Source: a virus | Lineage: Duplodnaviria; Heunggongvirae; Uroviricota; Caudoviricetes | Virus record (IMG/VR): IMGVR_UViG_2585427773_000003 | DNA length: 64,000 bases | Direction: 5' to 3' (one strand) | Shown here: one piece after another, positions 1 through 64,000 of the stretch | Position numbering within the stretch: the first letter of the stretch is position 1 | How the letters are laid out: every line of letters starts with the position of its first letter | Notes under the pieces: model-generated | The model's database searches: none | What the model saw: the letters and a program-made list of their open reading frames with translations, nothing else | What the model was told of the DNA's origin: nothing | Made by a program: the position numbers and the translations under genes

Positions 1-40
1 GAAACGGAAGGGACTTGTTCTGGTGGTGTCTTTTAAAAGA

Positions 41-97
41 CCTGCTTCCGTATATATTTAATAAGTTACTTATTATTTATATATATACAGAAGCAGG
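41..97. repeat. 57-bp imperfect palindrome, copy 1
   Basis: 8-bp GC-rich inverted arms cctgcttc/gaagcagg flank an AT-rich core with central AATAAGTtACTTATT; near-identical copies at 32891-32945 and 62387-62441. Confidence 0.9.
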
Positions 98-208
98 CAT
101 AACTTGTCGTCTTAGACGCCCAGAAGCTCTACACTTTGAGCCTGTTAAATTGATTAAAAACTTATGTGTAAAATAGAACGCATTAGTCAGTAGCTAAGAG
201 ATGCAATA

Positions 209-976
209 ATGGACGATTTATCGGTATACGCGAGATCATTGGATAAGGCTAAATACTATGTTTACTGTCTCTATGATACAGAAGACAAGATGAAAAGACC
301 GTTTTACATAGGAAAAGGCAAATCGACTCGTTGTCTCGATCACATCAAGTATCCCGATGACTCTCCCAAATCCATGCGGATCAAAGAACTTTTGGCTAAT
401 AAAAAATTAGGCATAGATATACTTCGTCATGGTATGGATGAAACCACAGCCAAACTTGTTGAGGCGACATGCATCGACCTTATGGGGGTCGGAGAGCTTA
501 CGAATAAGGTACGAGGAAGTGGTTCCATGATGGGCAGAATATCACTGGACGCCTACCATCACTTAGTGCTGCAAGAGGAAACTGAAATTGCTCCTGAGCA
601 CGCCGGTCTTGCCTTCCTGCTAAACAGCACCTACAAGTCAGGAATGTCCGCTCTGGCATTATATGAAGCTACGCGTGGCGTATGGGCAAAGGTTCCAAGA
701 GACGAGAATCTCAAATATGCCTACGCTACATATGGTGGGCTGATAATGGAAGTTTATCGGATTGAATGCTGGGTCAAAGCCGGTTCTCAGCAGTACTTTA
801 CAAGGGATATAGCTCTTGGCCCCGACACAAAACGTTATGAATTTGTTGGCAGAATAGCCGATGAGCATATTAGAAAACTGTATGTAGGCAAATTAATCAA
901 GAAACCACCAAGCTACGGTAGCCCTTTTGTGAAGGTTGGGGTGGTTAGGACTGAACATAGTGTTAGCGCGGCATAA
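209..976 (+). CDS. GIY-YIG nuclease domain protein (homing-endonuclease-like), 255 aa
   Basis: N-terminal YYVYCLYD...PFYIGKGK motif typical of GIY-YIG; C-terminal domain unrecognised. Confidence 0.6.
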   Translation: MDDLSVYARSLDKAKYYVYCLYDTEDKMKRPFYIGKGKSTRCLDHIKYPDDSPKSMRIKELLANKKLGIDILRHGMDETTAKLVEATCIDLMGVGELTNKVRGSGSMMGRISLDAYHHLVLQEETEIAPEHAGLAFLLNSTYKSGMSALALYEATRGVWAKVPRDENLKYAYATYGGLIMEVYRIECWVKAGSQQYFTRDIALGPDTKRYEFVGRIADEHIRKLYVGKLIKKPPSYGSPFVKVGVVRTEHSVSAA

Positions 977-1028
977 AGCTGACACTGTAGTTATGCATTG
1001 GCGCAATGTACGCGCCAATGCATGATTT

Positions 1029-1388
1029 TTAACCTTTTTTCATCAACTCTCGTTTGATTTCATCGGTACGCATCGTGACATCGGCAGCTGTGATCGCCTC
1101 GTTAAGTTTCACGATGTCCTCGATTTCCTGCGGTGACTTCTCTGCCAGATGGAAAATGGCTGCGCGAATCACGTCTGAACGGGTGAATTTCTCGAAGCGA
1201 GGGATGAACTTCATCATCTCCAGCAGTTCGAAGTATTCGTCCTCCAGTGACATTGTGCGGCTTTTAATTTTCTCTTTGCCACGAGTCGGGCGTCCCTGTG
1301 GTCTGACTGGTTGGCGCAAAGGAGTTGTGTTCTTAGCCGGTGCATCAGGCTCTTTGCGCTTTGCTAGGTCACCCATTTTCATGGACAT
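1029..1388 (-). CDS. Small partition protein, ParG-like RHH centromere-binding partner of ParA
   Basis: 119 aa, basic disordered N-terminus then predicted strand-helix-helix; start ATG overlaps parA stop (TAATG coupling). Confidence 0.5.
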   Translation of the reverse strand: MSMKMGDLAKRKEPDAPAKNTTPLRQPVRPQGRPTRGKEKIKSRTMSLEDEYFELLEMMKFIPRFEKFTRSDVIRAAIFHLAEKSPQEIEDIVKLNEAITAADVTMRTDEIKRELMKKG

Positions 1389-2056
1389 TATTCTTCTTCC
1401 TCCAGACTCAACAGATAATCTACAAATTCTTCAAACTCGGCTTCCGCCTTTTTGTCGCGCTCGCTACCGGTCATTTCAAAGATAGAGCGACCAGACTCTT
1501 CCGCATCATCATAGACGTTGCGGTTATATAGATTGACTGGCGCAGACTCGATTCCAAACGTCTCAACAATCTCTTTAGCCGCCAGAATGCGAGACACTTG
1601 TGATGGCAAAGCCGGGCACTGGTTCATGACCGCGCGGACCTTCACTTTATCGTTTACATTGCGAACATTGTCGATAATAGGATCGATGTCACGTAAAGAT
1701 TTCAAATCACGACGCTTAGGACGCAGCGGGATAATGATAACGTCAGCCATCAGCATCGCTTGTCGCTGAATTTCGGAGTCGAAGCCACCAGCATCTACCA
1801 CTACAAACTCAGCTCTACCCTGAAGCGATTTTAGGTGCTTAATGATGTCATCCTGAACGTATGCAAAAGGAATCAGCTCAAGGTCTTCGTTCTGTCGACG
1901 GTCTTCACACCAGCTCGTTGTCGTGCGCTGAATATCTATATCGGTAATATAAACCTTCTTCTTCTTTTTGACTTTCAGGCAAACGGCAATTTGCTGGGCA
2001 ACGGTGGATTTGCCAGGCCCGCCCTTTGTGCCGCCAACCACAAAGATCTTGGTCAT
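1388..2056 (-). CDS. parA: ParA-family partition ATPase (small, type Ib-like)
   Basis: Deviant Walker A GGTKGGPGKST near N-terminus, 222 aa; RBS aaggga upstream. Confidence 0.8.
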   Translation of the reverse strand: MTKIFVVGGTKGGPGKSTVAQQIAVCLKVKKKKKVYITDIDIQRTTTSWCEDRRQNEDLELIPFAYVQDDIIKHLKSLQGRAEFVVVDAGGFDSEIQRQAMLMADVIIIPLRPKRRDLKSLRDIDPIIDNVRNVNDKVKVRAVMNQCPALPSQVSRILAAKEIVETFGIESAPVNLYNRNVYDDAEESGRSIFEMTGSERDKKAEAEFEEFVDYLLSLEEEE

Positions 2057-2374
2057 TGGAGAGTTCCCTTTGCGTATATAATTATCGTCTGAAACAACTT
2101 GTTTTCTTATATGTGATATAGCCTAAATGCCTACGGCTGCGGTGTAAAGGTTAAATGGTAGGTTGTGATTAACAATTGGCAAACATAGCTTGTATTTGTC
2201 TGTTGAAAAAAGTAACAATGACATCTATATTACAAGTACGGTGATATGCCGTACACAATTTGATAATGCACACGTAATGGGCTATAGCCTTTTAAAGTAA
2301 TTTTTGAGTCGAAAACTCAGTTTGAACAGAGGAGATTGATGGCCTTCCTACATCACGGCCATCAGGAGGAATAC

Positions 2375-2644
2375 ATGTCAGCACTAAAAAAGCAGCGCAT
2401 CGATTTGAGATTAACCGATGACGATAAAAGCATCATCGAGGAAGCTGCCGCAATGTCTAACCAGAGCATTACTCAGTTTATGGTTAGCAGTGCATCTGAA
2501 CGTGCCGTGAAAGTTATAGAGCAACACCGTAGACTAGTTCTGAATGAAGAATCCTGGAATCTGGTTATGGACGCTATAAGCAATCCTCCGGCACCGAACG
2601 ACAAGCTGAAACGAGCTGCTGATCGTCTGAAAAGCATGGAGTAG
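2375..2644 (+). CDS. ataR: DUF1778 antitoxin (AtaR/TacA-like)
   Basis: MSALKKQRIDLRLTDDDKS...NEESW motif pattern of DUF1778 antitoxins; RBS aggagga; alternative start at 2339. Confidence 0.75.
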   Translation: MSALKKQRIDLRLTDDDKSIIEEAAAMSNQSITQFMVSSASERAVKVIEQHRRLVLNEESWNLVMDAISNPPAPNDKLKRAADRLKSME

Positions 2645-2651
2645 TTTACTC

Positions 2652-3173
2652 GTGAGCAATACAACGATAGAGATTTTCTCTGGAGAGAAAGATTATGATC
2701 TAAACGGTTTTGATTGCGGCGAAGAGTCACTAAACGCCTTTTTAGCCAACCACTTAAAAAGGCAGCATGAGGGAAAAATTCTTCGTGCTTATGTGCTTTG
2801 CACTCAAGAAGAAAGGCCAAAAGTGTTAGGATATTACACTTTGTCAGGTAGTTGTTTTGAAAAGGAGTCCTTACCTTCAAGAAGCAAACAAAAGAAGGTT
2901 CCTTATCGGAATGTTCCAAGTGTTACTTTGGGTAGGCTGGCTTTGGACAAGTCCCTTCAAGGTCAAGGATTTGGCTCAATGCTTGTAACACATGCAATGC
3001 GCGTTGTGTACAATGCATCTCTTGCTGTAGGCATTCATGGACTTTTCGTTGAGGCGTTAAATGACAAAGCCAAGGCGTTTTATAAAAGTTTAGGCTTTAT
3101 CCAGCTGGTTGGTAACAACGAGCGTTCTTTGTTCTATCCTACAAAATCTATCGAAAAATTGTTCGACGAATAA
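2652..3173 (+). CDS. ataT: GNAT acetyltransferase toxin (AtaT/TacT-like tRNA acetyltransferase)
   Basis: GTG start; YDLNGFDCGEE, LGYYTL, SVTLGRLALDKSLQGQGFG motifs as recalled for AtaT-family toxins; 8 nt after antitoxin stop. Confidence 0.75.
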   Translation: MSNTTIEIFSGEKDYDLNGFDCGEESLNAFLANHLKRQHEGKILRAYVLCTQEERPKVLGYYTLSGSCFEKESLPSRSKQKKVPYRNVPSVTLGRLALDKSLQGQGFGSMLVTHAMRVVYNASLAVGIHGLFVEALNDKAKAFYKSLGFIQLVGNNERSLFYPTKSIEKLFDE

Positions 3174-3176
3174 TGT

Positions 3177-3198
3177 GTTCCCCTCATTTGAGGGGAAC
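3177..3198 (+). terminator. Hairpin after toxin gene (weak terminator)
   Basis: gttcccctc-attt-gaggggaac perfect 9-bp stem; poor T-tract. Confidence 0.35.
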
Positions 3199-3205
3199 TT
3201 CGACA

Positions 3206-3421
3206 TCACCAACCACAAACCCTCTCTCCCATCGTATTGTGAAAAAGGATTTGGCGTTCGGTTTCTTCAGTCATTACATCATTATTGCTGATATAGATAG
3301 GCTCAGCCCCATCGCAGAACAACACGCTGGCTGTTTGTGGTTTAATGACGCACCCACTTATCATACAACTCACGATGAACGGCAGAAGCATCTTTCTGAC
3401 GTATTTTACTGCTCGTCTCAT
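3206..3421 (-). CDS. o-spanin (Rz1-like outer membrane lipoprotein), overlapping i-spanin
   Basis: Signal peptide MRRAVKYVRKMLLPFIVSCMISGC with lipobox ISGC; encoded in alternate frame overlapping 3' end of i-spanin gene. Confidence 0.5.
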   Translation of the reverse strand: MRRAVKYVRKMLLPFIVSCMISGCVIKPQTASVLFCDGAEPIYISNNDVMTEETERQILFHNTMGERVCGW

Positions 3422-3593
3422 TCACCACTTTCACTGTGTTTTGAAGTCGTTTTCTGTCTTCCTGTTTTGCCTTCTCTTCCATTGCTCGTCGCGCCGCATT
3501 CCCGCCCATCGTGTAAGCGCCGACAAGAACGAAAAGAACGGCAGCCAGCGTAATCAAAGCAACTTTTAGCTTTGTCATCAGGCTGCCTAGCAT
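3342..3593 (-). CDS. i-spanin (Rz-like)
   Basis: N-terminal TM helix followed by charged coiled-coil-like segment; directly follows lysin gene (TAAtATG). Confidence 0.5.
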   Translation of the reverse strand: MLGSLMTKLKVALITLAAVLFVLVGAYTMGGNAARRAMEEKAKQEDRKRLQNTVKVVNETSSKIRQKDASAVHRELYDKWVRH

Positions 3594-3594
3594 A

Positions 3595-4287
3595 TTAGAC
3601 CATCCCTTTCTGGTGTTTTCTTACCTGCGACCAGGCAATGAATCCTGCCACAACAATAGTGGCAATACCGAAGATGATGCGTACTGTATCCCCGCTAGAG
3701 ATATGACCTTGTGCTTTATCCATAGCAGCGGAAACCTGCGGCATAACATCGGCCAGCTGCGCCAGACCAATACCTGCTGTAACAGTTGCGCCTGCGGTTT
3801 CTTTAGTTACAGGAACAGCCTTCACGGTTTTCACCGGCTTAACAACGCCAGCTCGACGCAGACCTTCCTCAATAACTTCTGCCGCATACCAGGTGTTCAG
3901 CGTTTTTAGCGGGCCTCGGCCATTCTCGTGGCGAATGATTGCCTCAACCAAAGGTCGAAGGATGTCGTAATCATGCAGATCGATGATCATGTCTGCGGTT
4001 ACACCAACGGCTTTAGACACCTCATTAATGTAGGCGTCAGTATTGTTTTCATTCGGCGGTGCCCAGCGTTCAATAACTTCACGAATGGTATCGATACTTG
4101 TGCCGTCTTTTGCGCGACGTTTATCGTGGTAGGTAATTAGAGTCACCGCCAGCGCACGAATCCCCCAAACAGGGTCTTTAAACGTGCAAAAGCGCGGTTC
4201 GGCAGGGTTGTCGATTAGCCCCTGCCACGGCGAACCTTTGTCGAGGTTGCCAGGGTTGTTATTACGAATGCCTCTCGGAGTTTTCAT
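3595..4287 (-). CDS. Putative lysin / peptidoglycan hydrolase-like protein with C-terminal membrane anchor
   Basis: Position in lysis cassette; GIRNNNPGNL motif; C-terminal hydrophobic helix; strong RBS aggaga before ATG at 4287. Confidence 0.45.
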   Translation of the reverse strand: MKTPRGIRNNNPGNLDKGSPWQGLIDNPAEPRFCTFKDPVWGIRALAVTLITYHDKRRAKDGTSIDTIREVIERWAPPNENNTDAYINEVSKAVGVTADMIIDLHDYDILRPLVEAIIRHENGRGPLKTLNTWYAAEVIEEGLRRAGVVKPVKTVKAVPVTKETAGATVTAGIGLAQLADVMPQVSAAMDKAQGHISSGDTVRIIFGIATIVVAGFIAWSQVRKHQKGMV

Positions 4288-4300
4288 CCTTGATCTCCTG

Positions 4301-4624
4301 TTATTGCAGTCCATTCTTCACGCCATAAGCGGCCAGACCCAGCAGCAGCGCGGTAATCAGGAACGACGTTATCTTTGAGATAATGCCGCCAAAGAACCCG
4401 CTGGAGATGGCGTCTAGCCGATTAAGTAGTTTGTCCAGGTTGGAGTGCTGAATGCTGTGTTGCGAAGGCGTCATATCGCCAAAGTAGGTTTTGAGCTGGT
4501 CGTTGACCTCCTGGCCAATTTCCTCACGCAACTCCTTACCTAATTTGCCGACAACTTCACGCGCAACGATAGCGGCAATGCGCTCTACCTGCTCTGGCGT
4601 TACGCCTGCCATCTCGTTCGACAT
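4301..4624 (-). CDS. Putative holin-like membrane protein
   Basis: About 107 aa, single C-terminal TM segment, first gene of lysis cassette; RBS ggagg before ATG at 4624. Confidence 0.35.
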   Translation of the reverse strand: MSNEMAGVTPEQVERIAAIVAREVVGKLGKELREEIGQEVNDQLKTYFGDMTPSQHSIQHSNLDKLLNRLDAISSGFFGGIISKITSFLITALLLGLAAYGVKNGLQ

Positions 4625-4690
4625 TATTTCCTCCATGAATCGTCAAATCGGGATGGCGGTTTTATATCATAAAACGCCCACACTTGGTAG

Positions 4691-4702
4691 GTAAGTACTT
4701 AC
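4691..4702. promoter_or_regulatory. Palindrome GTAAGTACTTAC (late-region operator family)
   Basis: Perfect 12-bp palindrome 55-66 bp upstream of holin-like start; same family as sites at 23868, 43437, 63069 and others. Confidence 0.5.
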
Positions 4703-5538
4703 ACATGAGCGCCGTAAATTGCCCCAACTTTAGTCCAAGTTGGAGCATTACCAGTAACAGCTTTACCAGCTGCTCCGCCGTTATATTCTGTACCGTTACC
4801 TTGAGTATTACATCTTCCTCCAGCAGCACCGACATTACCACCCGAACCGCCTGTATATGCACTAAGAGACCCCTCACCAACAGATCCTTTACCAGGAGCG
4901 GAAATAGTACCAGCAGTTGCACCGGAACTCATATGAGAGGAAGACCCACCAGCACCGAATGGGCGACCACCGCCGCCGCCAAATATTAGTTTACCCCTGT
5001 TACCGCCGCCACCGCCGCCGCCACCTCCAGCGATTGCACCATTATTCGTAATACGCAAGCGTGTACCGATGCCATTATTAATTGCGTTACCACCAGCAGC
5101 ACCGGCAGCGTTACTACCACCATTGCCACCGCGTCCATAGACAGTCACACCTGCGTTGATTACAAGGCTGATATAAGAGTTGGTAAGTGAACTCGGGAAA
5201 TCTAAACATGGCACGCCGCTACTGGACGACACCAGATCCCCTGTAATGGTAACAACGACTGGCGTCGCCCCCTGGGATTTTAAATAGTTGATCAGTGTGT
5301 CTTTGTTGTAGTTATGATTCGCACCGATGCTGTACTGAATTTCCTTAGAACGACCTGCTAACTGAGACATATTCCCAGCAGCAGACAATTGCACCGCCGT
5401 TCGAGCTGCACTCATCCATCTCTGGCCTGTCACACTGACAGCCGAAGACCCAATCCAACCGGGAACACCGACAATTGGCACATCTAATCTCCTTTTTGAT
5501 GTGAATATCCTGAATTGGTGAGGGGGGCCCCTCACCAT
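4699..5538 (-). CDS. Glycine-rich tail-fiber-associated protein (possible receptor-binding tip/adhesin)
   Basis: Immediately follows tail fiber gene with RBS aaggtga; poly-Gly tracts (GGGGGGGGGN) and G/S/N/T-rich composition. Confidence 0.4.
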   Translation of the reverse strand: MVRGPPHQFRIFTSKRRLDVPIVGVPGWIGSSAVSVTGQRWMSAARTAVQLSAAGNMSQLAGRSKEIQYSIGANHNYNKDTLINYLKSQGATPVVVTITGDLVSSSSGVPCLDFPSSLTNSYISLVINAGVTVYGRGGNGGSNAAGAAGGNAINNGIGTRLRITNNGAIAGGGGGGGGGNRGKLIFGGGGGRPFGAGGSSSHMSSGATAGTISAPGKGSVGEGSLSAYTGGSGGNVGAAGGRCNTQGNGTEYNGGAAGKAVTGNAPTWTKVGAIYGAHV

Positions 5539-5547
5539 TCACCTTGA

Positions 5548-8500
5548 TTACATTTTTGCCTTCAGTTCGCGCACTTCCTCGCGCAGCTCTTTGACAGCCT
5601 CGACCAACATGCCGATAACGCCGTTGTAGTTAAGACGCAGACGAGGCTCTCCTGACTGATCGTTATGGTCAACCGTTACCAGTTCAGGCTGAACATTCTG
5701 GACGTCCTGAGCGATGAGGCCGCCAGACTGCTCATACCGGTCACAGACCTGAATCTCGTACAGAACACCTTCGATCCGATCCAGCTTGTCGAGCGCTCGT
5801 TCAATCTTGCGAATATTGCGTTTGCTACGACGGTCAGAGCGGATATAAACGTCATTAAAGCTGCCATTACCGCCACAAACCCAAGTACCATCATTCTGGA
5901 GGTATGCGTTCGCATCCGTGCCGTTTGCGGTACGTGAGTTGTTGATCATGTAAAAACCAAACTGACTGTTTCCCAAGCCACCCAAGAAGAATTTGCGATC
6001 CGCGTGGTCTTGTCTCAACAACGCTTGTGCAGAGCTTGTACTTACAGCGTTCCTCCCGAAGATGACGTTCTGGTTACGCATATCTATCCACGCGCCAGAG
6101 CCGCTGTTGATGGAAAAACGGTTGGCGTAAACCCACGCACTTGACGTGATGTCACCCGTTACACTCAACGGCTTAAGGCTTTGCAGCGTGCTATTAACGA
6201 ACCTAAAAACATGGGCGCTATTGGCGTAAACATCCAGAATGCCATCTCCGTTCTGTTTAAAGCCGGTGTCATTGTCACCCAGAACAATGGAATTACCGCC
6301 AAGAGCACTGGATGTACCGATGCCCAGTGCACCATTCAATTGACCTCCAGATAATGATAACGCCCCAACATCAGCAGCAGTCGGTTTAATGTGCGAACTG
6401 TAAATTACATATACAGTTCCATCTGTCAGGCCTGTTGGTTTATTCGCTGTATAAGTTGGTGATGTATGAATCGTTACGCTGGCGTTACTGGTATAATCCC
6501 ACTGGATATTAACACCTGTGGCGTAATTACCTATTTCTACATAAATGTCATAGGTATCACCGGATGTATTCACCCATGCAAAATTAGTAAATCCAACCGA
6601 GGTCCGTCGCCATAATGCACCAGTAATACCTTTGGGGTTCCCATTTCCTGCACGCAGAACCAGCTCAGAGATGCCTGCTTGCTGCGGGGAGCCAACGTTA
6701 AACCCTGCGCCACCAATCAGGCTTATGTAAACCACGGAACTGGCTTGTGGCATGGTTACAGTTGCCAGCTTGAACCATCCGGCACCACCACTAAAAGACA
6801 TTGTTGCTGAGTTGATCGTGCCTATAGACCTTGGAGTTAGCTCAATGTTTTTAGAACCGTCAAACGACACCCCATTTATAGTTCTAGCGGTTTGTAACTT
6901 GGTCGCTGTCGCTGCATTACCGGTTGTGTTCTGGTTACCAGCAATGTTTACACCCGGCAGGTTGATATTGGCGGAGCCATCGAATGACACGCCGCCTATT
7001 GTGCGTGCTGTTTGCAGTTTTGTTGCAGTTGCAGCATTACCGTTCAAACTACCATTGATGCCGCCAGTAACATTGAGTCCATTACCGATCGTAACAGCAC
7101 CGCTGGTATTATTAATTATAATAGGTCGCAAACCGTTCCATGAACCTAATGTGTCTCCTGATGCTGTTAGCATGAAATATGTGTTCGATCCATCATTACG
7201 GATAAAGAATCCATAGTTGCCATAGGCAATGCGCAGACCATTCGCCGATTTTGAAATAATCTCGCCAGCAGCAGTTAATCCGCCAGTTAACGCTCCTCCA
7301 GAAAGCGATAATGCTCCTACATCAGAAGCTGTTGGTTTGTTTCTAGTGTTATAAGAACGACGCCAGCCTGGCGCATAATCACTCCCATTGTACACATAAA
7401 TAAATTCCGCATTATTAACACCACCATGACCTGATGTTGTTGTCGTTGTAACACGAATAGTGTAGTGGCTTGTTGACTTATTACTAAACACCTCAATCAC
7501 GGAACCAGATAGATCGATCCTACCGCAACCAGTGTCGTCTATATAATTATTGTTGGCGTAAGCCCATGAGCACCGTGCAATCCAATATTTGTTTGAAAAT
7601 GCACCCTGATTATTTAGCCAAGTTATAAATTGAGCAGTCGTAAATGCCGTTCCGTTACCACTATTTAACCATCCAGCGGCAGCGGTTGGCGCGTTTATAT
7701 CAGCCGGCTGAGGCATAAATCCAGTCGTGTAAACCTGCTCCCAACCACTTTCAAAACCATAGCCATCTCTTGAGGAACGGTAGAACAGACCTCCATTTTT
7801 ATAGTGAGCTTTAATTTGAAGCGTACGGCAACTACCTACACCGGTATAAAAGTTGGCAAGAATATAACTTTCGCCTGTTCTAACTACATTGTAAGCACCA
7901 GATTCAGCATTCCACGGCACGCCACCATCAGCATCAGCATATGACCCTGTTGCTCTTCTTGCGAAAGCGGCAACATGCGCGGCGGTTAAAGTAATATCTT
8001 TGGAACCATCAAACTCAACACCAGAAACCCGTCTTGGCGTTTGCAGCTTTGTTGCTGTTAATGCATTACCGTTCAGACTTGCGGACAGTTTGGTTCCAAT
8101 AACCAGTTCGCCGGTTGCGTTATCAATAGAAAACGGTCTTAATGTATTCCAGCCACCATAAACATCACCTTGATTGGTAAGCAGCAGGTGAGTTTTAGCG
8201 CCATCATTACGCCATAATGCACCATACTCCCCACCTATCATTCGAATCTGATTACCACCACGCGCTACAATTTCGTCTGTGGCAAAAAGTTTTTTGCACG
8301 ACAAGTTATCGTTAACGATTAACGAATTAGACTCATAAAAACCACGCCCACTCTTAAAATCAAGGATAACGTCCGCCGCGATACATTCAGTCGCCGGATT
8401 TGTTGCCCCAAACTTATAGGTCGTATCATTAACAACGAGATCAGCACCAGGTGCGGATATTGACAGGCCATCTTCGATAAACGCAAAAACAGGGAAAGCT

Positions 8501-10401
8501 GCGCCATCAACATAGAACACAGAGCGCAAATCATCGCCCTTATTACTCATCATTATTGAGTGGATGGCTCGTTCATTGTTTTGATATTGCCAGAACATTC
8601 CATAAGCATAACGCCCCCTGTCAGTCCAGCCGCCAGGCATAACAAATCCGTTAAACTCGCAGTTATTCATCGGATCGCCTGCGGTTCGCGTTGCCGTGGT
8701 GATAATGACCCTTGATGCCAGTTCGCTTACTGAGCCAGCAGAACGCATAACAACAACAGGGTAATATTTTCCAGATGTTGCACCTGCAGGAGCGTTAACC
8801 CGCACATAACGCATACCACGCTTATCAGCAAAGTCTGTTTTACTGACCGCGTTAATGTTGTTCAGGAAGCGTCCCTTATCGGGTATATCAGCGCCGTTCT
8901 GGTCTTTCTGCAGACGTTTCTCTGCATTGTCATAGGCTGATTTTACTGCCTTTGGCGTTGCCGCCAGCGTTTCAGACGTACTGTTGGTCGCACTGCTGAG
9001 CTGTACTATCCCCTTTTTCGTCGTGCTCGCATCCTCAAGCGCCACGGCGGATGCAATATCCTCTGCCCGTTTTGCCGCTGTCTCGGCGCGCGTTGCCGCG
9101 GATTCCGCCGTACTTTTGCTCTGTGCTGCCGCCGTCGCACTGCCAGCTGCCTCTGTCGCCTTCGTGGATGCTGTCGTGGCGCTGCCCTTCGCTGCGGACG
9201 CTTGTCTGGTCGCCTCATCTTTTGAAGCAGACGCAGATGATGCCGATGACGCCGCCGAACTGGCGGACGATGCGGCAGCCGTTTTTGAGGATTCTGCGCT
9301 GGTTTCCGACGCTTTCGCGTTCGTCTCGGATGTCTTCGCTGCGGAAGCAGACCTCGCTGCTGCGCTGGCCTGTTCAGTGGCTTCGCCAGCCTTCGTTGTG
9401 GCTGTTGAAGCAGACGATGCGGCACTTTCTGCCGATTTTCCGGCGGCGGTGGCACTGGCTGAGGCCTGCCCGGCACTTGTTGACGCGGCACTGGCAGACG
9501 ACGCAGCCGCTGTTTTTGAGCCTGCCGCAGCCGAGGCGCTCTGTCCCGCTGCCGTTTCAGAAGACCTGGCGTTTGTCTCAGACGTCTTTGCCGCCTTCGC
9601 GGAATTGCCTGCCGCCGTTGCCGAGGAAGCGGCACTACTGGCGCTCGAGGCTGCGTTAGTTTCTGATGATTTCGCTGCCTCTTTTGAGGCCGCCGCATCC
9701 CGGGCTGAGGTGGCAGCTTCTGACGCTTTCGTGGTCGCGGTGGATGCAGAAGTGGCTGCAGATTTTTGTGACGCTGCAGCATTCGTTTCAGACGTTTTCG
9801 CGGCACCGGCACTGGTGGCCGCCGCGCTTTTTGAGGACTCTGCAGCGGATGCACTTTGAGACGCTTGAGAGGCTTTTTCTCCAGCGGTATTGGCGCTTTC
9901 TGCTGCTGCGGCAGCACTGGCCGCCGCCTCACGAGCTTTGTCGCCAGCAGCGTCAATCGCGTCGGTGTTATTTTTATACCACTCAACGTTTTCGTTGTGC
10001 TCGTTGACAATCTGTATCAGCGGCTTAACGGTCACTTCTGTACCGTCTTCACGCTCGATTGTCACCTCATCCAGCGCAGTCAACCAACTGCGCATGGACT
10101 TGGAATCAGCCGACATACGCGACATTAGCGCAGTAAAGCGCGCGCTAAACTGTGTTAAGTCGCCTTCATAGGTCGTAATGATTCGGCACGGAACCTCAGA
10201 CTGAGTTTCGCCGGTATAAGGTTCTGAGAGAACAATATTCGTATCGCTTATTACGCGCTTGATCTCATACAGCTTATTGTCGGGGCCAATGACGATCATC
10301 CCCGGCAACACACCATTAGCTGTTACGTTCCAGGCTGTCCCTGCCCCAACCAGAGTATTGCTACCCTGTGTAAATGTGATAGTACCTTCCCTGTACCACA
10401 T
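5548..10401 (-). CDS. Long tail fiber protein with C-terminal intramolecular chaperone (peptidase S74-like) domain
   Basis: 1617 aa; Ala/Ser-rich low-complexity coiled segment; C-terminal SDRRSKRNI...IAQDVQ...VEAVKELREEV pattern typical of self-cleaving chaperone domains. Confidence 0.75.
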   Translation of the reverse strand: MWYREGTITFTQGSNTLVGAGTAWNVTANGVLPGMIVIGPDNKLYEIKRVISDTNIVLSEPYTGETQSEVPCRIITTYEGDLTQFSARFTALMSRMSADSKSMRSWLTALDEVTIEREDGTEVTVKPLIQIVNEHNENVEWYKNNTDAIDAAGDKAREAAASAAAAAESANTAGEKASQASQSASAAESSKSAAATSAGAAKTSETNAAASQKSAATSASTATTKASEAATSARDAAASKEAAKSSETNAASSASSAASSATAAGNSAKAAKTSETNARSSETAAGQSASAAAGSKTAAASSASAASTSAGQASASATAAGKSAESAASSASTATTKAGEATEQASAAARSASAAKTSETNAKASETSAESSKTAAASSASSAASSASSASASKDEATRQASAAKGSATTASTKATEAAGSATAAAQSKSTAESAATRAETAAKRAEDIASAVALEDASTTKKGIVQLSSATNSTSETLAATPKAVKSAYDNAEKRLQKDQNGADIPDKGRFLNNINAVSKTDFADKRGMRYVRVNAPAGATSGKYYPVVVMRSAGSVSELASRVIITTATRTAGDPMNNCEFNGFVMPGGWTDRGRYAYGMFWQYQNNERAIHSIMMSNKGDDLRSVFYVDGAAFPVFAFIEDGLSISAPGADLVVNDTTYKFGATNPATECIAADVILDFKSGRGFYESNSLIVNDNLSCKKLFATDEIVARGGNQIRMIGGEYGALWRNDGAKTHLLLTNQGDVYGGWNTLRPFSIDNATGELVIGTKLSASLNGNALTATKLQTPRRVSGVEFDGSKDITLTAAHVAAFARRATGSYADADGGVPWNAESGAYNVVRTGESYILANFYTGVGSCRTLQIKAHYKNGGLFYRSSRDGYGFESGWEQVYTTGFMPQPADINAPTAAAGWLNSGNGTAFTTAQFITWLNNQGAFSNKYWIARCSWAYANNNYIDDTGCGRIDLSGSVIEVFSNKSTSHYTIRVTTTTTSGHGGVNNAEFIYVYNGSDYAPGWRRSYNTRNKPTASDVGALSLSGGALTGGLTAAGEIISKSANGLRIAYGNYGFFIRNDGSNTYFMLTASGDTLGSWNGLRPIIINNTSGAVTIGNGLNVTGGINGSLNGNAATATKLQTARTIGGVSFDGSANINLPGVNIAGNQNTTGNAATATKLQTARTINGVSFDGSKNIELTPRSIGTINSATMSFSGGAGWFKLATVTMPQASSVVYISLIGGAGFNVGSPQQAGISELVLRAGNGNPKGITGALWRRTSVGFTNFAWVNTSGDTYDIYVEIGNYATGVNIQWDYTSNASVTIHTSPTYTANKPTGLTDGTVYVIYSSHIKPTAADVGALSLSGGQLNGALGIGTSSALGGNSIVLGDNDTGFKQNGDGILDVYANSAHVFRFVNSTLQSLKPLSVTGDITSSAWVYANRFSINSGSGAWIDMRNQNVIFGRNAVSTSSAQALLRQDHADRKFFLGGLGNSQFGFYMINNSRTANGTDANAYLQNDGTWVCGGNGSFNDVYIRSDRRSKRNIRKIERALDKLDRIEGVLYEIQVCDRYEQSGGLIAQDVQNVQPELVTVDHNDQSGEPRLRLNYNGVIGMLVEAVKELREEVRELKAKM

Positions 10402-10494
10402 GTTGAATATGCTCCTTGATTTAGCGGGTTATCCTTGCCCGCCATTAAGTAAATACTTACCTATTTTTACCGATATAAAATTTTTTTTCCACCA

Positions 10495-13400
10495 TCACAG
10501 ACGGCCAATTCTTACTCGTAGGACGTTGTTATCGTCATAAACGTCAATCCGCTGACCATTTATAACCAATCGCCCATTGCCGCCGCTATTACCGTTGATC
10601 TCAAGCGTTCCATTTTTGCCGAACCGCCATCCAGATCTACCGCTAACAAAATTGGTAGATTGCAGATCGCCTACTTTTGCATTGGTGATTGTGCCATCCT
10701 TGATATACGCTCCATTCATATAGGCGATACTGTTTTCGATAACAAATGGCGTTGTGATCTTCCCGTTAACAGAGTTGACCAAACCAAACCTGTCCGCCTG
10801 AACCAAAAACTGAGATAGCCCAGTGGTGTCAATACCAAGCGCAATACCGGCAACATACTTCTGCCCTCCGCTCGTTGAAGTCTCCATTTTCAACGTCCAC
10901 GCGGTTGATACTTTTTTGTTGGTATCAGCAATAGCTGTTGCCTGCTGTTGAATTGTCGCGGTATTTCCATCCACCTCTGCTTTCAGAGTATCGATTCGCC
11001 CACTCAGAGCATTATCTGCCTGCGTTCTCGCTGTCGTTTCAGTTGTTACCGCCGCGGAAATGTTGGCTGCCGTTTGAGACTCTAAGTTTGTGATTTGAGT
11101 CGCCAATGCAGCATCTTGCTCTGTACGCGTTTTCGTTTCGGTTGCTACAGCCGCTTTAATATCCTCTTTGTATTGAGAGGTCAGCTTGGTGATCTGAGAC
11201 GACAACGCCGAGTCAGCATCAGTTCGAGCCTGCGTTTCAACTGCAACGGCCGCACTAATATCTTTCGCTGTCTGTGCTTTTAAACTTGAAACCTCTTTTG
11301 TTAAAGCGGTATCACCATCTGCACGAGCCGTTGTTTCTCTGGCAAGAGACGCCTCGAGATCATTAGCTTTTGCTGTAAGAGACGTAATCTGGGTAGACAA
11401 TGCACTATCGGCATCAGTCCTTGCTTTTGTCTCTACAGCAACCGCTGCGGCAATATCAGTTCCGGTTTGTGCTCGCAGGCTGTTAATTTCTCGTGAGAGC
11501 GCCTGGTCAGCACTTGCTCTGGCCTCCTGCTCCTGAGTGATGGCAGCGGATATATCACCGTCAACCTTTGACTGAAGCTGGTTTATTTGTTTGGCTAACG
11601 CAGAGTCCCCGCTTGCTCGGGCCTCCTGCTCACTACGTATTGCAGCAGAAATATCATCATCAACCTTTGCCTGAAGTTGGGTGATCTGGCTTGCCAGAGC
11701 CGAATCTTCCGTTGCTCGGGCTTCTTGCTCTTCCTTAATAGCTGCGACGATATCGTTGCTTACTTTCGACTCAAGCTGAGTGATCTGTGTCGTCAGAGCT
11801 TCATCGGCAGATGTACGAGCCTCCTGCTCTGTACTAATCGCCGCGCTGATATCTCCTTCAAACTTAGATTGCAGCTGAGTGACACGCTTTGCCAACGCTT
11901 CATCGCCATCGGCACGAGCGGTGGACTCTTCCAGAATACTGGCCTTAATGTCTTCGCCAATTTCTACGCGAATTTCCTCAACCTTCGTGGCCATTGCAGA
12001 CATATCATCAGCAAAGGTTTTCTGTGTTGTTGCGATCTTCGCGTTATTGACCATCTGCTTGTGCTGGTCTTCATCTTGACGAAGAGCCAGGTCAATATTT
12101 GTTTTGGCTAACGCCTCAATGTTCGTAGTCAGTTCTGCACTTGCACGATCGACCTCTGCAACCGTCTTTTTCATTTCTTCAACGGCAGCGGAGCTTTCCT
12201 CTACCGTTGACTGCAACACTTCCAGTTGTTTAGCGTTTGCAGCATCGCCTTCAACACGAGCCTCGCTTTCCTTAGCAATAAGAGCCGCCGCTTCATCTCT
12301 TGCAGCCTTTATTGCCTCGACTGTATTAGCGAGAGCTTTATCGTGTTCAGATACGGTGTTTTCGATTTCAACAATTGCAGCATCAGTGGCATCAATTTTT
12401 TCAAACGCTTCATTGACCTTGTCGATCGTTGCCGAAACCTCACCTTTAAGCTCGGTTTGTGCGTTCTCCAAAGCATCGCTACGCTCGTTGAATTTTATTT
12501 CAAAACCCGCGAGGTTATCGTTGAACTGCTTATCTAATTCAGCTATATCTTCCTTAACGTCGTTTACCGACCCCTCCAAAGATTCGACGCTCTGGTTGAT
12601 ATGCTCATTTAACTCGTCAACTGCTTCTTGAGAGGCTTTGCTGTTGATGTCCTCAAGCAGAGCCTGACCAAGCTCGGAAGATGTAATTTTGCCAGTCAGG
12701 AACGACAGTACATCGCGAGTTGTCGCCTCTGTACCCAAATTTGAGTTCGGAGGACTTAACATACCTCGCTTGTTCGATGCTCGAACCCAGTAATACCACG
12801 TTTCACTATCCCCAAGACCAGCATGTGTAAAGGTGGTGCTTGCAGACTCTGCGATCAGTTTCGCCGTATCCAGATTGTTGGTCTGGGATGCGTAAACATT
12901 AATGTGATCAAGGTCTACCGAATCTGGATTAACCCAATTCAGTATCACATTACGATAGTCTCCAACGGCCGTTAATGACGTTGGTGCATCCGGCGGTGTC
13001 ATTGTGCCCAGCACCTGATAAACGGTACTGATAATTTCTGTTTTTTTACCGTTGAATGAAACCGCATACAGTTGGAAGTCGTAGCGTCCATTCTCCGCGA
13101 CATTAACGATTTCGTATTGCTCTTCGGTTACACGCGCCGATTGCCAGTTCGATACATTGTTTTCATCAGAACGTCGCCAACTGATCCAATACTCTGGAGA
13201 TTTCCCTTCCCATGTTGCAGTCAGTTTTACTGACAGGTTGCCAGGGCTTGAGAGATAAGTCCCTTCGGTTATTTGCAAATTAGACGGCTTGGAGTAAGTC
13301 GGGTCCAATACCGTCGTATTTTGCGGGATAAGCGTTGCACCATTGTCGATCGCCTCATATTTAGACGGATTGTTCTCAACAGCGGTGATGTCAAAGCTAC

Positions 13401-15228
13401 CCGGCGTTTCCCCCTGCGCGATGTTAACGATGCGAACACGCATAGGTTCGAGGTCTGGTTCTGTAATAGTCCAGACGCCGTTCAAAACAGGCGTTTCAGC
13501 CGAAGACAGGGATTTTGAAAACGTAACTTTTGTTATATTTTCGCCAGTTTCAAGAACATCGCGTTCAACGATTTTGCCTTCCTGATTCAGTATTCGAATA
13601 AAGCAGCCGCCTTTGGCTAACGACACCGGCGCATCGAGTGTGACGCTGTTTTTGGTAAACGCCACAATTCGACCTGAGTTACGTTTGCCTGCGCGATATT
13701 TGTTCTGAATCAGAACGGTTTCACCAGGCATCAGAAATGACGCGTCTAAGCCGGCAGTAAATGTAATTACATCCGACTCCATTCTGGCGGTATATAAAAG
13801 CCACAAACCAACTCGGTGAGCCTGCCCTCGGCTTGTACAGCCAAATGCTACGACTTCTGTTTTACGCTCACCATAACGGCGCATTGCGTCCTGATCTTCG
13901 ACGTACTCGATGTTTTGCTTATAACCGTCCTCCTTGTTGTTGTAGGTTACGAGCGCAACGGATGGGCGATCTTTACGCGCAGAACCTTTATAGGTAAACA
14001 ATCCATCTTTGACGTTAGAGTTGGTAAACATCATTACCGGATCTGATGGGCTATCCTGCATGATGTTAACCATCCCACCAGCCCAAAACACCATGCCGCG
14101 GAATGCTCCGGCAATATCCTGAATTAGCCGGTATGCGTCCTGTCGACTGGTGATCTGCGTATTGATTGCAAAGCGTTTCTCTTTGCCACCAAAGCCATCA
14201 TCGACCTCTTCGTCACAATATCGACCAATCTGGTACAACTGGCCAAGGTCAATCATAGATTCCGACACATACTGACCAAGGCCATATCGAGCATTGGTCA
14301 GCAAATCAAAGAGAATCCACGCGGGGTTCGAAGAAGACAACAGCTTAAAAGTGCCATCCCATACCCCAGCGTAAGTGTTACTGGACTCGTTATAGTTTGA
14401 AGGTACTCGAATTTTTAGGCCACGCACCAGATAAGAGCGAGATGGCATGGTGCTGCCGAATTGCTCAGAGTTTACCTTCAATCCAACCAAAACAGAGTTT
14501 GGATAGTTCATCGGTGTATCGACAATTTCCCCGATTGAATCCACCCATGTATCGTTATAGAGATACTGGCTACTGTTATCATCGGTAATACGGACCACAC
14601 GAACCTTGTATGCTCGTCCAGGCTTAGGCAGCTTCAGCTCATAGCTACGGTAATAAACGCCGGTCTTCTTTGCTGTTAGCTTAATGCCAACGCTTTTTTC
14701 ACCTTCAGCGACCACATCTACAAATGTTGAGTCGCCATTTGCTATCTGGAACTTGTACTCAACAGTCGTACCGTTCGTGTCACCAGTTTTTTTATCTATG
14801 CTTCGCAAAGAAGGAAACTTCATGATGACACGAACCCGATCAGCTTCATCGTTATCGATTGAAACCGTTACATAATGTGTTTTTTTTAACTGGATATTGA
14901 CGGATTTAGGCGTTTCAACGAAATCAAAGCCAGACATTGGAGTCTGGTCTTGTGAACCGTCGCGAAAATCCCATGTGATTCCGCTGAAGTTGGAGGAACC
15001 GTCTTCATTTACAATCGGCAGATCGTCGATAAAAATAGATCTTGCGCCATTTACTAAGCCGCCAATTACCCCTTCCCCAAGAAGATCGAGGATAGCGGCC
15101 ATTGCACGAGAATTTACGGTATCGTCGGCTTCAACCGGTGTACGGCTGGAGCTTTTGCTGCTTTTTTTACCACCCGCACCGGCAATAAACAGCGGTAGCT
15201 TTTTCTTCTTGAACTGTTCCATGTTCAA
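10495..15228 (-). CDS. Tail tip / host specificity protein (lambda J-like) with long coiled-coil repeat region
   Basis: 1577 aa; N-terminus resembles lambda J; about 12 tandem repeats of roughly 24 aa (DISAAI..EQEAR..AD.AL); start TTG at 15228 or ATG at 15222. Confidence 0.8.
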   Translation of the reverse strand: MNMEQFKKKKLPLFIAGAGGKKSSKSSSRTPVEADDTVNSRAMAAILDLLGEGVIGGLVNGARSIFIDDLPIVNEDGSSNFSGITWDFRDGSQDQTPMSGFDFVETPKSVNIQLKKTHYVTVSIDNDEADRVRVIMKFPSLRSIDKKTGDTNGTTVEYKFQIANGDSTFVDVVAEGEKSVGIKLTAKKTGVYYRSYELKLPKPGRAYKVRVVRITDDNSSQYLYNDTWVDSIGEIVDTPMNYPNSVLVGLKVNSEQFGSTMPSRSYLVRGLKIRVPSNYNESSNTYAGVWDGTFKLLSSSNPAWILFDLLTNARYGLGQYVSESMIDLGQLYQIGRYCDEEVDDGFGGKEKRFAINTQITSRQDAYRLIQDIAGAFRGMVFWAGGMVNIMQDSPSDPVMMFTNSNVKDGLFTYKGSARKDRPSVALVTYNNKEDGYKQNIEYVEDQDAMRRYGERKTEVVAFGCTSRGQAHRVGLWLLYTARMESDVITFTAGLDASFLMPGETVLIQNKYRAGKRNSGRIVAFTKNSVTLDAPVSLAKGGCFIRILNQEGKIVERDVLETGENITKVTFSKSLSSAETPVLNGVWTITEPDLEPMRVRIVNIAQGETPGSFDITAVENNPSKYEAIDNGATLIPQNTTVLDPTYSKPSNLQITEGTYLSSPGNLSVKLTATWEGKSPEYWISWRRSDENNVSNWQSARVTEEQYEIVNVAENGRYDFQLYAVSFNGKKTEIISTVYQVLGTMTPPDAPTSLTAVGDYRNVILNWVNPDSVDLDHINVYASQTNNLDTAKLIAESASTTFTHAGLGDSETWYYWVRASNKRGMLSPPNSNLGTEATTRDVLSFLTGKITSSELGQALLEDINSKASQEAVDELNEHINQSVESLEGSVNDVKEDIAELDKQFNDNLAGFEIKFNERSDALENAQTELKGEVSATIDKVNEAFEKIDATDAAIVEIENTVSEHDKALANTVEAIKAARDEAAALIAKESEARVEGDAANAKQLEVLQSTVEESSAAVEEMKKTVAEVDRASAELTTNIEALAKTNIDLALRQDEDQHKQMVNNAKIATTQKTFADDMSAMATKVEEIRVEIGEDIKASILEESTARADGDEALAKRVTQLQSKFEGDISAAISTEQEARTSADEALTTQITQLESKVSNDIVAAIKEEQEARATEDSALASQITQLQAKVDDDISAAIRSEQEARASGDSALAKQINQLQSKVDGDISAAITQEQEARASADQALSREINSLRAQTGTDIAAAVAVETKARTDADSALSTQITSLTAKANDLEASLARETTARADGDTALTKEVSSLKAQTAKDISAAVAVETQARTDADSALSSQITKLTSQYKEDIKAAVATETKTRTEQDAALATQITNLESQTAANISAAVTTETTARTQADNALSGRIDTLKAEVDGNTATIQQQATAIADTNKKVSTAWTLKMETSTSGGQKYVAGIALGIDTTGLSQFLVQADRFGLVNSVNGKITTPFVIENSIAYMNGAYIKDGTITNAKVGDLQSTNFVSGRSGWRFGKNGTLEINGNSGGNGRLVINGQRIDVYDDNNVLRVRIGRL

Positions 15229-15239
15229 AAAATCCTTGT

Positions 15240-15833
15240 TTACATTAGCTGGTCAATCGTGATTGAAGAACTCACAACCTGTGAGCCAACCAGAATTTCC
15301 TCGCCATAGATAAGTTGTACTGGGTTGCCCTGGTTTTCTGTATTTTGAGGGCCGTCGAAATAATAAGAGTTCGAGTTATCTGCCTGTCTCACACTTTCGT
15401 TAGTGGCTTTCGGCGATATGATTTTTGGTATTCCCCCCATCATCAGTGACAAACCGAGAGGTGCTAAAGCAGGCATCACTACCGCCGATACAACCAACAA
15501 AGCGGCCCCTACTACCGTCTGAAACCACCCAAAAGCAGATCCACCGCTTCCTCGCGGAACAGGTGTAATGCGGATTTTGGCAATGTTGTCAGACTGCCCC
15601 ATCATCTGATATTCACTTTCGTCAACAGACCACTTGTGGCCCTGTTTATTGGTGATCTGGATGTGGTAACGGTCATAGGTTTTGATATTGCGCTTCATCC
15701 ATGCTTTAAACCCAGGCTTGTTGGCCTCAATTAAATCCAGAGCCTGTTTTGTATTGCGCACCTTTAGATGCCAGTGGCGGCCAAAATGTTTGGCCATAGG
15801 GCCGCCAAGCTGCACATGAACTAACTCAGACAC
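15240..15833 (-). CDS. Tail assembly protein (lambda I-like)
   Basis: Homology pattern to lambda gpI N-terminus; Gly-rich hydrophobic C-terminal half; GTG start overlapping K gene. Confidence 0.75.
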   Translation of the reverse strand: MSELVHVQLGGPMAKHFGRHWHLKVRNTKQALDLIEANKPGFKAWMKRNIKTYDRYHIQITNKQGHKWSVDESEYQMMGQSDNIAKIRITPVPRGSGGSAFGWFQTVVGAALLVVSAVVMPALAPLGLSLMMGGIPKIISPKATNESVRQADNSNSYYFDGPQNTENQGNPVQLIYGEEILVGSQVVSSSITIDQLM

Positions 15834-16618
15834 GTCTCATCTCCCTTGAGCAAGTCTCTGTGACGCAAGTGATGCGTCGTATGTTTCTGATACATTCCGC
15901 CGTAATAAGCACGACAACTAAGACGGTCGATCTGGTGATGAAGAATCATTCCATCGCCGATATAAACCGCGCAGTGATCTGGCATTTTCCCGTATTGAAT
16001 AAAGAAGACGTCCCCACGTTGAGGCTCTGTTCCAGGTGCAAGCCGTACCAATCCCTCGTTTCGGTAGTTCTGGTCGAGAATGTCGTTATCGCCGGTGTAC
16101 CACGATGGAATATGCAGGTGTGCGTTCGGGTTAAGCTCGACGTTAAACTCACGCTTCAAATAGTCCCGACACAACATCCAGCAATCGAATACGCCAAATA
16201 CATACGGTCTACCCAGGTATGGCATTTCGAAACCATCAGGTGTGATCACATTCATCTCGCTAAAATGGAAAGGGGCATCTCCCTCAACATTCTTGCGAAT
16301 AGCCAGAATCATCCACGGAACTTCCGTCGCTTCACAGCCTGCACGATCGGCATCAGATGCTTCTGCTGATTCATCAGTATGTGAATGCCAGATTGCGATT
16401 ACGTCACCTGCATCCTCTGCCGCCATAATGTCGTCAACGTGCATTACAAAAGTGTTCTGCGGGTTCTCCGAAACATTTCGCGCTTCCATAAAGCGATATT
16501 TGTCGCCATTAGTTCTCACCAGAAAGCCACACGCTTCATTAGGGTAGCGATTTATGGCGCAGAGATAGATTTGCTGCATAACATCAGAGCCAAGCTCAGG
16601 GATTGCTTTATTACCCAT
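15821..16618 (-). CDS. Tail assembly protein (lambda K-like, MPN/JAMM plus NlpC/P60)
   Basis: YPNEACGF and HSH motifs (JAMM-like), C-terminal Cys/His peptidase-like region; start choice 16618 vs 16645 uncertain. Confidence 0.75.
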   Translation of the reverse strand: MGNKAIPELGSDVMQQIYLCAINRYPNEACGFLVRTNGDKYRFMEARNVSENPQNTFVMHVDDIMAAEDAGDVIAIWHSHTDESAEASDADRAGCEATEVPWMILAIRKNVEGDAPFHFSEMNVITPDGFEMPYLGRPYVFGVFDCWMLCRDYLKREFNVELNPNAHLHIPSWYTGDNDILDQNYRNEGLVRLAPGTEPQRGDVFFIQYGKMPDHCAVYIGDGMILHHQIDRLSCRAYYGGMYQKHTTHHLRHRDLLKGDETCLS

Positions 16619-17309
16619 ATCGCGTAGCTCCAATAAACCCGCCAAAATGGATCACTCCGTTGGCAAAATAATTCCGACGCGCATTACAGGCGTCATAACG
16701 TTTTGTGCAGTAATCAGCACCAGACATAGACGTCTGCTGGTTATTTTTGTCGAAATATGGACCGGTATAGCCGCATTCTGGCCCTCGGTATTTCCACGGG
16801 CAGGTGTTTTTAATGATCTGACGATACGGCAGTTGCACCCCCATCAAATCGAACACACTGGACAATTCAAACTCGACAACCTGATGAGTTTCGAGAGTTT
16901 TCTGTTCGATAAACCACATTTCATCCGGGAAATGTTGGTTTGGATCTGCTGTTGGGTTGCCGTCTTTAAAATTAACGGCATCGAGGAAGCGAGCCAGCGT
17001 CATCTTGCGAATAATGCGGCAGCCAACAAGATCGTCGTTCGCCTGAACTTCCGCAGAGACGGTTCCGGCAAAGTTCGATACCTGAATTTTTGGACGTGGC
17101 AACGTTCCCTGGCCAGTTTTGTCAAAGCCTGATGCTTTGATTGGCCACGGCTCGTATGTCACTCCTTGCCAGACGACAGGTTGCATCAGTTCGTTTGTTC
17201 CGGCGTGGAAGAATAACTTCCCCCCTGAAGTTGTGTTCGACATATCCAGTACGAACAACTCAATGAGTGCAGAGGGAGATAAGCTCTGAATATCAGCTTT
17301 AATTCCCAT
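16611..17309 (-). CDS. Minor tail protein (lambda L-like)
   Basis: RFLDAVNF, NTCPWKYRG.ECGY motifs shared with lambda gpL; RBS aagga. Confidence 0.8.
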   Translation of the reverse strand: MGIKADIQSLSPSALIELFVLDMSNTTSGGKLFFHAGTNELMQPVVWQGVTYEPWPIKASGFDKTGQGTLPRPKIQVSNFAGTVSAEVQANDDLVGCRIIRKMTLARFLDAVNFKDGNPTADPNQHFPDEMWFIEQKTLETHQVVEFELSSVFDLMGVQLPYRQIIKNTCPWKYRGPECGYTGPYFDKNNQQTSMSGADYCTKRYDACNARRNYFANGVIHFGGFIGATRYG

Positions 17310-17391
17310 TGTTTCATCCTTGAAATAAGTAGGCGCTAACATCCTGTCAGCGCCACAATGATAGTAAATTAGTACTTACTTATCCAGATAC

Positions 17392-17727
17392 TTAAGCCTC
17401 AAATACTTGTCTGAATGTAGCAGTTAAGACACAGTACCCCTGATATCGCTTGACCGTATGACTGTCACATACAACTACAATCCGTTTTCCTCTTGGATTA
17501 ACCCAATAGAACGACTCAACGCCTGCTCGCTCAGTCAGGAAGTCATCGATTGCATTAATTTCGTTGTATGATCTGGTAAAGGTTAACGACCATTCTTCTT
17601 TAATACGATTAAGACCTTGAGCCTGTCGCTGCTCGTAGTCATCACCAAAATTAAGTACCGTTACATTCGGTTTTACGCTCTTTTCAGATTCGTAATCTGG
17701 ATACCAATTAAACGTTTGTCTTTCCAT
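17392..17727 (-). CDS. Minor tail protein (lambda M-like)
   Basis: 111 aa, position between tape measure and L. Confidence 0.7.
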   Translation of the reverse strand: MERQTFNWYPDYESEKSVKPNVTVLNFGDDYEQRQAQGLNRIKEEWSLTFTRSYNEINAIDDFLTERAGVESFYWVNPRGKRIVVVCDSHTVKRYQGYCVLTATFRQVFEA

Positions 17728-17769
17728 CTCACATCCTTGTGAGACTGCCCCGGTCGGGGCAGTCGATAG

Positions 17770-20700
17770 TTAGTTACGTTGAGTGTTTGGGTTGAGTGAT
17801 CCGCCAGGGCGTTTCTCTTGAGCGATAGTCTCAAGCGCGATTGCTTTCATCCGTTGAGCGGCATTGTTCCATATGCTTTCTGTATCGCCGGATTCTGTCG
17901 TGCTACCGTCACTATGGACGTTGATCTCAATTGATACAGGAGAAAGAACATTTCCGCCTCCACTCATACCATCGGTACTGAGCGTTACAGGGATTGTTCG
18001 GCCATCAGGCAATGGAACATACGCCTCATTCATATCGCCTTCCCCAAACAACGCCAATTGAGGTGAGTTGGCGATACCGCCTTTCTGGTATGCCCGGAGC
18101 GGGATCACGCCGTCTTTTCCGAATATGCCACCATTTGCAAACTTCGGAATTGCAGGAATACCATTCGTGCCATCGGCAGCAGAACTGGTCAGATTGTTGA
18201 ACCCGGAAGTTGAGCCAGAAGAACCGGACATCAATCCATCGAATCCACCGCCAGCCCAAGCTGAAACAAGACCAGATGCAACCGTTGCTCCAAAACTCAA
18301 CCACTTATTACCAGAGCCGGAAGCATTAGCTCCAAGCATTGCAAACGCGGCAGACAGCGCGCCGGTAACAGAGCTGAGGTTCTGCATCGAGAAGATGGAG
18401 TCCTTCACGGCTTTTGTCTCAGCATCTTTGGCTTCGGTGCTATCAAATAGCCCCGATACCCAGCTACCAATCGCATTTGTTGCTGTGCCAATTGCGCTGG
18501 TGGTCTGCTGTGTTGTTTGCCCCAATCCAGTTACCGAACTGGACGTCTCCTTCGTGGCTTCTCCTACAGACTTGTCGCCGTTAACAGTGTTGCCCATTCG
18601 TACCCCTTGATTGGCAACGGCGGAAGCAACCCCGGTCAGCAAATTACCACTCTGTGAACTACCAGCAGCGGTGGTCCCCATCCCCAACATGTTCATTAGA
18701 GGCAGCGTGATCTGCGACTTCACGACCATATTGGTGATATCTTTCAAAATGGACTGAGATAGGCTGGAGAAGCTCATCTTCCCGTTAATAACGAAATCAG
18801 TCAGGACATCAGTTAAGCCACTAAACAAATCAGTCCAGGTGCTTTCGATCTGCTCTGCCAGGTTTTCGTATTCCAGTGCCAACTTCTGCGTCGCAGTCCC
18901 CGTCTCTTTAATAAGCGCGGTATTGCCAGCAGCAATCAGTTGATTGATTTTCTTTGTATAAAGCGCCACAACTTTAGGATCAGACGCCTTATCACGAAGT
19001 TCTATCAACGCTTTGAGATTGCGGTTGTAGGTGTCTTCGAAATCAGCAACTTTCTCTTCACGAGACGGCGTATAGCCAGCACTAATAATGGAATCCGCCT
19101 CCGGTGCCCAAGTGGAGATCATCTGCTCAACATTGCGGCGATTAAACATCTCGCGATATTCAGGTGTCGCATTTTTGAGGTCTTCAAGACGTTTTTTCGC
19201 CTTGTCGATCATCTCTTGAGTAATGAACTCGTTAGGTACCGCATTAGCCAAATCTGTCAGCGATTTCGTTGTATCGCGAAGAGACTGATCAAACGATACC
19301 GTAGCCTTAGAGCTTTCACCCATTTGCCCCATAAGCTGATCAGCTTTGTCCAGAGCCTTCTGGTATCCGGCTGCCAGTTTCTGTTGCGCTGCCTGTTCCT
19401 TCTTGGCCGCACGCTGCGAGGCGTTAGCTGATCGTTGGGCTGCTTTCTCGGCAGCTGCTGCATCCTGTTCACGAGCTTTAGTCAGTGCAGCAATGGCTGC
19501 GGCACGCTCTTCATCGCTCATTTTCTCCAGAGAGCTGGCACTGGATGCTTTCTGCAAATTAAGCTGCGTCTTGAGTTGTTTAGGCCCAATAATCGGCTTA
19601 CCTTCGAAGTCCATCATCGGAGTGCCGTCAGGCAAAGTACGCTGATAAGTCGCAGAATCCATCTGGTTTCGCATATATTGCGCCAGCGCCTTCTGAGCAG
19701 CTTTATCAGTTGTACCTAACCCAAGAACAGTCCCCTGGTTTGACATTACGCCCTTACCAGTTTTGGCCGCGTTATCTCTCTCGAACTCTGCCTGAGTCAG
19801 CTCCTGAGCAACGGCTTCCAAATGCTCCTGATAACCACGAATACTGCCTTGCAGTTTCTGGATCTGCTCGGTATTTCCATCCTTTTTGGCTTTTTCAAGC
19901 TGATCATTAAGAGTCGCAATTTGCTTCTCGGTCGCATTCTTACGAGAAGAAAGTGAATCAACCAGTTTTTGCGCAGGCTCCAGATAGCTTTTGTTTACCG
20001 TTTCACGTAACGGTGCCAATAGCTTGTTCTTTTCGTCATCTGAAAGTGAACCGTCATCATTGATTTTCTGGATCTTATCCAGAGCCTCCTGCCGGGCTTT
20101 CACGAATGTTGCCGCGAAAATCTGGTTTTCCGCTCGAATTTTCTCAATCTGAGATTCGGCAGCCTCTTTAGCCAAACGCTTTGCTACAGCGCCGTCACCA
20201 AGAGCTATCGTGCCGGTTATCTTTTGATACTCTTCCTGATTTTTTTTCAGGCGTGCTTCGATGTCAGCCTTCGACTCTTTGTGAGTAATAACACCGGCAG
20301 AGTTAGATACGTAATTAACACCCTCACCAGTTTTTAATGCTCGTTGATCAGCAAGAATCTGCTTTTCGAGCTTTTCTGCGCGGTCGGCCATTTGTGCACG
20401 TTTGGCCGCCGTCATCGCCTCTGGTATTTTCCTAATCTCGTCAACGACCTTTGAAGTTTCGCTGCGGAGCATGGTCATGTACGTGATTAGGCCAGCAACA
20501 GCTACAGTGGCAACTGTAAATGCTGCCCCTATAGGGTTTGCTGCAATGAACGCCGTTAATCCAGCAAAAGCGCCTTTAAGCCCCGTAATCGCCCCACGGA
20601 TGGCGAAAATAAGAGAGGGGATCGGAGCCAGCCCCATACGTGCCGCACGATTGAATCGGGTTACTGCTGTAGCGCCGAGGTTAAATGGAGTCTGTATGGC

Positions 20701-22362
20701 GGTCGCCATCGTGGCAAAGGTGCTAACCATCTGGCTGCCTGCGCCAACTACCCCCATGATCCCTGCTCGCATCAGTTTGAACGCAACCATCGCGGCCACG
20801 ACCTTACCGAGATTAATTACCAGCTCTTGGTTCTTTGCTAACCATTGAGCAAGCTGACGCAACCCATCGATTGCCGTCGTTAACCCCGAGCCTAAAGAAT
20901 TGGCAAACGAAATCCCTTCGGCGCTATTCATGATTGAAGCCAGTTCTTTCATCCCCTTCGATAGAGAATCCAGATATCCGGCCTGACCAACCCGATCAGC
21001 AAATAACGTGAATGACGTCTGAAGTTGCGCCAGCGCACCTGTGTAGGTTTGCATCATGTCTTTCGCTGCGTTCTCATTCTCCGCACGCAGACCAACAAAC
21101 ATCAGAGACAACGCCTGTTTTGCCTCAACCGTACCGCTGGCAACGGCTTTAGTCAGTTCCCCCATAGTGATGCCTGCGGCGTCTGCCATTGCCTGCATCG
21201 CGTTAGGAACGGCTTCACCTAATTGCTGACGTAGCTCTTCCATTGACACGACGCCCTTACCGGACATCTGCTGAACGGCCACAGCCGCACGTTTCAACAG
21301 CTCACTATCACCACCAAAACGAGCAACGGAGTCCACCAGCGCCTTCAGAGAACCATCGGTTGGATCTAAGCCAGCAGAACGAAACTTCACGAAGGAATCT
21401 GTTAACGCCTGCATCGCGAACGGCGCATTTTGAGCCATGTCTACGATGTACTTCATATCATCAGCGGCAGCCTGGCCCGGGTTGGACTTCTCCTTATTCA
21501 ACCCTCGAAGCATCACCCGCATACGTTCCATTTCGGCCGCAGCTTCAACAATAGGCTTCTGCCACCCAAACATGATGTCAGTAACCGTTCTGGCTGCATC
21601 TCCGATCTCGCCAAGCAGGAAAATGTTGCCACGCAGGCCAGAGAACATACCTCCTTCGTTACTTTTACCGCTATGGCCAGAAGCGCCGCTACGCCGCCCG
21701 CTACCACCATCACCACTTCCAGATGTACGAACGCGTACCGGCTTGCTAATCAGTTGCTGACGTCCGATAACTTCGTCCATCTGCTCACGAACCTTTTTCA
21801 GTCCCTCGGCAGCCTGACTCGTTGTGACACCCCAATTACTGAGTCGCTTCGTCGTGGTATTAAGGCGCGTATTCATGCCACTCACGGACGCAGAGGCTTC
21901 TTTGACCTCCGTACCAAAGCGGCTTGCGCTTTTGCTTGCATAGGTCGCCCAATCAGAGAAATCATTTAGCTCTGATTGCACTTTACGTAATGACGCGGTG
22001 AGTTTATCTACTGAAGAAGTTGTCGTATCGACGCGCTCAATCAGGGCTTTAAGACCAGAATTGAGGCTGGTGATGTTGCCACGCATTTTACGCGTAGCAT
22101 CTGAAGCAAGCTCAAAACCGGCAGCTACATCCTGTAGTTTATCTGCCGTAGAATCGAGCTTGCTTTCCAGAACGCCAATGATACGGGCGACCGAACCCAA
22201 AGAGCGTTCAAAGGTTTGGATTTTTTGAGCAGGCTTTGTTACCTGCTCACCAAATCGAGTAAGCAGTTTCCCCGCACGATCGATTGACGCTGTAAACTGT
22301 TTGTCTTCCAGCGACAGGATAAACTCTACGTTTTGTGACATTCCCTTGTCATCCTCTGCCAA
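17770..22362 (-). CDS. Tail tape measure protein
   Basis: 1530 aa, helical/coiled composition, hydrophobic Gly-rich internal segments, position after G/T chaperones. Confidence 0.85.
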   Translation of the reverse strand: MAEDDKGMSQNVEFILSLEDKQFTASIDRAGKLLTRFGEQVTKPAQKIQTFERSLGSVARIIGVLESKLDSTADKLQDVAAGFELASDATRKMRGNITSLNSGLKALIERVDTTTSSVDKLTASLRKVQSELNDFSDWATYASKSASRFGTEVKEASASVSGMNTRLNTTTKRLSNWGVTTSQAAEGLKKVREQMDEVIGRQQLISKPVRVRTSGSGDGGSGRRSGASGHSGKSNEGGMFSGLRGNIFLLGEIGDAARTVTDIMFGWQKPIVEAAAEMERMRVMLRGLNKEKSNPGQAAADDMKYIVDMAQNAPFAMQALTDSFVKFRSAGLDPTDGSLKALVDSVARFGGDSELLKRAAVAVQQMSGKGVVSMEELRQQLGEAVPNAMQAMADAAGITMGELTKAVASGTVEAKQALSLMFVGLRAENENAAKDMMQTYTGALAQLQTSFTLFADRVGQAGYLDSLSKGMKELASIMNSAEGISFANSLGSGLTTAIDGLRQLAQWLAKNQELVINLGKVVAAMVAFKLMRAGIMGVVGAGSQMVSTFATMATAIQTPFNLGATAVTRFNRAARMGLAPIPSLIFAIRGAITGLKGAFAGLTAFIAANPIGAAFTVATVAVAGLITYMTMLRSETSKVVDEIRKIPEAMTAAKRAQMADRAEKLEKQILADQRALKTGEGVNYVSNSAGVITHKESKADIEARLKKNQEEYQKITGTIALGDGAVAKRLAKEAAESQIEKIRAENQIFAATFVKARQEALDKIQKINDDGSLSDDEKNKLLAPLRETVNKSYLEPAQKLVDSLSSRKNATEKQIATLNDQLEKAKKDGNTEQIQKLQGSIRGYQEHLEAVAQELTQAEFERDNAAKTGKGVMSNQGTVLGLGTTDKAAQKALAQYMRNQMDSATYQRTLPDGTPMMDFEGKPIIGPKQLKTQLNLQKASSASSLEKMSDEERAAAIAALTKAREQDAAAAEKAAQRSANASQRAAKKEQAAQQKLAAGYQKALDKADQLMGQMGESSKATVSFDQSLRDTTKSLTDLANAVPNEFITQEMIDKAKKRLEDLKNATPEYREMFNRRNVEQMISTWAPEADSIISAGYTPSREEKVADFEDTYNRNLKALIELRDKASDPKVVALYTKKINQLIAAGNTALIKETGTATQKLALEYENLAEQIESTWTDLFSGLTDVLTDFVINGKMSFSSLSQSILKDITNMVVKSQITLPLMNMLGMGTTAAGSSQSGNLLTGVASAVANQGVRMGNTVNGDKSVGEATKETSSSVTGLGQTTQQTTSAIGTATNAIGSWVSGLFDSTEAKDAETKAVKDSIFSMQNLSSVTGALSAAFAMLGANASGSGNKWLSFGATVASGLVSAWAGGGFDGLMSGSSGSTSGFNNLTSSAADGTNGIPAIPKFANGGIFGKDGVIPLRAYQKGGIANSPQLALFGEGDMNEAYVPLPDGRTIPVTLSTDGMSGGGNVLSPVSIEINVHSDGSTTESGDTESIWNNAAQRMKAIALETIAQEKRPGGSLNPNTQRN

Positions 22363-22618
22363 ATATTTGCATCAGTTGCTCTTTGGCGTCAGGGTCTGCC
22401 TTATCCTGGCTTGGATCGTAGACTTTATCTGTTACGACTGGTCTTCCAATCCTGAGTTGCAAACCCTCCATGAACGCCTTCACAGCCTCGCCATCCGCCT
22501 GGGACGCACGAGCGACTTGTAAGTTGCGGACATCCTCTTCCGCACGCAGACGGTCTATATTGCGACTGAGCATCCAGAACATCGTGAGAGGAACGTTCAG
22601 TAGCTCTAATGGCGACAC
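22349..22618 (-). CDS. Tail assembly chaperone T-like segment (expected -1 frameshift extension of G)
   Basis: Open frame in -1 register relative to G, overlapping G 3' end and tape measure start; slippery site not pinpointed. Confidence 0.5.
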   Translation of the reverse strand: MSPLELLNVPLTMFWMLSRNIDRLRAEEDVRNLQVARASQADGEAVKAFMEGLQLRIGRPVVTDKVYDPSQDKADPDAKEQLMQIFGRG

Positions 22619-22698
22619 GGCGTAGTGAGCAACTACACGACTGAAATAGAATCCGAGATCTATTGAGACGGTCCTTGTCCCGGATTCATCGCGGGAAA

Positions 22699-23016
22699 TT
22701 ACTTTGCCCCTTCGCCAGCCGCTTTTTCGTTTTCTTCATCAATCACTTCCATAGCGAAGGTGAAGATCTGCTGGAGTTGCGGAACAGTCAGTTTTTCAAG
22801 AACTTCGTCAGGTACTGAAGGGATAACCTTACGAACCAGATCTGCATAAGCTGTCACTTGCTCAACAGGAGACATGTTCATGAGATCTTTGCCTTCCATC
22901 TGCTTGATGGAAACGAACAGACCTACCGTCATTTCAACGATGGGATATTCCTGACCGCCAAATTTGATGCTTTTCTTCGGAGGCAGAATGGAATCGAGAT
23001 CGAGTAATTTGGTCAT
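22699..23016 (-). CDS. Tail assembly chaperone (lambda G-like)
   Basis: 105 aa acidic protein between major tail and tape measure genes; RBS aaggat. Confidence 0.7.
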   Translation of the reverse strand: MTKLLDLDSILPPKKSIKFGGQEYPIVEMTVGLFVSIKQMEGKDLMNMSPVEQVTAYADLVRKVIPSVPDEVLEKLTVPQLQQIFTFAMEVIDEENEKAAGEGAK

Positions 23017-23030
23017 TGGTTAAAATCCTT

Positions 23031-23060
23031 TTAAAAGAGAGGCTCATCCTGAGCCTCTGC
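23031..23060 (-). terminator. Rho-independent terminator after major tail gene
   Basis: Stem gagaggctc/gagcctctg followed by T-tract on minus strand. Confidence 0.6.
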
Positions 23061-23071
23061 TTAATTACTGA

Positions 23072-23818
23072 TTAACCTGCGGAGTTAATCGTTACTGACT
23101 TAGTAGCCTTCTTACCACCGCTATTGCTGGTGAAGGAGATATTTGTAGAACCCTGCGCCACACCACGTACCAGACCCGTTTGATCTACCGTGGCCTTTTC
23201 CTGGTCTTCGGATTCCCAAACACCGGTTTTGTCTGCGGCATCAGCTGGAGTGATTTCGGCTGTCAGTTGCACAGTCTCCCCTGCTTTTACAGTTGGAGAT
23301 TCCGGTTTGATCGACACGGTTTTTACCGGTTTAGGGCCGCTCATTCTTCCCAGAACGCCTTCGTCATCAGGGTATGCGCTGAACTGAACAGAGAACACAC
23401 GAACATCATCAGACTGGTAAGTCATGGTGAAGTTGCCCGCGGTTGCCGCTTTCGGGATGGTCAACACATAGTCGGTGGTGTCCTGCGGAGTCAGAACCAG
23501 CTCCTTCGCCACATCAATCAGGTTAACGCCCTGTGCAGATGTGATCGTGACAGAGCTGTCATCTTCGCTCAGAGTAGAACCAGGCATCAGGTCAACCATG
23601 TTTTGGAGTACAGACTCAGCCAGAGGCGCGGTGATGGTAATGTTGCGCCCCTGAACTAATTCGGAAATTACGGTCTGCCCCAACTGATCGACGGTGACTT
23701 TCAGCGTTTCAGTGGCTACTTCAACCTGAACACCACCTTTGGTGTAACCCAAATCCACACCACCAAACGACACCTTACAGGCACCAAGTTTGATGTTTTT
23801 TACATGGGTATTAGACAT
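23072..23818 (-). CDS. Major tail protein with C-terminal Ig-like (Big_2-type) domain
   Basis: Position; C-terminal T/V-rich beta domain resembling bacterial Ig-like repeats; RBS aaggag before ATG 23818. Confidence 0.7.
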   Translation of the reverse strand: MSNTHVKNIKLGACKVSFGGVDLGYTKGGVQVEVATETLKVTVDQLGQTVISELVQGRNITITAPLAESVLQNMVDLMPGSTLSEDDSSVTITSAQGVNLIDVAKELVLTPQDTTDYVLTIPKAATAGNFTMTYQSDDVRVFSVQFSAYPDDEGVLGRMSGPKPVKTVSIKPESPTVKAGETVQLTAEITPADAADKTGVWESEDQEKATVDQTGLVRGVAQGSTNISFTSNSGGKKATKSVTINSAG

Positions 23819-23867
23819 TGATGGAAAACTCCTTTTTCCGTTAATTCTACGCATTCATTGCGCTAAT

Positions 23868-23883
23868 AGTAAGTATATACTTA
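23868..23883. promoter_or_regulatory. Perfect 16-bp palindrome GTAAGTATATACTTAC
   Basis: 50-65 bp upstream of major tail gene start; member of recurring late-region palindrome family. Confidence 0.5.
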
Positions 23884-23892
23884 CCAATTGAG

Positions 23893-24249
23893 TTAATTCA
23901 ATAAATAGCCAGCAAATTCAACAGGAATGCCTGCTTCTATTAATGCCCCATCATTTTTGGGATAAATGATTGGCATCGCCATCGGTCGTACAAGTCGAAA
24001 ATAAACACCACCAGATTCCGTTTCCTCTACTGGAAACATCTCAATGATTTTATTGGCTTTCTCAACCGTCGTAGTAATTGACGAACCACGCACAATGATT
24101 GTGAATGATTCGTGATAAAAGCCCTGTAGCTCATGATCGATGCTGATACCGGTATTTGGGTTAATAAGCAGGACGCCAGATTTCACATTGGCAGGCAAGT
24201 AGTGACAGAAAATGTCAGTCCCGACCGTGCCAATCTTTGCCTTCTGCAT
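23893..24249 (-). CDS. Tail completion/terminator-like protein
   Basis: Synteny (immediately upstream of major tail gene); about 118 aa. Confidence 0.4.
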   Translation of the reverse strand: MQKAKIGTVGTDIFCHYLPANVKSGVLLINPNTGISIDHELQGFYHESFTIIVRGSSITTTVEKANKIIEMFPVEETESGGVYFRLVRPMAMPIIYPKNDGALIEAGIPVEFAGYLLN

Positions 24250-24277
24250 CAAACTTGCAAACGCTTCGATAAACACA

Positions 24278-24751
24278 TTAACCTCTCGTAAAACCGGCTT
24301 TTCTTGCAGCCTCAAGAATCGCTTCTGAGAACTGCTTCTCGCTAATTTCCACCGCTCTTTCCAGAAAGTGTGGCCCAACACGAGGTTTAACACCGGCAAT
24401 TGGTGGGTTTGTCACGTTCTTCATTCGAGAAAGATAACCGAGTCGGTATTTACCCAGCTCCATGTACTTAGCATAGTCACCGACTTCTACGCCCGGATGC
24501 CCCTGACGTGGTTTTGCTCCAGACACAGAAAGCTCAATGCGCAGCCCTGAATAACCTTCTTTAATCACCCTGGCAAAGATGGCTGTCTCCAGAGATCCGG
24601 TTTCCAGCGGGGCCATTGCACGACTGAGACGCTCAACCAAACGCGCCAGCTTTTCCATGTCCCGAATAAGATATCGCTTAAATGCTTTCTGGCTGTTATT
24701 GAGTCTATTCCCCGCACGTTTGAACTGATGCGCATCGTATTTCAGACCCAT
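24278..24751 (-). CDS. Head-tail connector/tail component protein
   Basis: Synteny within head-tail joining block; 157 aa. Confidence 0.4.
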   Translation of the reverse strand: MGLKYDAHQFKRAGNRLNNSQKAFKRYLIRDMEKLARLVERLSRAMAPLETGSLETAIFARVIKEGYSGLRIELSVSGAKPRQGHPGVEVGDYAKYMELGKYRLGYLSRMKNVTNPPIAGVKPRVGPHFLERAVEISEKQFSEAILEAARKAGFTRG

Positions 24752-25086
24752 ATATTCGCCCCCACTTCAAGATGCCCAGGTCTTCCTCGTAGCCCCCAGC
24801 GGCGATGAACACTGGACACCTTTAATTTTTGACCTTCAAGGATCAGCACATCATCAAGTTGTACAGCCGCTTCTAAAGGGACAACTAACACAGCATCAAA
24901 CAGCTCCAGACTCGCCTTACCACGACTACCAGAGCTATCAGCACGAACTGACGATTTCTCATTACTCTGTTCGAACTTAACCACGCCGACATTCGTCTTC
25001 CTGACGAATTGTAATTGCGCCTCACCGTAAACGTTCTTTGCGCCAAAGCGGTAGATCGCAATTTCTGTTTGCCATGAAATATTCAT
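24742..25086 (-). CDS. Head-tail joining (head closure-like) protein
   Basis: Synteny; about 114 aa. Confidence 0.35.
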   Translation of the reverse strand: MNISWQTEIAIYRFGAKNVYGEAQLQFVRKTNVGVVKFEQSNEKSSVRADSSGSRGKASLELFDAVLVVPLEAAVQLDDVLILEGQKLKVSSVHRRWGLRGRPGHLEVGANIWV

Positions 25087-25165
25087 GCTCTCTCCCTGTT
25101 GTTGTCGGTCGCTCTCATTACTGGCCAAAAAACCTTTCGACCAAAAGTAAATAATGCGACTGGCG

Positions 25166-25999
25166 TTACGCACGGCGAACAATCATACGGTTGTTGATGT
25201 AACTGACCAGCAAGCGCCAGGTACTACGAGCCACATGCACGTTTGCAGCTTTACCGGTACGGTACATGTTGGTTGTTTCACCGATGGACTCTGACAAAAT
25301 GCCATCCTCTCGTGCTGCGGCTACATCATTGCCATTTGCGATCTCACACGCTTCGTTGACAACGGCAAGCATCAACGCTTCTTTGAAGTAGTCAGGGAAC
25401 TCTTCAAACTTCTCCTGCGTCATCTTTTCCCAATCGACTAAATCATGCCGGTACGCTCCATCTGCTCCCCACGGAATGTCATACACATTCAGCATATTTT
25501 GAGGGCGATCGTATCGGTCAAAGTCGATACGTAGAATTTTGCGGATTGAGAACGGTAAAGTTTTAATTCGTCTGGTAGCCTCAATGAGACGCTTGCGCAT
25601 TAAGCCTTCACCATCCGACAGCAAAGTGTCCCCATTCAGCATATCGATCGCCTGCATTTGAGCATCAGCGACAGTTGCAAACGACTGTTCTGGTATCGAC
25701 AGTTCAAAACTATTCAGCAGAACATACATTTGCCGCTCTTCATGCGTCAGACCCGATGCAACAGCCTTCACAATGACGTACCGCAGATCTCGCTCTTTCT
25801 CAGAGAGCTGGTTATATTCAGCCGACACGACAACCGGAATCGACATTTGACCGCTGGTAATTTCTAGCGGCTCGCCATCAACGAGAATAGCCCCGGTGCT
25901 GTCCTTTACTGTGTAGGTAGCAGATTCGATATCCAGCACGTTGAAGGCAAATGAAAGGGAAACAGCTTCACCGCTACGATACGAGTCGATCTGCGCCAT
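25166..25999 (-). CDS. Structural protein of unknown function (head-tail region)
   Basis: Synteny in structural operon; 277 aa. Confidence 0.35.
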   Translation of the reverse strand: MAQIDSYRSGEAVSLSFAFNVLDIESATYTVKDSTGAILVDGEPLEITSGQMSIPVVVSAEYNQLSEKERDLRYVIVKAVASGLTHEERQMYVLLNSFELSIPEQSFATVADAQMQAIDMLNGDTLLSDGEGLMRKRLIEATRRIKTLPFSIRKILRIDFDRYDRPQNMLNVYDIPWGADGAYRHDLVDWEKMTQEKFEEFPDYFKEALMLAVVNEACEIANGNDVAAAREDGILSESIGETTNMYRTGKAANVHVARSTWRLLVSYINNRMIVRRA

Positions 26000-26433
26000 T
26001 ACTCACCGCCTTGTGCTTTCAGGATGCCTTCAATCATCTCGACAATTCCTTTCGCTTTGACACCAACCTGATTACCAATCACACGTAGACCGGCAATGCC
26101 TTCATTGTCTGCAATTGACTCCAACTCTTCTCGTGTGAAAGTCTGGATCTGTTTGGCCGGTTCATCTGGTGTCCCACGTTTCATTGGCACAATGTCAGGT
26201 GCTGCTGGCTCGGTAATCAGGTCTGCGGTCAACTCGCCACGATCACTGTATGCGGCAGACGGAGAAACATTTTTGCCCTCGACTGTTGATGCTCGCATTG
26301 AGGCACAAATCCTTTGCTGATCGATAAAAGGCAACTCCGCTACGGACACCCCGTTCTCGAACTGAACGCCGCACAGCATTCCCGAATAACCGGAAAATTG
26401 CGGTTCTAATAAAACAATTTTTGCTGGTTTCAT
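25999..26433 (-). CDS. Hypothetical structural protein
   Basis: Synteny; 144 aa; start overlaps upstream stop. Confidence 0.3.
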   Translation of the reverse strand: MKPAKIVLLEPQFSGYSGMLCGVQFENGVSVAELPFIDQQRICASMRASTVEGKNVSPSAAYSDRGELTADLITEPAAPDIVPMKRGTPDEPAKQIQTFTREELESIADNEGIAGLRVIGNQVGVKAKGIVEMIEGILKAQGGE

Positions 26434-26477
26434 AACGCTTTCTCTCCTCTTGGGCGGCTTTCGCCGCCCAATGTCGG

Positions 26478-27398
26478 TTATTCCTGTGCGGCAGTGACCT
26501 CTACGGTCGCTGTCGCTTTGTGGCTACCATCTTGGGTAGTAACCTCGATTGTGGCAGTACCAGCCGCAACACCAGTTACAACACCGGTTTCGCTGTCCAC
26601 CGTTGCAAACTCGGTATTTTTAGATTCCCAAGTAACGGTTTTATTTGTGGCTCCTGCCGGCTCGACATTTGCGGTCAGCTGAACAGTTTTGTTTGCCTCA
26701 ACGGTTGTGCTATTTGGGTCGATTTCGACGCCTGTAACAGCCACAACAGGCGCAGTTACTTCCACCGTTGCAGTTGCCTTTTTGCTACCATCTTGGGAAA
26801 CGATCTCAATCGTCGCAGTGCCAACTTCTACACCAGTTACGTTCCCGCTCTGGTCTACCGTTGCCTTATCTTCATTTTTGGAAGACCAGGTAACAGCCTT
26901 ATTCGTCGCATTTGACGGCTGAACATTCGCTTTCAGACTGACTGATTTCCCTTTCTCAACAGACGTTGATTCTGGCGTTACCGTTACGGATTGAACGGCT
27001 ACCGGATTTACGGTGACTTCCACTGAAGCGGAAAGCTGGGTTTCCTGATCAGTTGCAGTAATTTTTACTTTGCCTGGGGCTACGCCAGTTACTAATCCAG
27101 TGCCGTTAACGGTTGCAATTTGATCATTGGCTGACTTCCAGGTAAATGAACTGGCACTCTTACCCATACTAATACCTGCACTAAGTTGAACAGTTTTCCC
27201 AACCAAAACTGATGGTGAAGCCGGAGTTATGTTTACGGATTGGGAGAAGGGAACCGCCTGCAAACAAGCAGATAGCTGACTTTGTTGCCGCTCGGTTAAA
27301 GGTTCATCGGAGATAGAATTGGTAAATCCGGCGCGGCACATATGCCCCGTAAAATCCGAAAATGCCTCTTCCGTAATCTTCATCTTTTGTTCTGGCAT
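26478..27398 (-). CDS. Capsid decoration-like protein with three Ig-like (Big_2-type) repeats
   Basis: Three tandem about 85-aa repeats (ATV.....G.V.GV..G.A.I); follows major capsid gene; RBS aggag. Confidence 0.6.
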   Translation of the reverse strand: MPEQKMKITEEAFSDFTGHMCRAGFTNSISDEPLTERQQSQLSACLQAVPFSQSVNITPASPSVLVGKTVQLSAGISMGKSASSFTWKSANDQIATVNGTGLVTGVAPGKVKITATDQETQLSASVEVTVNPVAVQSVTVTPESTSVEKGKSVSLKANVQPSNATNKAVTWSSKNEDKATVDQSGNVTGVEVGTATIEIVSQDGSKKATATVEVTAPVVAVTGVEIDPNSTTVEANKTVQLTANVEPAGATNKTVTWESKNTEFATVDSETGVVTGVAAGTATIEVTTQDGSHKATATVEVTAAQE

Positions 27399-27411
27399 TT
27401 CTTGCTCCTAC

Positions 27412-27440
27412 AAAAAGGGTGGGCGTATAGCCCACCCTTA
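27412..27440 (-). terminator. Rho-independent terminator between major capsid and decoration genes
   Basis: Stem gggtggg/cccaccc with T-tract on minus strand. Confidence 0.7.
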
Positions 27441-27445
27441 AACAT

Positions 27446-27461
27446 AGATAATTACTTATCT
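27446..27461. promoter_or_regulatory. Palindrome AGATAAttacTTATCT
   Basis: Perfect 6-bp arms, between capsid stop and terminator. Confidence 0.4.
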
Positions 27462-27471
27462 ACCACACTGA

Positions 27472-28350
27472 TTAAATTTTTACATTGGTCAGTGCAGCGA
27501 TAGCCTTATCGTGCTTATTCGCCAGAGAGCAGTACCACTTCACACGGGTACGTACTGCGTCTTTGTTCTGTACAGTACCAATGTTTTCAACAACGATACC
27601 TGCGTTGTCGCCGCCATACAGACCAGTAACGCCGTTCTCTTCAGAAAGGTGCAGACAGTAGATATCCGCTTTGGTGGAGTCCACAACCGGAATGAAGTCG
27701 TTTACGATAAACGGAACGCCGTTATGGCACAGCATTGGTCGACCGAAGTTTTCCATCATGATTTCGGACGGGCCTACGTTTACAGTTCGCAGCAGCGCAC
27801 GATATGCGCGAAGATGCTCAGAACGCATCATGATGCAGTCTGCGCCCAGATCTTTAACTGCGTCGACCAGTTCGTCGAACATAGAGAAAGTCATGGATGC
27901 GCCGGAGATGTCGATCTTCTGATCGTCATGCATCAGCTTCGGAATACCGTCGAAGGCTTTGTTGTTAGTGGTGGAGTCGCCAACAATCAGATTGCGACGG
28001 AAGGCACGAGCCAGACCTTTGACTTTCTGACGAACCTGGATAGCCAGCTGGTTGTTGGTATCAGCCATAGTGGTAGCCAGGAATTTGTCGACGTCAACGT
28101 CGCCAGCCAGAATGCGCAGCTTCGCAACTTTCTCTTCGAAGGTTGCTGCGCCTTCGGTGATGGTGTCGTTCACATCAATGAAAGTAGCTTCGCTCAGCGT
28201 TTTTTCACGGTTGTACAGATATGCCTTTGAATTAATTTTCATAAAAGGCAGGATGGCAAACAGGTCATCGCGATCAATGATGGTTTCGATCACACCCTGT
28301 TCGAGTTCGTTGTTAGACAGCTTTTCAGCTTCTTCACGCAGTAATGGCAT
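27472..28350 (-). CDS. Major capsid protein
   Basis: 292 aa; position after scaffold gene and before terminator/decoration gene. Confidence 0.6.
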   Translation of the reverse strand: MPLLREEAEKLSNNELEQGVIETIIDRDDLFAILPFMKINSKAYLYNREKTLSEATFIDVNDTITEGAATFEEKVAKLRILAGDVDVDKFLATTMADTNNQLAIQVRQKVKGLARAFRRNLIVGDSTTNNKAFDGIPKLMHDDQKIDISGASMTFSMFDELVDAVKDLGADCIMMRSEHLRAYRALLRTVNVGPSEIMMENFGRPMLCHNGVPFIVNDFIPVVDSTKADIYCLHLSEENGVTGLYGGDNAGIVVENIGTVQNKDAVRTRVKWYCSLANKHDKAIAALTNVKI

Positions 28351-28375
28351 CTATCAATTCCCTTTGATTTAGATG

Positions 28376-29263
28376 TTACTTAAGTCCAATTTTCCCCAGA
28401 CCGGAGGCCAACTTATCCATAGTCGACTTGTTCTTCGGTTGGGATATTGTGTAGGTCGATTTGGAATGTGAGCCTACACCCTGCTTGGCTTCGCTACGCA
28501 TCAATGCGTCAGCTTCCGGATCTGCCCGCACAATGCGTTCAATCGCGGATTCAAACGGCAACGGCTTACCTTCACCGTCAACCAGAACAGCTCGTTCTTT
28601 ATGACCTGCCGGTTTGTCATAACCCACTACGCTACCGTCTTCACCCACTTCAAAATGAGAACCGTAGATCACGCGGGCTTTTGCCGGGGTCATCAGAACT
28701 TTGTCACGTAGGAAGAGAGAGTTACTGAAGGAAGCGCCCACGGTCATCTCGACTAATTGAGATTTCAGTGATGCGTTTTCACTTTCCAGTGCTGTATAAC
28801 GTTCGTCACGCTGTGCCAGCTCTGCCTGGTGTGCTTCGATCATCTGTTTTTTAACAGCATCGAACTCACCACGACGCTCCAGTTCAGCTTGCTCCGCCTC
28901 ACGACGTGCATTTTCTGCGGCCTGTTCAGCTTCTAAAAGCTGGCGAGCACGCGCCGGGTCGATATCACCGTACTGAGCAAGCTGATCGGCCAATGTGCGC
29001 TCTTTCTCTTTGCGCTTCATGTTCTCCTTCAGCAGTTCAGCACCAGCTTTCTTGGTTTTACGAAGTTCGGCCAGTAACTCTTCCTGAGTCATGCCAGCGT
29101 ATTCGTCATCGCCCTTCGGCTGCTCTTTTTGTTCACCCTGTTTGTCAGGATCTTGTGTGCTCTGCTCATTATCAGCAGCTACACCGCCAGCGCCTCCACG
29201 CTCATGCGCTTCAGCGACATCCATCAGACCACGACGGGCCAAAAGCATTTGCCACAGATTCAT
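28376..29263 (-). CDS. Scaffolding protein
   Basis: Highly charged helical E/A/R/Q-rich protein between portal and capsid genes. Confidence 0.6.
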   Translation of the reverse strand: MNLWQMLLARRGLMDVAEAHERGGAGGVAADNEQSTQDPDKQGEQKEQPKGDDEYAGMTQEELLAELRKTKKAGAELLKENMKRKEKERTLADQLAQYGDIDPARARQLLEAEQAAENARREAEQAELERRGEFDAVKKQMIEAHQAELAQRDERYTALESENASLKSQLVEMTVGASFSNSLFLRDKVLMTPAKARVIYGSHFEVGEDGSVVGYDKPAGHKERAVLVDGEGKPLPFESAIERIVRADPEADALMRSEAKQGVGSHSKSTYTISQPKNKSTMDKLASGLGKIGLK

Positions 29264-29284
29264 AAAAATTCCTTTTGTTACTTA

Positions 29285-30859
29285 TCACTCGTTCTCTTGA
29301 GTAGATGAGTCCCCATTCCCTCGGGGTTGATCTTGCCCGCTTTCTTGGGCCGTACCACGATCATAAGTAAGTACTGACTTATTTTCAAGGGTATTTAGAT
29401 CATTTTTTGGAGGAAAATTCAAGAGATCTTTATCAAATTCCTTTTTCATCGCCTCAGTAATGTTCGGGAAAATCTTCTCAATAAGCATTTCCATCTGGTG
29501 ACGACGTACAGAGTCCGGTGCCTGAAGTAATGACAGTTTCTCGGCAACAGAAAATTCATCAGTAAGGCCACGAATATCGAAACTTTCTGGATACGCAATT
29601 AAAGAGTGGTCTTCGTCCAGATCTGCCCCCATCCATTTCGCAACCAGTAGCATGATTTGGCGTTCAGCCCTTTCCAGACGCTCTGCTTTTGTGACAAGCA
29701 AGCTATTTACACGCTGGAAGTCATACATTTTTGCGGCACCAGATGAATTATCGATTCCCTGTGCGTTGTCCTGCTTCGTTCGCTCACCAGCTACACCAAC
29801 TGAATGGTAGATTTCGTTAATCACCGTCTTAATCGTAGTGATGATCATCTGAGCTTGTTTCGGGTCTGGTGACAGATAAAACGGCTGGTTTCCACCTTCA
29901 GAATCGTAGGTGAAGACTCGCTTTGTGCCCATTTCAAGCACTTTAGTGTGGTTTTCATCACCAGGTAAAAGCGACTGTACCGGTATAGCCAACTGGCTAA
30001 ATGTCTGATCCTGAATAATGGCATCAAGGTTTGACAGATAGTTTGCAACCGCACGATCAAGATAAGCGATATCATCGATCAACGATGGGCTGAAATACGG
30101 TGATTCACTTTCTCCAATACAATCAACAGGAAACACAGGAACTACGCCGAGATTATGCTCACCGCTATCCTCTAAAATAACTTTTGCCTGACGGCGACCT
30201 GCTCCACCAGCGCCCTTCTTCACTTCCTCACGGAACAGATACCACTCGTTTTGTGTCCACAGACGATAACGTTGGTATTCCTGACCTGTAGAAGTAAAAG
30301 GATCTGCGTCATCACGAGCGACTTCCACAATTAACGCCCACAACATATTCCCGTCGTCGTCCCATGCCACATCCAACATTTGCTGAGGTGAAATCCAGTA
30401 GGCGTAGGCGCGAGCATCTTTCTTTTTCTCGTCAGCTACTGACTCAACATCACCACTCATCGTGCTATCGACAACAACCCATATGCGACCGTAAATAGAC
30501 GACTGCAAATCAATAGCGGCCATAAATGAGTCAATAGAGGCATTCTGGCGAGTCGCACGTTTCCAGAAATTGCGGATCTGCTCTGGTGCCTCTTCGATAT
30601 TTCTATGAATGTCTTCTTTAAAGAGATATTTGTTGATGAGGTTTACCACCTCACGAGTGTGGTTGAAGCGATAAGCACGTTCAACTCGCTCCTTAAACTC
30701 CTGATCTCCCTCTTTAAAGTAACGAAAGATATTGTCTGTAAACCAACCACGCCCGCCAGCGTAAGTGCTGGCGAGGAAGTCCCAATGTTCTTTTTTCTTT
30801 TCGTATTCCGGGTGGCGTCGCGCCACCAGATCCTTAATTTGTTTGTCGTTCAATTCCAT
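29285..30859 (-). CDS. Portal protein
   Basis: 524 aa, position after terminase large subunit. Confidence 0.7.
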   Translation of the reverse strand: MELNDKQIKDLVARRHPEYEKKKEHWDFLASTYAGGRGWFTDNIFRYFKEGDQEFKERVERAYRFNHTREVVNLINKYLFKEDIHRNIEEAPEQIRNFWKRATRQNASIDSFMAAIDLQSSIYGRIWVVVDSTMSGDVESVADEKKKDARAYAYWISPQQMLDVAWDDDGNMLWALIVEVARDDADPFTSTGQEYQRYRLWTQNEWYLFREEVKKGAGGAGRRQAKVILEDSGEHNLGVVPVFPVDCIGESESPYFSPSLIDDIAYLDRAVANYLSNLDAIIQDQTFSQLAIPVQSLLPGDENHTKVLEMGTKRVFTYDSEGGNQPFYLSPDPKQAQMIITTIKTVINEIYHSVGVAGERTKQDNAQGIDNSSGAAKMYDFQRVNSLLVTKAERLERAERQIMLLVAKWMGADLDEDHSLIAYPESFDIRGLTDEFSVAEKLSLLQAPDSVRRHQMEMLIEKIFPNITEAMKKEFDKDLLNFPPKNDLNTLENKSVLTYDRGTAQESGQDQPRGNGDSSTQENE

Positions 30860-30870
30860 TTGAATAACCT

Positions 30871-30889
30871 TAGATAACTACTTACCTAT
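30871..30889. promoter_or_regulatory. GATAACTACTTACCTATC motif (late-region family)
   Basis: Between terL stop and portal start; shares TTACCTATC arm with sites at 55888 and 63069. Confidence 0.4.
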
Positions 30890-32142
30890 CGAGAACCACC
30901 AAGAATAACACGGTTTTTGACTGGATACCTACGATGTACTGGATAGCCCAATGCGTCTGCACTATGCTCAATGCCACCTGTCTTATCCATATCTCGTGTT
31001 CCAGGCTTGTAGATGACTTTTTCCAGTGAATCAATCAAATGCTTGCACTTCGGATCGATATACAGCCGGATATCTCCAGATGCGGACATCAGCATTCGGT
31101 TAACAGCATTAACACGATCCGCAATTGGCGGGTGCTTTTTCGAATAATCGACACGTAAGAATCCCTTCTCTTTGAATATGTCTACGTCAGACTCCCCACG
31201 AGCATGTTGGCGATAAGCACCTGCCGGATCTGGAAATACCGTTACCTGTGATTTCCAGCGCCAGAAGCGTCTCTCAAGCTCATCACAAACTTCTGCCGTG
31301 TTAGAGGAAAAGAGCACCAATTCATCAATTGCCCATAGCTCACCATTTGGCTGAGGTTGCAAAATTACTGAAGACATCGGGTCAATGTTGAAGTCCTGCC
31401 CTACCCATATAGGCAACCGAGGGTTGAACTGAAGCGGTTTTACATGCACGTTACGATCGAACGGGTAGTAAACGCGCCCGGACATGTTCTCAAAGCTGGC
31501 CAGGTACTCCTGAGCGAACGATTTGGGGTCCATATCGTTCTTAGCAGCTTCAATTTCCGCCGTAGGCACAAACGGAGAATCGGCAGTTACAAACTGCCAG
31601 CTCTTCCACTGTCCCTTTCTTTGCAGCTCTACGTTCTGGCCTATAGTCCACAGTTTGTGAAATTCCGAGAAGCCTTTTGGCGTACCAATGATCAGTGCAC
31701 CGCCGCGTGTCGATGAAAGAGTAGGTCGTAACACCTTGTACCAGGTGTCAGCCTTCATATCCTGAAATTCATCAAGCACTACAAAATGCAACGCTACGCC
31801 GCGCAGAGTGTCAGGCTTATCAGCACCTTTGAGGGCGATCTCCGAACCGTTCTTCAACACGATTGTCATCGTGGTGTCGTTCTTTTTCCTAACCCACTTA
31901 CGAGGCAGAACTTCCTGTAGATCGTCCCACAAAATCTGGCGAGCCATCTGGTAAGTAGGAGCGACATACCAGACCCTTTGCTTTTTTTCCTTTGCCGCCG
32001 CACGAATAATAGTGGAGATCGACAACCGGGATTTTCCCCAGCGTCGACCAGCACAAACAACTTTAAATCGATGCGGAGACTGGAAGACTTTCATCTGTCC
32101 AGAATGCAGTTGCACAAGACTGAGCGAGGACGGGATTGCCAT
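30886..32142 (-). CDS. Terminase large subunit
   Basis: Walker A-like CAGRRWGKS, Walker B VLDE, C-terminal nuclease-like region; 418 aa. Confidence 0.8.
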   Translation of the reverse strand: MAIPSSLSLVQLHSGQMKVFQSPHRFKVVCAGRRWGKSRLSISTIIRAAAKEKKQRVWYVAPTYQMARQILWDDLQEVLPRKWVRKKNDTTMTIVLKNGSEIALKGADKPDTLRGVALHFVVLDEFQDMKADTWYKVLRPTLSSTRGGALIIGTPKGFSEFHKLWTIGQNVELQRKGQWKSWQFVTADSPFVPTAEIEAAKNDMDPKSFAQEYLASFENMSGRVYYPFDRNVHVKPLQFNPRLPIWVGQDFNIDPMSSVILQPQPNGELWAIDELVLFSSNTAEVCDELERRFWRWKSQVTVFPDPAGAYRQHARGESDVDIFKEKGFLRVDYSKKHPPIADRVNAVNRMLMSASGDIRLYIDPKCKHLIDSLEKVIYKPGTRDMDKTGGIEHSADALGYPVHRRYPVKNRVILGGSR

Positions 32143-32774
32143 TATTCGTCCTCCCCTTCACTTCCATCATCTGTCGCATCAAATTCGCTTAGAGCTTCTT
32201 CTTCCAACGTCTCAAGCAATTCGTCATCGATGATTTCAGGCTCGTCGTCTTCCTGACGTAATTTCGCCACCTGGGAAGGCGTAAGCTCACCAAATACCAG
32301 GTTCGGAATTTCTTCCTCGTCATTTTCCGCATGATCCATGCCCAATGCTTTGGACGAAACTTCAAAGCATTTTGCAAGGGTATTACTGGCTCTCTGTAAG
32401 CTCTTGAGAGAATCCTCAATCGCCCCTAAAGGCTTACCCTCACGTTTGGCCGTAGTGACTTCGACCATCACCATCTGCCCCAACGCATACGCCCAGCCGT
32501 CATAACGTGTACGACGTTCTTCTATCTTTTCCGCACGGGCTTTAGCGCGAAGCTCTGCGTCAGATTTAAGAGACTCACGAACCATCTTCCCAACAGAGTC
32601 CGCGCCTTTCTCTAATCCTCGCTTTTTGAAATGTCTGGAGAGTGTTTCACGACGAATGCCGTACTCTTCCTCCAGCTTTGAGAGTGTATATTCGCCTGAC
32701 GTCCATTTGGCTTCAGCTTCGGCCCACTCCGCTGGTGTCAGGCGAGTTTTTACCTCGTCTTTTTCGACCGTCAT
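32142..32774 (-). CDS. Terminase small subunit
   Basis: 210 aa, HTH-like N-terminus, acidic C-terminus, start overlaps terL. Confidence 0.6.
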   Translation of the reverse strand: MTVEKDEVKTRLTPAEWAEAEAKWTSGEYTLSKLEEEYGIRRETLSRHFKKRGLEKGADSVGKMVRESLKSDAELRAKARAEKIEERRTRYDGWAYALGQMVMVEVTTAKREGKPLGAIEDSLKSLQRASNTLAKCFEVSSKALGMDHAENDEEEIPNLVFGELTPSQVAKLRQEDDEPEIIDDELLETLEEEALSEFDATDDGSEGEDE

Positions 32775-32890
32775 AGATCCCTCTAAAACACACAGAGCGC
32801 GTCCATGCGCTCTAAAACAACTTGTTTACTGCATCTGCTAACCAACTTGTTTTCTGGGGTGTTTAATTAGGTCTGGCATGTCTTACGAAG

Positions 32891-32945
32891 CCTGCTTCCG
32901 TATATATTTAATAAGTTACTTATTATTTATATATACAGAAGCAGG
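32891..32945. repeat. 55-bp imperfect palindrome, copy 2
   Basis: Near-identical to copy 1; lies 117 bp upstream of terS start. Confidence 0.9.
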
Positions 32946-32969
32946 TCTTTAAATAAGCTCCCAGACCGA

Positions 32970-33236
32970 TTACATCACCAGTAACTTCGCTTTGGCTCGA
33001 CCTAAAGTAGTTAACCCAAGAGTTCGGCGGTGATAGCGATTGTCACTGCGTTGGCGCGTATGCCCTTTCTCCACCAGCCCCTTTTTTATCAGAGCGCGAA
33101 TTGAGAACTGGATACTTTGCTTGGTTGTCTTGTACGGCAAAACTTCAAGCAATTCGTCCAGGTCAAGTAGATGACCTCGCTCATAACCGAGATTGAGCGT
33201 TTTGATGATGTCCTTTTGTTTATCGGTTAACGTCAT
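32970..33236 (-). CDS. Small putative winged-helix DNA-binding protein
   Basis: 88 aa, basic, helix-turn-helix-like segment. Confidence 0.35.
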   Translation of the reverse strand: MTLTDKQKDIIKTLNLGYERGHLLDLDELLEVLPYKTTKQSIQFSIRALIKKGLVEKGHTRQRSDNRYHRRTLGLTTLGRAKAKLLVM

Positions 33237-33245
33237 GGCAAATCC

Positions 33246-34145
33246 TTATGCCGGTAAAGCAATTTCTAACGGTTTATCCAAAGGTTGTTTGTCGAATGCC
33301 AGCAGTGGCAGCGTGTCAGGCAGTCGACGACCAAAGTCAGGGTTTCGATACACACCATACAACGGAGACGTAAAGCTCAGGTTGTGAATGTCCTTGAGCA
33401 GCTTCACAATGCTGGCCTCGTCCACCAGACTGTCGGCAATGTCCTGAATCGTCGTGCCACGATTCCGCCCAGCTTTTGCCAGGGAACTGTTCTTGTGGTA
33501 GTCCGCCACCAGATCACGCAGTGCACGGCGACGACGAGACTCGCTCATAGCGAACAACTCTTTGACGATCGCCTCGTTATCACCCGGGTCGGAGCGGAAA
33601 TGGCGCTGGAACACACGCAGTGCACTTTCATAGCTCTTCGGTCGCTCAGGGCGGATGAACTTAAACCCTGCTTTCATGGCGAAGGGATTGTATTTGCTCA
33701 TCGATGACTGGATCTCAATGATTGGCCGGTCATGCATCCTGCTAACCAGGTTAATCATTCGATAAGAGACGCCTACGCCACGGTACTGAGTATCCACAAC
33801 TGAGCGGCTGATCACCGCAAAGTTGTTATTCACGTACCGGCCCCAGTACTGGTTAGCCACGGTGGTATTGGTAGTTGGTTTCAACTTAGGAAACATGCGA
33901 TGGCGAGGTGCCAGCAGAAGTTTCGGGTAAGCCATAACCACGACGCCCACCAGACGGTCATCCAGTTCGCAGCGATAGTATGTTGGCGCGAAAGGTTTGC
34001 CGTCTGTTTTGTAGTGAAGCGATTTAAGAGCGTGCCAGTCCTCTACAGTTCCCTTTGTGACAGTCATTCGCTCCAGAAAGTCCAGATGACGCGGAAACTC
34101 TTCAGGGCGGTAGCGTTTGATGATGATATCTGCCATGTCGATCAC
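33246..34145 (-). CDS. GNAT-fold (acetyltransferase-like) domain protein
   Basis: Motif QYRGVGVS (R/Q-x-x-G-x-G/A) preceded by hydrophobic strand, NPFAMKAGFKFI downstream; about 120 aa C-terminal extension. Confidence 0.45.
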   Translation of the reverse strand: MIDMADIIIKRYRPEEFPRHLDFLERMTVTKGTVEDWHALKSLHYKTDGKPFAPTYYRCELDDRLVGVVVMAYPKLLLAPRHRMFPKLKPTTNTTVANQYWGRYVNNNFAVISRSVVDTQYRGVGVSYRMINLVSRMHDRPIIEIQSSMSKYNPFAMKAGFKFIRPERPKSYESALRVFQRHFRSDPGDNEAIVKELFAMSESRRRRALRDLVADYHKNSSLAKAGRNRGTTIQDIADSLVDEASIVKLLKDIHNLSFTSPLYGVYRNPDFGRRLPDTLPLLAFDKQPLDKPLEIALPA

Positions 34146-34396
34146 CTGCGCTCGATATTGGCATTGATGAAATCCAGGCGAAGAGACTCCATCGCCCCTA
34201 CCATGACATACGGGCGCCCGCCGTTATGCCAGCAATCAAGAACACTGCCGTCGTTGTTGATCATCAACAGCGCCAGGCTCTGGCTTTTTCCTTCTCTGGC
34301 GTGCTGAAGTGCTTCTTCCAGCAGGCGGATGACTTCCACGTTGTTGTTATCAGTCTCTTTCGATGGCTTCAGCTCTACGATCTTCAAATCAGGCAT
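34142..34396 (-). CDS. Hypothetical protein
   Basis: 84 aa ORF with overlapping start/stop coupling to neighbours. Confidence 0.4.
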   Translation of the reverse strand: MPDLKIVELKPSKETDNNNVEVIRLLEEALQHAREGKSQSLALLMINNDGSVLDCWHNGGRPYVMVGAMESLRLDFINANIERR

Positions 34397-35027
34397 ATTC
34401 CACCTTCACGCGTTCTTTGTAGTGCTTGGTGATCTGCATATCCGGGCGCAGCGCGTTCTTCAGGTCTTCGTGAGTCGTCGCCACCATTACCGTCGCACCA
34501 ACCTTTCGAGCGGCACGCTGGAGGTTAGATGCCACAACCTGAGCGGTTACACGGTCGAGAACAGCGCCGAACTCGTCAGCAGCCCACACTTTAGCGCCTG
34601 ACTCAATCAGTTTGGCAATCTTGAGACGATATTTCTGACCGTCTGACATTTCAGAAGGCTTGCGAACAAACAGATATGCATCGTTCAGACCAGCCATAGA
34701 TAACAACCCAAGCGCATCACTGGTAGTTTTGCCCAGTTGGTCAATGACGTTAACCTCATTATCGAAGGTAAAATCATCGATGGAGGCCACAGATAGCCCT
34801 TCATCCTTCATCTGGTGTTGCAGCTCGCGCAGCACAACGGATTTGCCGGAACCGGATTGGCCGGTAATGTACACCACATCGCCCTGCTTCACTTCCAGCT
34901 CCAGATTGTCGTAAAGCGTCCACTCTTTTTCGTCCAGGCCAAGCCCGAACGACTCAGCGATTTCCAACGTGCGCGTGGTTTTATTTACGCGTGTCTGAAA
35001 CGATACGTTGATGATGTATTTGCTCAT
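34389..35027 (-). CDS. Compact ABC-type ATPase
   Basis: Walker A GQSGSGKS, ABC signature LSDGQKYRL, Walker B VWAADEFGAVLD, H-loop ATTHE; 212 aa. Confidence 0.7.
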   Translation of the reverse strand: MSKYIINVSFQTRVNKTTRTLEIAESFGLGLDEKEWTLYDNLELEVKQGDVVYITGQSGSGKSVVLRELQHQMKDEGLSVASIDDFTFDNEVNVIDQLGKTTSDALGLLSMAGLNDAYLFVRKPSEMSDGQKYRLKIAKLIESGAKVWAADEFGAVLDRVTAQVVASNLQRAARKVGATVMVATTHEDLKNALRPDMQITKHYKERVKVEYA

Positions 35028-35692
35028 GCAGCCATCTCCCCGGAAGAGATCTTCTCCGCATATGCCACAAATGCGTCTACCCCGCTTTCTCCCGTCATTT
35101 CTTCCATGTGGGCAAGCAAATCACCAACAACAATGGCAGAGCCAGCAGGGAGCGTTTTAAAGCCCAATACGTCGACAACACGTACTTCTTCCGCTGCAAC
35201 TTCACGACTGATCTCGGTGTGTTCATCCTTCTGTCGTTTAGTTTCTTCGCCAAGATCGATAACTAGCGAGTCGGTGTCCATTTCTTCTGTCATACTGCCA
35301 ACGAGAACATTCAACTCACGCTCTTCAAAGCCGAAAACCTCGATATCGTCCAGAACAAGCGACTCAAGCTCTTTCTGTAGCTTAATTGCATCGTAATCAA
35401 TGCTGGCAAGTCGGTTATCTTCAAGGCGCTTCGCACGAACCTCGTCATCACTGAGATCATCGCGAACAATAACCGGTACGCGCTCAAGTCCAGCAAAAAT
35501 TGCAGCCTCACGGCGGCCGTGGCCAGTAATAATTACGTCGTTCTTATCGACCGTAATTGGCTGGTCAAATCCGCGCTTTTTAATGGCTGCGGCTAGATCT
35601 CGGATCTGCTGTTCATCATGCTTTTTGGCATTCATCTCATAGGGAATAAGATCTGCCGGGTCGCGATATACGATTTCAAACTTTTTGGTCAT
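35024..35692 (-). CDS. ParB-like nuclease domain protein
   Basis: ParB N-terminal motif ITGHGRREAAIFAGLERVPVIV. Confidence 0.55.
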   Translation of the reverse strand: MTKKFEIVYRDPADLIPYEMNAKKHDEQQIRDLAAAIKKRGFDQPITVDKNDVIITGHGRREAAIFAGLERVPVIVRDDLSDDEVRAKRLEDNRLASIDYDAIKLQKELESLVLDDIEVFGFEERELNVLVGSMTEEMDTDSLVIDLGEETKRQKDEHTEISREVAAEEVRVVDVLGFKTLPAGSAIVVGDLLAHMEEMTGESGVDAFVAYAEKISSGEMAA

Positions 35693-36372
35693 TACATACG
35701 CTCCTTGTAGTAGTCGACCAGCCATACCAGAGCCTCACCAGCGTTCTCCATTTCATTACCGGTGTTAATAGCCTGCTCTTTGATGATGTTTTTTATGGTT
35801 TCTGCAACACGATCTGACGCATCGAAAGTTACTTTGAAGCGCATGGTCTGATGTTCCGCACCCACACGTTCGGTTTTCTCTCGTTTGTCGGTATCGACAG
35901 GCTCATCACTACCACGAGACAACGCCTCCAGTGCTTCAAGGTCGATTGCCGCCTCTTTTGCTAAAACCATCGAGATTTCGTCGTCATACGGGGCGATTTC
36001 AGACAGTTGATAGTCAAGTTCTGACTGAATTTCTTCAATGAAGCGTTGCAATGCGATTTGGTCGTCTTCACCGTATCGCTCGTTGTCCACCAGTGACATC
36101 TGTTTAGCTACGACATCGCTAATTTTGCCCACAGAAAGCACCGGAACCGTTGAAATTCCTTGCTCAATAGCAGCACGCCAGCGATGTTCGCCGCCGAGGA
36201 TTTCAAAAAATCCATCTTCAAGTTCACGAGCCAAAATTGGCTTAAAAAAGCCCAATTTTTCGATAGAACCTTTCAGTTTTTCAAAATTCTGCGCACCAAC
36301 CGAATTGGTGTTCCAGGTATTCGGGCGAAGGTTGGCAACATCAACCTGCAAAATCGTGATTTTTACATCCAT
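35692..36372 (-). CDS. ParB-like nuclease domain protein
   Basis: ParB N-terminal motif ILGGEHRWRAAIEQGISTVPVL; ATG at 36372 preferred over GTG at 36390. Confidence 0.55.
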   Translation of the reverse strand: MDVKITILQVDVANLRPNTWNTNSVGAQNFEKLKGSIEKLGFFKPILARELEDGFFEILGGEHRWRAAIEQGISTVPVLSVGKISDVVAKQMSLVDNERYGEDDQIALQRFIEEIQSELDYQLSEIAPYDDEISMVLAKEAAIDLEALEALSRGSDEPVDTDKREKTERVGAEHQTMRFKVTFDASDRVAETIKNIIKEQAINTGNEMENAGEALVWLVDYYKERM

Positions 36373-36390
36373 TTTATTGCTACAATCCAC

Positions 36391-36408
36391 TAAGTAATCA
36401 CTTACTTA
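36391..36408. promoter_or_regulatory. Palindrome TAAGTAAtcacTTACTTA in divergent promoter region
   Basis: Perfect 7-bp arms, between ParB-like gene (minus) and helicase (plus). Confidence 0.45.
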
Positions 36409-36454
36409 TTATAATAGCCAAATAACATACAAAAGGCACTAAGGAAAGAGGTTT

Positions 36455-38014
36455 ATGACTGTTCGGATTGTATCTAACGCAGTAAATGCGCTTATTTCTG
36501 GCGCAGATGACAAGGTAAAGCAACTGGTGCAGCAAATGTTGAGCTACGAAGTCGAGACTGGCGACTGGAAGGGCACAAGCACGATGTTCAACTGGAGTAA
36601 AAACTCGTTCCCTGCTGGCTTTGCCAAGCCTGTAGCGGCGAACTTGAACAAGGCGGGCATCAAATGTGTTCATATCCGCAAAGACAAAGCCCCGGCGCTT
36701 GGTAAACCAAATCCGGCGGTTAACCCATTCCCATACAATCCTGATTATGCGTATCAGGATCAGACTGTGGAAACACTGGTTCGAGAGGGAATGATGATTG
36801 CGCAGATCGCTACTGGTGGCGGGAAATCTAACGTTGCCTGCAAAGCAGCTGCACGTATCGGTCGAATGACATTATTTTTAACAACCCGCTCTGTTCTGAT
36901 GTTTCAAATGGCCGAAAACTTCCAGAGATCCATCGACTACCGCGCCGAAAATGGCGAACCGTGGTTAAAGGGCCAAAAGGTTGGAGTCATTGGCTCGGGG
37001 GAGTTCCAGGTATCACGACATATCAACGTCGCTACAGTTCAAACTCTGGCAAGTTTCCTTGAAGAACCACCACGCGATGCAACACCAGATAAAAAGAGCT
37101 ACCATCTCAAACGTCGGGAGTTGGTGAAACGCTTCCTTTCAAGTGTGTCTCTGCTTATTCTGGAAGAAGCGCATGAGTCTTCAGGCTCTAATTTCTATGA
37201 CATTGCCAGATTATGTGTGAACGCAGACTATCGTCTGGCGCTTACAGCCACGCCGTTCATGAAGGATTCGACGGAAGCCAACATGCGCCTGATGGCGGTG
37301 GCCGGGCGAATTGAAATTAAAGTCACAGAAAAGTACCTGATTGATCGAGGCATTCTGGCAAAGCCGTACTTCCTTTATCATAAAGTTGCCTACAAGCCAG
37401 ACGAGGCCAGAATCAAGGCCGAACTTGCCAACAAACACCTCAATTTTAGAGTTGGTATGAGCACCGCCTACCAAAAGGCTTATCAGTTGGGGATCGTGTA
37501 TAATTTGGGACGTAACGAGGCCATAGTGCGCGAGGCATTGCTTTATAAGCAACATTCACTCAACTGCATGACTCTGGTTCGTCTTAAACGCCACGGGCAA
37601 ATCCTGATGGAGATGATGAAGGAGTCAGGTCTTAAAGTTGATTTCATCTATGGGGAATCTAACCAGACGACAAGGCAAGCAAAGCTGAATAGTTTAGCGT
37701 CTGGTGAAATAGATGTTTTAATAGGCTCGACTATTCTGGATGTTGGTGTTGATGTGCCAAGCGTTGGTGCGGTCATTCTTGCTGGTGGTGGGAAAGCAGA
37801 AGTTGAAATGAGACAGCGTGTCGGTCGTGGCTTACGAGCCAAAAAAAATCAGGCAAACGTGTGTTTTATCACTGATTTCATTGACATTAGCAACAAATAC
37901 CTGTTGTCTCACTCTTATGAGCGAAAACACATCATCGACACCACACCTGGCTTTGCAGAAGGTGTATTGCCTATTGATGGAGCATTCGATTTTGGAGTTC
38001 TGAAACGAGATTAG
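36455..38014 (+). CDS. SF2 (DEAD/DEAH-type) helicase
   Basis: Walker A ATGGGKS, LEEAHE (motif II), TATP (motif III), QRVGRGLR (motif VI); RBS aaggaaagagg. Confidence 0.75.
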   Translation: MTVRIVSNAVNALISGADDKVKQLVQQMLSYEVETGDWKGTSTMFNWSKNSFPAGFAKPVAANLNKAGIKCVHIRKDKAPALGKPNPAVNPFPYNPDYAYQDQTVETLVREGMMIAQIATGGGKSNVACKAAARIGRMTLFLTTRSVLMFQMAENFQRSIDYRAENGEPWLKGQKVGVIGSGEFQVSRHINVATVQTLASFLEEPPRDATPDKKSYHLKRRELVKRFLSSVSLLILEEAHESSGSNFYDIARLCVNADYRLALTATPFMKDSTEANMRLMAVAGRIEIKVTEKYLIDRGILAKPYFLYHKVAYKPDEARIKAELANKHLNFRVGMSTAYQKAYQLGIVYNLGRNEAIVREALLYKQHSLNCMTLVRLKRHGQILMEMMKESGLKVDFIYGESNQTTRQAKLNSLASGEIDVLIGSTILDVGVDVPSVGAVILAGGGKAEVEMRQRVGRGLRAKKNQANVCFITDFIDISNKYLLSHSYERKHIIDTTPGFAEGVLPIDGAFDFGVLKRD

Positions 38015-38016
38015 TT

Positions 38017-38295
38017 ATGAGTGAAAAGAAAACAACTTACTGTCAGGTAGCATTGTCTGATAAGGCCAATGACAAACTTGGAAAGTTTCAAGTGAAACTA
38101 AAAGAAAAAAATATCAAAATGTCTAAGGCTGAAGTCATAAATACCATTCTGGAACAATTGACAATGGCCGACTTTGACAAGGTTATATCTTCTGTCGGGG
38201 CTTCCGCTAAGACTCGTGAGAAAATCATGCGTATCTATGAGAACTCTAATATGACAAAGGAAGATCTCGAAACGCTATTAAGCAGATTAAAATAA
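38017..38295 (+). CDS. Hypothetical small protein (possible RHH-like)
   Basis: 92 aa, start 3 nt after helicase stop. Confidence 0.3.
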   Translation: MSEKKTTYCQVALSDKANDKLGKFQVKLKEKNIKMSKAEVINTILEQLTMADFDKVISSVGASAKTREKIMRIYENSNMTKEDLETLLSRLK

Positions 38296-38363
38296 TCACG
38301 CTATCAATTAGGGAGACAAAGATGAAGTCTCCCATACTGTTCACTTTCTGTTCTAAAACTATC

Positions 38364-38786
38364 ATGAAATACTCGCTTCTCCCTCTACTAACGTTACCAG
38401 TGTTGATGCTTACCGCGTGCCAATCACGCCCAATATCAATCCATGACGCCAAACCAGCACCGCAGGCCAAAGTGTTCAAGTATCAAAGCGCAGCGCCAGC
38501 TACGTTGGTGGTAATGAGAGACACAGGTTTTGTAGGAGCTGGATGTGATGCTTCCATTTTCATCAACGGCGAAACTGTCGCAAAACTGGCTACAGGCGAA
38601 AAAGCGACTTTCCATTTAAATGCCGGAGTATTAATTGTGGGTGCATCTCTTGAAGGTGCAGGTTTATGTGCTCTAAACCCCGCTCGTCAAGAGCGAGAAA
38701 CGACTCTGAAGAATGGAGACACAAAAGCGTTCAGGGTGTTCACCAGCAATTCTGGTGACATCGACATTCTGCCAACAACTCTGTGA
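38364..38786 (+). CDS. Lipoprotein
   Basis: Signal peptide MKYSLLPLLTLPVLMLTAC with lipobox LTAC. Confidence 0.5.
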   Translation: MKYSLLPLLTLPVLMLTACQSRPISIHDAKPAPQAKVFKYQSAAPATLVVMRDTGFVGAGCDASIFINGETVAKLATGEKATFHLNAGVLIVGASLEGAGLCALNPARQERETTLKNGDTKAFRVFTSNSGDIDILPTTL

Positions 38787-38790
38787 TGAC

Positions 38791-39315
38791 ATGACAACCA
38801 AAGATATTACCTACGGTATCCAAGCTGAACTCTGGCCGCGAGATTACACTAACGTTGAAAAACTACTGATGTTCTGGCGCAGAGAACAAATTCCTGTAAG
38901 GGTCACTCTCGAAGATGGCCAGGCGTTTTGCATGTACGTTTATGGCCTCATGCCATCTCGTAACAAAGTTGACCTTTGCCCAGCCCCTTTTGACAAAGAA
39001 AATCGTATAAGGCTCCCACTTGAACGCATTAGTACAATTGAATCAGGTGTGGTTGACAGTATCGCTCACGATTTCAAAGGTCGACTAACAGTTCACCCTG
39101 ATTATGTCGATAATCGGCCATCACGCCGCGATTTTTTTGCAATTTGCAACCAAGCCTACAAAGCAAACAAATCTATAAGGGTGTACATGGCGGATGGCCG
39201 TGAAATTGAGGGGGTGTCAGCAGGTGCAGATGCTTGTCAGGTTACACTACGTGTCGAGAACGGTAGAAAAATAGTTGTTTTGTTCGATTGGGTTGAACGA
39301 ATTTTGCCTTTTTGA
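38791..39315 (+). CDS. Hypothetical protein
   Basis: 174 aa ORF, ATG 5 nt after lipoprotein stop. Confidence 0.4.
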   Translation: MTTKDITYGIQAELWPRDYTNVEKLLMFWRREQIPVRVTLEDGQAFCMYVYGLMPSRNKVDLCPAPFDKENRIRLPLERISTIESGVVDSIAHDFKGRLTVHPDYVDNRPSRRDFFAICNQAYKANKSIRVYMADGREIEGVSAGADACQVTLRVENGRKIVVLFDWVERILPF

Positions 39316-39318
39316 GTT

Positions 39319-39627
39319 ATGAAATCGATATTGTTACCACCATTATTTTTACTTTGCTCAGTTGCAGCAAATGCAATGGACTATAAGCCTGTCATTCAGT
39401 CGCTGATGAATGACGTGTGCTCAACGTCTCAGAATGTATCAGTTTGCATGTATCAATTTTCGGCAGCCGTAAAAGCAGGAAAAGCGATAGGCGAGAATGT
39501 GGAACTGTGTAAGAAAGTGGCAAATGAAGAACGGGCAATGTTGGATTGCGAATCTAGCGAGTCATCGGCACAGTTCGTTGATGCGCTATTTGACACCAAT
39601 CGTAAGGCTGTAGAGTCTGTTCAATAA
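39319..39627 (+). CDS. Secreted/periplasmic small protein
   Basis: N-terminal signal peptide MKSILLPPLFLLCSVAANA. Confidence 0.45.
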   Translation: MKSILLPPLFLLCSVAANAMDYKPVIQSLMNDVCSTSQNVSVCMYQFSAAVKAGKAIGENVELCKKVANEERAMLDCESSESSAQFVDALFDTNRKAVESVQ

Positions 39628-39642
39628 ATCTATAAGGTTAAT

Positions 39643-39669
39643 AACCGGCTAAGTCCGGTTATTATTTTT
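39643..39669 (+). terminator. Rho-independent terminator
   Basis: Stem aaccgg/ccggtt followed by attattttt. Confidence 0.6.
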
Positions 39670-39817
39670 CACATCACTTCTTTATATCTACAAATCAAAT
39701 AACCTAAATATATATAAGGTCTAAAGCCGCAATCGATTATTTATTTAGGGAACACCTTCGACGATCTCGCTTTTATTTCTAGGACTTTCATCCCTGCAAA
39801 AAATTTTAAAAAAACAC

Positions 39818-39846
39818 TTGCAATCTTTTTTCGTATATCGATAATT
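39818..39846 (+). promoter_or_regulatory. Near-consensus sigma70-type promoter with upstream A/T tract
   Basis: TTGCAA-17 bp-ATAATT, preceded by aaaaaattttaaaaaaa UP-like element. Confidence 0.55.
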
Positions 39847-39910
39847 GAACTCGTCGAAAGCGAAGACGCTAACGACAATAAATTTTAAATTTACATAAGG
39901 AAAAATCATC

Positions 39911-40561
39911 ATGGCTAACATTATCATTTCTAAAAAATCCATCGTTGAAGCTGCTTCCATTGTATCCGATGAACTGCGCGAAAAAGCAGATCTGGCAACT
40001 CAAACATATAACGAACATTATAAAAATGGTACGCACACTAAAGCAGACAAAGCAAATATGCAAGCTGCGACCACTAAACTAGCTTACTTCATCAACAACG
40101 TTGTAAACGCTGTAGAAGACGAAAAATTGTGCTCTGTTTTCTACTATGCGATTAAAGCAAGCAAACAAGCGCCAGAAGTATTTTTTCGTGATGCAATGAC
40201 TAATAGTTATTCTCTGGAAAAACTGGTTTATCTGGTTAAATCAATTAAATCTGGTAAATGCATTTATTCCATCGCTGATATGTCTGGATCTCGTGTATTC
40301 GCTTTAATCGATATGATTAACGACGAGATCGACACGTTCACCAATGGCGCTGTTTTCGATTTAATGAATGAAGCTAAAAAAGCGTGTGAAATTAAATTGG
40401 ACGCTGGCTATACTCAAGCCAACCAGTTGATCAATCTTTGCGAACGTCTCGGACTTGTTGAAAAAGTCAAAGGAGCTGGGAGCGCCAAAGCTGGTACACA
40501 GCAATATCGCTTTATCAAGAATGATTTCTACAATTATTTAGCTGATGCTTTTAAAGCGTAA
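39911..40561 (+). CDS. Hypothetical protein (moron gene 1)
   Basis: 216 aa; AT-rich with codon usage unlike neighbouring genes; RBS aagga. Confidence 0.5.
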   Translation: MANIIISKKSIVEAASIVSDELREKADLATQTYNEHYKNGTHTKADKANMQAATTKLAYFINNVVNAVEDEKLCSVFYYAIKASKQAPEVFFRDAMTNSYSLEKLVYLVKSIKSGKCIYSIADMSGSRVFALIDMINDEIDTFTNGAVFDLMNEAKKACEIKLDAGYTQANQLINLCERLGLVEKVKGAGSAKAGTQQYRFIKNDFYNYLADAFKA

Positions 40562-40609
40562 TTAATGGAATCAAGCGCCCACAATGGGCGCTTTAAAGGA
40601 GCTTTAAAG

Positions 40610-40813
40610 ATGGTCAGCTATGACAAGATCCGCGCAGAATATCGCGCAAATTATCGCGCTTATAAACTGGAATTAATCGACGATTTGATCGCGCAACGCG
40701 ACCAATTAAATTTTACGTTTTCTGATTTGCTTAACAGCAAGCGAGATTGCAAGCGCAAACGTGAATACTTACGCTTAAGCGCATTAATCGGAAAACTTCA
40801 AAATTCTATTTAA
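40610..40813 (+). CDS. Hypothetical small protein (moron gene 2)
   Basis: 67 aa; RBS aaggag; preceded by intergenic hairpin agcgcccacaatgggcgct. Confidence 0.45.
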   Translation: MVSYDKIRAEYRANYRAYKLELIDDLIAQRDQLNFTFSDLLNSKRDCKRKREYLRLSALIGKLQNSI

Positions 40814-40834
40814 TTTTTTTTAAGGAGCTTAATC

Positions 40835-41065
40835 ATGTTTGTTCTTATCGCTGGCGTTAACGTCCATAATGAATATTATGTTAATCGCATCGCTGGGATC
40901 GCTGGTTACGCTGGGCGCGTAGTCGAGCTTATAGATGAAACGACGCGCAAAATTGACTTATTGAGCGACCAGGAGCGAAAAAAAGCAGACGTGAACGACG
41001 CTGATCTATTTTTAATGTTAAAAGCGTTCGTAGAAATGGGATTTAAAATCAGTTTACACAAATAA
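40835..41065 (+). CDS. Hypothetical small protein (moron gene 3)
   Basis: 76 aa; RBS taaggag. Confidence 0.45.
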   Translation: MFVLIAGVNVHNEYYVNRIAGIAGYAGRVVELIDETTRKIDLLSDQERKKADVNDADLFLMLKAFVEMGFKISLHK

Positions 41066-41070
41066 AATCG

Positions 41071-41096
41071 AGCGCCCACTATGGGCGCTTTTTTCG
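41071..41096 (+). terminator. Rho-independent terminator
   Basis: agcgcccactatgggcgct hairpin plus tttttt. Confidence 0.7.
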
Positions 41097-41115
41097 TTTC
41101 CAATACTTCCACAAT

Positions 41116-41141
41116 AACGCGCCATCAATGGCGCGTTTTTT
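41116..41141 (+). terminator. Second tandem terminator
   Basis: aacgcgccatcaatggcgcgtt hairpin plus ttttt. Confidence 0.6.
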
Positions 41142-41539
41142 ATTGTCTTTAACTCACTCCAACAACATAAAAATAAGCGCCAAAATAACGCCATAGACGC
41201 GCTTTTATATCCTTGCCAGTACATACCCATTACTTAACACATTAACGCGCTTAAAACGCGTTATAGCGCATAGTTAATCATTGGCTTTTAGTCTTGCTTT
41301 ATGATCCGCGTTTATTTGTCGGTGCGGATCGGTATTTTGTTTTGTTCTGTATCCGCTCGCGTATTATGTGCGCGTGATTTTTCACATAATCACACCACTT
41401 AATCACGTATGTGATTATGCTACGAAAGAAATCTGGATGTCTCAGGTGACGAAAGTCATCATAATTTTCCCCGCTCACCTGTCCGACAACCGCTGGTTGG
41501 ATTCCACCAGCTTCCCGATGTTTTTTTCTACACAAAGGC

Positions 41540-41665
41540 AAATGCAGCCGTTTCCCGAAAAAATCCTGGCCGTTCCCCGTCGGCTCATGAATACGTTCCT
41601 CGCCGCTTCTGAAAATTTCCCTGCGGCAGCTGGTGGCTATAGAGAAAGGGCCGTTTCTGGCCCTC
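41540..41665. repeat. Iteron-like direct repeats, cluster A
   Basis: Repeated GCCGTTTCCCGAAAA-like units at about 20-bp spacing. Confidence 0.45.
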
Positions 41666-41672
41666 TTCTCAG

Positions 41673-42155
41673 TTACACGCCATCAAGGATGTGGATGCGG
41701 TTGCTTGCGTATACATTCAGCATAAAGTTAGCGCAAAACAGTTTCCATGTATCAACGCCAGCGGTATACGTAATGTTTTTGCATTTAATTGCATTGTTGG
41801 CGATCCGCATCCCCTGCGATACTGCTTCATCGTCGGAAAATTTGAACGACGATTGAGTTTTAATCCAGACAGAAATCTGCGTAGCGAACTCAATCAGCTT
41901 GGACTGGCAGAATCGCCCGGAGCGCACCGGAAAGACGAACGTTCCGAATCCAGAATTTACCACATACGCTTTCTCAAATACCCGCGAGTAACGACGATTG
42001 CCAATGATGTCGCGTGCAATAATGCATTTTTCTTGTGCTGACAGTTCTACCGTCTCATTGTCGCGCCATGCACCAAGTACTCGTTTTTCAATGTCAGAGA
42101 ACGTTACAGCGATATTGCCATGTGCGGGTGCGTTTACAGTAGCGATAAAATTCAT
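41673..42155 (-). CDS. Hypothetical protein
   Basis: 160 aa ORF; operator-like motif 42177-42189 just upstream. Confidence 0.45.
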   Translation of the reverse strand: MNFIATVNAPAHGNIAVTFSDIEKRVLGAWRDNETVELSAQEKCIIARDIIGNRRYSRVFEKAYVVNSGFGTFVFPVRSGRFCQSKLIEFATQISVWIKTQSSFKFSDDEAVSQGMRIANNAIKCKNITYTAGVDTWKLFCANFMLNVYASNRIHILDGV

Positions 42156-42359
42156 GATTAATTCCTTATCGTAAATAACAAATTGTTTTCTTGTTGGTGT
42201 TAATTATCGTTGTACGAATAAGGCGTCAAAGTGGAAAGTTGCGGTAGCCGGACGGGAACAGGTGGGTTTGTCGGTTGCCTGGAGGTAAGAGGTTGGTGTT
42301 TTTAGCCTGCGGGAAACAAGATGGTCATTTAAGGCCACCAATGCTGATGGCCTTAATAA

Positions 42360-42503
42360 TTATCGCACGATTACGCTAAGGATCTTTTCCTCAACTGATT
42401 TGTTGTTGCGACTAAACTGCCTTGCGTATCTGATGACAGAAGAGGCGTTTTGCTTTCTGACCATCTCGGCTCTTTCCTTCAGGCGTTTCTTGAAATCGCC
42501 CAT
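42360..42503 (-). CDS. Possible small basic protein (47 aa)
   Basis: ATG at 42503, basic composition; below ORF-track size cut-off. Confidence 0.2.
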   Translation of the reverse strand: MGDFKKRLKERAEMVRKQNASSVIRYARQFSRNNKSVEEKILSVIVR

Positions 42504-42505
42504 AT

Positions 42506-42880
42506 TTACCACCAGGCGCAGAAGGTCAGTCTGTTATTGTGAAAGTCGTGGTTCTTAATCAGATCTTCCACAAGCTCTTTCAACTGCCCCACATCATGCC
42601 AGTAACCTTCATCGTACTCCTGACTGCCGAAGAAAAAACCTTCCCGGGTAGGCAAGTACTCTTCGCAATTACTTTCGTTTATGTGCATCAAATGAGCCTT
42701 CAGAAAACAAATGTCATTCATCGTTAATTCTAAAAGCTCACAATTTTCGACTTCACCTACGTTGCGCTCCATCCACCCAACGAGCGCATTGAACTTACGG
42801 AAGTAAGCAACCTGCTTTCTGGATGCCTCGTTATTCAGATCGTTTTTAGGTTGTGTCTCGATATAGATATCAAGTCCCAT
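42506..42880 (-). CDS. Hypothetical protein
   Basis: ORF starting MGLDIYIETQ. Confidence 0.4.
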   Translation of the reverse strand: MGLDIYIETQPKNDLNNEASRKQVAYFRKFNALVGWMERNVGEVENCELLELTMNDICFLKAHLMHINESNCEEYLPTREGFFFGSQEYDEGYWHDVGQLKELVEDLIKNHDFHNNRLTFCAWW

Positions 42881-42997
42881 GATGGTTTCCTTATTAAGTT
42901 GCTTCAGTGAAATCATTTTCACAAATCAGATAAGGCAGAAAACAAATTGTTATCGGGCTTAATAAAATGGCGCGGTTTACGCGCCATTTAAAGAGGA

Positions 42998-43393
42998 TTA
43001 AGCGAATACGCTTTCAGGGATTAAGGTGTCGGCAGGAATGCCAGAGGTAATGCGCAGGCCGTACTGACCAATCCAGGTAGTGTTGGTATTCAGGTTGGAG
43101 GCGAATACGGTGTTAACCATATTCATCATGGTTTCAAACACCTCTTCATCAACCTGGCGGAAGTAGTTCTCGATTTTCAGCAGCAGCGGGTCAGTTGCAT
43201 CGAAAATAGACTGGTATTGAGTCGCGTACTCGCCGCCGGAGGCATCACCTTTACGCACGATCGTACTGGCCTGGACTTCGGCACCAGTTTCGGTGTTGTA
43301 CGTAACAACGGTGATTTTTGCCACATTCTTACCTTCGGCGGTTTCAGAGGCATAGTAAACATCAACTGTCAGTTTTTCGCGTTTAACGGTCAT
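42998..43393 (-). CDS. Hypothetical protein
   Basis: ATG at 43393 with RBS ggagag; palindrome 43437-43452 upstream. Confidence 0.45.
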   Translation of the reverse strand: MTVKREKLTVDVYYASETAEGKNVAKITVVTYNTETGAEVQASTIVRKGDASGGEYATQYQSIFDATDPLLLKIENYFRQVDEEVFETMMNMVNTVFASNLNTNTTWIGQYGLRITSGIPADTLIPESVFA

Positions 43394-43436
43394 TTCACTC
43401 TCCGTAGTGTTTTGGTTATTTTTATATTCTATGATA

Positions 43437-43452
43437 GTAAGTATGTACTTAC
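43437..43452. promoter_or_regulatory. Palindrome GTAAGTAtgTACTTAC
   Basis: 44-59 bp upstream of start at 43393. Confidence 0.45.
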
Positions 43453-43455
43453 AAT

Positions 43456-43486
43456 ACAAAAAAGCCCCGTAAGGATGGCGGGGCTG
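43456..43486 (-). terminator. Rho-independent terminator
   Basis: Stem agccccg/cggggct, T-tract on minus strand. Confidence 0.6.
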
Positions 43487-43519
43487 TCGTACTGTCGACT
43501 AATTGCCACTTGCACATTA

Positions 43520-43831
43520 TCAGGCTATTGCCATCACTGATGCTCTCTGAATCTCTTGCTGGGCCACGCGGTTAACTTCCATCAAAGCCAGTTCGAGCTG
43601 ATGTTCCGGCCACATTCTTTGAAATGCCACCCAGCCTTTTCCACGCTGGCGACGAACATTCATTACATAACGAGTAAAGGTGTTTTTATCGAAAGACACC
43701 GCTGTTTCACGGAACAGACGAATAGAGGTTCCATTGGCAACGATGTCCAGCAAAGTTAATTGAGCAACCAGCGCAGGCTTCTCTTTTCTCTTCTGGTCTT
43801 TGTCCAGACCAAGAACCAATGATTTTTTCAT
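43520..43831 (-). CDS. Hypothetical protein
   Basis: ORF with RBS ggag; conserved 65-bp upstream module (43843-43905) paralogous to 44327-44395. Confidence 0.45.
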   Translation of the reverse strand: MKKSLVLGLDKDQKRKEKPALVAQLTLLDIVANGTSIRLFRETAVSFDKNTFTRYVMNVRRQRGKGWVAFQRMWPEHQLELALMEVNRVAQQEIQRASVMAIA

Positions 43832-43984
43832 TACAACTCCGTAAACAACTTGTTTTCTCAATGGCGTAAATAATACCAGTAAGAAAACGGCTACAAAGCA
43901 TATTGATCAGGTGCATGAGCGATATGCAGGTTCTTCCCTGCGGCTATAGAGAAATTAAGCCAGCATTGCTGGCTTTGGTTGGGG

Positions 43985-44314
43985 TTACTCGAATACTTCA
44001 AGAAACTCCTGAACGTCCCAATGCTGGACGAGGTGAAGATAGACCTTAGAAATCACGTCATTTTCGCTATCGCATGTGAAGTAGTACTTCTGGCTGCGGT
44101 TGTATGTGTCCACACAAAATTCGCTCATATCCATAAAGTCAGCATCTTCACCCAGGTCGCTGATCATCAAAGCAGGTGCGTCATCACGAGTCATCAGTTC
44201 CAGCACCCATCTTGAATTGATCAGAGTGGAAGACCAACCTTCTAACTCATAAAACTGATCAAACTCTTTTTGAGTTAATTTCTTGATTTGGTTGATGTCG
44301 ATATTTGTAAACAT
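43985..44314 (-). CDS. Hypothetical protein
   Basis: ATG 44314 with RBS aagga. Confidence 0.45.
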   Translation of the reverse strand: MFTNIDINQIKKLTQKEFDQFYELEGWSSTLINSRWVLELMTRDDAPALMISDLGEDADFMDMSEFCVDTYNRSQKYYFTCDSENDVISKVYLHLVQHWDVQEFLEVFE

Positions 44315-44452
44315 AAAGCAATCCTTAAACATGTTGTTTTCTGAATTGCGTAAACAATACCAGTAAGAAAACGGCCACAAAGTATATCGTTACGGTGTTG
44401 CGCTGCCCGGAGGTTAATAGCGACAAAAGCCACCGTGCTGGTGGCCTCACTC

Positions 44453-44671
44453 TTAATCTTCGTCGCCCGGGAACTCGCTGTGTACCGCGTCCACCAGCTC
44501 CCGCTTTTCATCTTCACTCAGCAGGTGCCAGATATCCTTCCCTTTGGGCGATTCCCCTTCTGCCGGGACGAACGACCACAACTTGCGGTACAACTCCGGC
44601 CCCACTGCATCCAGACACTCAGCCAGGGAATCCACGCCCCACACCTCAACCGTCACAGGCATCTTAATCAT
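44453..44671 (-). CDS. Hypothetical small acidic protein
   Basis: 72 aa; operator-like motif 44704-44718 upstream. Confidence 0.4.
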   Translation of the reverse strand: MIKMPVTVEVWGVDSLAECLDAVGPELYRKLWSFVPAEGESPKGKDIWHLLSEDEKRELVDAVHSEFPGDED

Positions 44672-45049
44672 CTCTTCATCCTCACTTCGTTTATATAACG
44701 TCTAAACATGTTGTTTACTTGTTGGTGTTATTATCGCAATAAGACAAAGGCGGAAAAGGATTTTATTCCGGTGAATGTGGTTTTGGCAGTGAGTTTTCAG
44801 GTTCAGTACCGAGTACACTTTTTACATTATTCTGATTTAGTGGCCGAATGTGGCTGGTGGCAGAGTAATCCTCTCCCCAAAAACCTACTGAAATCGATTG
44901 TGACCCGTTGGCTGTCTGGCACAATTACGCTGTAGCTGGGCATTCAGAGGGAATCCAGCGGTAAGCAAGTCCGCCTACGTGAGCGCCTCTCTTCTTCCCG
45001 CACATTACAGGTGGGTAGCCGCAACTCTCCCTCTCGCTATACCGGTACG

Positions 45050-45190
45050 CCACCGTTCCTGAGCCGGCATCGAGCCTTTTCCCGAAATCCACACAGGCAA
45101 CTCGACCGTTTCCCTGAAAACCTCCAGCCGTTCCCCGAAGGCAACCCAGCCGTTTCTGTAGCGGGATGCAGCCTTTTCCCTGTATGGACC
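45050..45190. repeat. Iteron-like direct repeats, cluster B
   Basis: Six units resembling (A/C)GCCGTTYCCCKGAA at about 21-23 bp periodicity. Confidence 0.5.
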
Positions 45191-45239
45191 GAAGGCTGAC
45201 CGTAGGGGTGTTACGGGGGGATAAAATCAGGAGTTGAAT

Positions 45240-46230
45240 AAATACGAAAAAGGAGGCGACACCCCTCCTTCCCTCCCCACTTATACATACCTGGCTTCTT
45301 CGCTATACATGTTGTGTTTTATCTGTCTCAACCTCTCTATAGGCGTTAATGCTCACTCCTTCCAGAATGTTCTATACGGCGACTATTTCTGTTGGTGAAT
45401 TGGGTGTGTTGTTTTCTCTGTCGGTGTATGTGGTTTCGTTCGTTTTGCGGTGGTTCTTCTATGGGGTGTTCTCGTCGTTTTGGTGATTGTTCTTCTCCGT
45501 GTATGGAGTAATGGCAGGTGGGCGATTCCTTTCGTTATTGTGTTTGAGTTGTTTGTCTGGAGTGTGTGAAAGGCTTTTGTAGTTATTCGTGTATTGGGTA
45601 ATGGCGTTTCCCGTGATTGTTATGCTTCGAGTCTTTTGGGATTGAGAGAATCCTTGCGGTTACAGGCTTCGTTGGGGTTTCAGTGATTCTGGTGTTTCTT
45701 CGCTGTTTGGGGAATGGCGTGTCGTGGGTATCGCGCGTATGAATGTTTTCGGATTGCCTGTGAAAGTTAGGTTGGTTGTCCGGTAGCCTGGGGAGAAGAG
45801 GTGGGTCTTTTCGGTAGCCTGCCATAAAGAGGTTGGTTGTTTTGGGTAATGGCATATGTGTTATTTAGTTGTTTTGTTATACCTGAAAATATGTTGTTTA
45901 TATGGTTGTGTAACGCAACGGGAGCGATTTTGAGCGTGTGTTTTTGTTGGTAGTGTGTTGAGTCGTCTGTGGTGAAAATTGGACTCTGTGGCGCTGTCTG
46001 CTGCGTAGAGTTACGGGTATAAGCAGTGATGTGTGAAAACGTCAATTTTTTAGACCAAATCGGGTGAAAGCGTTGATGTTTCGTTGATCTGTTATTCAGT
46101 TGTTTTCTTGATTGTATAAACAACTATAACTTATTGATATTTAAGGATGTGATTGCAGGTATTGAAGGGGAGTAGTGGCGATCAACGGATTCTTATAGAA
46201 AAGAATCAAATTGTGACCGCCATTATCAAT
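45240..46230. other. GT-skewed non-coding tract with dispersed repeats
   Basis: Strong G+T bias on plus strand; repeated GGGTAATGGC-like units about 100 bp apart; ORFs here are low-complexity and implausible. Confidence 0.5.
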
Positions 46231-46233
46231 GTT

Positions 46234-46968
46234 TTACTTAGTTTTGTTTAGCAGAGAGAGAATTTCATCACTAATTTCACTCGCCTGTTTGATAGCCAAT
46301 GCAGTTACCTCTTCTATGGTTGGTGACTGTTGATGCTCATGTTTGGTTTCAGTTATGACAATGTGTTCTTCACCTGAATTTGCGCATAGTGCCGCATTGA
46401 CTATAAGGTTTGAGTAAGAATTTAGCAGAGCACTGTTGATAAACGCTTTCACGGTATTACTGTCTGCACCAAATACATCTTTTCTGACCGCTTCAGCCTC
46501 ACAGCGAACCCCTGCAGCAACATCGTGAAGAACATGTATGGCCTTGGAGCTTGTTTGTTCACAGTACTCAATCATTATTGTCGAATTGTTCTGTTCAACA
46601 AACGATCTGATGCCTGACGATTTACCCATAGCATCGAAGGCAGCGTGACCCGCACTAGTAGAGATATCTTCATAGAGTTCTTCATCGCTATCTTTTTCTT
46701 CAGGTGTCGAGGTGTCTTCATCGTCGTAATAGATATTGCCTTTAATCAGTGTCTTGGACACTTGATATAAACAATAAGAAACGAGATTTAAGCATTGGAT
46801 TTTAGCTGTATTGTCCTTTGTCGCCTCGCTATTCAGTTCTTTCGCTTCTTCAGTAAGGCTGTTGATAAGACTTTGTATTTTTTCCAACGCGTTAGGTGCA
46901 CACTCCGCGTTGTCCATAAAGAATTTATAACCAGTCCCAGGGATTTCTAAACTTTTCAACTTTTTCAT
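46234..46968 (-). CDS. Hypothetical protein
   Basis: 244 aa ORF. Confidence 0.45.
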   Translation of the reverse strand: MKKLKSLEIPGTGYKFFMDNAECAPNALEKIQSLINSLTEEAKELNSEATKDNTAKIQCLNLVSYCLYQVSKTLIKGNIYYDDEDTSTPEEKDSDEELYEDISTSAGHAAFDAMGKSSGIRSFVEQNNSTIMIEYCEQTSSKAIHVLHDVAAGVRCEAEAVRKDVFGADSNTVKAFINSALLNSYSNLIVNAALCANSGEEHIVITETKHEHQQSPTIEEVTALAIKQASEISDEILSLLNKTK

Positions 46969-47013
46969 TTCTTTGATAATCCTAAAAACAAACTACCAAT
47001 GCTTTAACATCTG

Positions 47014-47322
47014 TTACCAGTTCCAGCACTCAAGCCCTTCAACGACCGGCGCACCACAATCAAAATGTACAGAGTCAAAGCCTACATCAAGTACTTTCTG
47101 AATGTTAGCAATCGCGCCTTCGGATATACCATATCGACGCAAGTCCTCTTTCCAGACATCATCCTGTAACCCAGCGTGGACAATACAACCGCCGTCAATT
47201 TGTGAAACCCAATCCAGCTCATTGCTTGCGATCATGAATCGGCGAGCATCTTCCTCTGATGTATGAGATGAACTGATCAATGCCACCTGGTAGGCTTGGG
47301 TAATGTTCAACATTTCAACCAC
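47014..47322 (-). CDS. Hypothetical protein
   Basis: 102 aa ORF. Confidence 0.4.
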   Translation of the reverse strand: MVEMLNITQAYQVALISSSHTSEEDARRFMIASNELDWVSQIDGGCIVHAGLQDDVWKEDLRRYGISEGAIANIQKVLDVGFDSVHFDCGAPVVEGLECWNW

Positions 47323-47326
47323 TCCG

Positions 47327-47391
47327 AAACAATTTGTTTTCTTATGTGGCTTATTATCTCAATCAATAAAAGGTAGAAAACAAATTGTTTT
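47327..47391. promoter_or_regulatory. Two operator-like palindromes AAACAAtTTGTTTT / AAAACAAaTTGTTTT
   Basis: Immediately upstream of gene starting at 47322. Confidence 0.5.
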
Positions 47392-47428
47392 AGGGTTTGT
47401 TAAAGTCAGAAGGGGTTGTGTCTATATG

Positions 47429-47452
47429 AAAATGCCCAGCGTATTGCTGGGC
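47429..47452 (-). terminator. Rho-independent terminator of metG
   Basis: Stem gcccagc/gctgggc followed by T-tract on minus strand, 23 bp after metG stop. Confidence 0.7.
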
Positions 47453-47474
47453 ATTGTGAAGAATGGTTGCTTAA

Positions 47475-49508
47475 TTACTTAACCTGGTGGCCAGGTTTAG
47501 CACCGACATCCGGGCTTAACAGGAAGATATCTTTCCCGCCGGGGCCAGCAGCCATCACCATGCCTTCGGAGATACCGAAGCGCATTTTACGCGGAGCCAG
47601 GTTAGCCACCATAATGGTGTGACGACCAATCAGTGCCTGTGGGTCTGGATAAGCAGAACGGATGCCTGAGAAGACATTGCGTTTTTCACCGCCGAGATCC
47701 AGCGTCAGGCGTAGCAGTTTGTCAGAACCTTCAACAAACTCTGCGTTTTCAATCAGTGCCACGCGCAGGTCAACTTTAGCGAAGTCGTCAAAGGTGATGG
47801 TTTCCTGAATCGGGTCGTCTGCCAGTGGGCCAGTTACCGGTGCGGCTGTGGCTCTCACTTCTTCTTTGGATGCTTCCACCAGTGCTTCCACCTGTTTCAT
47901 ATCGATACGGTTATACAGTGCCTTGAACGGATTCACTTTATGGCCCAGCAGCGGTTGCTGGATACCATCCCAGGTCAGTTCTGTATTCAGGAATGCTTCT
48001 GCACGTTCAGTCAGTTTCGGCAGTACCGGCTTCAGGTACGTCATCAGCACGCGGAACAGGTTAATGCCCATAGAGCAAATCGCCTGCAGATCGGCATCGC
48101 GTCCTTCCTGCTTCGCCACCACCCACGGAGCCTGTTCATCGACATAGCGGTTAGCCAGGTCAGCCAATGCCATGATTTCACGGATAGCTTTACCAAATTC
48201 GCGGCTTTCCCATGCTTCGCCAATCACTTCAGCGGCATCAGTAAAGGTTTTGTACAGTTGCGGGTCAGCCAGTTCGTTTGCCAGCACGCCGTCAAAACGC
48301 TTGTTGATAAAGCCTGCATTACGGGAGGCCAGGTTAACCACTTTGTTCACGATATCGGCATTCACGCGCTGAACGAAATCCTCCAGGTTGAGATCGATAT
48401 CATCAATGCGCGAAGAGAGTTTCGCAGTGTAGTAGTAACGCAGGCTGTCGGCGTCAAAATGATTCAGCCAGGTGCTGGCTTTAATAAAGGTGCCGCGAGA
48501 CTTGGACATCTTCGCGCCGTTCACCGTCACATAGCCGTGAACAAACAGGTTGGTCGGCTTGCGGAAGTTGCTGCCTTCCAGCATGGCAGGCCAGAACAGG
48601 CTGTGGAAGTAAACAATATCTTTACCGATGAAGTGGTACAGCTCGGCGGTGGAGTCTTTCTTCCAGTATTCATCGAAGCTGGTGGTATCGCCGCGCTTGT
48701 CGCACAGATTCTTGAAGGAACCCATGTAGCCAATCGGCGCGTCCAGCCAGACGTAGAAATATTTGCCCGGCGCGTCCGGAATTTCAAAACCGAAGTAAGG
48801 CGCATCGCGGGAGATATCCCACTGTTGCAGGCCAGATTCAAACCACTCCTGCATTTTGTTTGCCACCTGCTCCTGCAACGCGCCGCTGCGGGTCCATGCC
48901 TGCAACATTTCGCTGAAAGAAGGCAGATCAAAGAAGAAGTGTTCGGAATCACGCATTACCGGGGTAGCGCCAGAAACCACCGATTTCGGCTCGATCAATT
49001 CAGTCGGGCTATATGTTGCGCCGCAGACTTCACAGTTATCGCCGTATTGATCTGGCGCTTTACATTTCGGGCAGGTGCCTTTTACAAAACGATCCGGCAG
49101 GAACATGCCTTTTTCCGGGTCGTACAACTGAGAGATAGTGCGGTTTTTAATAAAACCGTTCTCTTTCAGGCGAGTATAGATAAGCTCAGACAACTGACGG
49201 TTCTCTTCGCTGTGCGTCGAGTGATAGTTGTCATAGCTGATGTTAAAGCCTGCGAAATCAGTCTGGTGTTCCTGACTCATTTCGCCAATCATCTGCTCCG
49301 GTGTGATACCAAGCTGCTGTGCTTTCAGCATGATCGGCGTACCGTGGGCATCGTCGGCACAGATGAAATTAACCTCGTGGCCGCGCATTCGCTGGTAACG
49401 AACCCAGACATCAGCCTGGATGTGCTCCAGCATATGGCCGAGGTGGATTGAGCCGTTAGCGTACGGCAGCGCGCACGTCACCAGAATTTTCTTCGCGACT
49501 TGGGTCAT
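47475..49508 (-). CDS. metG: Methionine--tRNA ligase
   Basis: 677 aa; HIGH-type motif [16 protein letters not shown], Zn-knuckle CPKC...C..CG, C-terminal tRNA-binding domain; sequence recalled as very close to enterobacterial MetG. Confidence 0.95.
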
Positions 49509-49665
49509 AGTAGGCATTACTTCTTTGTAGTGAAAAGGGGCTTGATAGTAACAAAATGGCCTTATGTCTGCCATGTGATAACAGCATTTCTCATAAATGA
49601 TTAAATGTCGTAGCTGGAGTACACTACAAGGCGACAATTGCGCAAATTAAAATAAAGGAGACGGG

Positions 49666-50766
49666 ATGAGCGAGTCCAAATCGCCGGATGCCCTGAGAGC
49701 AATGGTAGCCGGTACGCTGGCTAATTTTCAGCACCCAACCCTGAAACACAACCTGACTACGCTTAAAGCGTTACACCATGTTGCGTTGATGGATGACACA
49801 CTGCATGTCGAACTAATCATGCCTTTCGTGTGGAATAAGCCTTTTGAAGACCTGAAAGAGCAATGTAGTGGTGATCTGCTCCGTATCACTGGCGCAAAGG
49901 CTATTGACTGGAAGCTGTCGTACAACATTGCCACGCTTAAGCGCGTCAAAAACCAACCAGGCATTAATGGCGTTAAGAACATTATCGCCGTCAGCTCAGG
50001 CAAGGGCGGCGTGGGTAAATCCTCCACGGCGGTAAACCTGGCACTGGCGTTGGCTGCTGAAGGTGCGAAAGTTGGTATTTTGGATGCCGATATCTATGGT
50101 CCATCAATTCCAACCATGCTGGGCGCGGAAAACCAACGTCCAACCTCACCTGACGGTACTCACATGGCACCTATCATGTCTCATGGCCTGGCAACCAACT
50201 CTATTGGTTATCTGGTCACCGACGACAATGCAATGGTGTGGCGTGGACCGATGGCCAGCAAGGCGCTGATGCAGATGTTGCAGGAAACTCTATGGCCTGA
50301 TCTGGACTATCTCGTTCTCGATATGCCGCCGGGCACTGGTGATATTCAGTTGACGCTGGCGCAGAACATTCCTGTAACTGGTGCGGTTGTGGTAACTACG
50401 CCGCAAGACATCGCGCTGATCGATGCGAAGAAAGGCATTGTGATGTTCGAAAAAGTCGAAGTGCCGGTACTGGGTATCGTCGAAAACATGAGTGTGCATA
50501 TTTGCAGTAACTGCGGTCATCACGAGCCAATTTTTGGCACCGGTGGCGCACAGAAACTGGCCGAGAAATACAACACGCAGTTGTTAGGCCAAATGCCACT
50601 TCATATCTCTCTTCGTGAAGATCTGGATAACGGAACACCAACCGTTATTAGTCGTCCAGATAGCGAATTTACGGCTATTTATCGTGACCTCGCAGATCGC
50701 GTTGCCGCCCAAATGTATTGGCAAGGTGAAGTAATACCTGGCGAAATCGCATTCCGCGCAGTGTGA
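49666..50766 (+). CDS. apbC: Fe-S cluster carrier ATPase ApbC/Mrp
   Basis: 366 aa; P-loop SGKGGVGKSS, CxxC motif CSNCGH; divergent from metG as in Enterobacteriaceae chromosomes. Confidence 0.95.
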   Translation: MSESKSPDALRAMVAGTLANFQHPTLKHNLTTLKALHHVALMDDTLHVELIMPFVWNKPFEDLKEQCSGDLLRITGAKAIDWKLSYNIATLKRVKNQPGINGVKNIIAVSSGKGGVGKSSTAVNLALALAAEGAKVGILDADIYGPSIPTMLGAENQRPTSPDGTHMAPIMSHGLATNSIGYLVTDDNAMVWRGPMASKALMQMLQETLWPDLDYLVLDMPPGTGDIQLTLAQNIPVTGAVVVTTPQDIALIDAKKGIVMFEKVEVPVLGIVENMSVHICSNCGHHEPIFGTGGAQKLAEKYNTQLLGQMPLHISLREDLDNGTPTVISRPDSEFTAIYRDLADRVAAQMYWQGEVIPGEIAFRAV

Positions 50767-50792
50767 TAAAAAGGCGGTGCATTGCACCGCCT
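50767..50792. terminator. Bidirectional hairpin terminator between apbC and umuD-like gene
   Basis: aggcggtgcattgcaccgcct hairpin flanked by A-tract. Confidence 0.6.
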
Positions 50793-50803
50793 AATCAGTT
50801 CTC

Positions 50804-51193
50804 CTACATCACGGGACAATCATCAAACTCGCCACTTCTTGCGTCGTTGATAATGTGAGTGATCACACCAAACACGGCATTGCTGCCCGTGCATCCATCG
50901 TCATCCTTTGGCAATGCTTCCTTCTTACCGGTTCTTAAATCCTCCAGATGCTGACGTGGGTACTTCCGGTATCTTTTTACGCGATATTCCCCATCCAGAG
51001 CGCATACAAGCAGAGAACCATCAACCGGGGTAAGTGAGGAATCGACCACCAGCAATGCACCCTGTAATATTCCCTCACGATGATGACTATCAGCTGCCCT
51101 CATGAAGTAGGTCGCTGAAGGATGTCTAATTATCTGCTGATCAAGAGAAATACGGCTCTCAGCATAATCCGCCGCAGGAGAAGGGAAGCCCAT
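50804..51193 (-). CDS. UmuD-like S24 peptidase (LexA/UmuD family)
   Basis: FPSPAADY...HPSATYF...DS...VDGEY.VKRY pattern matching UmuD; Ser/Lys dyad positions retained; perfect LexA box upstream. Confidence 0.75.
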   Translation of the reverse strand: MGFPSPAADYAESRISLDQQIIRHPSATYFMRAADSHHREGILQGALLVVDSSLTPVDGSLLVCALDGEYRVKRYRKYPRQHLEDLRTGKKEALPKDDDGCTGSNAVFGVITHIINDARSGEFDDCPVM

Positions 51194-51209
51194 AATACTC
51201 GCCTCTTAA

Positions 51210-51229
51210 TACTGTATACACATACAGTA
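51210..51229. promoter_or_regulatory. LexA (SOS) box TACTGTATACACATACAGTA
   Basis: CTGT-N8-ACAG perfect palindrome 17-36 bp upstream of umuD-like ATG. Confidence 0.8.
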
Positions 51230-51523
51230 TATATTGAAGCTATATATTTTTGAACTCTATCTCTTAAAAAAGATGTTAATAAGATGCTAACTATTGAAAG
51301 GCATAAATATATACAATTCAAACAAACGTTATTTTTAACAAATTTTTTCTTCCCATTGACTTTTTCGAACGCCTTGTCCGGTCTAAAGTGCGCAGAAGTC
51401 ACTTTTTCCTTCCTGAGTTATCCACAGGCTTATGCACTTGCATGAAAAATCTATTCACACTATCTTAATTCGCAAGACACTGATGTTGCAGTATTGAGGG
51501 TATGTTGGGTTAAAAATAGACAT

Positions 51524-51556
51524 TAAAAAGCCCAGTTGACTAGGCTGGGCTTTTTA
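51524..51556. terminator. Bidirectional hairpin terminator
   Basis: agcccag...ctgggct stem flanked by A-tract and T-tract. Confidence 0.55.
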
Positions 51557-51592
51557 AAGGGAAACAGAGTTTGAGGCTCTGTTCCTGAGCCA

Positions 51593-51608
51593 TAAGTATC
51601 TGGCGACT
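51593..51608. repeat. 16-bp direct repeat TAAGTATCTGGCGACT, copy A
   Basis: Identical copy at 51766-51781. Confidence 0.8.
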
Positions 51609-51765
51609 GAATTAAGATTAACCGAATGTACTGGATTCATCAAGAAACGTTGAGTGGTCATACCAGGTAATAATGACCATTTACTAAACATCGTTGTTCT
51701 CAAAGAAGATTTAAGTCCAGGTTTTTGGTGACTCTAAAACCTTACCTTAACTCGAAATCGTGCCG

Positions 51766-51781
51766 TAAGTATCTGGCGACT
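51766..51781. repeat. 16-bp direct repeat TAAGTATCTGGCGACT, copy B
   Basis: Identical to 51593-51608; followed by small hydrophobic ORF. Confidence 0.8.
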
Positions 51782-51855
51782 ACAGATATTGCAACTGCAA
51801 AGGCAATCCCAAAGGTATTTGCAGCTAGGCGCGATAAAACTAAGTGAGGCCTGTT

Positions 51856-51939
51856 ATGGTTAACTTACTGTTCAAAATCGTGCCGCCGATGTTCGCGATT
51901 ATCAAAGCGATCATTGAGTACGTAAACCAGCGTCCATAA
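51856..51939 (+). CDS. Small hydrophobic peptide (27 aa), candidate type I toxin
   Basis: MVNLLFKIVPPMFAIIKAIIEYVNQRP; RBS gagg 6 nt upstream; terminator hairpin 51953-51982 downstream. Confidence 0.25.
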   Translation: MVNLLFKIVPPMFAIIKAIIEYVNQRP

Positions 51940-51994
51940 CGCTAGTTGCTACAGGCCCCATCAAGAGCATGGGGCCTCTTTATCGTACTATTGC

Positions 51995-52621
51995 TTATTT
52001 TTTACGGACTGAGTTGTTCACTGCTCTGGCAATCTTCTCCCGCAATTGCTGCGTTCCGTGGTACTGAACCGCAATATCTCTCAACTCGTTCACCAGTTCT
52101 CGAATCTGGTGATCTTTAAGCTCATTATTTGGGTGATTGGTAACAACTCTGGTTAATTCACCCTTGTCTTTTGCTCTTACGTATGCAGCTCTTGTGCATT
52201 CGACCCATGTATTACCGCCTACATTAACTTCGTAGATTAGGCTGGACTTATCTGTCAATTCGGAACAAATACGGGCCGTGGTCTGGCAACTAGAGCATTC
52301 GCAGTTATCGCGGAAACCGTGATCTACCGGTCGAGAAAGAGGTTTAACTTTTTCATCCAACTTCATCACAGCATCGTGATAAGCGTTCCAGCCGTCATCT
52401 TTACCAAGTTGATAAATCTCTGAAGGCTCCATGTAGTCTATATCGCAACCTTCTTCATCCGATCTATCTGGTCGCTTCCCTGGTAATCGCTCATAAAAAC
52501 GATTTCTGTCTCGACGTTCGGCTCTCAGTGCTAACGCAAGAAGTTGCTCAAGCGAGGTATTTGCACCAGCAATAATTTCATTGAGAATATCTTCTGTGAG
52601 ATCTTTCGCTACCGTGCTCAT
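51995..52621 (-). CDS. Hypothetical protein
   Basis: 208 aa ORF, Cys-rich central segment. Confidence 0.45.
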   Translation of the reverse strand: MSTVAKDLTEDILNEIIAGANTSLEQLLALALRAERRDRNRFYERLPGKRPDRSDEEGCDIDYMEPSEIYQLGKDDGWNAYHDAVMKLDEKVKPLSRPVDHGFRDNCECSSCQTTARICSELTDKSSLIYEVNVGGNTWVECTRAAYVRAKDKGELTRVVTNHPNNELKDHQIRELVNELRDIAVQYHGTQQLREKIARAVNNSVRKK

Positions 52622-53001
52622 TTATCTCTCTCGGTATGTTGCGATGGCGTAAATTTGACGACATCAAATATTTTGGATGGCATCAACTTTATCCGCGAGC
52701 TTAGTTCGGCTCTTCTCTGTAATGCGGTTAATAATGTTTTCGTTCTGACGCCTTCGTGTATCCTCATCCCTGGCACAAGAACTACATCGCAGGGGAGATG
52801 CTCAGGTGACAAATCATTTTGGGCATCGCTAATCAGTCGTGTAATCTCTCTTTCAAGCCGACCGCCTAGCTCTGTTTTAGTGCAATGTTCTGACCAATCG
52901 CCAGCCTCAAGCAGCGCGAGAATGCTTAAAATATCGTCCAATAGATCAGTGGTATTATCGACTTCCTTCTGAAACTCACCGGCTACTGATTTATGCATCA
53001 T
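52618..53001 (-). CDS. Hypothetical protein
   Basis: 127 aa ORF with overlap coupling. Confidence 0.4.
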   Translation of the reverse strand: MMHKSVAGEFQKEVDNTTDLLDDILSILALLEAGDWSEHCTKTELGGRLEREITRLISDAQNDLSPEHLPCDVVLVPGMRIHEGVRTKTLLTALQRRAELSSRIKLMPSKIFDVVKFTPSQHTERDK

Positions 53002-54074
53002 TCGTCATCCTCATCCGAGTCATCCTCATCACAGGATGAGAGTAGTGGGTTAGTCATTCGCCCTACTTGAGTGGCGTAGCCACGCCGACAGAGATTGCGC
53101 AGCACACTGTATATTTCGAACATCTCGGTTCGTTCATCGCCAACATCAAGCTCAGATGCTATAGCGTGGCATTCAGTCGCGAGAGCCGATATTTTCTGAA
53201 ATAACTCTGCATTATTCACTGTTCGACTCCTGCGGCGTTCTGGTAGTGGCATCCAGTGTGTGACATTGCTAATCAGACCATATTCATTAGTTTGAGGATG
53301 GTTGCCGTTATCGTCTCCGTATTTAAAACTTTCCATAAAACCATAATGCTTACCCCCATTAACGCTCACAAAGCCGTAATAAGCTGGTATAACGCCGATC
53401 TCACACGTAATCAGCAAAGGAAAACCAGTTCTCCAATTTAGCTCGCCGATTACAGGCATTCGCTCACTACAGCTTATCCAGCTATCCTTAATGCCACTAT
53501 CTTGACTCTGAAGCATGGCGGCGCGGCAGGCGTTCCATGCTCTCCAGTTGCGTGACTCAATCCCAGCTGGATAAGGGTCAGAGCTTCCTACGATGCACTT
53601 TTCATCCTCAACCATCCACCGTTCAAAATCCGCTCGGAACTTATCGTTGTCAACCACCGCTGGCTGCGGTAACTTTGGTTCCATCAGTGACTCCAGTTCA
53701 GCAATGCGCTTCTCTGCGGCTTCCAGCTCAACGCGCAGCTTCCCAACCGTTAGCGCAATATCCTCGTTCTCCTGGTCACGGCGTTTGATGTATTGCTGGT
53801 TCCTTTCCCGTTCATCCAGTAATACCAGCACAGTAGCCGGGTTGGCTGCGGCGATGAATTCAGCATTGGCCTGCTGCTCCATTTGGAAATCTTCATCGAA
53901 ACCGCTTTCAGGATGCGCTCCTTCAATTCTGCAAATGGGAATATATCCAGCAGCCTCGCGATGAATTAGTGCATCATCACCATCAAATCTGCCATCTCCA
54001 TATTCTAGCGACCACTCGCCACACGTTGCTTTCTCTGCCTTTTCACGCAGTGCCTGATAGTCAATCTTGCTCAC
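52998..54074 (-). CDS. Ead/Ea22-like protein (DUF551-type C-terminus)
   Basis: Resembles prophage Ea22-family proteins: coiled N-terminal half, C-terminal W..CSERMP...THWMPLP segment. Confidence 0.55.
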   Translation of the reverse strand: MSKIDYQALREKAEKATCGEWSLEYGDGRFDGDDALIHREAAGYIPICRIEGAHPESGFDEDFQMEQQANAEFIAAANPATVLVLLDERERNQQYIKRRDQENEDIALTVGKLRVELEAAEKRIAELESLMEPKLPQPAVVDNDKFRADFERWMVEDEKCIVGSSDPYPAGIESRNWRAWNACRAAMLQSQDSGIKDSWISCSERMPVIGELNWRTGFPLLITCEIGVIPAYYGFVSVNGGKHYGFMESFKYGDDNGNHPQTNEYGLISNVTHWMPLPERRRSRTVNNAELFQKISALATECHAIASELDVGDERTEMFEIYSVLRNLCRRGYATQVGRMTNPLLSSCDEDDSDEDDE

Positions 54075-54622
54075 TGGTTGCCTCCTTTGCGAAGCTGTTC
54101 AGCAATACTTACGCATATCTCTGCGCCTCTAATCAGCCCCGGAACGTTCTTGTTTGGCCCAACTTCACCATCAACAAAATCAATCATCGCGTTACGAGCC
54201 ATATCCACGCCCTGCGCACGTACTTCAGCCAGAAAAGCATCGGTGGCTGGAGTTTCTATGCACTGCATTTCATGCAATGTCTGCATGTCCATAAAATCCC
54301 CGTCAGGCTCTGTGATAGTGGCGTTATATGCCGAGTAAATTTTTGACGCTTCATGTGCCAGTTCCGCAGCCTTAGATCGCAATGCCACATTCTCCGCCGC
54401 TAATGCGTCTCTCTGCGCCCGCAACTTCTCAATTTCGGCAGCCATGTAGTAACCAACCATAGCGAAGACGGCAAAAGAGTTATCTGCCTCATCAGGCGAC
54501 ACTGAGGCCATTAGCAGGCCATCGTAAAAATCGTGACTCCCATTGGTGATCGCCACCGCATAGGAGTCGTGGTTCTCGCGCTTGTGAATGAGAACTACGG
54601 GATTTTCGATTTTGTTACTCAT
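54071..54622 (-). CDS. Hypothetical protein
   Basis: 183 aa ORF. Confidence 0.45.
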   Translation of the reverse strand: MSNKIENPVVLIHKRENHDSYAVAITNGSHDFYDGLLMASVSPDEADNSFAVFAMVGYYMAAEIEKLRAQRDALAAENVALRSKAAELAHEASKIYSAYNATITEPDGDFMDMQTLHEMQCIETPATDAFLAEVRAQGVDMARNAMIDFVDGEVGPNKNVPGLIRGAEICVSIAEQLRKGGNQ

Positions 54623-54760
54623 GTGTTTTTCTCTTCTTTGCTGTTACATAAGCACTACCAAGTGCTGGTTTATTTTCACAAATAAGAAAAGGTAGAAAAC
54701 AATTTATTTAAGGCCATAACTTATGGCCTTTATTTATTCATGCAGAAGGATTTGTAGCGC

Positions 54761-55141
54761 CTAATTGCCGGATAAAATGGGTTGAGGTGCTTGCCAGTAG
54801 GCTCCACCGGTCCATGTGAACCCCATGCGAATAAGAGTGTTTATTGCGGCTTTGGTAGACTCCGATTCGACACTGGCTTTTCGAAACTCTTGAACCTCTT
54901 TCGCCAACTTGTATGTAATTGTGCAGGGGACGATTGCAGCCCAGCCTTTCTCATGACTGTTAATGACCATCTGGATGTGACCATCCAGAATAGGTTGATT
55001 AGGCATGTTATTGAAAATGTCTGCCTGTTTTTGAATGTGAAGAAAAAGCCTTGCCAGCTCCATTTGCTCACTACGAGACAAGGGATTATCAAGAGGGCTT
55101 TTTGCAAAAGCGGCTACACGCTGTGCGTCAATGCCAAACAT
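54761..55141 (-). CDS. Hypothetical protein
   Basis: 126 aa ORF. Confidence 0.4.
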   Translation of the reverse strand: MFGIDAQRVAAFAKSPLDNPLSRSEQMELARLFLHIQKQADIFNNMPNQPILDGHIQMVINSHEKGWAAIVPCTITYKLAKEVQEFRKASVESESTKAAINTLIRMGFTWTGGAYWQAPQPILSGN

Positions 55142-55845
55142 CAGCGCACCTCACCATCTTTATGGCTGGAGTTAACTTCCGTCATTAAATGTCTGACGTA
55201 ATCGACAAGAGAGCCGCCTGGTGGAATCTGGCATTCCTCAACTAACTGGAAGTAGATATCCGCTGCATTACGTGTATTGCTACCCGCGCATATTCTTTCT
55301 TCCCGAAGTGCATGAAGCTCGTTGATCAAACGGTCACACTCTCCGTTACGCTGATCCACAACGGCCTCAAGCTCTGCGACGCGTTCACCTGGCGTCTTAC
55401 CTTCTTTGCGTTGGATGGTAACGACGAAATCGCCAATTGCAGGGACGTTGTAATCCAGCTCAAGGTAGTTTTTGGCACCGCTGCGGACGAACTCACCCGC
55501 GAACATGGTGGCGAACATCGCAGAGGCCACTTCGCCGTTGAAAAGTGACTCCAGATCTAACGGAGTCCCGGCAGCAAGAGCCTCTTTTGCTGTATCCATT
55601 GCATCCATGAACCGATCAAACTCACTAGCGCGCTTTTCCAGGTCTTTCCATTGCTCGCTCCAACGTTTGGCAACGAAGTCTATGAATGTTTTCGCGGATT
55701 CATCAAAATCCCCCTCAAACTTAACGATGCCTTTATCAATAATGATCTGGCCTACCGCATCCTCTGCATAACCTTTCAATGTAAACTTGAAAGGAAAATC
55801 AGAATGGCCTGTGACGTTAAAATGCTCTAACTGGAGGTTGTTCAT
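55141..55845 (-). CDS. Hypothetical protein
   Basis: 234 aa ORF. Confidence 0.45.
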   Translation of the reverse strand: MNNLQLEHFNVTGHSDFPFKFTLKGYAEDAVGQIIIDKGIVKFEGDFDESAKTFIDFVAKRWSEQWKDLEKRASEFDRFMDAMDTAKEALAAGTPLDLESLFNGEVASAMFATMFAGEFVRSGAKNYLELDYNVPAIGDFVVTIQRKEGKTPGERVAELEAVVDQRNGECDRLINELHALREERICAGSNTRNAADIYFQLVEECQIPPGGSLVDYVRHLMTEVNSSHKDGEVR

Positions 55846-55905
55846 GTGTTTTCTCTTATCGTTTAGTTATTACATTCTTACACAAATTAAGTAAGTATTT
55901 ACCTA

Positions 55906-57591
55906 TCATTTAACGCGTTTGAAAACGTATACGCTGACTGTGATCCCTGTGTCTTCAAACTCGTTGGTAAACGACTTCCCTCTGGCATAAACGTAATTAT
56001 CCATCGTCATCCAGTCCAGTATTGGCGCAGTGCCCGGCAATACTGCTACAAGACGCCCGCCGACTTTCAGATGCCCCAGCGCAGCCAGCGTGTGCTCTCT
56101 ATGACGACCAAGCGAGTACGGCGGGTTCATAACGATTTTGTCGAACTGATAACCTGCGTTGTCCTCAGACCACTTTATGAAGTCGCAGCAAATCGTGTTC
56201 GTATACCCTTTTCCACGCAGGATATCAGCGAAGAGAGGTGCGATTTCTATGCAGGTAACATCTTCCAGATCGGCGTTAATATAGGCCAGAAGATCCCCAC
56301 GTCCGGCTTGAGGCTCCAGCAGCTTCTCACCAGGCTTCAATTCAGTGGCTCTGGCAACGTACTCAGCAATCAAGCGTGGGGTAGGGTAGAACTGGTGTGA
56401 TTTTGTATCCGGTATTAAACCGGTAGCCACAATCGTATTTAGCGTATGGCCGATGTCATACGGGAACTGCCAGTGCTTTTTCTCCTGCACGCCGCCAATG
56501 AAGCTCAGTGTGCGCTCAAGCTCTTCCACCTGCGACTTCTGGAGAGCTGAATCAGAGAAGTACCATACGCCTTTGTCTTTGCTCAATCGCCCGTCACGAA
56601 GCGCAGTGCGAACCGGCACGGAGATCGTCTTCTGGATTAACCCGAACTGCTTTGGTGCCCGTGTTTTTGGCGCAGTTCGGCATGGCGCGGGGATTGCAGC
56701 AGGCATACTGTAAGCCAGCACCTCATTCAACTTCCAGGCCACGTCAGGATGTATTTCAAAGTGAACGTTGCCGTTCTTGAACATCTTCACGCGCATCAGA
56801 TTTCCATCGACGTTCATCCAGTCACCGGTCTGGCAGTCGTTTGCTCGATACGCAGCTGATAGCACCTCAGCAGTGCGGTTGATGGTAATAAATTCTTTGT
56901 GCGCGAAGAAATGAAGCAAGACACGCAGATCGTCGATGTAGTCCTCTTTGCGATAGTTCACGCTAACGCTGTCCCGCCAGAAATCAGAAATGCAGTCAGC
57001 GATTATCAGACGCTCGCTGAAACCGTTTGTCTTATTTGTCTTGTGCGCAGGACTCAGCGCCTTAAACAAGCCATACACGCGCTCAGAGAGATATTTGTGC
57101 CTGTCATTCAGCAAATTAAGCATCGTGGGTATGACCGTTTCTGCTTTGAACTCCGGTACACCAACGAACTCTTTAACCTTCATCTGGTAGCCGGTTCTGT
57201 CAGTTTTGATGACTTCCTGTTTGCCCTCTATAAACTGCTCGCGCCACTCATCTCGACGGGAAGCTGGCATGATCAGCAAAACGTTAGTCATGTCCGTGAC
57301 CTTACTCCAGTACTCGGCCCAAATATTCTGTTTCACCCATTCCAGATCGACTTTATCCAACCAACCTCGATTTAAACGCGAGCGATCTTCATCTGGTCGA
57401 TGGTTTAGTCTCAGCAGGCGATTAATCATGTTGTGGCGTTCGTCGCCATAAACGAAGTCGTGTACCTGATACATGAAGGCGATCTCTTTCTCGCACTCGG
57501 CCACAATTTCGTGGATGACGTTCATTTCCTGCCGATAGTCGATAGCAGTGTTTGAGTTGGCATCGTCGATGATGGAAAGGGCTGTATTCAT
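55906..57591 (-). CDS. DNA N6-adenine methyltransferase with large N-terminal domain
   Basis: FYPTP, EPQAGRGDL (AdoMet-binding-like) and NPPY motifs in C-terminal third. Confidence 0.7.
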   Translation of the reverse strand: MNTALSIIDDANSNTAIDYRQEMNVIHEIVAECEKEIAFMYQVHDFVYGDERHNMINRLLRLNHRPDEDRSRLNRGWLDKVDLEWVKQNIWAEYWSKVTDMTNVLLIMPASRRDEWREQFIEGKQEVIKTDRTGYQMKVKEFVGVPEFKAETVIPTMLNLLNDRHKYLSERVYGLFKALSPAHKTNKTNGFSERLIIADCISDFWRDSVSVNYRKEDYIDDLRVLLHFFAHKEFITINRTAEVLSAAYRANDCQTGDWMNVDGNLMRVKMFKNGNVHFEIHPDVAWKLNEVLAYSMPAAIPAPCRTAPKTRAPKQFGLIQKTISVPVRTALRDGRLSKDKGVWYFSDSALQKSQVEELERTLSFIGGVQEKKHWQFPYDIGHTLNTIVATGLIPDTKSHQFYPTPRLIAEYVARATELKPGEKLLEPQAGRGDLLAYINADLEDVTCIEIAPLFADILRGKGYTNTICCDFIKWSEDNAGYQFDKIVMNPPYSLGRHREHTLAALGHLKVGGRLVAVLPGTAPILDWMTMDNYVYARGKSFTNEFEDTGITVSVYVFKRVK

Positions 57592-57694
57592 AATTGCACC
57601 ATTAAGAAGTGATTTGTTTAATGGTGCAATTATTTCAAAAATGAAAAGGTACTAAATAGAAATAAACAGGCAATCGTTCAAATAAAGGCATTGG

Positions 57695-58309
57695 CTAATC
57701 ATACTTGGAGGTATTTATCACCAGAATTTTGTTTGTATAAATCTTCTTAATATCCCATGTGACATTACCGGAATACCATTGACCGTTATATACTTGGTTT
57801 CCAGTTGCACCTGTCATTGTTACATAGACAGGTCTGTCGTAATCGGTTCGTCTATAGTTATATACCCCAACCATAGCAGGCATTACCGCACATGGATACC
57901 CCATATCTATTGTAAATTGAGGGTCAGAAATAGTGATAAGTTTCGCATCAAGGGGCATCATCTCACCGTGATACACCATTGCGCCTGCGCTGTTATACAT
58001 GGCAATGCCATAGCCAGAATGTGGTAACACCATATCAGAAAAAGCATAAACTGTTATTGTTCCGGGGCTACCATTTACCTGATGCAATCTGAGAGCATTG
58101 TATCCGTTACTATGCTCATGAATAAACATCATGTTCGCCTTATTACTGCTTTTTATGAAAAAAAAACATGATTTGTTTGATGGGATTGATGTTTGAAAAA
58201 CAGAACCTTTAGATGTAGACATTGTCCCTTTATTAATCAGATTTTGCGGAGTAAATTCTGGACTCATCCACAAACTTCCATCTGATTGAGTAATTGACAT
58301 CCCGAACAT
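57695..58309 (-). CDS. Hypothetical protein (AT-rich cassette gene 2)
   Basis: Low-GC ORF; contains A9/T9 homopolymer at 58156-58164. Confidence 0.35.
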   Translation of the reverse strand: MFGMSITQSDGSLWMSPEFTPQNLINKGTMSTSKGSVFQTSIPSNKSCFFFIKSSNKANMMFIHEHSNGYNALRLHQVNGSPGTITVYAFSDMVLPHSGYGIAMYNSAGAMVYHGEMMPLDAKLITISDPQFTIDMGYPCAVMPAMVGVYNYRRTDYDRPVYVTMTGATGNQVYNGQWYSGNVTWDIKKIYTNKILVINTSKYD

Positions 58310-58311
58310 AA

Positions 58312-58593
58312 TTATCCCCAGTATGTGTATATGTAAGAACCAAGCCCCGTATATAAATTTGACCAACTAACCGTATTTCCATTAATAGTAACTGTTGGAA
58401 CAGGTAAATTAATGTAGTTGTCGTTGTTAAGAGGCATCAATGACCACACGGCATGTAGCGATTTACCCGGTGGCGGATTGGAGTACGTCTTAGAGCCTGA
58501 TGACGCAGTAAATCGATCAAGAAAAAAAATAGGAGTAAGGAAGCCAGTAACGTTAATTCCTTTATTGTTGTAAATCCCTGTACCGTATGCCAT
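58312..58593 (-). CDS. Hypothetical protein (AT-rich cassette gene 1)
   Basis: 93 aa, G/N/T/Y-rich; stop followed 2 nt later by next ATG. Confidence 0.35.
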   Translation of the reverse strand: MAYGTGIYNNKGINVTGFLTPIFFLDRFTASSGSKTYSNPPPGKSLHAVWSLMPLNNDNYINLPVPTVTINGNTVSWSNLYTGLGSYIYTYWG

Positions 58594-58648
58594 TTTTCAT
58601 CCTTGTTTTTTATCAACACAATATGGCCGATCATGCGGCCATATCAGA

Positions 58649-59218
58649 TCAATTAGAGCTTTGAAAGGCTTTGTGTGGCTGTGTTGCGAGGTTATGTCGA
58701 TGGCTTAACTCACGCATCATGTCTTCAAGCCGACTCTTTGTGTCGTCGAGTTGGTCGGCCATTGCTCCCAAAAGCTGACGAACGGCCATCGGATCATCGC
58801 TGTTTAGTGATGGCATTTTATAACCCGCCTGAGAAGACATAAGATTGAACGCAGACATCAACATCGTTAGAGAGGATTTAAGCCCAGCAATTTCACGATC
58901 TTTGCTGGCAATAATCGCCTCACTCTTGTTAGTGTCATCAGTTCGTTGAGTCTCGCTCACCATATCCAAAGTCGCCTGCAACTTATCAGCGCGCTCTTTT
59001 TCAGCAAGATAATGAACACCGAAATGATGTGCTAAAGCTACAACCTGAGTTGGCTCTTCAAAGGTGGACTCAAAATTAAGTGCTGTAACCACTCTCTCAA
59101 ATATGGAAACGTCTTCTATTCCTCGAAGAATGGCTAACATTTTGACCAGTTCATTAGCATCCATTTCTTCGAATAAGGCGTTTTGTTCATCAGCTATCGC
59201 TTTGCATTTCTTGCACAT
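58649..59218 (-). CDS. Hypothetical protein
   Basis: 189 aa; operator-like motif 59237-59250 upstream. Confidence 0.45.
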   Translation of the reverse strand: MCKKCKAIADEQNALFEEMDANELVKMLAILRGIEDVSIFERVVTALNFESTFEEPTQVVALAHHFGVHYLAEKERADKLQATLDMVSETQRTDDTNKSEAIIASKDREIAGLKSSLTMLMSAFNLMSSQAGYKMPSLNSDDPMAVRQLLGAMADQLDDTKSRLEDMMRELSHRHNLATQPHKAFQSSN

Positions 59219-59515
59219 GTGTTTTTCCTAATGCTTAAACAAGTTGTTTTCTTATTGGCTTTATTGTGATGTGGCATAAAAGGGGAGCAAGCTAAACGTA
59301 AAGGTGCAAACTCTCTATTTCGGTCAACGAAACACAAGGGCCATTTGGCCCTTGTCATTAACACGTTGCTTTACGGACTAGCGGATAAGCGAAGTAGATC
59401 GCCAGACCAATGAGGACGCCATCAGAAATGACAGACATCATCTTTCCCGTAAAATCCACCAACACCGCCATCACCAGAAGAGCAATGACGATCACAAGCC
59501 GGAATCTCTCAAGCA

Positions 59516-59941
59516 TTAGAGATAAGCATCCAGTGACAACTGAAGCGCCTGGGCGATCTTTTTAAGTGCCTGCTCTTCTTGTTCGCCAATGCCGTCCTGA
59601 TCGGCAATATCAAGGCACAGACACAGAACATCGACCGCCTCTGGAGTACCCGCAATATCAGACAGCTCACGAATAGCCTGTGCATTAGCAGAACGAGGGG
59701 ACGCTTCGTAACGAGCACGGATATTGGCGCTCATTTGGGCAATTTCACCAGCAAACGGAGAAAACGCAGGCAGAGCTGCAATTGTCTTCTCAAGAATGGC
59801 AATTTCTTTTGCGTCACATGTGCCGTCGGCATAGGAGATCATGTACGCGCCCCACACGGTGGCCTCAACCGCATCACGGTTCTCCATTTTTTTGACTTCG
59901 ATAACAGCTTTACGAGTTTTCTTTTTGAAGAAACCTAACAT
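59516..59941 (-). CDS. TerB-like domain protein
   Basis: ISYADGTCDAKEIAILEKTIA resembles TerB-type helical motif; operator-like motif 59965-59980 upstream. Confidence 0.35.
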   Translation of the reverse strand: MLGFFKKKTRKAVIEVKKMENRDAVEATVWGAYMISYADGTCDAKEIAILEKTIAALPAFSPFAGEIAQMSANIRARYEASPRSANAQAIRELSDIAGTPEAVDVLCLCLDIADQDGIGEQEEQALKKIAQALQLSLDAYL

Positions 59942-60034
59942 GTGTTTTCCTTTTGTTATTTGTCAAAACAAGTTGTTTTATAGTTTCATAAATTGCTTAC
60001 GCAAAGATGGTCAATGCATATGCACTAACAGCCG

Positions 60035-60223
60035 TCAGAAATAACCAAGTACCGAACCGACTGGAAAAACAAAAATCCCAACTACACGAGCCAAGGTCAT
60101 GCCAGCCTGAAACTGGAGATCGCCAGAGCAAACAAGTTTTATAATGTTCGATACCCAACCGGCGGCCATGAGGGCCAGAATTGCCAGCCAAATTTTTCCA
60201 AAGTGATTTGAAAACAAGTTCAT
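60035..60223 (-). CDS. Small membrane protein
   Basis: 62 aa with two hydrophobic segments. Confidence 0.4.
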   Translation of the reverse strand: MNLFSNHFGKIWLAILALMAAGWVSNIIKLVCSGDLQFQAGMTLARVVGIFVFPVGSVLGYF

Positions 60224-60438
60224 ACAACCGCCTTAGTCACAACATGATCCTGAGTAACTGGATGAAATTGAGGTATCGCATCCACCGTCATCCCATCCAG
60301 AGTGACAGGACGCTCTACTGGAGTGGTGGTAATTGTCGTCGACGGAGGTGTGGTGATGGATGAATCCGGCATCAAAAGGCTCTGGCCGGCTGGAACAGCT
60401 ACCGTCGCCAGTGAAACTATAATGAGAACGTAGGCCAT
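60220..60438 (-). CDS. Small secreted protein
   Basis: Signal-peptide-like MAYVLIIVSLATVAVPAG; T/P-rich. Confidence 0.35.
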   Translation of the reverse strand: MAYVLIIVSLATVAVPAGQSLLMPDSSITTPPSTTITTTPVERPVTLDGMTVDAIPQFHPVTQDHVVTKAVV

Positions 60439-60727
60439 TGGTTTCAGCCTCTTTCTTTGAAAATTTTCCATTCGAACTGTCCTTGTTGTTTTTCTCCTTC
60501 ACTAAAGGCCGTGCATTTTTCGCTTGGTGTGAAGAACCAGAGGTAACAATCGCCCCCACGTTCGCAACAACTGACGCTTGCTTATCTAAACGTTCATTCA
60601 GCAACCGAACGGTAGTCTCCAGTTCATCAAGACGTGACAGAACACGACCGCTAAATAATTCGGCCAAAATTTGACGTAGTGAACGAGGACGTTTAGTTGC
60701 AGAAGTGAAATAGGTTTGACGTGCCAT
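60233..60727 (-). CDS. Hypothetical protein, 3' extent ambiguous (overlaps 60220-60438 in another frame)
   Basis: N-terminal 60 aa look protein-like, C-terminal half is S/G/C-rich low complexity suggesting frame error or true end near 60540. Confidence 0.25.
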   Translation of the reverse strand: MARQTYFTSATKRPRSLRQILAELFSGRVLSRLDELETTVRLLNERLDKQASVVANVGAIVTSGSSHQAKNARPLVKEKNNKDSSNGKFSKKEAETNGLRSHYSFTGDGSCSSRPEPFDAGFIHHHTSVDDNYHHSSRASCHSGWDDGGCDTSISSSYSGSCCD

Positions 60728-60875
60728 GTGGACTCCATCCAGTGTCAGAAAGAGTTGCGGCTGGCGATTGCCAGCCGCCTTTCTCGTTCCATCCTGGAAC
60801 TGTGTCTTACCGACACATTGTCATCCTGACGCCGATAAGATACATGATTTAAAATGATAGGTAAACACTTACTTA

Positions 60876-61469
60876 CTATTTGTTATAAACAAAACCAATA
60901 TCTTTCTTGTGAGGCATATCTGCTGCTGAAAAAGCTGCGATCTTCGCGAGTCGATCACATATTTCATTTTCACGATGCCCGGCGTGACCTTTAACCCACT
61001 TCCAGCGAACATTATGTCGACTTGCGGCCTCATCCAGACGCTTCCACAGATCAACATTCTTTACCGGTTTTTTGTCAGAAGTCATCCATCCATTGCGTTT
61101 CCACCATTTCATCCACTGTGTCATGCCGTTTTTCAGATACTGGCTATCAGAGTGCAAAATAACGTTGCATGGATATTTCAAACGCTCCAGCCCGATAAGT
61201 GCCCCCATCATCTCCATGCGGTTATTGGTGGTGCTATGAAAACCATCTGAGAACTCGCGTTCCTCACCACGATACTGGAGAACGATACCGTAACCGCCCG
61301 GGCCACCCGGATTTTTAAGGCAAGAGCCATCACTAAAGATTTTCACGGTTTTGAGCTGGGGATTGAACTCTACGACAGGCGTTGTGGGATTGGTGCGGGG
61401 AGAATTTTTGTTTTTGTCTTTTTTGCGAGTTTTTGCTTGCGATCGGGCTGGTGTCTTCGTCGTCATATA
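60876..61469 (-). CDS. rnhA: Ribonuclease HI with basic N-terminal extension
   Basis: DGSC, NNRME, DSQY, KGHAGH.EN..CD motifs with catalytic D/E/D/H/D in place. Confidence 0.8.
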
Positions 61470-61559
61470 AACTCCTGAATCAAGCGCCGCGCCGATTTTT
61501 CCTCGCGCGTGCGCACACGCGTGCGTGTTAATAATTATTAAAATAAACAAATTACTTCC

Positions 61560-62047
61560 CAGAACAGGTTTTTATAAACCTGAACTGAACGAACGAAGTG
61601 AGTGAAGTTCACCTCGAACGAAGTGAGAGGTTGTCTTTTCAGGTAATACTCTCCCAGGGAGGTGAGTATAAAATTCCTCACCAACCTGGTCGTTTCATAA
61701 CCTGAAAAGCTATGGTCTAAGTCTACTGCCAGCTTAGACTTGGGAAGTTATGGATGACAGCACCCCAGAACCGAGATCTTCCCACACTTTATGAAGGGGA
61801 GTACTGGATTCAACCTCTCGAAACACCCCAGACTCGACAATCATAAAGTGACCCTTGTCTCTGCTCACTTTGGTTCCCCCTTCCCCGACACCTATACGGC
61901 ACCGGTTCTACGCTGGTAGTGAGCTTTTTTAAACCTGACGCCAGTGACGCTTACCCCCACCCATCAGGTCGAGCCTCCAGTCTACGACTGGAAACTATCA
62001 GATCTTAGCACTTACAATTCACTTTATGAATAGTTTGTACTTATCTA
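61560..62047. other. Structured non-coding region (candidate ncRNA or origin)
   Basis: About 490 bp without plausible ORF; multiple hairpins (caggttt..aaacctg, ggtgag..ctcacc, tctaag..cttaga) and direct repeat cgaacgaagtgag x2. Confidence 0.4.
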
Positions 62048-62278
62048 TCATTGTGATTGATTATTTTCTCGACCATGTAGTTGAACATTCAAGGCAAACA
62101 CCTCATTGATCAACTCACCTAAAAGCTGTTCAACAAGTTCGCGATGCTCGCCAAGATGTAAGCACTTAATTGCCCACTCGTACAAGTTGAAAGCCTGCTC
62201 ACGATCTTTCATCATTTCACGAGCCTGGGCCAGAAAATCGCTCTCTACGAGCGCAACGACATTAGTCGGGTATGACAT
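62048..62278 (-). CDS. Hypothetical small protein
   Basis: ORF starting MSYPTNVVAL. Confidence 0.4.
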   Translation of the reverse strand: MSYPTNVVALVESDFLAQAREMMKDREQAFNLYEWAIKCLHLGEHRELVEQLLGELINEVFALNVQLHGRENNQSQ

Positions 62279-62386
62279 GTTGGTTTCCTTAAAGTGGTTC
62301 ATAAAATCGATTTTAAAGCGTCTGGGAAGGGGTTCTAGTGGATTCTGTAGTGGTGTTCAGGTCTGGGAGTCTCTGATATAAAACAG

Positions 62387-62441
62387 CCTGCTTCCGTATA
62401 TTAATAATTAATATGTAGTTATTTATATATACAGAAGCAGG
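62387..62441. repeat. 55-bp imperfect palindrome, copy 3 (variant core)
   Basis: Same cctgcttccgtata...atatacagaagcagg arms as copies 1 and 2, with altered central AT-rich core. Confidence 0.85.
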
Positions 62442-62464
62442 CTAATTACAGACGCCAGAACAAA

Positions 62465-63058
62465 CTAAGCAGCCTTCTTTGATGGTCTTTTTTTCCTGAT
62501 CACATTCGCAGGATCATACCCTCCCAGACTTTTCATGACATCCAAAGGGATCTTGCTTATAGAGTGCCCAGCGTCCTGACAAAATCCTCGAAAAACAACG
62601 AGCATACTGCCACCGGGGTTGATGTTTACTTCTACCTGACCCAAATTGACGTCAGGCTCGACAAACGCTACGCGGCCACCAGACAGAATAATCGTCTCAT
62701 TCGCACACTCTGTTGCACGCTCATACCACTTTGTATCGAGGGATTGAGGAATTAGCATCACTGTTGTAACTCCGCGAGCCTGCTCACGTATAGCCGCATC
62801 AATCCAGGGGGAGATTTTGGAGTAGGGTGGATTGAGGAAGGCAATTGTACCTGGCTGTCCCCATTCAGATTTCAAAGCATCACGCTCAACGCCTATGAAA
62901 TTAGGCAGCTTCGCATTGTCCTTGTTGCAGGCAACGTCAACATCAAATGTCACTCCAAGATAACGTTGAATGGCAGAAAACAGCCAGTCAGGTGTTCTCC
63001 AGAGGTCACGAAGAGAGTTGTCGCGCTTTCGCTGTTTGATTTTTTCGGCTGCAATCAT
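62465..63058 (-). CDS. Phage-type DNA N6-adenine methyltransferase
   Basis: 197 aa; FLNPPYS motif, small Dam-like architecture. Confidence 0.7.
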   Translation of the reverse strand: MIAAEKIKQRKRDNSLRDLWRTPDWLFSAIQRYLGVTFDVDVACNKDNAKLPNFIGVERDALKSEWGQPGTIAFLNPPYSKISPWIDAAIREQARGVTTVMLIPQSLDTKWYERATECANETIILSGGRVAFVEPDVNLGQVEVNINPGGSMLVVFRGFCQDAGHSISKIPLDVMKSLGGYDPANVIRKKRPSKKAA

Positions 63059-63068
63059 CGTCTTTCTC

Positions 63069-63089
63069 GATAGGTAAGTGATTACCTAT
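63069..63089. promoter_or_regulatory. Palindrome GATAGGTAAgtgaTTACCTAT
   Basis: Perfect 8-bp arms 11-31 bp upstream of methyltransferase ATG. Confidence 0.45.
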
Positions 63090-63241
63090 TTTTGCATTTG
63101 ATTTTATGTCTGGCAATCAAATAAAACGCGCCAGAAATGCAAACGAGAAGCTCTCTGGCGCGTTTTTGTGGTGCTGGATATGTGATTGGCTTACCCAGCA
63201 CTATAAAGCTCTCTATGGGCTTTATTTTCAGTAGGGGGACG

Positions 63242-63997
63242 TCATCCAATAGTGTACTCCGCTACAAACTTCTTAACGATCGGTGATTCTTCGTTCAATG
63301 TTAGATTTCCACCGTCTCTAACGGCAATTCCTGTCGCTGGAAATACAGCCATCATTTGCCCAGCCTGAGTTGACGCAGTGTTAAGCGGATACGGTTTTTC
63401 TGGATTGCTCATTAAAGCAATCTTAATACTATTACTTGTAGCCTTCTTTTCTGTGAGAAGGTGTCTCATGGAAATTACCGTGTAAACACTAATATCTGGA
63501 CCTCCGCTAAACCAATTAAGAAGGTTTAATATCTTATCCTTTGCTTTGACAGGCGCGTTTTCGTAAGCGTCTAAGAAAATATCTGTTTCTAAGCCTGCTT
63601 TATTGAAAAACGAATCATCTTTATCACTTAAAGTAAAACGAGGACCTCTTGCAGTACGCGCTTTTTTATTTGTGTTGCTATCATTTGACTGTTGAACTTT
63701 TAATTCATCATTAACATCAACACACTCTTCAACCTCAATCAATCCCAATTGTTCTGGCTCGTTTTCGGCAGATTCAACACTTTCAGCGTTAATTACGTTT
63801 ATAGGCTCATGCGCTAACTCCAACTCATTTAAAGCAGAGCTGAAATCACCTGCTTTTTCTTCATTGAACAGTTCTTCGGCAACATCATCAGAACTCATGG
63901 CTACGCCAGCATCGAGGCCGAGCAGCAGATCGTCAATATCATCAGTATTTTCAACCTGTGCGGCTTTTTTTACTGGTTCATCAAGTGATTGCAACAT
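63242..63997 (-). CDS. Hypothetical acidic protein (may extend beyond window)
   Basis: 251 aa ORF, frame stays open to window edge. Confidence 0.4.
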   Translation of the reverse strand: MLQSLDEPVKKAAQVENTDDIDDLLLGLDAGVAMSSDDVAEELFNEEKAGDFSSALNELELAHEPINVINAESVESAENEPEQLGLIEVEECVDVNDELKVQQSNDSNTNKKARTARGPRFTLSDKDDSFFNKAGLETDIFLDAYENAPVKAKDKILNLLNWFSGGPDISVYTVISMRHLLTEKKATSNSIKIALMSNPEKPYPLNTASTQAGQMMAVFPATGIAVRDGGNLTLNEESPIVKKFVAEYTIG

Positions 63998-64000
63998 GGC

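Follow-up and report, generated by a model that had tools for sequence, protein, structure and literature searches.

Three palindromes dispersed over an E. coli SSU5-like phage-plasmid appear to be copies of one cis-acting DNA site specific to this family of elements. The preferred reading, held at a probability of about 0.3, is that they are protein-bound unwinding sites, namely lytic origins similar in build to the herpesvirus oriS, and that two copies also serve as terminators. This tentative reading is based on the presence of three copies at conserved sites, which are not a host repeat and share their arms across paralogous sites, on a variable AT-rich centre with the least stable duplex and inverted boxes on its flanks, and on the fixed distance of ~115 nt between one site and the helicase/primase module, with variable DNA on the other side. 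The additional role as terminators is suggested by the strong folding of the coding-strand hairpins and by a T-tract at most variants of two sites.

Three palindromes at conserved module boundaries

The window (the whole stretch of 64,000 nucleotides analysed) is part of a phage-plasmid of ~107 kb with exactly three copies of the palindrome, and no further copy was found in the rest of the element. Copy 2 is designated site A, copy 1 site B, and copy 3 site C. The palindromes and their surroundings are as follows.

18-23, plus strand: box TTCTGG of copy 1 (coding-strand CCAGAA, downstream side)
30-40, minus strand: T-tract TCTTTTAAAAG of copy 1, directly 3' of the coding-strand hairpin; intrinsic-terminator signature
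41-97: palindrome copy 1 (site B), 57 bp; arms CCTGCTTCCGTATAT and ATATACAGAAGCAGG, AT-only centre
119-125, plus strand: box CCCAGAA of copy 1, inverted relative to the box at 18-23
209-976, plus strand: GIY-YIG ORF, 255 aa, between copy 1 and the ParG-like gene
1029-1388, minus strand: ParG-like gene, 119 aa
1388-2056, minus strand: parA (MipZ/ParA ATPase, 222 aa)
32142-32774, minus strand: terS (HTH small terminase), first gene after copy 2; candidate binder
32852-32858 and 32871-32876, plus strand: boxes TTCTGGG and GTCTGG of copy 2
32891-32945: palindrome copy 2 (site A), 55 bp, between the 88-aa winged-helix gene and terS
32960-32966, plus strand: box CCCAGAC of copy 2 (coding-strand GGTCTGGGAG, 12 nt ahead of the palindrome)
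32970-33236, minus strand: gene of an 88-aa MarR-like winged-helix protein, always directly upstream of site A; candidate binder
62320-62326 and 62361-62367, plus strand: boxes GTCTGGG of copy 3
62378-62386, minus strand: T-tract CTGTTTTAT of copy 3, directly 3' of the coding-strand hairpin
62387-62441: palindrome copy 3 (site C), 55 bp; arms of copies 1 and 2, divergent AT-rich centre
62455-62460 and 62523-62529, plus strand: boxes CCAGAA and CCCAGAC on the other side of copy 3
62465-63058, minus strand: Dam-family N6-adenine methylase gene, stop codon 24 nt before copy 3

The pattern CCTGCTTC-N30-60-GAAGCAGG gave three matches against 0.00 expected from shuffles, and the 15-nt arm gave six arm matches against 0.08 expected. 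The palindromes were found where the initial annotation had placed them, with a chance expectation of zero, and all three are intergenic as it had described. Copy 2, reported as just upstream of terS, ends 116 nt before this gene, and copy 1 does lie downstream of parA/parG, but with the 255-aa GIY-YIG ORF in between. The description of the copies as near-identical applies to the arms and not to the centre of copy 3: copies 1 and 2 are identical except for one TA unit, whereas copy 3 shares with them only its first 15 and last 22 nt and has a different centre without the AATAAGTtACTTATT core. Moreover, 55-57 bp is the correct length of the palindromes, but the elements are larger, each having inverted TCTGG/CCAGA boxes outside. 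These boxes had gone unnoticed in the initial annotation, as had the terminator-like T-tracts of copies 1 and 3 and the cuts of the SSU5 and Cyrano database records within copy 2.

Three copies each were also detected in SSU5, PhiR41_1, the Klebsiella element pJN2-26, and a Kluyvera plasmid contig (108.7 kb). In the annotated relatives (SSU5, PhiR41_1, and pJN2-26), the copies are located upstream of terS, between parA/parG and the helicase/primase module that follows, and past the end of the Dam methylase gene, and the same three gene-module boundaries carry the palindrome in every SSU5-like phage-plasmid examined. In 45 distinct IMG/VR variants, site A was likewise found upstream of terS. 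In the window, site B has the par/cargo region on one side and the replication module on the other, the start of this module being just beyond the left end of the window; across 41 distinct site-B variants, its distance to the 246-aa gene heading the helicase/primase module is constant at ~115 nt, and on its other side at least 19 unrelated sequences were found, among them a gene for a GIY-YIG nuclease and DUF2971 genes. When 185,579 species genomes were scanned with a degenerate pattern, matches were confined to SSU5-like contigs, with none in host chromosomes. Copy number and position are thus conserved among relatives, and the palindrome is not the common host chromosomal repeat that the initial annotation had allowed for. 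No description of it was found in the searched literature.

Arms, flanking boxes and AT-rich centre

The arm sequence differs in distant lineages, with matching changes in the two arms of a site and in its paralogues. Sites A and C of Xenorhabdus have the common arm TATGGGAGCAAGGC, sites B and C of Morganella the common arm TAT(G/C)GGAGCACGGC, and sites A and B of Raoultella, located on a single contig, the common arm ATAT(C/G)GGAAGCAGGT. Relative to the SSU5 type, identical transversions (GTA to CAT) are found in both arms. This concerted change points to a shared sequence-specific factor. Furthermore, some distant sites have a single surviving arm or everted arms, and this loss of pairing suggests a constraint on sequence and not only on pairing; arm position 9 varies independently between the two arms. 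Structure prediction assigned the 88-aa protein to the MarR-type winged-helix fold (pLDDT 82; Foldseek probability 1.0 to MepR/MarR), and its gene is syntenic with site A in all lineages examined. No co-variation with the arms was found for the recognition helices of this protein and of TerS, the two nearest DNA-binding proteins, so neither could be identified as the binder. The predicted DNA-reading strand of the ParG-like protein does differ between lineages with differing arms.

The TCTGG/CCAGA boxes are inverted and repeated on the flanks of each site, and most of the variable left flanks of site B retain a TCTGG box. TCTGGGAG is rare, with only 2-6 occurrences per genome, two of them adjoining palindromes. 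The centre varies in length from 21 to ~100 bp with an AT content above ~85% (own count), a property to be expected in an unwinding element and difficult to reconcile with an operator of fixed geometry. In the E. coli element, the three sites rank 1-3 for lowest duplex stability among all 30- and 40-bp windows (-26.4 at the sites versus a mean of -41.4 kcal/mol, sd 3.3), site B being the least stable, and they rank 1, 2, and 4 in SSU5 and 2, 3, and 4 in pJN2-26, although the sites were first noticed as AT-rich and their low stability partly follows from that.

Transcript ends, operators, centromeres and packaging

Applying a criterion of at least 5 T in 9 nt, a coding-strand T-tract was detected in 89% of 38 distinct variants of site B and 67% of 27 of site C, on that strand only, but in 0% of 30 of site A. 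Sites B and C begin 12-30 nt past the stop codon of the gene that precedes them on the coding strand, and coding-strand cargo ORFs end 0-10 nt ahead of the hairpin. The hairpins fold more strongly on the coding strand (-28 to -34 kcal/mol) than on the antisense strand (-23 to -28 kcal/mol), and most arm mismatches would still allow U-G pairing on the coding strand (42 T·G versus 14 C·A among distinct variants, own tally). In one distant lineage, site C is without one arm and is followed by a canonical GC-rich terminator. All of this favours palindromes acting primarily at the RNA level, as long AU-rich hairpins with a GC-rich base that would end or process co-directional transcripts at module boundaries. 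They would serve as intrinsic terminators, insulators, or RNase III sites and might, for instance, prevent transcription of parA/parG in lysogens from running on into the lytic replication genes. At sites B and C, termination is the simpler explanation of the conserved T-tract and of the position ~25-30 nt past a stop codon; as an account of all three palindromes it is possible but doubtful. Site A, besides having no such T-tract, has a separate canonical GC hairpin and T-run 100 nt further on, right before terS, and there is no reason for terminators 30 kb apart to keep identical lineage-specific arms at three sites. In addition, several distant sites have arms that are unable to pair or ~100 nt apart, position 9 varies independently, and no stem-like co-variation was detected between the flanking inverted boxes. 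The palindromes resemble Rho-independent terminators in being intergenic hairpins with a GC-rich base that closely follow a stop codon and, in two of the three copies, have a T-tract, and T7 RNase III hairpins in being paralogous, sequence-similar, and placed between co-directional genes. They differ from both in their 26-bp, mostly A-T stem, in the copy without a T-tract, and in arms that are conserved and co-evolve between copies and that some relatives keep while losing pairing.

It is unlikely that the palindromes are operators through which a phage transcription factor, such as the MarR-like 88-aa protein encoded beside site A, gates three downstream modules (late genes, replication genes, and RNase H region). 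Each site lies just before the first gene of a module, the concerted arm change would fit a common binder, and the fold and synteny of this protein agree with the reading, but its recognition helix is almost invariant although the arms change, no sigma-70-like promoter was found in or adjoining the palindromes, and an arm spacing of 21 to ~100 bp is hard to reconcile with a single dimer. Moreover, a different dispersed 13-bp palindrome, AAACAAnTTGTTT, occupies the parA promoter and already resembles a promoter-proximal operator set. Its location also bears on the reading emphasised in the initial annotation, namely dispersed centromeres on which the small ParA and the ParG-like ribbon-helix-helix protein would act, arranged like the SopB sites scattered over N15 or the three sites bound by omega on pSM19035. 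Dispersed centromeres in few copies per replicon occur in N15 and pSM19035, low-copy phage/plasmid replicons with one site beside the par operon, and the few copies around the present circular replicon, the 12-30 nt between the end of the parA/parG operon and site B in minimal relatives, and the lineage differences in the ParG-like protein agree with this. However, type Ib centromere-binding proteins normally bind and autoregulate upstream of parA, where no arm-like sequence was found here, and the sites of N15 and pSM19035 are 16-bp palindromes or heptad arrays that also occur at the par promoter, in contrast to a 55-bp palindrome with a variable AT-rich centre, which is unlike the short-repeat arrays of ribbon-helix-helix partition proteins. 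Since cargo also inserts on the par side of site B, between parG and the palindrome, while the distance to the replication module is fixed, a centromere is weakened to an improbable explanation. The initial annotation had listed centromere-like sites, late-operon control sites, and packaging or replication signals without choosing among them, and the general idea behind these options, a dispersed cis-acting site recognised by a protein, is supported.

Copy 2 could alternatively be the packaging start (pac, less likely cos) for TerS, with copies 1 and 3 as extra or pseudo-pac sites, but this is quite improbable. It is the conserved element separating the upstream operon from terS in all lineages, and, as in SPP1, where the pacL/pacC/pacR boxes are repeated on both sides of an AT-rich stretch, boxes surround its AT-rich stretch just upstream of terS. 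The linear GenBank record of virion-derived SSU5 starts and ends inside copy 2, the cut dividing the 55 bp into 37 and 18, and the Cyrano record, probably re-oriented to match SSU5, is cut one base from there. Unlike the single site expected from SPP1 pac or lambda cos, three sites with identical flanking architecture are present, TerS HTH does not co-vary with the arms, and the T4/Terminase_6-type TerL with an SPP1-like portal argues for headful packaging and not for cohesive ends. Breaks within or close to sites B and C also occur in isolate short-read contigs (loci L187, L198, and L325), so the SSU5 ends may be an assembly or numbering artefact. The protelomerase target telRL of N15 is likewise a nested palindrome (~56 bp) with further inverted repeats outside, but the relatives PhiR41_1, pJN2-26, and CMS-2020a are deposited as circular, the three copies here are internal, and no protelomerase is annotated in the gene tables of PhiR41_1, SSU5, pJN2-26, and pMT1. 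Finally, the unrelated left flanks of site B would suit footprints of recombination or mobile elements (MITE-like repeats or module-junction sequences mediating cargo exchange), which is very improbable given only three copies at orthologous positions across genera, no target-site duplications, absence from host chromosomes, and a constant module order between genomes (PhiR41_1, SSU5, and pJN2-26); the TCTGG box kept in most variable left flanks also indicates that the junction is not at the palindrome edge.

A putative origin resembling herpesvirus oriS

The preferred reading as lytic origins finds its closest likeness in oriS/oriL of herpes simplex virus, which similarly comprise a palindrome of tens of bp with an AT-rich unwinding centre, inverted protein-binding boxes outside, a possible hairpin or cruciform, and ~3 copies per genome; archaeal oriC likewise has inverted ORB boxes around an AT-rich unwinding element. 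The present virus is of a different type and has no UL9 or Orc1 homologue, initiation at its palindromes is inferred, and two copies additionally bear terminator T-tracts. Against the origin reading, the cumulative GC skew runs monotonically, without an inflection at any of the sites, replisome genes adjoin only site B, and three near-identical origins are unusual for a phage.

In the proposed mechanism, a phage-encoded sequence-specific protein would read the palindrome, whose GC-rich arms would clamp the most easily unwound DNA of the genome. This putative initiator-type protein would bind the arms and the TCTGG/CCAGA boxes, supercoiling would melt the AT-only centre or extrude it as a cruciform, and the phage's own DnaB-like helicase, primase, and Pol III replisome would be loaded at the melted centre. 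Copies 1 and 3, when transcribed, should also serve as intrinsic terminators, closing the par operon and the Dam operon against the module that follows. As such, the palindrome of the SSU5-like phage-plasmids is probably a so far undescribed control site recognised by a protein, and possibly a replication origin.

Location, conservation and architecture of the palindromes

The window comes from an E. coli phage-plasmid of the SSU5 type and has 98% identity to PhiR41_1 and 88% identity to Salmonella phage SSU5, and its terS region was 100% identical to 'phage CMS-2020a' and several plasmids. In PLSDB, 788 plasmid records matched the terS-region query, among them entries from Klebsiella, Escherichia, Enterobacter, Yersinia, and Salmonella. 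Phage-plasmids of this type occur commonly in clinical E. coli, Klebsiella, Salmonella, and Enterobacter, carry resistance genes, and as a group take in the backbone of Yersinia pestis pMT1. Most genes of the window lie on its - strand, hereafter the coding strand. Three palindromes, with GC-rich arms around an AT-rich centre, are located as follows:

41-97, 57 bp: copy 1 (site B), downstream of the partition operon parA/parG and before a 246-aa gene that heads a DnaB-like helicase/primase module
32891-32945, 55 bp: copy 2 (site A), between an 88-aa gene and terS
62387-62441, 55 bp: copy 3 (site C), 24 nt past the Dam methylase gene

These coordinates agree with the initial annotation, as does the intergenic location of all three copies, and neighbouring copies are separated by about 30 kb. 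The clamp pattern matched three times in the window, for an expectation of 0.00, and there were six matches to the 15-nt arm where 0.08 were expected. The copies had been described as near-identical, which holds for copies 1 and 2, differing by one TA unit, but not for the centre of copy 3; this copy has the first 15 and last 22 nt in common with the others around a different AT-rich centre. The ~107-kb element outside the window contained zero additional copies. A solitary arm-like sequence, AGCCTGCTCACGTATA, 14/16 identical to the arm, was observed at 62777-62792 within the Dam gene, 392 nt from copy 3, and is probably due to chance.

Conservation in relatives, on which the significance of the repeats had been made to depend, was confirmed: PhiR41_1, SSU5, and Klebsiella pJN2-26 have exactly three copies at the same sites, including the position of site A between the 88-aa gene and terS, a 108.7-kb Kluyvera contig likewise has three, and IMG/VR yielded dozens of distinct variants per site. 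The possibility of a common host repeat was addressed by a degenerate pattern scan of one genome per species (185,579 species), in which the palindrome family was never found in a chromosome, thereby ruling out a host repetitive extragenic element or MITE. BLAST of the palindrome against complete E. coli genomes gave no matches, probably an effect of the low-complexity filter. The matches were SSU5-like contigs from Kluyvera (twice), Buttiauxella, Y. pestis pMT1, and two MAG contigs, the latter probably mis-binned; other matches were unrelated and not AT-rich. In pMT1, site A is the sole palindrome kept because other regions have been deleted, and this plasmid is too recently derived to be informative.

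Among 68 distinct variants of the SSU5 group, arm positions 1-4, 7, 10, and 11 were invariant, with the exception of a G·G at position 10 in one lineage, positions 12-14 were almost invariant, and positions 5, 6, 8, and 9 were variable. The centre in this group is AT-only and partly palindromic, with (TA)n slippage, giving a total length of 51-57 bp. Each palindrome is flanked by a left box, G/T-TCTGG-G/C-AG, about 12 nt ahead, and a right box, CTCCCAGAC, 12-27 nt past it, often with extra CCAGA boxes downstream; TCTGGGAG occurs just 2-6 times per genome, two of these beside palindromes. The left and right boxes showed no stem-like co-variation. Within the SSU5 group, base-pair covariation between the arms was also weak, as position 9 varied independently between them and only three rare pairs were fully compensated.

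In the 107-kb element, no 30- or 40-bp window had a less stable duplex than the three palindrome sites (-26.4 kcal/mol versus a mean of -41.4), which ranked 1, 2, and 4 for instability in SSU5 and 2, 3, and 4 in pJN2-26. The palindromes are three copies of a symmetric site, placed at module boundaries, in which GC-rich arms enclose the DNA of the genome that melts most easily. A LexA box was rejected from the sequence, given that CTGTATAT...ATATACAG in the arms are spaced ~25 bp too widely for CTGT-N8-ACAG and that position 9 is variable. No Rfam family matched the palindromes at gathering thresholds, only spurious AT-rich miRNA-like matches with E above 0.08 being returned, and no sigma-70 promoter was found in or beside them.

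Concerted change of the arms in distant relatives

Distant relatives, with 53-63% TerS identity, still had a palindrome or a remnant of one at every retrievable site, but with different arms. Within one lineage, the paralogous sites bear a common, lineage-specific arm: TATGGGAGCAAGGC at sites A and C of Xenorhabdus szentirmaii, TAT(G/C)GGAGCACGGC at sites B and C of Morganella psychrotolerans, and ATAT(C/G)GGAAGCAGGT at sites A and B of one Raoultella contig. In a Klebsiella lineage, an asymmetric arm variant was common to one site A and one site C, possibly from different genomes. Compared with the SSU5 type, identical transversions (GTA to CAT) were present in both arms. Searching PLSDB with the distant-lineage loci gave zero matches, and an exact 14-mer scan with the Xenorhabdus arm returned random matches only. 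The centres of distant relatives reach 31, 49, and ~100 bp, and at some sites the 3' arm alone is left or the arms are everted, with folding no better than that of shuffled sequences. Such loss of pairing while the arm sequence is kept, together with the concerted arms, speaks against a purely structural hairpin. The concerted change, as far as sequence comparison can tell, favours a sequence-specific reader common to the sites, or else ongoing gene conversion under a common constraint, and we infer that recognition by a protein is the common denominator of the copies. That the palindromes are a recombination footprint appears the least probable explanation of all.

Neighbouring genes and alternative roles

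Besides terS, the following features of the window adjoin the palindromes or bear on the roles considered for them:

209-976, + strand: 255-aa ORF with a LEM-3-like GIY-YIG nuclease domain (PF22945), orientated opposite to its neighbours, beside copy 1
1029-2056, - strand: parA (PF09140/PF13614) and a 119-aa ParG-like gene
32793-32814, - strand: GC-rich hairpin GAGCGCATGGACGCGCTC followed by TGTGTGTTTTAG, 20 nt ahead of the terS start codon
33246-35725, - strand: conserved operon directly upstream of copy 2 and terS
49666-50766, + strand: gene for a 366-aa MinD/Mrp-like ATPase, on the strand opposite to its neighbours

The GIY-YIG ORF is cargo. The interval from parG to site B is a cargo hotspot, occupied by at least 19 unrelated sequences across lineages, some of them carrying DUF2971 proteins or unknown genes; minimal lineages have a gap of 12-30 nt between parG and the palindrome. 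The distance from site B to the 246-aa gene is constant; the encoded protein is all-helical, and fold comparison found no significant structural neighbour.

An RNA-level terminator or insulator is a doubtful explanation, albeit the most credible of the alternatives. RNA of the coding strand folds into stable hairpins with a GC-rich base (-28.1, -33.6, and -30.1 kcal/mol; z-scores of -6 to -7.8), stronger than those of the opposite strand, sites B and C lie a short distance past a stop codon, and a T-tract directly follows the hairpin in 89% and 67% of their distinct variants, respectively. Furthermore, since the par operon is needed in lysogeny and the replication genes are lytic, a terminator between them makes functional sense. 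However, the T-tract is absent from all 30 variants of site A, a simple terminator scanner called none of the three palindromes, and terminators need structure only, with no common sequence, but these arms are conserved and change in concert. Termination is thus likely a second function of copies 1 and 3 and cannot be the property common to all three sites. The separate hairpin and T-run ahead of terS are kept in relatives from E. coli, Salmonella, and Klebsiella; they may protect the late operon as a terminator or attenuator, and in that case control by antitermination would be suggested.

A role of the palindromes as operators is unlikely. The 88-aa protein encoded beside site A is a MarR-like winged helix, but its recognition helix, like that of TerS, is almost invariant across lineages that differ in their arms and shows no co-variation with them. 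All lineages examined, pMT1 among them, have the operon at 33246-35725, whose products are two ParB-N-domain proteins, an ABC-type ATPase, a small protein, a 299-aa ATPase/acetyltransferase-like protein, and this 88-aa protein.

Ranked just behind the operators, and equally hard to favour, is a dispersed centromere of the type Ib parC/parH or N15-like kind. The suggestion of a centromere retains its basis in that the sites are in cis with a par operon, which site B directly follows in minimal relatives, but it is weakened at the parA promoter. In type Ib systems, the centromere-binding protein normally autoregulates via the same repeats at the parA promoter, yet a search allowing up to 3 mismatches found no arm-like sequence elsewhere in the element, that promoter included. 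The region upstream of parA instead bears an unrelated dispersed 13-bp palindrome, AAACAAnTTGTTT, which occurs 13 times in the window against 0.44 expected:

Sites of the 13-bp palindrome AAACAAnTTGTTT in the window (positions)
2092, 32815, 32840, 42176, 42940, 43843, 44327
44704, 47327, 47378, 54697, 59237, 59966

One of these sites precedes the start of parA by ~35 nt, and the interval from palindrome 2 to terS contains two. Judged by its layout, which is reminiscent of the KorB OB sites on RK2, the set looks like the operators of a global regulator, and AAACAAnTTGTTT is a better candidate target of the ParG-like or ParB-like proteins than the 55-bp palindromes. The 366-aa MinD/Mrp-like ATPase could be a second partition-type ATPase; its Cyrano homologue was reported to be expressed in the lysogen (PMC9928086).

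A packaging (pac) site is improbable. Copy 2 adjoins terS, and the linear SSU5 record has its cut within site A, between ACTTATTA and AATATATACGGAAGCAGG, with Cyrano cut one base away; the SSU5 cut could be a packaging cut, an ambiguous observation. On the other hand, a single cos or pac site would be expected, and here two further copies of the same architecture lie ~30 kb away; isolate contigs likewise end inside or beside sites B and C. The Cyrano paper contains no terminus mapping, and the literature searched contained no paper on SSU5 termini. Contigs with ends inside or ≤60 nt from palindromes are the short-read IMG/VR contigs L187, L198, L325, and L330 of related elements. Contig ends at palindromes indicate that the repeats break short-read assemblies, and the palindromes probably set the 'ends' of deposited genomes, which may be arbitrary. 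TerL is of the T4/Terminase_6 type, with a Thermus phage TerL as its nearest solved relative, and this type together with the SPP1-like portal favours headful packaging. On the basis of annotation, a protelomerase target (telRL) is disfavoured: the records of PhiR41_1, pJN2-26, and CMS-2020a were deposited as circular, and the gene tables for PhiR41_1, SSU5, pJN2-26, and pMT1 list no protelomerase.

A candidate lytic origin and its implications

The explanation ranked first, tentatively and with a probability of roughly 0.3, is by analogy that the palindromes are lytic origins or replisome-loading sites. The closest architecture is that of HSV oriS/oriL and archaeal oriC, in which inverted boxes surround an AT-rich unwinding element present in several copies. 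The easily unwound AT-rich segment of an origin is represented here by the least stable windows of the element, and the lineage-specific arms and TCTGG/CCAGA boxes are candidate initiator boxes, although a search for the initiator identified none. Cumulative GC skew was monotonic through the three sites, with no strand-composition switch; this is a weak test, uninformative for origins or termini because nearly all genes lie on one strand. In addition, a non-coding region of ~500 bp (61551-62047), between the gene at 60876-61550 and an 84-aa gene, contains several CCCCAGA(A/C) boxes and inverted repeats, and its Klebsiella equivalent upstream of the RNase HI gene is likewise rich in TCTGG/CCAGA boxes. 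This region could be regulatory or could itself serve as an origin.

A reading that seems very improbable, below even a packaging site, is that the palindromes are cruciform or ssDNA-hairpin sites cut by phage structure-specific nucleases on induction, launching recombination-dependent replication and concatemers for headful packaging. Among the element's products are Mre11/Rad50-like (SbcCD/gp46-47-type) exonuclease subunits, a UvsW-like helicase, and a RecA-like recombinase, and such cuts would turn the circular plasmid prophage into recombinogenic ends. If true, such a mechanism would represent a lysogeny-to-lysis switch of a new kind, acting at the level of DNA structure.

Irrespective of function, the palindrome is a family-specific cis-element with no previous description in the literature searched. 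It is the strongest candidate so far for at least one among the lytic origin, packaging site, and centromere of SSU5-like phage-plasmids, providing a defined 55-bp experimental target. Should the sites prove to be lytic origins, they would represent a palindromic multi-origin layout of the herpesvirus or archaeal type in a bacteriophage.

Follow-up and report, generated by a model that had tools for sequence, protein, structure and literature searches.

Near the left end of the window, by which we mean the whole 64-kb stretch of DNA (64,000 nucleotides) that was analysed, a partition operon on the minus strand and a toxin-antitoxin (TA) pair on the plus strand are arranged divergently and together make up a block at 1029-3173. 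The preliminary description of this DNA had read the block as plasmid-type maintenance genes placed beside lysis and tail genes, and the neighbours are indeed spanins, an endolysin, a holin, the gp38 adhesin and a tail fibre. The gp38 adhesin was recognised by a Pfam match on the window protein, and the assignments of the tail fibre, tail tip (TipJ), tape measure, capsid, portal, terminase and lysis genes were transferred from colinear PGAP and curated annotations. The features are as follows.

209..976, plus strand: GIY-YIG protein with a match to the PD-T4-3 anti-phage defence family (Pfam LEM-3_GIY-YIG, 5.6e-7; PADLOC PD-T4-3, 1.6e-23)
993..1023, no strand: 12-bp inverted repeat without mismatches, probably a terminator hairpin, in the gap where the GIY-YIG gene and the par operon converge
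1029..1388, minus strand: ParA partner, 119 aa (the PGAP start is two codons further in, at 1382), a probable centromere-binding adaptor
1388..2056, minus strand: parA, 222 aa, encoding a P-loop partition ATPase of the ParA/MipZ family, type Ib-like
2057..2166, minus strand: parA promoter and leader block, highly conserved; candidate operator and the sole nearby candidate centromere
2148-2143, minus strand: putative parA -35 hexamer TTTACA, read by eye from the sequence
2125-2120, minus strand: putative parA -10 hexamer TAGGCT, likewise read by eye
2104-2092, within the parA promoter block: palindrome AAACAAGTTGTTT
2203..2231, plus strand: predicted sigma-70 promoter of the TA pair (TTGAAA-17-TATATT; 10 of 12 consensus positions, a consensus match only)
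2375..2644, plus strand: antitoxin of the AtaR/KacA/TacA family (DUF1778), 89 aa (Pfam TacA1, 8.6e-26)
2652..3173, plus strand: GNAT toxin of the AtaT/KacT family, 173 aa
3206..4636, minus strand: lysis cassette immediately next to the TA pair (Rz1/Rz spanins, endolysin, holin), with curated homologs in Cyrano and SSU5
35024-36390: two ParB_N-domain proteins (Pfam 1.5e-8 and 3.3e-13; PHROG 'ParB-like partition protein')

The four open reading frames first noticed at this locus were all confirmed, among them that of the small ParA, and profile matches identify the parA product as a ParA/MipZ-type P-loop ATPase. The strongest of these is to PHROG 164, 'ParA-like partition protein' (4e-51). The NCBIfam ParA_partition model matches over the full length with an E-value of 1.9e-33, although at 115.7 bits the score lies below the cutoff of 180, and the Pfam matches are to MipZ (7e-14), AAA_31 and CbiA. 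The protein carries a deviant Walker A motif (KGGPGKS, residues 11-17) and has no N-terminal DNA-binding domain; its closest solved match is ParF of TP228, a type Ib ParA (E 1.2e-10, full length). A small ParA with a deviant Walker A motif, followed directly in the operon by a small partner gene, is the arrangement by which type Ib systems are recognised. A second ParA candidate, annotated as 'MinD' in Cyrano (CYRAN_99), is an ApbC/Mrp gene beside metG.

The ATG of the partner gene overlaps the parA stop codon (TAATG), and the two genes are thus translationally coupled. Both keep the same genomic position in SSU5, pHCM2 and the Enterobacter, Citrobacter and Klebsiella elements, and two distant partner homologs (P0030 and P0035) are likewise encoded directly downstream of small ParA ATPases. 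The parA-partner pair is therefore the core of the block, found in an unchanged position across the SSU5 supergroup and also in more distant elements, whereas the TA pair occupies a variable slot as cargo that can be exchanged. The partner protein has no Pfam family and falls in phrog_5111, a PHROG of unknown function; its family has 18 cluster representatives among 1.84 billion proteins. From the N-terminus it has the invariant peptide MGDLAK, then a basic Pro/Arg linker, a conserved core at residues ~43-84 that is probably ribbon-helix-helix (RHH), and two further C-terminal helices.

The preliminary description had called this protein an RHH partner; the partnership stands, given the coupling to parA, and the fold assignment is less secure for what is an orphan family. 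All RHH signals are below threshold: aCcr1 at 2.3e-4, RHH_1 at 0.0053 and 0.11 (both from the divergent members P0027 and P0035 only), CopG in register at P 0.018 and pRN1 ORF56 in register at E 1.2. Twelve close members of the partner family gave no Pfam match to an RHH domain at E-values up to 10, and nothing in the PDB matched the partner, by sequence or by profile, better than E 0.3. In hhalign comparisons, with PDB-verified reference sequences of CopG and ParG and provisional ones of omega, RelE and ParE, the partner had no similarity to ParG, omega, RelE or ParE. A first AF2 model of the full-length protein had a pLDDT of 63, and its Foldseek results were meaningless; a later model (pLDDT 84.5) predicts an extended segment followed by helices, a secondary structure compatible with RHH, and fold searches with the partner models were non-specific. 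On these sub-threshold matches and the predicted secondary structure, we suspect that the core is probably, if weakly supported, an RHH domain.

The TA pair is of the AtaR/AtaT type, as had been proposed. It shares gene order and lengths with AtaR-AtaT of E. coli O157:H7 and KacA-KacT of Klebsiella pneumoniae, the antitoxin gene lying directly upstream of the toxin gene in the same operon with a gap of 7 nt. The antitoxin is 80% identical to KacA, with profile matches to KacA (5zgn, 6.6e-42) and AtaR (6ajm_C, 1.3e-40), and the toxin matches AtaT (6gts, 1.4e-79) and KacT (5xun, 1.3e-74), with 70% identity to AtaT in a gap-free alignment. An upstream antitoxin start at 2336 is a TTG artefact of the open reading frame listing; the ATG at 2375, which stands behind an AGGAGG Shine-Dalgarno sequence, is the start called by PGAP in a 99.3% identical record. 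Catalytic and tRNA-binding residues are conserved in the toxin, including the acetyl-CoA motif QGQGFG at 103-108 (with G108), the catalytic Y144, and Y85, R95, L27, F30, H34 and R37; these residues were shown to be essential in AtaT, and the roles of G108 and Y144 have been described (PMC7595197). By homology at 70-80% identity, the toxin would be expected to acetylate the alpha-amino group of aminoacyl-tRNA (PMC7595197), and growth arrest and its neutralisation by the antitoxin are predicted from the same level of identity to characterised proteins. On the tRNA-contacting surface the toxin differs from AtaT by R40E, R71K and K77R, substitutions that could alter tRNA preference.

The identity of the element is given by its relatives. 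The window is colinear over its whole 64 kb with the circular 107.6-kb CP053388.1 (Escherichia phage CMS-2020a) at 97.5-99.2% identity, and at similar identity with circular plasmids from E. coli (106-120 kb); a few segments are replaced relative to CMS-2020a, and no searched record is identical to the window. The maintenance block itself is 99.4% identical to CMS-2020a, 99.3% to circular plasmids, 97% to Cyrano/pLF82 and 87% to SSU5. In 5,426 complete E. coli genomes, 266 of which contain the SSU5-type family, all but one of the 271 matching places lie on plasmids. The exception is a chromosomal match to 329 bp of the gp38 adhesin gene, outside the maintenance block, and the block itself was found on none of the chromosomes of these genomes. 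The par cassette occurs in 774 plasmid records, 740 of them non-mobilizable. SSU5 defines a recognised phage-plasmid group (PMC7969092; PMC12977533), and Cyrano/pLF82 was shown experimentally to be a phage-plasmid, with ~5.5 copies per chromosome and production of virions (PMC9928086).

Gene order is also shared. The helicase/primase module, parA-partner pair, variable slot, lysis cassette and tail fibre follow one another in the window as they do in the SSU5 supergroup (SSU5, pHCM2 of S. Typhi, Cyrano/pLF82 and CMS-2020a). The slot downstream of the par operon is variable as well, with the PD-T4-3-like GIY-YIG gene in the window and different genes in Cyrano, SSU5, pHCM2 and Citrobacter. Unlike the near relatives of the window, SSU5 lacks both the TA pair and a module consisting of a recombinase and a helix-turn-helix (HTH) regulator. 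We consider it highly probable (about 0.85) that the 1029-3173 block is the stable-inheritance module of an E. coli SSU5-like phage-plasmid, a temperate siphovirus that persists as a prophage in the form of a circular, low-copy plasmid of ~108 kb. The extrachromosomal lifestyle suggested earlier for this phage is thus supported by its circular relatives, by the plasmid location of its matches and by the proven case of Cyrano, and it was already known for the SSU5-like family. For this particular molecule, whose window holds no replication initiator, the plasmid state is predicted from relatives at 97.5-99% identity.

Transcription in Cyrano, which is 97% identical, is consistent with a maintenance role. 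In the portion of its transcriptome data used here, transcripts of both the par and the TA operons are present in the lysogen, where the element is a plasmid, with values of 50 for ParA, 89 for the partner, 592 for the antitoxin, 344 for KacT and 133 for RepA. Neighbours without a maintenance function (Rz1, CYRAN_31 and glutaredoxin) reach ~6-16 in the same portion of the data, compared with 50-592 for the maintenance genes.

The role of the TA pair within this module can be read in two ways. TA pairs with a GNAT toxin may have a part in persistence or defence instead of addiction, and the pair could mainly be 'moron' cargo for host persistence or for anti-phage defence or exclusion, a reading that is compatible with the phage-plasmid interpretation and that we regard as unlikely, but the most serious of the alternatives. 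The slot that holds the pair contains unrelated hypothetical genes in SSU5, pHCM2, Enterobacter and Klebsiella, the Citrobacter element has a diverged TA allele (61%/88%), and a PD-T4-3-type defence gene lies on the opposite flank of the par operon. The authors of the Cyrano study class the TA pair among morons that are highly expressed in lysogeny (PMC9928086). Against this, PADLOC has no defence model that matches either TA protein (nor does one match ParA or the partner), the closest characterised homologs, AtaRT and KacAT, belong to the classical type II systems, and TA pairs of low-copy phage-plasmids, phd-doc of P1 for instance, act in addiction, as is well established (PMC7969092). The window pair sits on a phage-plasmid and the tRNA-contacting substitutions set its toxin apart from AtaT. 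The characterised AtaRT and KacAT loci are chromosomal.

Another possibility is that the true ParA partner is one of the two ParB_N-domain proteins and that the 119-aa protein has some other role. These proteins have Pfam ParB_N domains and PHROG ParB-like assignments, and they are conserved in relatives. They are, however, encoded 33 kb away beside the terminase and an ABC-type ATPase, where phages typically have ParB-like nuclease genes or accessory genes for packaging, and the usual partner of a small ParA that lacks an N-terminal domain is a small protein encoded downstream. The 119-aa gene is coupled to parA and accompanies small ParAs even in distant elements, which makes the ParB_N proteins improbable partners. 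ParF-ParG-parH of TP228 is a type Ib system in which a small ParA gene is followed by a small partner gene, as in the window. ParG stimulates ParF through a flexible N-terminal tail and has its RHH domain at the C-terminus, and this layout is paralleled by the conserved N-terminal peptide, linker and probable RHH core of the window partner. The two proteins differ in that they have no detectable sequence similarity and in length (119 versus 76 aa), the window partner having two extra C-terminal helices, and TP228 has the short-repeat array parH, nothing like which was found upstream of the window parA.

It could also be asked whether the ParA-like ATPase is a partition protein at all, or a MipZ/MinD-like positioning factor that would, for example, disturb host division or place phage DNA during lytic growth. 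MipZ is the top Pfam match, PGAP names the protein 'division plane positioning ATPase MipZ', and the ParA_partition score falls short of its cutoff. The MipZ match is limited to the shared P-loop half (residues 4-132), though, and the full-length matches are to ParA_partition and ParF; in the available part of the Cyrano data, parA is expressed with RepA in the lysogenic state. Low-copy plasmids of 108 kb require active partition, and no other par system was seen in the complete relatives. We therefore think a positioning role quite improbable, slightly more so than partnership with the ParB_N proteins.

The preliminary description had also reported that no integrase or repressor is present in 64 kb. 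This is correct for the window, where tblastn gave no match to the family tyrosine recombinase, HTH regulator or RepA, and where Pfam scans of 50 open reading frames (all but five from the non-structural half) gave no integrase or CI-type repressor. It does not hold for the element, since near-identical complete relatives carry, ~11 kb upstream of the first nucleotide of the window, a tyrosine recombinase of the integrase family (Pfam Phage_integrase, 2.9e-10) with an HTH regulator beside it. Because the recombinase lies just beyond the window in these relatives, the missing integrase is a window-edge effect. The search beyond the window that had been proposed for repA was productive: the replication initiator RepA (Rep3 family) is encoded ~30-36 kb upstream in the same relatives.

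The presence of an integrase-family recombinase beside an HTH regulator could suggest that the element is an integrating prophage with its integrase and att site just outside the window, and integrase and att sites with chromosomal flanks were named at the outset as the contrary case. In the relatives the recombinase is on the plasmid itself and has no chromosomal flanks, and those that carry it are closed circular plasmids that also carry RepA. The recombinase is wholly missing from SSU5, the block is on the chromosome in 0 of the 5,426 complete E. coli genomes, and chromosomal copies of such elements are rare and viewed in the literature as accidental captures (PMC12977533). We consider integration very improbable and essentially refuted, and it is more likely that the recombinase resolves plasmid multimers. 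Least probable of all is that the 119-aa protein is a RelE/ParE-type toxin, the curated annotation of its Cyrano counterpart (CYRAN_29): RelE/ParE proteins have an alpha/beta fold while the predicted structure here is all-helical after an extended segment, there is no RelE or ParE similarity in Pfam, NCBIfam or the PDB (hhalign E 0.83 for RelE and 0.74 for ParE, both with provisional reference sequences), no paired antitoxin gene is present and the gene is always coupled to parA, so that profile, fold and gene context essentially refute the label, which we take to be a mislabel.

Where the partner would bind is suggested by the region ahead of parA. The block at 2057-2166 is 85-92% identical in lineages in which parA is 77-84% identical, and its central ~72 bp are almost invariant, which indicates stronger constraint on the parA promoter than on parA itself. 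The CCGTAGGC...TAGGC region within it may be a local centromere as well as an operator. A repeat search for an iteron or centromere array around the par operon gave only short two-copy matches, no Rfam family was found at positions 1-6000, and the conserved leader has no stable RNA fold (z = +1.35). The conservation of the block can largely be explained as that of a promoter plus an operator common to many promoters.

The 13-bp palindrome AAACAA-N-TTGTTT, which lies downstream of the -10 hexamer, recurs at 13-20 promoter-proximal sites per SSU5-type genome. A literature search found no paper describing it, and it is apparently undescribed. The HTH 'putative repressor' of Cyrano is not its reader, because SSU5 lacks that protein and keeps 20 sites. 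The partner is present in every genome with palindrome sites; two distant elements with partner homologs have no exact palindrome upstream of parA.

Omega of pSM19035 is the RHH partner of a small ParA (delta) and also a global repressor, and the repeats that it binds at several promoters double as centromeres. The likeness to delta-omega is that the palindrome of the window parA promoter is common to ~13-20 other promoters. It is conceivable, though we think it doubtful, that the partner is an omega-like protein with two functions, which would bind the palindrome, act as a genome-wide regulator and also link ParA to the dispersed sites, which together would then make up a multi-site centromere. 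The window sites are single 13-bp palindromes downstream of the -10 hexamer, whereas omega sites are heptad arrays; the partner has no sequence similarity to the provisional omega sequence used for comparison, and as the binder of the palindrome it is no more than a candidate.

In the mechanism that we propose, the 119-aa protein would serve a type Ib-like partition system as the adaptor that binds the centromere. Its probable RHH core would bind DNA as a dimer. The invariant N-terminal MGDLAK(R/K) peptide, attached through a flexible basic linker, would touch ParA and raise its ATPase activity, and the invariance of this peptide is indirect support for such stimulation. Copies of the plasmid would in this way be distributed across the nucleoid by the time the cell divides. 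The partner most probably binds within the conserved ~110 bp ahead of parA, where binding would also permit autoregulation. The TA pair would add post-segregational killing: if the plasmid is lost, the labile antitoxin decays, and the freed GNAT toxin would acetylate the amino group of charged tRNAs and block translation. No partition experiment for the SSU5-like family was found in the published literature.

As a prophage, P1 is a low-copy plasmid that is actively partitioned and has a TA addiction module; a tyrosine recombinase resolves its multimers, and one operator sequence is scattered over many of its promoters. The overall logic of the SSU5-like element matches that of P1, with its parAB-parS, phd-doc, Cre-lox and dispersed C1 operators (see also PMC7969092). 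The proteins are unrelated, given that P1 has a type Ia ParA and a large ParB, its TA genes belong to other families, and both the palindrome and its binder are different.

From the perspective of phage-plasmid biology, the main conclusion confirms textbook-level knowledge on a recognised family. Phage-plasmids spread resistance and virulence genes in both of their roles, viral and plasmid. Within the SSU5-like family, which is very widespread, the protein that would couple ParA to DNA is uncharacterised, and the records examined either leave it unannotated or mislabel it as a toxin. The occurrence of the palindrome across the family suggests a single master regulator, and may offer a handle on the switch between plasmid maintenance and the lytic cycle.

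All four genes that the preliminary description placed at 1029-3173 are present in the ORF listing, and the lysis and tail genes said to lie beside them occupy one flank (spanins, endolysin, holin, a gp38-type adhesin and a 1,617-aa tail fibre). The block, and the gene flanking it on the side opposite the lysis genes, read as follows.

209-976, plus strand: GIY-YIG gene (LEM-3-like)
1029-1388, minus strand: partner of ParA, 119 aa
1388-2056, minus strand: ParA ATPase, 222 aa
ATG start at 2375, plus strand: DUF1778 antitoxin, AGGAGG Shine-Dalgarno 5' of the start
2652-3173, plus strand: GNAT toxin

The ATG of the partner overlaps the parA stop codon (TAATG), as is usual for translationally coupled genes. 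A divergent intergenic region of 318 bp separates parA from the antitoxin gene. Mechanical ORF calling had started the antitoxin at TTG 2336; this was replaced by the ATG at 2375 with its Shine-Dalgarno sequence, in agreement with the PGAP start in a 99.3% identical record. The GIY-YIG gene is convergent with the par operon, and PADLOC matches its product to PD-T4-3, a family of anti-phage defence proteins (E 1.6e-23).

Over its first 6 kb the window is 99.4% identical to the circular, 107,648-bp CP053388.1 (Escherichia phage CMS-2020a), 99.3% to circular E. coli plasmids, 97% to Cyrano (pLF82 of E. coli LF82) and 87% to Salmonella phage SSU5. The colinearity with CP053388.1 extends over the entire window, in four blocks that are 97.5-99.2% identical. 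The par cassette is present in 774 plasmid records, mainly from Klebsiella, Escherichia, Enterobacter and Salmonella, and 740 of the 774 are typed as non-mobilizable. A match is present in 266 of 5,426 complete E. coli genomes; 270 of the 271 matching places are on plasmids, and the sole chromosomal one covers just 329 bp of the gp38 adhesin gene. The colinear circular relatives and the plasmid location in E. coli support the phage-plasmid lifestyle proposed earlier, a reading that restates what is already known for the SSU5-like family. SSU5-related elements are a recognised phage-plasmid supergroup (PMC7969092; PMC12977533), and Cyrano is kept at 5.5 copies per chromosome and makes siphovirus particles (PMC9928086). 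In the transcriptome table for lysogenic Cyrano cultures, ParA stands at 50, the partner at 89, the antitoxin at 592, KacT at 344, RepA at 133, a putative repressor at 96 and the integrase at 50, against about 6-16 for the non-maintenance neighbours in the excerpts read (Rz1, CYRAN_31 and glutaredoxin), so that the plasmid state is one in which the maintenance genes are expressed. Three short segments of the window (8013-8924, 44342-44703 and 53494-54388) have no megablast match in CMS-2020a; one lies inside the tail-fibre gene, one in the early region and one around an Ead/Ea22-like gene (52998-54074), which indicates local mosaic replacement in an otherwise colinear genome.

The absence of an integrase or repressor from the 64 kb holds for the window and fails for the element, whose relatives carry a recombinase and an HTH protein upstream. 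The family's recombinase, HTH regulator and RepA were not found in the window by tblastn, and Pfam scans of 50 window ORFs found no integrase or CI-type repressor; apart from five, these ORFs lie in the non-structural half, and for what remains of the structural half the statement relies on colinear PGAP annotation. The only 'repressor' family found in the window is an FljA-like protein, 80% identical to SSU5_121, which on a phage-plasmid could silence host flagellin expression in lysogens. A search beyond the window, as the preliminary description had proposed, located both integrase and repA in complete relatives, upstream of window position 1.

38713-39315, plus strand: FljA-like 'repressor of phase-1 flagellin' (Pfam Flag1_repress, E 2.5e-84)
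L006 (E. coli relative) 25329-26813: tyrosine recombinase and HTH module
L007 (CMS-2020a) 16152-17636: tyrosine recombinase and HTH module

In these relatives the module lies about 11 kb upstream of where the window begins and encodes a 367-aa tyrosine recombinase (Phage_integrase, 2.9e-10) and, next to it, a 128-aa HTH protein; RepA (Rep3 family) lies a further 20-25 kb upstream. Because all three genes are on the circular plasmid itself, without chromosomal flanks, the chromosomally flanked integrase and att sites that would speak against a phage-plasmid were not what we found. By analogy with Cre of P1, we infer that the recombinase may serve in multimer resolution. SSU5 is without the module, its tRNA-Asn being followed directly by a CobT-like gene. 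Should the HTH protein prove to be the repressor of lysogeny, SSU5 itself may be a derivative unable to establish it.

ParA matches Pfam MipZ (7e-14), AAA_31 and CbiA, PHROG 164 'ParA-like partition protein' (4e-51) and, over its full length, NCBIfam ParA_partition (E 1.9e-33) at 115.7 bits, below the equivalog cutoff of 180 bits. It has a deviant Walker A motif, KGGPGKS, at residues 11-17. Among solved proteins it is closest to ParF from TP228, which serves as the model for type Ib ParA proteins (residues 9-199 aligned, E 1.2e-10). The PGAP name given to relatives, 'division plane positioning ATPase MipZ', mirrors the shared P-loop half only and was set aside.

The partner had been described as a ribbon-helix-helix (RHH) protein paired with ParA. 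The pairing stands, with the gene pair conserved; the fold, matched only below threshold, is the weakest part of that description. The parA-partner pair occupies the same place in SSU5, pHCM2 and Enterobacter, Citrobacter and Klebsiella elements, and P0030 and P0035, the two most divergent of the partner homologs looked up, are encoded on unrelated contigs directly 3' of 222- and 229-aa ParA/MipZ ATPases. The evidence that the partner probably works with ParA is thus far stronger than that for the RHH fold. The partner has no Pfam family, is assigned to PHROG 5111 (function unknown) and has only 18 relatives among 1.84 billion representative proteins searched exhaustively by profile. Alignment of close and distant members shows an invariant N-terminal MGDLAK(R/K) peptide, a basic linker rich in Pro/Arg and a core, (K/R)SRT-x-S-(L/M/I)-E-(D/E)-(E/D)-(Y/F)...(S/T)R(S/T)D(V/I)-x-R-A-A, whose pattern resembles that of an RHH domain from its strand through helix A to an N-capped helix B. 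The matches suggesting this fold are weak, consistent and always sub-threshold: NCBIfam aCcr1, an RHH regulator of archaea (residues 54-79, E 2.3e-4); Pfam RHH_1 against the divergent homologs P0027 (E 0.0053, with residues 49-85 aligned to positions 3-36 of the 39 in the model) and P0035 (E 0.11); and, both in register, CopG by hhalign (P 0.018, CopG sequence verified) and ORF56 of pRN1, an RHH protein (E 1.2).

Reference records misannotate this protein. RefSeq SSU5_034 is truncated to 96 aa, and the full 119-aa ORF is intact at L010 1499-1857 (SSU5 31162-31518), where tblastn aligns all 119 aa at 93% identity. CYRAN_29 (L003 5999-6358) is labelled a 'RelE/ParE putative toxin' in the curated Cyrano record; we found no similarity in Pfam, NCBIfam or PDB to bear this out, and hhalign against unverified RelE and ParE sequences did not support it.

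The toxin is closest among solved structures to AtaT (6gts, 1.4e-79) and KacT (5xun, 1.3e-74); its identity to AtaT is 70%, gap-free, and that of the antitoxin to KacA is 80%. Mutagenesis of AtaT has identified residues needed for toxicity, among them G108 for acetyl-CoA binding and the catalytic Y144 (PMC7595197). G108, Y144, Y85, R95, L27, F30, H34 and R37 are kept at the AtaT positions, as are S76, S78 and K79/81/82, with R40 replaced by E, R71 by K and K77 by R. Because the toxicity residues are conserved, the label 'AtaR/AtaT-like' proves precise, and the toxin would be expected to acetylate the alpha-amino group of charged tRNAs.

This pair sits in a slot (about 2167-3205) bounded by the parA promoter and the lysis genes, and what the slot contains depends on the lineage. 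Members of the E. coli lineage carry the AtaRT-like pair there, and a Citrobacter plasmid has a diverged allele of it (toxin 61%, antitoxin 88% identical); in SSU5, pHCM2, Enterobacter and Klebsiella the slot is filled by unrelated hypothetical genes. On the opposite flank of the par operon, the slot that has the PD-T4-3-type defence gene in the window is variable too, with different genes in the Cyrano, SSU5, pHCM2 and Citrobacter relatives. Since slot content varies between lineages, the toxin-antitoxin pair is exchangeable cargo, and parA and its partner belong to the conserved backbone.

Further genes were noted elsewhere in the window.

34389-36390, minus strand: two ParB_N-domain proteins and an ABC-type ATPase, a cluster beside the terminase genes
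47475-50766: host-like metG (methionyl-tRNA synthetase, 720 aa) and ApbC/Mrp iron-sulfur carrier
50804-51193, minus strand: UmuD/HumD-like S24 peptidase (Pfam Peptidase_S24, 1.6e-9)

The two ParB_N proteins are paralogous (33% mutual identity) and are annotated in databases as 'ParB partition proteins'; their position beside the terminase genes speaks for a function in packaging or as nucleases and not in partition. The metG and ApbC/Mrp genes also occur in relatives, and the excerpted Cyrano data label the ApbC gene 'MinD' and have it expressed in lysogeny. The AtaT-type toxin family was first reported to target Met-tRNAfMet, and the presence of metG on the same element is a curious coincidence. 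The S24 peptidase is without a DNA-binding domain, like HumD of P1.

A repeat search around the par operon found no array typical of a type Ib centromere. About 110 bp upstream of parA is 85-92% identical where parA itself is only 77-84% identical, with a central ~72 bp nearly invariant; this block gave no Rfam match and no stable RNA fold. By our own reading it contains a sigma-70-like promoter (-35 TTTACA, 17-nt spacer, -10 TAGGCT), followed 15 nt beyond the -10 by the palindrome AAACAAGTTGTTT (2092-2104). The 13-bp palindrome, AAACAA-N-TTGTTT, is not par-specific. Allowing up to two mismatches, the window has 29 strand-matches against 3.3 +/- 2.1 expected, and with at most one mismatch 13 sites, which start at these positions.

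2092 (to 2104), 32815, 32840, 42176, 42940, 43843, 44327, 44704, 47327, 47378, 54697, 59237, 59966

The whole CMS-2020a genome has 16 sites (0.37 +/- 0.57 expected) and SSU5 has 20 (0.2 +/- 0.48 expected). Nearly all share one orientation and one context, a sigma-70-like -35/-10 with aAGAAAACAA-N-TTGTTT 14-15 nt later and a start codon 20-80 nt beyond that. The packaging operon has two tandem copies in front of it. Present at many promoters, like the C1 operators of P1, the palindrome resembles an operator read by a single master regulator in SSU5-type phage-plasmids. No paper with this sequence came up in a literature search.

The HTH 'putative repressor' of Cyrano is excluded as its reader, because SSU5 lacks that protein and keeps the sites. 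The partner of ParA is a possible reader, by analogy with omega of pSM19035, a ParA partner that reads promoter operator sites. An alternative candidate for the partner's own site is CCGTAGGCATTTAGGC in the promoter spacer, which sets the parA promoter apart from the others; it has a single occurrence in the window and is partly common to the distant element L019.

Worth recording for this family are a ParA partner that is mis- or un-annotated and has weak evidence for an RHH fold, an integrase and repA just beyond the window, and a toxin-antitoxin pair that is cargo. The palindrome, found across the group, may mark one regulator of SSU5-type elements.

Follow-up and report, generated by a model that had tools for sequence, protein, structure and literature searches.

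The operators of the P1 C1 repressor are asymmetric 17-mers (ATTGCTCTAATAAATTT), and the KorB operator OB of plasmid RK2 is TTTAGCSGCTAAA. In the phage-plasmid N15, dispersed palindromic centromeres are established; there are four sites, which are served by a large SopB. Salmonella FljA reportedly represses translation via the fliC leader. Here we analyzed a stretch of 64,000 nucleotides (the window), which is an SSU5-like phage-plasmid of E. coli in which the palindrome AAACAA-N-TTGTTT recurs upstream of genes. A first-pass annotation had read this palindrome as the mark of a single-repressor regulon. From its enrichment, its geometry, and its conservation, we conclude that the palindrome probably serves as a double-stranded DNA operator to which a dimeric repressor of the SSU5-like phage-plasmid backbone binds.

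Frequency and symmetry of the palindrome

The exact palindrome occurred 7 times in the window, against 0.10 expected from shuffles, and there were 13 copies with up to 1 mismatch, every one of them intergenic (Table 1). With up to 2 mismatches we found 19 matches against 6.0 expected, and with up to 3 mismatches we found 62 against 52. Little excess is left at this last threshold; thus, the signal is confined to near-perfect copies. The first-pass annotation had raised the possibility that the motif was no more frequent than expected for AT-rich intergenic DNA or had no positional bias relative to gene starts. This does not hold. In the 8.9 kb outside open reading frames of at least 100 amino acids (GC 42%), there were 11 copies with up to 1 mismatch against 0.10 expected from 500 dinucleotide shuffles, with a maximum of 2 in any shuffle, an enrichment of more than 100-fold. 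No copy lay within a gene, and all sites in the window were upstream of minus-strand genes. The ten sites listed in that annotation were all present within 1 to 2 bases of their given positions, six as exact copies and four with one mismatch.

Table 1. Palindrome sites, associated elements, and candidate regulators in the window. The +14 and -38 types are the two placements described in the text; "new" marks sites absent from the first-pass annotation.
Feature	Coordinates	Strand	Details
Candidate 1, 119-aa "ParB-small"	1029..1388	minus	directly after parA; N-terminal MGDLAKR conserved
parA, small Walker-type (type Ib-like) partition ATPase	1388..2056	minus	MipZ, AAA_31, CbiA, ParA families; first gene behind 2092
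Exact site	2092..2104		35 nt upstream of parA start (2056, minus); -10-like CTATAT 11 nt upstream of site on gene strand
GC-rich hairpin AGAGCGC-N6-GCGCTCT, then GTGTGTTTT	32794..32813	minus	between site pair and terS-like start codon
Exact site (new)	32815..32827		proximal half of 25-bp pair upstream of terS-like gene 32142-32774 (minus)
1-mismatch site (new)	32840..32852		distal half of 25-bp pair with 32815
Candidate 3, 88-aa winged-helix-like protein	32970..33236	minus	weak LexA_DNA_bind match
Candidate 4, 92-aa protein	38017..38295	plus	ribbon-helix-helix by eye; high in lysogen
Candidate 2, FljA-family (PF03614)	38791..39315	plus	two tandem Hfq/Sm-like domains
1-mismatch site, +14 type	42176..42188		GATAAT 14 nt upstream; gene 41673-42155 (minus)
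1-mismatch site, -38 type (new)	42940..42952		TGtGAAAAT 19 nt downstream; gene 42506-42880 (minus)
Exact site, +14 type	43843..43855		TGgTATTAT 14 nt upstream; gene 43520-43831; within module 43843-43905
1-mismatch site, +14 type	44327..44339		gene 43985-44314 (minus)
1-mismatch site, +14 type	44704..44716		GATAAT 13 nt upstream; gene 44453-44671 (minus)
Degenerate site, 2 mismatches (new)	45887..45899		heads A/C-rich region
Exact site, +14 type	47327..47339		gene 47014-47313 (minus, DUF5983)
-10 hexamer GATAAT, extended (TGa)	47353..47358	minus	13 nt and 19 nt from flanking sites 47327 and 47378
Exact site, -38 type	47378..47390		same promoter as 47327; centre-to-centre 51 bp
1-mismatch site, -38 type	54697..54709		TGtGAAAAT 19 nt downstream; gene 54071-54622 (minus)
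Exact site, +14 type	59237..59249		CACAAT 13 nt upstream; gene 58649-59218 (minus)
Exact site	59966..59978		24 nt upstream of TerB-family gene 59516-59941 (minus)

The two halves of the consensus form a perfect inverted repeat around a centre base that is free to vary. Across 78 sites, the mismatches at positions 1 to 6 numbered 7, 0, 2, 5, 1, and 5, and those at positions 13 to 8 numbered 3, 0, 2, 7, 2, and 7. Mismatch tolerance is mirror-symmetric between the half-sites, and positions 2 and 12 are invariant. When folded as RNA, the palindrome formed no stable hairpin (minimum free energy, 0 kcal/mol).

Individual sites are kept in relatives. The context of site 2092 is identical in SSU5, pJN2-26, and pHH107-1, and the 32815/32840 pair is kept in SSU5, pMT1, and pHH107-1; the hairpin next to this pair looks terminator-like. 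The degenerate site at 45887 is exact at the equivalent locus in SSU5, pJN2-26, and the Nissabacter-type element, and we found no convincing open reading frame in the A/C-rich region that starts there.

Placement at promoters and conservation

We found that the palindrome takes two fixed placements relative to the -10 hexamer. Either it starts 13 to 14 nt downstream of the -10, with its centre at about +14, or its end lies 19 nt upstream of the -10, with its centre at about -38; transcription start sites were taken from the -10 hexamers only. When 69 sites from four genomes were pooled, with orthologous sites entering several times, -10-like hexamers peaked 13 to 14 nt upstream of the palindrome (24 sites) and 19 nt downstream of it (14 sites). 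Paired sites were spaced 51 bp apart in 7 cases and 24 to 25 bp apart in 5 cases. Sites ended 11 to 46 nt before the start codon in 11 of 13 cases, and at 43843 the ribosome binding site and ATG follow directly; three sites of the -38 type were 59 to 74 nt upstream of the start codon. The promoters served have a good -10 hexamer, often extended (TGn), but we could recognize no -35 in them. A standard sigma-70 scan found 0 of the palindrome-linked promoters, which points to promoters without a -35 match.

The missing -35 is what would be expected under positive control, in which firing of these promoters would require an activator or a modified RNA polymerase that recognizes the palindrome or the block "-10 ... 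ATAAGA AAACAA". The -38 sites overlap the class II activator region, targets that are silent in a lysogen (see below) fit an absent activator too, and Moellerella and Pectobacterium retain the left half-site and its preceding block, but not the right half. However, most sites are centred near +14, where activators are not known to act, and it is the full dyad, beyond the left half alone, that is conserved in five clades. We therefore regard positive control as quite improbable.

SSU5, Klebsiella pJN2-26, and K. oxytoca pCAV1099-111 each carry 17 to 20 copies of the identical 13-mer (up to 1 mismatch per copy) in an identical layout, and the 13-mer is also present in the Nissabacter-type element. 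It was absent from two more distant relatives. Many of the promoter cassettes are visibly related, so the fixed spacing is in part inherited and to that extent is not independent evidence. The modules at 43843-43905 and 44327-44389, whose likeness had been pointed out in the first-pass annotation, are identical at 55 of 63 positions (87%), and "tctaccttttcttatttgtgaaaat" is also common to the -38 sites. A palindrome without a function of its own could have spread in such cassettes by duplication and recombination. Against this, the flanks at many sites have fully diverged while the 13-mer and its spacing are retained, and positions 2 and 12 never vary. The 13-mer is likewise unchanged among elements whose proteins are only 38 to 75% identical, the range between the candidate proteins of pCAV1099-111 and those of the window. 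Passive spread of this kind thus seems extremely improbable.

Lysogen expression, the proposed repressor, and its candidates

In the lysogen of Cyrano, a close relative, RNA-seq values from a published supplementary table (PMC9928086) place the first genes behind sites mostly at background (5 to 13 versus 9.8). Higher values were seen for parA (50), the helicase (21), and CYRAN_111 (25). Expression of parA despite its own site fits autoregulation, and a weak operator too. Together with the enrichment, intergenic location, fixed -10 phase, and conservation of the sites, these silent targets favor an operator common to many promoters, as had been proposed. The set of targets extends beyond the accessory and early genes first proposed: across the window and the whole replicon, parA, the terS-like packaging gene, a DnaB-like helicase, cobT, and nrdB have the palindrome ahead of them as well.

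A repressor bound at the +14 placement would cover approximately +8 to +20 and so block RNA polymerase binding or promoter escape, and one bound at the -38 placement would cover approximately -44 to -32, overlapping the -35 region. Where both placements are filled, the centres are 51 bp apart, or about five helical turns, so cooperative binding or looping would be possible. In the plasmid-prophage state, one repressor would hold about 20 promoters low, those of small early genes, of replication and nucleotide-metabolism genes, and of the region ahead of the packaging gene, and it would throttle parA too. Present at about a dozen promoters and unchanged in distant relatives, the palindrome marks what may be a master switch over the early, replication, and partition genes.

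The same sites could act in RNA, with the Hfq-fold FljA-family protein (candidate 2) repressing translation through a motif in the mRNA 5' leader. At +14 sites, the motif would be transcribed as part of the leader, in many cases immediately ahead of the Shine-Dalgarno sequence. In the Salmonella fliC leader, CAAGTTGT lies about 24 nt before the AUG and matches the motif core over 8 bases; this match is post hoc, with an estimated chance probability of about 0.01 to 0.02. Every motif-bearing element encodes a recognizable FljA-like protein (39 to 100% identity), and in the two relatives that lack the motif, the FljA-like proteins are highly divergent (33 to 34 bits). The motif equals its own reverse complement, so leaders could pair with each other, or with A/C-rich RNA from 45887, given a chaperone, and self-complementarity would likewise account for the mirror-symmetric conservation. 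However, two A/U-rich 6-bp helices make a weak pairing, and the motif itself lacks a stable hairpin. It is the distance to the -10 that is fixed, while that to the start codon varies (11 to 46 nt). The -38 sites, such as 42940 and 54697, directly follow terminator hairpins and lie upstream of the -10, so they should fall outside the regulated leader. Expression of the FljA-family protein in the lysogen is also low (18 versus 9.8). We consider action through RNA unlikely.

Alternatively, the sites could be dispersed centromeres of the ParA/small-ParB system, as in N15, with their location at promoters incidental. The parA promoter region includes a site, and apart from the palindrome we found no repeats near par, including iterated centromere repeats. 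Yet the strict phase with the -10 at two positions and the lack of genic sites point to transcription control, and pMT1, which keeps 6 to 7 sites, segregates with a P1-type ParAB. A centromere role in place of a regulatory one is highly improbable.

If the palindrome is a DNA operator, candidate 1 leads as its regulator, although only tentatively; it would be a partition adaptor and global repressor like ParG or omega. The parA operon promoter upstream of it has a site in every motif-bearing clade, and the protein is expressed in the Cyrano lysogen (CYRAN_29) at 89. Its sequence shows a basic arm with GRP, KSRTMSLEDE as a predicted strand, and FTRSDVIRAAI as a helix; the arm, the strand, and the second helix are invariant in homologues only 49 to 52% identical overall. 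Its assignment as a putative ribbon-helix-helix protein comes from reading the sequence. A monomer model had low confidence (pLDDT, 63) and no predicted strand, comparing its profile with those of ParG, omega, Arc, Mnt, and CopG gave no match, and a fold search returned only noise. Moellerella, which keeps the strand and helix but has no palindromes, counts against this candidate. So does pMT1, which retains sites and is missing the protein, but that divergence is too recent to weigh much.

The FljA-family protein is an unlikely DNA-binding regulator, and we give the same standing to candidate 3 and to some other phage protein. Candidate 3, which the first-pass annotation had put forward, is winged-helix-like and the most conserved among the candidates, but its expression in the lysogen is at background. 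Candidate 4, from the same source, has the look of a ribbon-helix-helix protein; however, its predicted DNA-facing residues differ between clades and the palindrome does not, and it is a better fit to a second, variable palindrome. This protein and a host factor are each rather less likely still. Nothing was in favor of 42360-42503, the third protein named there. Candidates 1 and 2, absent from that annotation, are better supported than its three. Lysogen expression is also at background for the pair of ParB-N-domain proteins encoded in the window (35024-36390). The Cyrano-type helix-turn-helix "putative repressor" is encoded outside the window, SSU5 lacks it, and the palindrome that belongs to it is a different one, GGTAAGCACTTACC.

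Comparison with known regulatory systems

The Salmonella flagellar phase variation system resembles this one in its PF03614 protein, in a target between promoter and Shine-Dalgarno sequence, and in the core CAAGTTGT common to the fliC leader and the palindrome. It has one chromosomal target and a reported RNA action, whereas here there are about 20 DNA-type dyads, some of them upstream of the -10. The SopB centromeres of N15 are also palindromes scattered across a phage-plasmid, some in promoter regions, but they number four, against about 20 sites here in strict register with -10 hexamers. With the type Ib centromere-binding repressors omega (pSM19035) and ParG (TP228), the likeness is a small protein after a small Walker ParA, a flexible basic N terminus, and a binding site, predicted here, in the par promoter; omega is in addition a repressor of several further operons, as in the regulon proposed here. 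The sites of those proteins are arrays of short repeats, direct or inverted, in contrast to a single 13-bp palindrome per promoter at about 20 promoters, and their ribbon-helix-helix fold was not confirmed for candidate 1 by model, profile, or fold search. The KorA/KorB system of RK2/IncP likewise places short palindromes (12 to 13 bp) at many promoters of one replicon, and these too occur at more than one promoter position; KorB combines repression with partition, as candidate 1 would. Its operator sequence differs, and KorB is a large ParB-CTPase, unlike the 119-aa candidate. Although the P1 C1 operator is an asymmetric 17-mer and the site here a symmetric 13-mer, in both systems a single regulator would control promoters dispersed over a plasmid prophage, with about 15 to 20 operators per genome; the genes served are replication helper genes, a methylase, and small early genes.

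The palindrome in an SSU5-like phage-plasmid

We compared the 10-kb segment 40000-50000 with known elements and found 98.6% identity to the Escherichia coli plasmid pHH107-1 (NZ_CP116406.1), and 95-98% identity to phages CMS-2020a, Cyrano and PhiR41_1. For Klebsiella phage-plasmids and Salmonella phage SSU5, the identity is ~80-83% and covers parts of the segment. Because of these identities, we regard the window as 64 kb of a ~110-kb SSU5-like phage-plasmid. According to the annotation of the relatives, parA and a small downstream gene are followed by tail/head genes, terS/terL and six clustered genes, two of which encode ParB-N-domain proteins. A cluster in the opposite orientation then encodes a helicase, small proteins and a "transcriptional regulator," and the last part holds many small genes, then metG and genes of nucleotide metabolism. 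Almost all of the genes lie on the minus strand. Divergent from parA is a KacA/KacT-type module (DUF1778 antitoxin/GNAT toxin), which is among the top-expressed genes in the Cyrano lysogen.

The first-pass annotation had described AAACAA-N-TTGTTT (motif-1) as a palindrome recurring at ten sites, and we confirmed all ten. The window has 7 exact copies where 0.10 would be expected. Allowing up to 2 mismatches gives 19 copies (expectation, 6.0), and at up to 3 mismatches the excess is gone (62 against 52). Therefore, the signal comes from near-perfect copies and is not a compositional effect. Outside ORFs of at least 100 aa (8.9 kb, GC 42%), we found 11 sites with at most 1 mismatch where 0.10 were expected; the maximum in 500 shuffles was 2 sites per shuffle. 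Thus, the motif is more frequent than expected for AT-rich intergenic DNA, a concern that the annotation itself had raised. We also found sites absent from its list: a pair ahead of the terS-like gene, one further site and one degenerate copy. The complete pHH107-1 replicon contains more sites, ahead of a DnaB-like helicase gene, cobT, nrdB and other genes.

Three relatives carry the motif in these numbers: 11 exact and 20 near-exact in SSU5, 11 and 17 in Klebsiella pJN2-26, and 12 and 20 in Klebsiella oxytoca pCAV1099-111. The last of these is a distant relative (identity to the window of 74% for ParA, 75% for a winged-helix-like protein, 51% for the small ParB, 39% for a FljA-like protein and 38% for a 92-aa protein), yet the 13-mer and its layout are unchanged. 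Yersinia pestis pMT1 keeps 6-7 sites identical to those of SSU5, and the motif also occurs in a Nissabacter-type element and in a chromosomal fragment in E. coli. The palindrome is absent from two more distant relatives, Moellerella pW18-2-b and Pectobacterium Drgb1, whose promoters/leaders retain "-10 ... ATAAGA AAACAA" without the right half. Upstream of its parA, the Moellerella element has two direct repeats, AAATAACAAGGC, that the window lacks. The recurring palindrome is real, forms a larger set than first reported and is kept across the SSU5-like family.

Features of the window and of related elements (window coordinates unless stated otherwise)
Feature	Position	Remark
Palindrome upstream of parA	2092	conserved in four clades
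Palindromes absent from the first list	32815, 32840, 42940, 45887	first two ahead of terS-like gene; last one degenerate
Palindromes of the second layout	42940, 47378, 54697	
Palindromes around one promoter	47327, 47378	51 bp apart
Small ParB	1029-1388	119 aa
Winged-helix-like protein	32970-33236	88 aa
92-aa protein	38017-38295	
FljA-like protein	38791-39315 (+)	PF03614, E 2.5e-84
S24 peptidase	50804-51193	
KacA/KacT-type module	2375-3173 (+)	
Second palindrome	10446-10459, 23870-23883, 29368-29381, 36391-36404, 43438-43451	TAAGTA-NN-TACTTA
64-bp divergent promoter region	starts 36390 and 36455	ParB-N operon/helicase
~57-bp element	41-97, 32891-32945	32.8 kb apart
Hairpin ahead of terS-like gene	32794-32813 (-)	GC-rich, then GTGTGTTTT
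A/C-rich stretch	45247-45900 (-)	~650 nt
Proposed A/C-rich RNA	45887 to terminator 45247-45273	~650 nt
Palindrome of CYRAN_45-type "putative repressor"	pHH107-1 17373-17386	GGTAAGCACTTACC
CYRAN_43	Cyrano record 40268-40822	outside the window

Promoter geometry and expression in the lysogen

Read on the gene (minus) strand, the sites show two layouts. In the first (8 sites), a -10 hexamer (GATAAT, TATTAT, CACAAT, etc., often after TGn) is followed by 13-14 nt and the palindrome, with the ribosome-binding site and start codon 11-35 nt past it. In the second (3 sites), a terminator hairpin directly precedes the palindrome, and TGnGA(A/T)AAT comes exactly 19 nt past the palindrome. When 69 sites of the window, SSU5, pJN2-26 and pCAV1099-111 were taken together, -10-like hexamers showed two sharp peaks: 24 sites have one 13-14 nt upstream of the palindrome, and 14 sites have one 19 nt downstream. 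With the hexamer set at -12 to -7, the palindrome falls at ~+8 to +20 or at ~-44 to -32. Around one promoter of the window both positions are occupied, 51 bp apart; pairs with this spacing occur 7 times in five genomes, and pairs spaced by 24-25 bp occur 5 times, e.g., ahead of terS. A promoter consensus scan requiring a -35 match recovered none of these promoters.

The consensus is a perfect inverted repeat whose center base shows no preference. Mismatches in 78 sites number 7, 0, 2, 5, 1 and 5 at positions 1-6 and 3, 0, 2, 7, 2 and 7 at the mirror positions 13-8. The profile is mirror-symmetric, which is a hint and no proof, since orthologous sites enter the count repeatedly. Two properties of a repressor operator at a sigma-70 promoter were found, a fixed distance to the core promoter or early transcribed region and a dyad with symmetric conservation.

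A hairpin that separates the motif pair from the start codon of the terS-like gene is also present in SSU5, pJN2-26 and pMT1. It could end transcription of the upstream operon, or it could terminate within the leader and so tie late expression to antitermination.

We then turned to RNA-seq values for every Cyrano gene in the lysogen (PMC9928086, supplementary table; background, 9.8). Motif-linked first genes are at background: terS (7), cobT (8), nrdB (13), the TciA-like gene (7), CYRAN_87 (7), CYRAN_101 (7.5) and CYRAN_105/106 (12-13). Those above background are parA (50), a helicase gene (21) and CYRAN_111 (25). That targets are at background is indirect evidence for a protein that would bind the sites and lower transcription. 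Toxin-antitoxin modules, repA and a helix-turn-helix "putative repressor" (96) are also expressed in this lysogen (PMC9928086). CYRAN_43, annotated as a hypothetical protein, has ~700 times background reads, a level that suits a small regulatory RNA better than an mRNA.

Taken together, the perfect dyad, the fixed -10 phase at two positions, the helical-turn spacing of copies flanking one promoter and targets that stay silent in the carrier state are the marks of a double-stranded DNA operator, to which a dimeric repressor would bind. We consider this reading probable and well supported by the sequence evidence. Its established steps are the sequence statistics, geometry, conservation and lysogen expression; protein binding to the palindrome, the sign of control and looping are what we infer. 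At both palindrome positions, a bound repressor would clash with RNA polymerase, and two copies flanking one promoter at 51 bp could act through looping. The sequence evidence supports the shared operator proposed in the first-pass annotation, and a short list of candidates for its regulator follows below.

We asked whether the palindrome could instead act in RNA. By starts inferred from the -10, sites 13-14 nt downstream of the -10 are predicted to be inside the leader, before the Shine-Dalgarno sequence, and sites ending 19 nt upstream of the -10 are predicted to be outside it. The 13-mer has a minimum free energy of 0 kcal/mol, three full leaders showed no folding beyond that of shuffled sequences, and Rfam gave 0 matches in the window. 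We therefore rejected an RNA hairpin. A different RNA-level circuit, in which an Hfq-fold FljA-family protein of the phage-plasmid acts on ~20 mRNA leaders sharing the self-complementary 13-mer and an A/C-rich RNA joins in, appears to us quite improbable. In such a circuit, the A/C-rich RNA would pair with or compete for the leaders, and Salmonella FljA would be a domesticated representative of a family of phage proteins that regulate translation globally.

The A/C-rich stretch itself (A 40%, C 29%, G 16%, T 15%) is the most G-poor 500-nt window of the minus strand and lacks a convincing ORF. It has a motif-1 site at its start, a terminator at its end, and repeated GCCATTACCC units and many AAACAA words. 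Its composition is kept in SSU5 and pJN2-26, and it may be a long non-coding RNA.

Candidate regulators of the proposed operator

Our first choice as the regulator is the small ParB. Its ORF overlaps the stop codon of parA, whose product matches the MipZ, AAA_31 and CbiA families, and its position behind the gene of a small Walker ParA suggests that it acts as the centromere-binding partner. Proteins of this kind, such as ParG and omega, are autoregulated via sites upstream of parA. We looked for iterated repeats in 1-3600 and found none; a single palindrome is the only candidate site upstream of parA. Both parA and the small ParB gene are expressed in the Cyrano lysogen (50 and 89; PMC9928086). 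Homologues of the small ParB are 49-52% identical, with an N-terminal MGDLAKR, a basic arm PVRPQGRPTRGK, KSRTMS-EDE and FTRSDVIRAAI invariant while the rest drifts. A ribbon-helix-helix fold was looked for in this protein, and no confirmation was obtained. Against this candidate, the Moellerella element retains the predicted strand and helix but lacks palindromes.

To our knowledge, FljA is the sole studied member of the family to which the second candidate belongs. The FljA-like protein is recognizable in every motif-bearing element and nearly unrecognizable in the two motif-less ones, where its "absence" by BLAST is extreme divergence as judged by Pfam. It is weakly expressed in the Cyrano lysogen (18; PMC9928086). 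FljA was reported to repress fliC through its leader (PMC2652032), and we verified that the Salmonella fliC leader sequence contains an 8-mer, CAAGTTGT, equal to the motif core. A model of the FljA-like protein (Pfam "repressor of phase-1 flagellin") shows two tandem Sm/Hfq-like domains, each of a helix and five strands, behind an invariant disordered N-terminal peptide, DITYG..AE.WPRDY; its closest structural match is Hfq.

The winged-helix-like protein is the best conserved candidate, and even the two motif-less elements keep its putative recognition helix unaltered. It is at background in the Cyrano lysogen (7.8). The helicase and the 92-aa protein are expressed there (46 and 114; PMC9928086). 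By eye, the 92-aa protein resembles a ribbon-helix-helix protein, but its predicted DNA-facing residues differ between clades. It would suit a second, variable palindrome better than motif-1.

This second palindrome, TAAGTA-NN-TACTTA, is mostly located between late genes, with one copy in the 64-bp divergent promoter region and 10-15 copies in pCAV1099-111. Its half-site spacing varies by clade (GTAAGTACTTAC in Klebsiella; SSU5 also has AGGTAA-N4-TTACCT). This variation suggests a second regulator that evolves faster, and a candidate for this role is the 92-aa protein, whose operon starts at the divergent region. The core of a ~57-bp hairpin-like element, CCTGCTTCCGTATATATTTAATAAGTTACTTATTATTTATATATA..CAGAAGCAGG, resembles the second palindrome. 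Its two copies, one just upstream of the terS motif pair and the other beyond the par operon, have 45 bases exactly identical. Because the linear map of SSU5 begins next to it, this element may relate to packaging.

Phyletic profiling over seven elements did not separate the candidates because all of them diverge together with distance, and sequence searches of the four against the PDB gave no usable match. Two other proteins were rejected. The helix-turn-helix "putative repressor" by the Cyrano integrase is encoded outside the window, SSU5 has no tblastn match to it yet has 20 sites, and its own promoter has a different palindrome and no motif-1 site. The S24 peptidase lacks a DNA-binding domain. 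Its neighbor in pHH107-1 is annotated as a DNA polymerase III theta subunit, and the two recall the P1 humD-hot pair. In pHH107-1, a perfect palindrome directly upstream of the start of the CYRAN_45-type "putative repressor," with a GGTAAG half-site farther up, is probably the operator of that protein. The integrase/repressor module is absent from SSU5.

A host factor as the binder would explain both the strict invariance of the motif and its absence from elements of Morganellaceae/Pectobacteriaceae hosts. Among the E. coli regulator consensus sequences considered, none matches motif-1, and the closest, that of KdgR (AAACA-N-TGTTT), has a different spacing.

Significance and comparison with known systems

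SSU5-like phage-plasmids are common in Enterobacteriaceae; ~800 PLSDB records have the SSU5-like backbone genes tested, and reviews note that such elements carry resistance genes. Full-text literature searches for SSU5 with "palindrome" and for four motif variants found nothing. Leaving aside one 2026 preprint on an SSU5-like element, no control logic for the switch between plasmid life and lytic growth was found published, reviews included. One invariant operator at ~20 promoters would offer a direct handle on this switch, and the palindrome could be used for pull-downs, reporter assays, ChIP and the prediction of cargo genes that stay off in the carrier state. With the partition adaptor as the regulator, one protein would couple plasmid segregation with phage-gene silencing. 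With the Hfq-fold FljA relative in that role, the repressor of flagellar phase variation would acquire both a phage origin and a mechanism.

Regulons with many operators are known from other plasmid-like elements, namely those of P1 C1, RK2 KorA/KorB and pSM19035 omega, and the proposed regulon is functionally similar to them. The P1 C1 operator is an asymmetric 17-bp sequence, whereas the site here is a symmetric 13-mer. The OB palindrome of RK2, TTTAGCSGCTAAA, is bound by KorB, a ParB-CTPase; it differs from motif-1, and the window's ParB-N proteins show no expression in the Cyrano lysogen. Because its site differs from both, the element does not belong to the P1 or RK2 families. For the ParG/omega type, the gene order and the site upstream of parA fit, but the centromere of that type consists of iterated short repeats rather than a single palindrome. 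A likeness to the dispersed centromeres of N15 holds if the partition protein is the binder. Finally, for a leader operator of the FljA type, a PF03614 protein is encoded here. The sites 13-14 nt downstream of the -10 would have the position of the fliC leader target, the sites ending upstream of the -10 would not, and the 8-mer, a possible likeness between the targets, occurs in the motif and in the fliC leader sequence.
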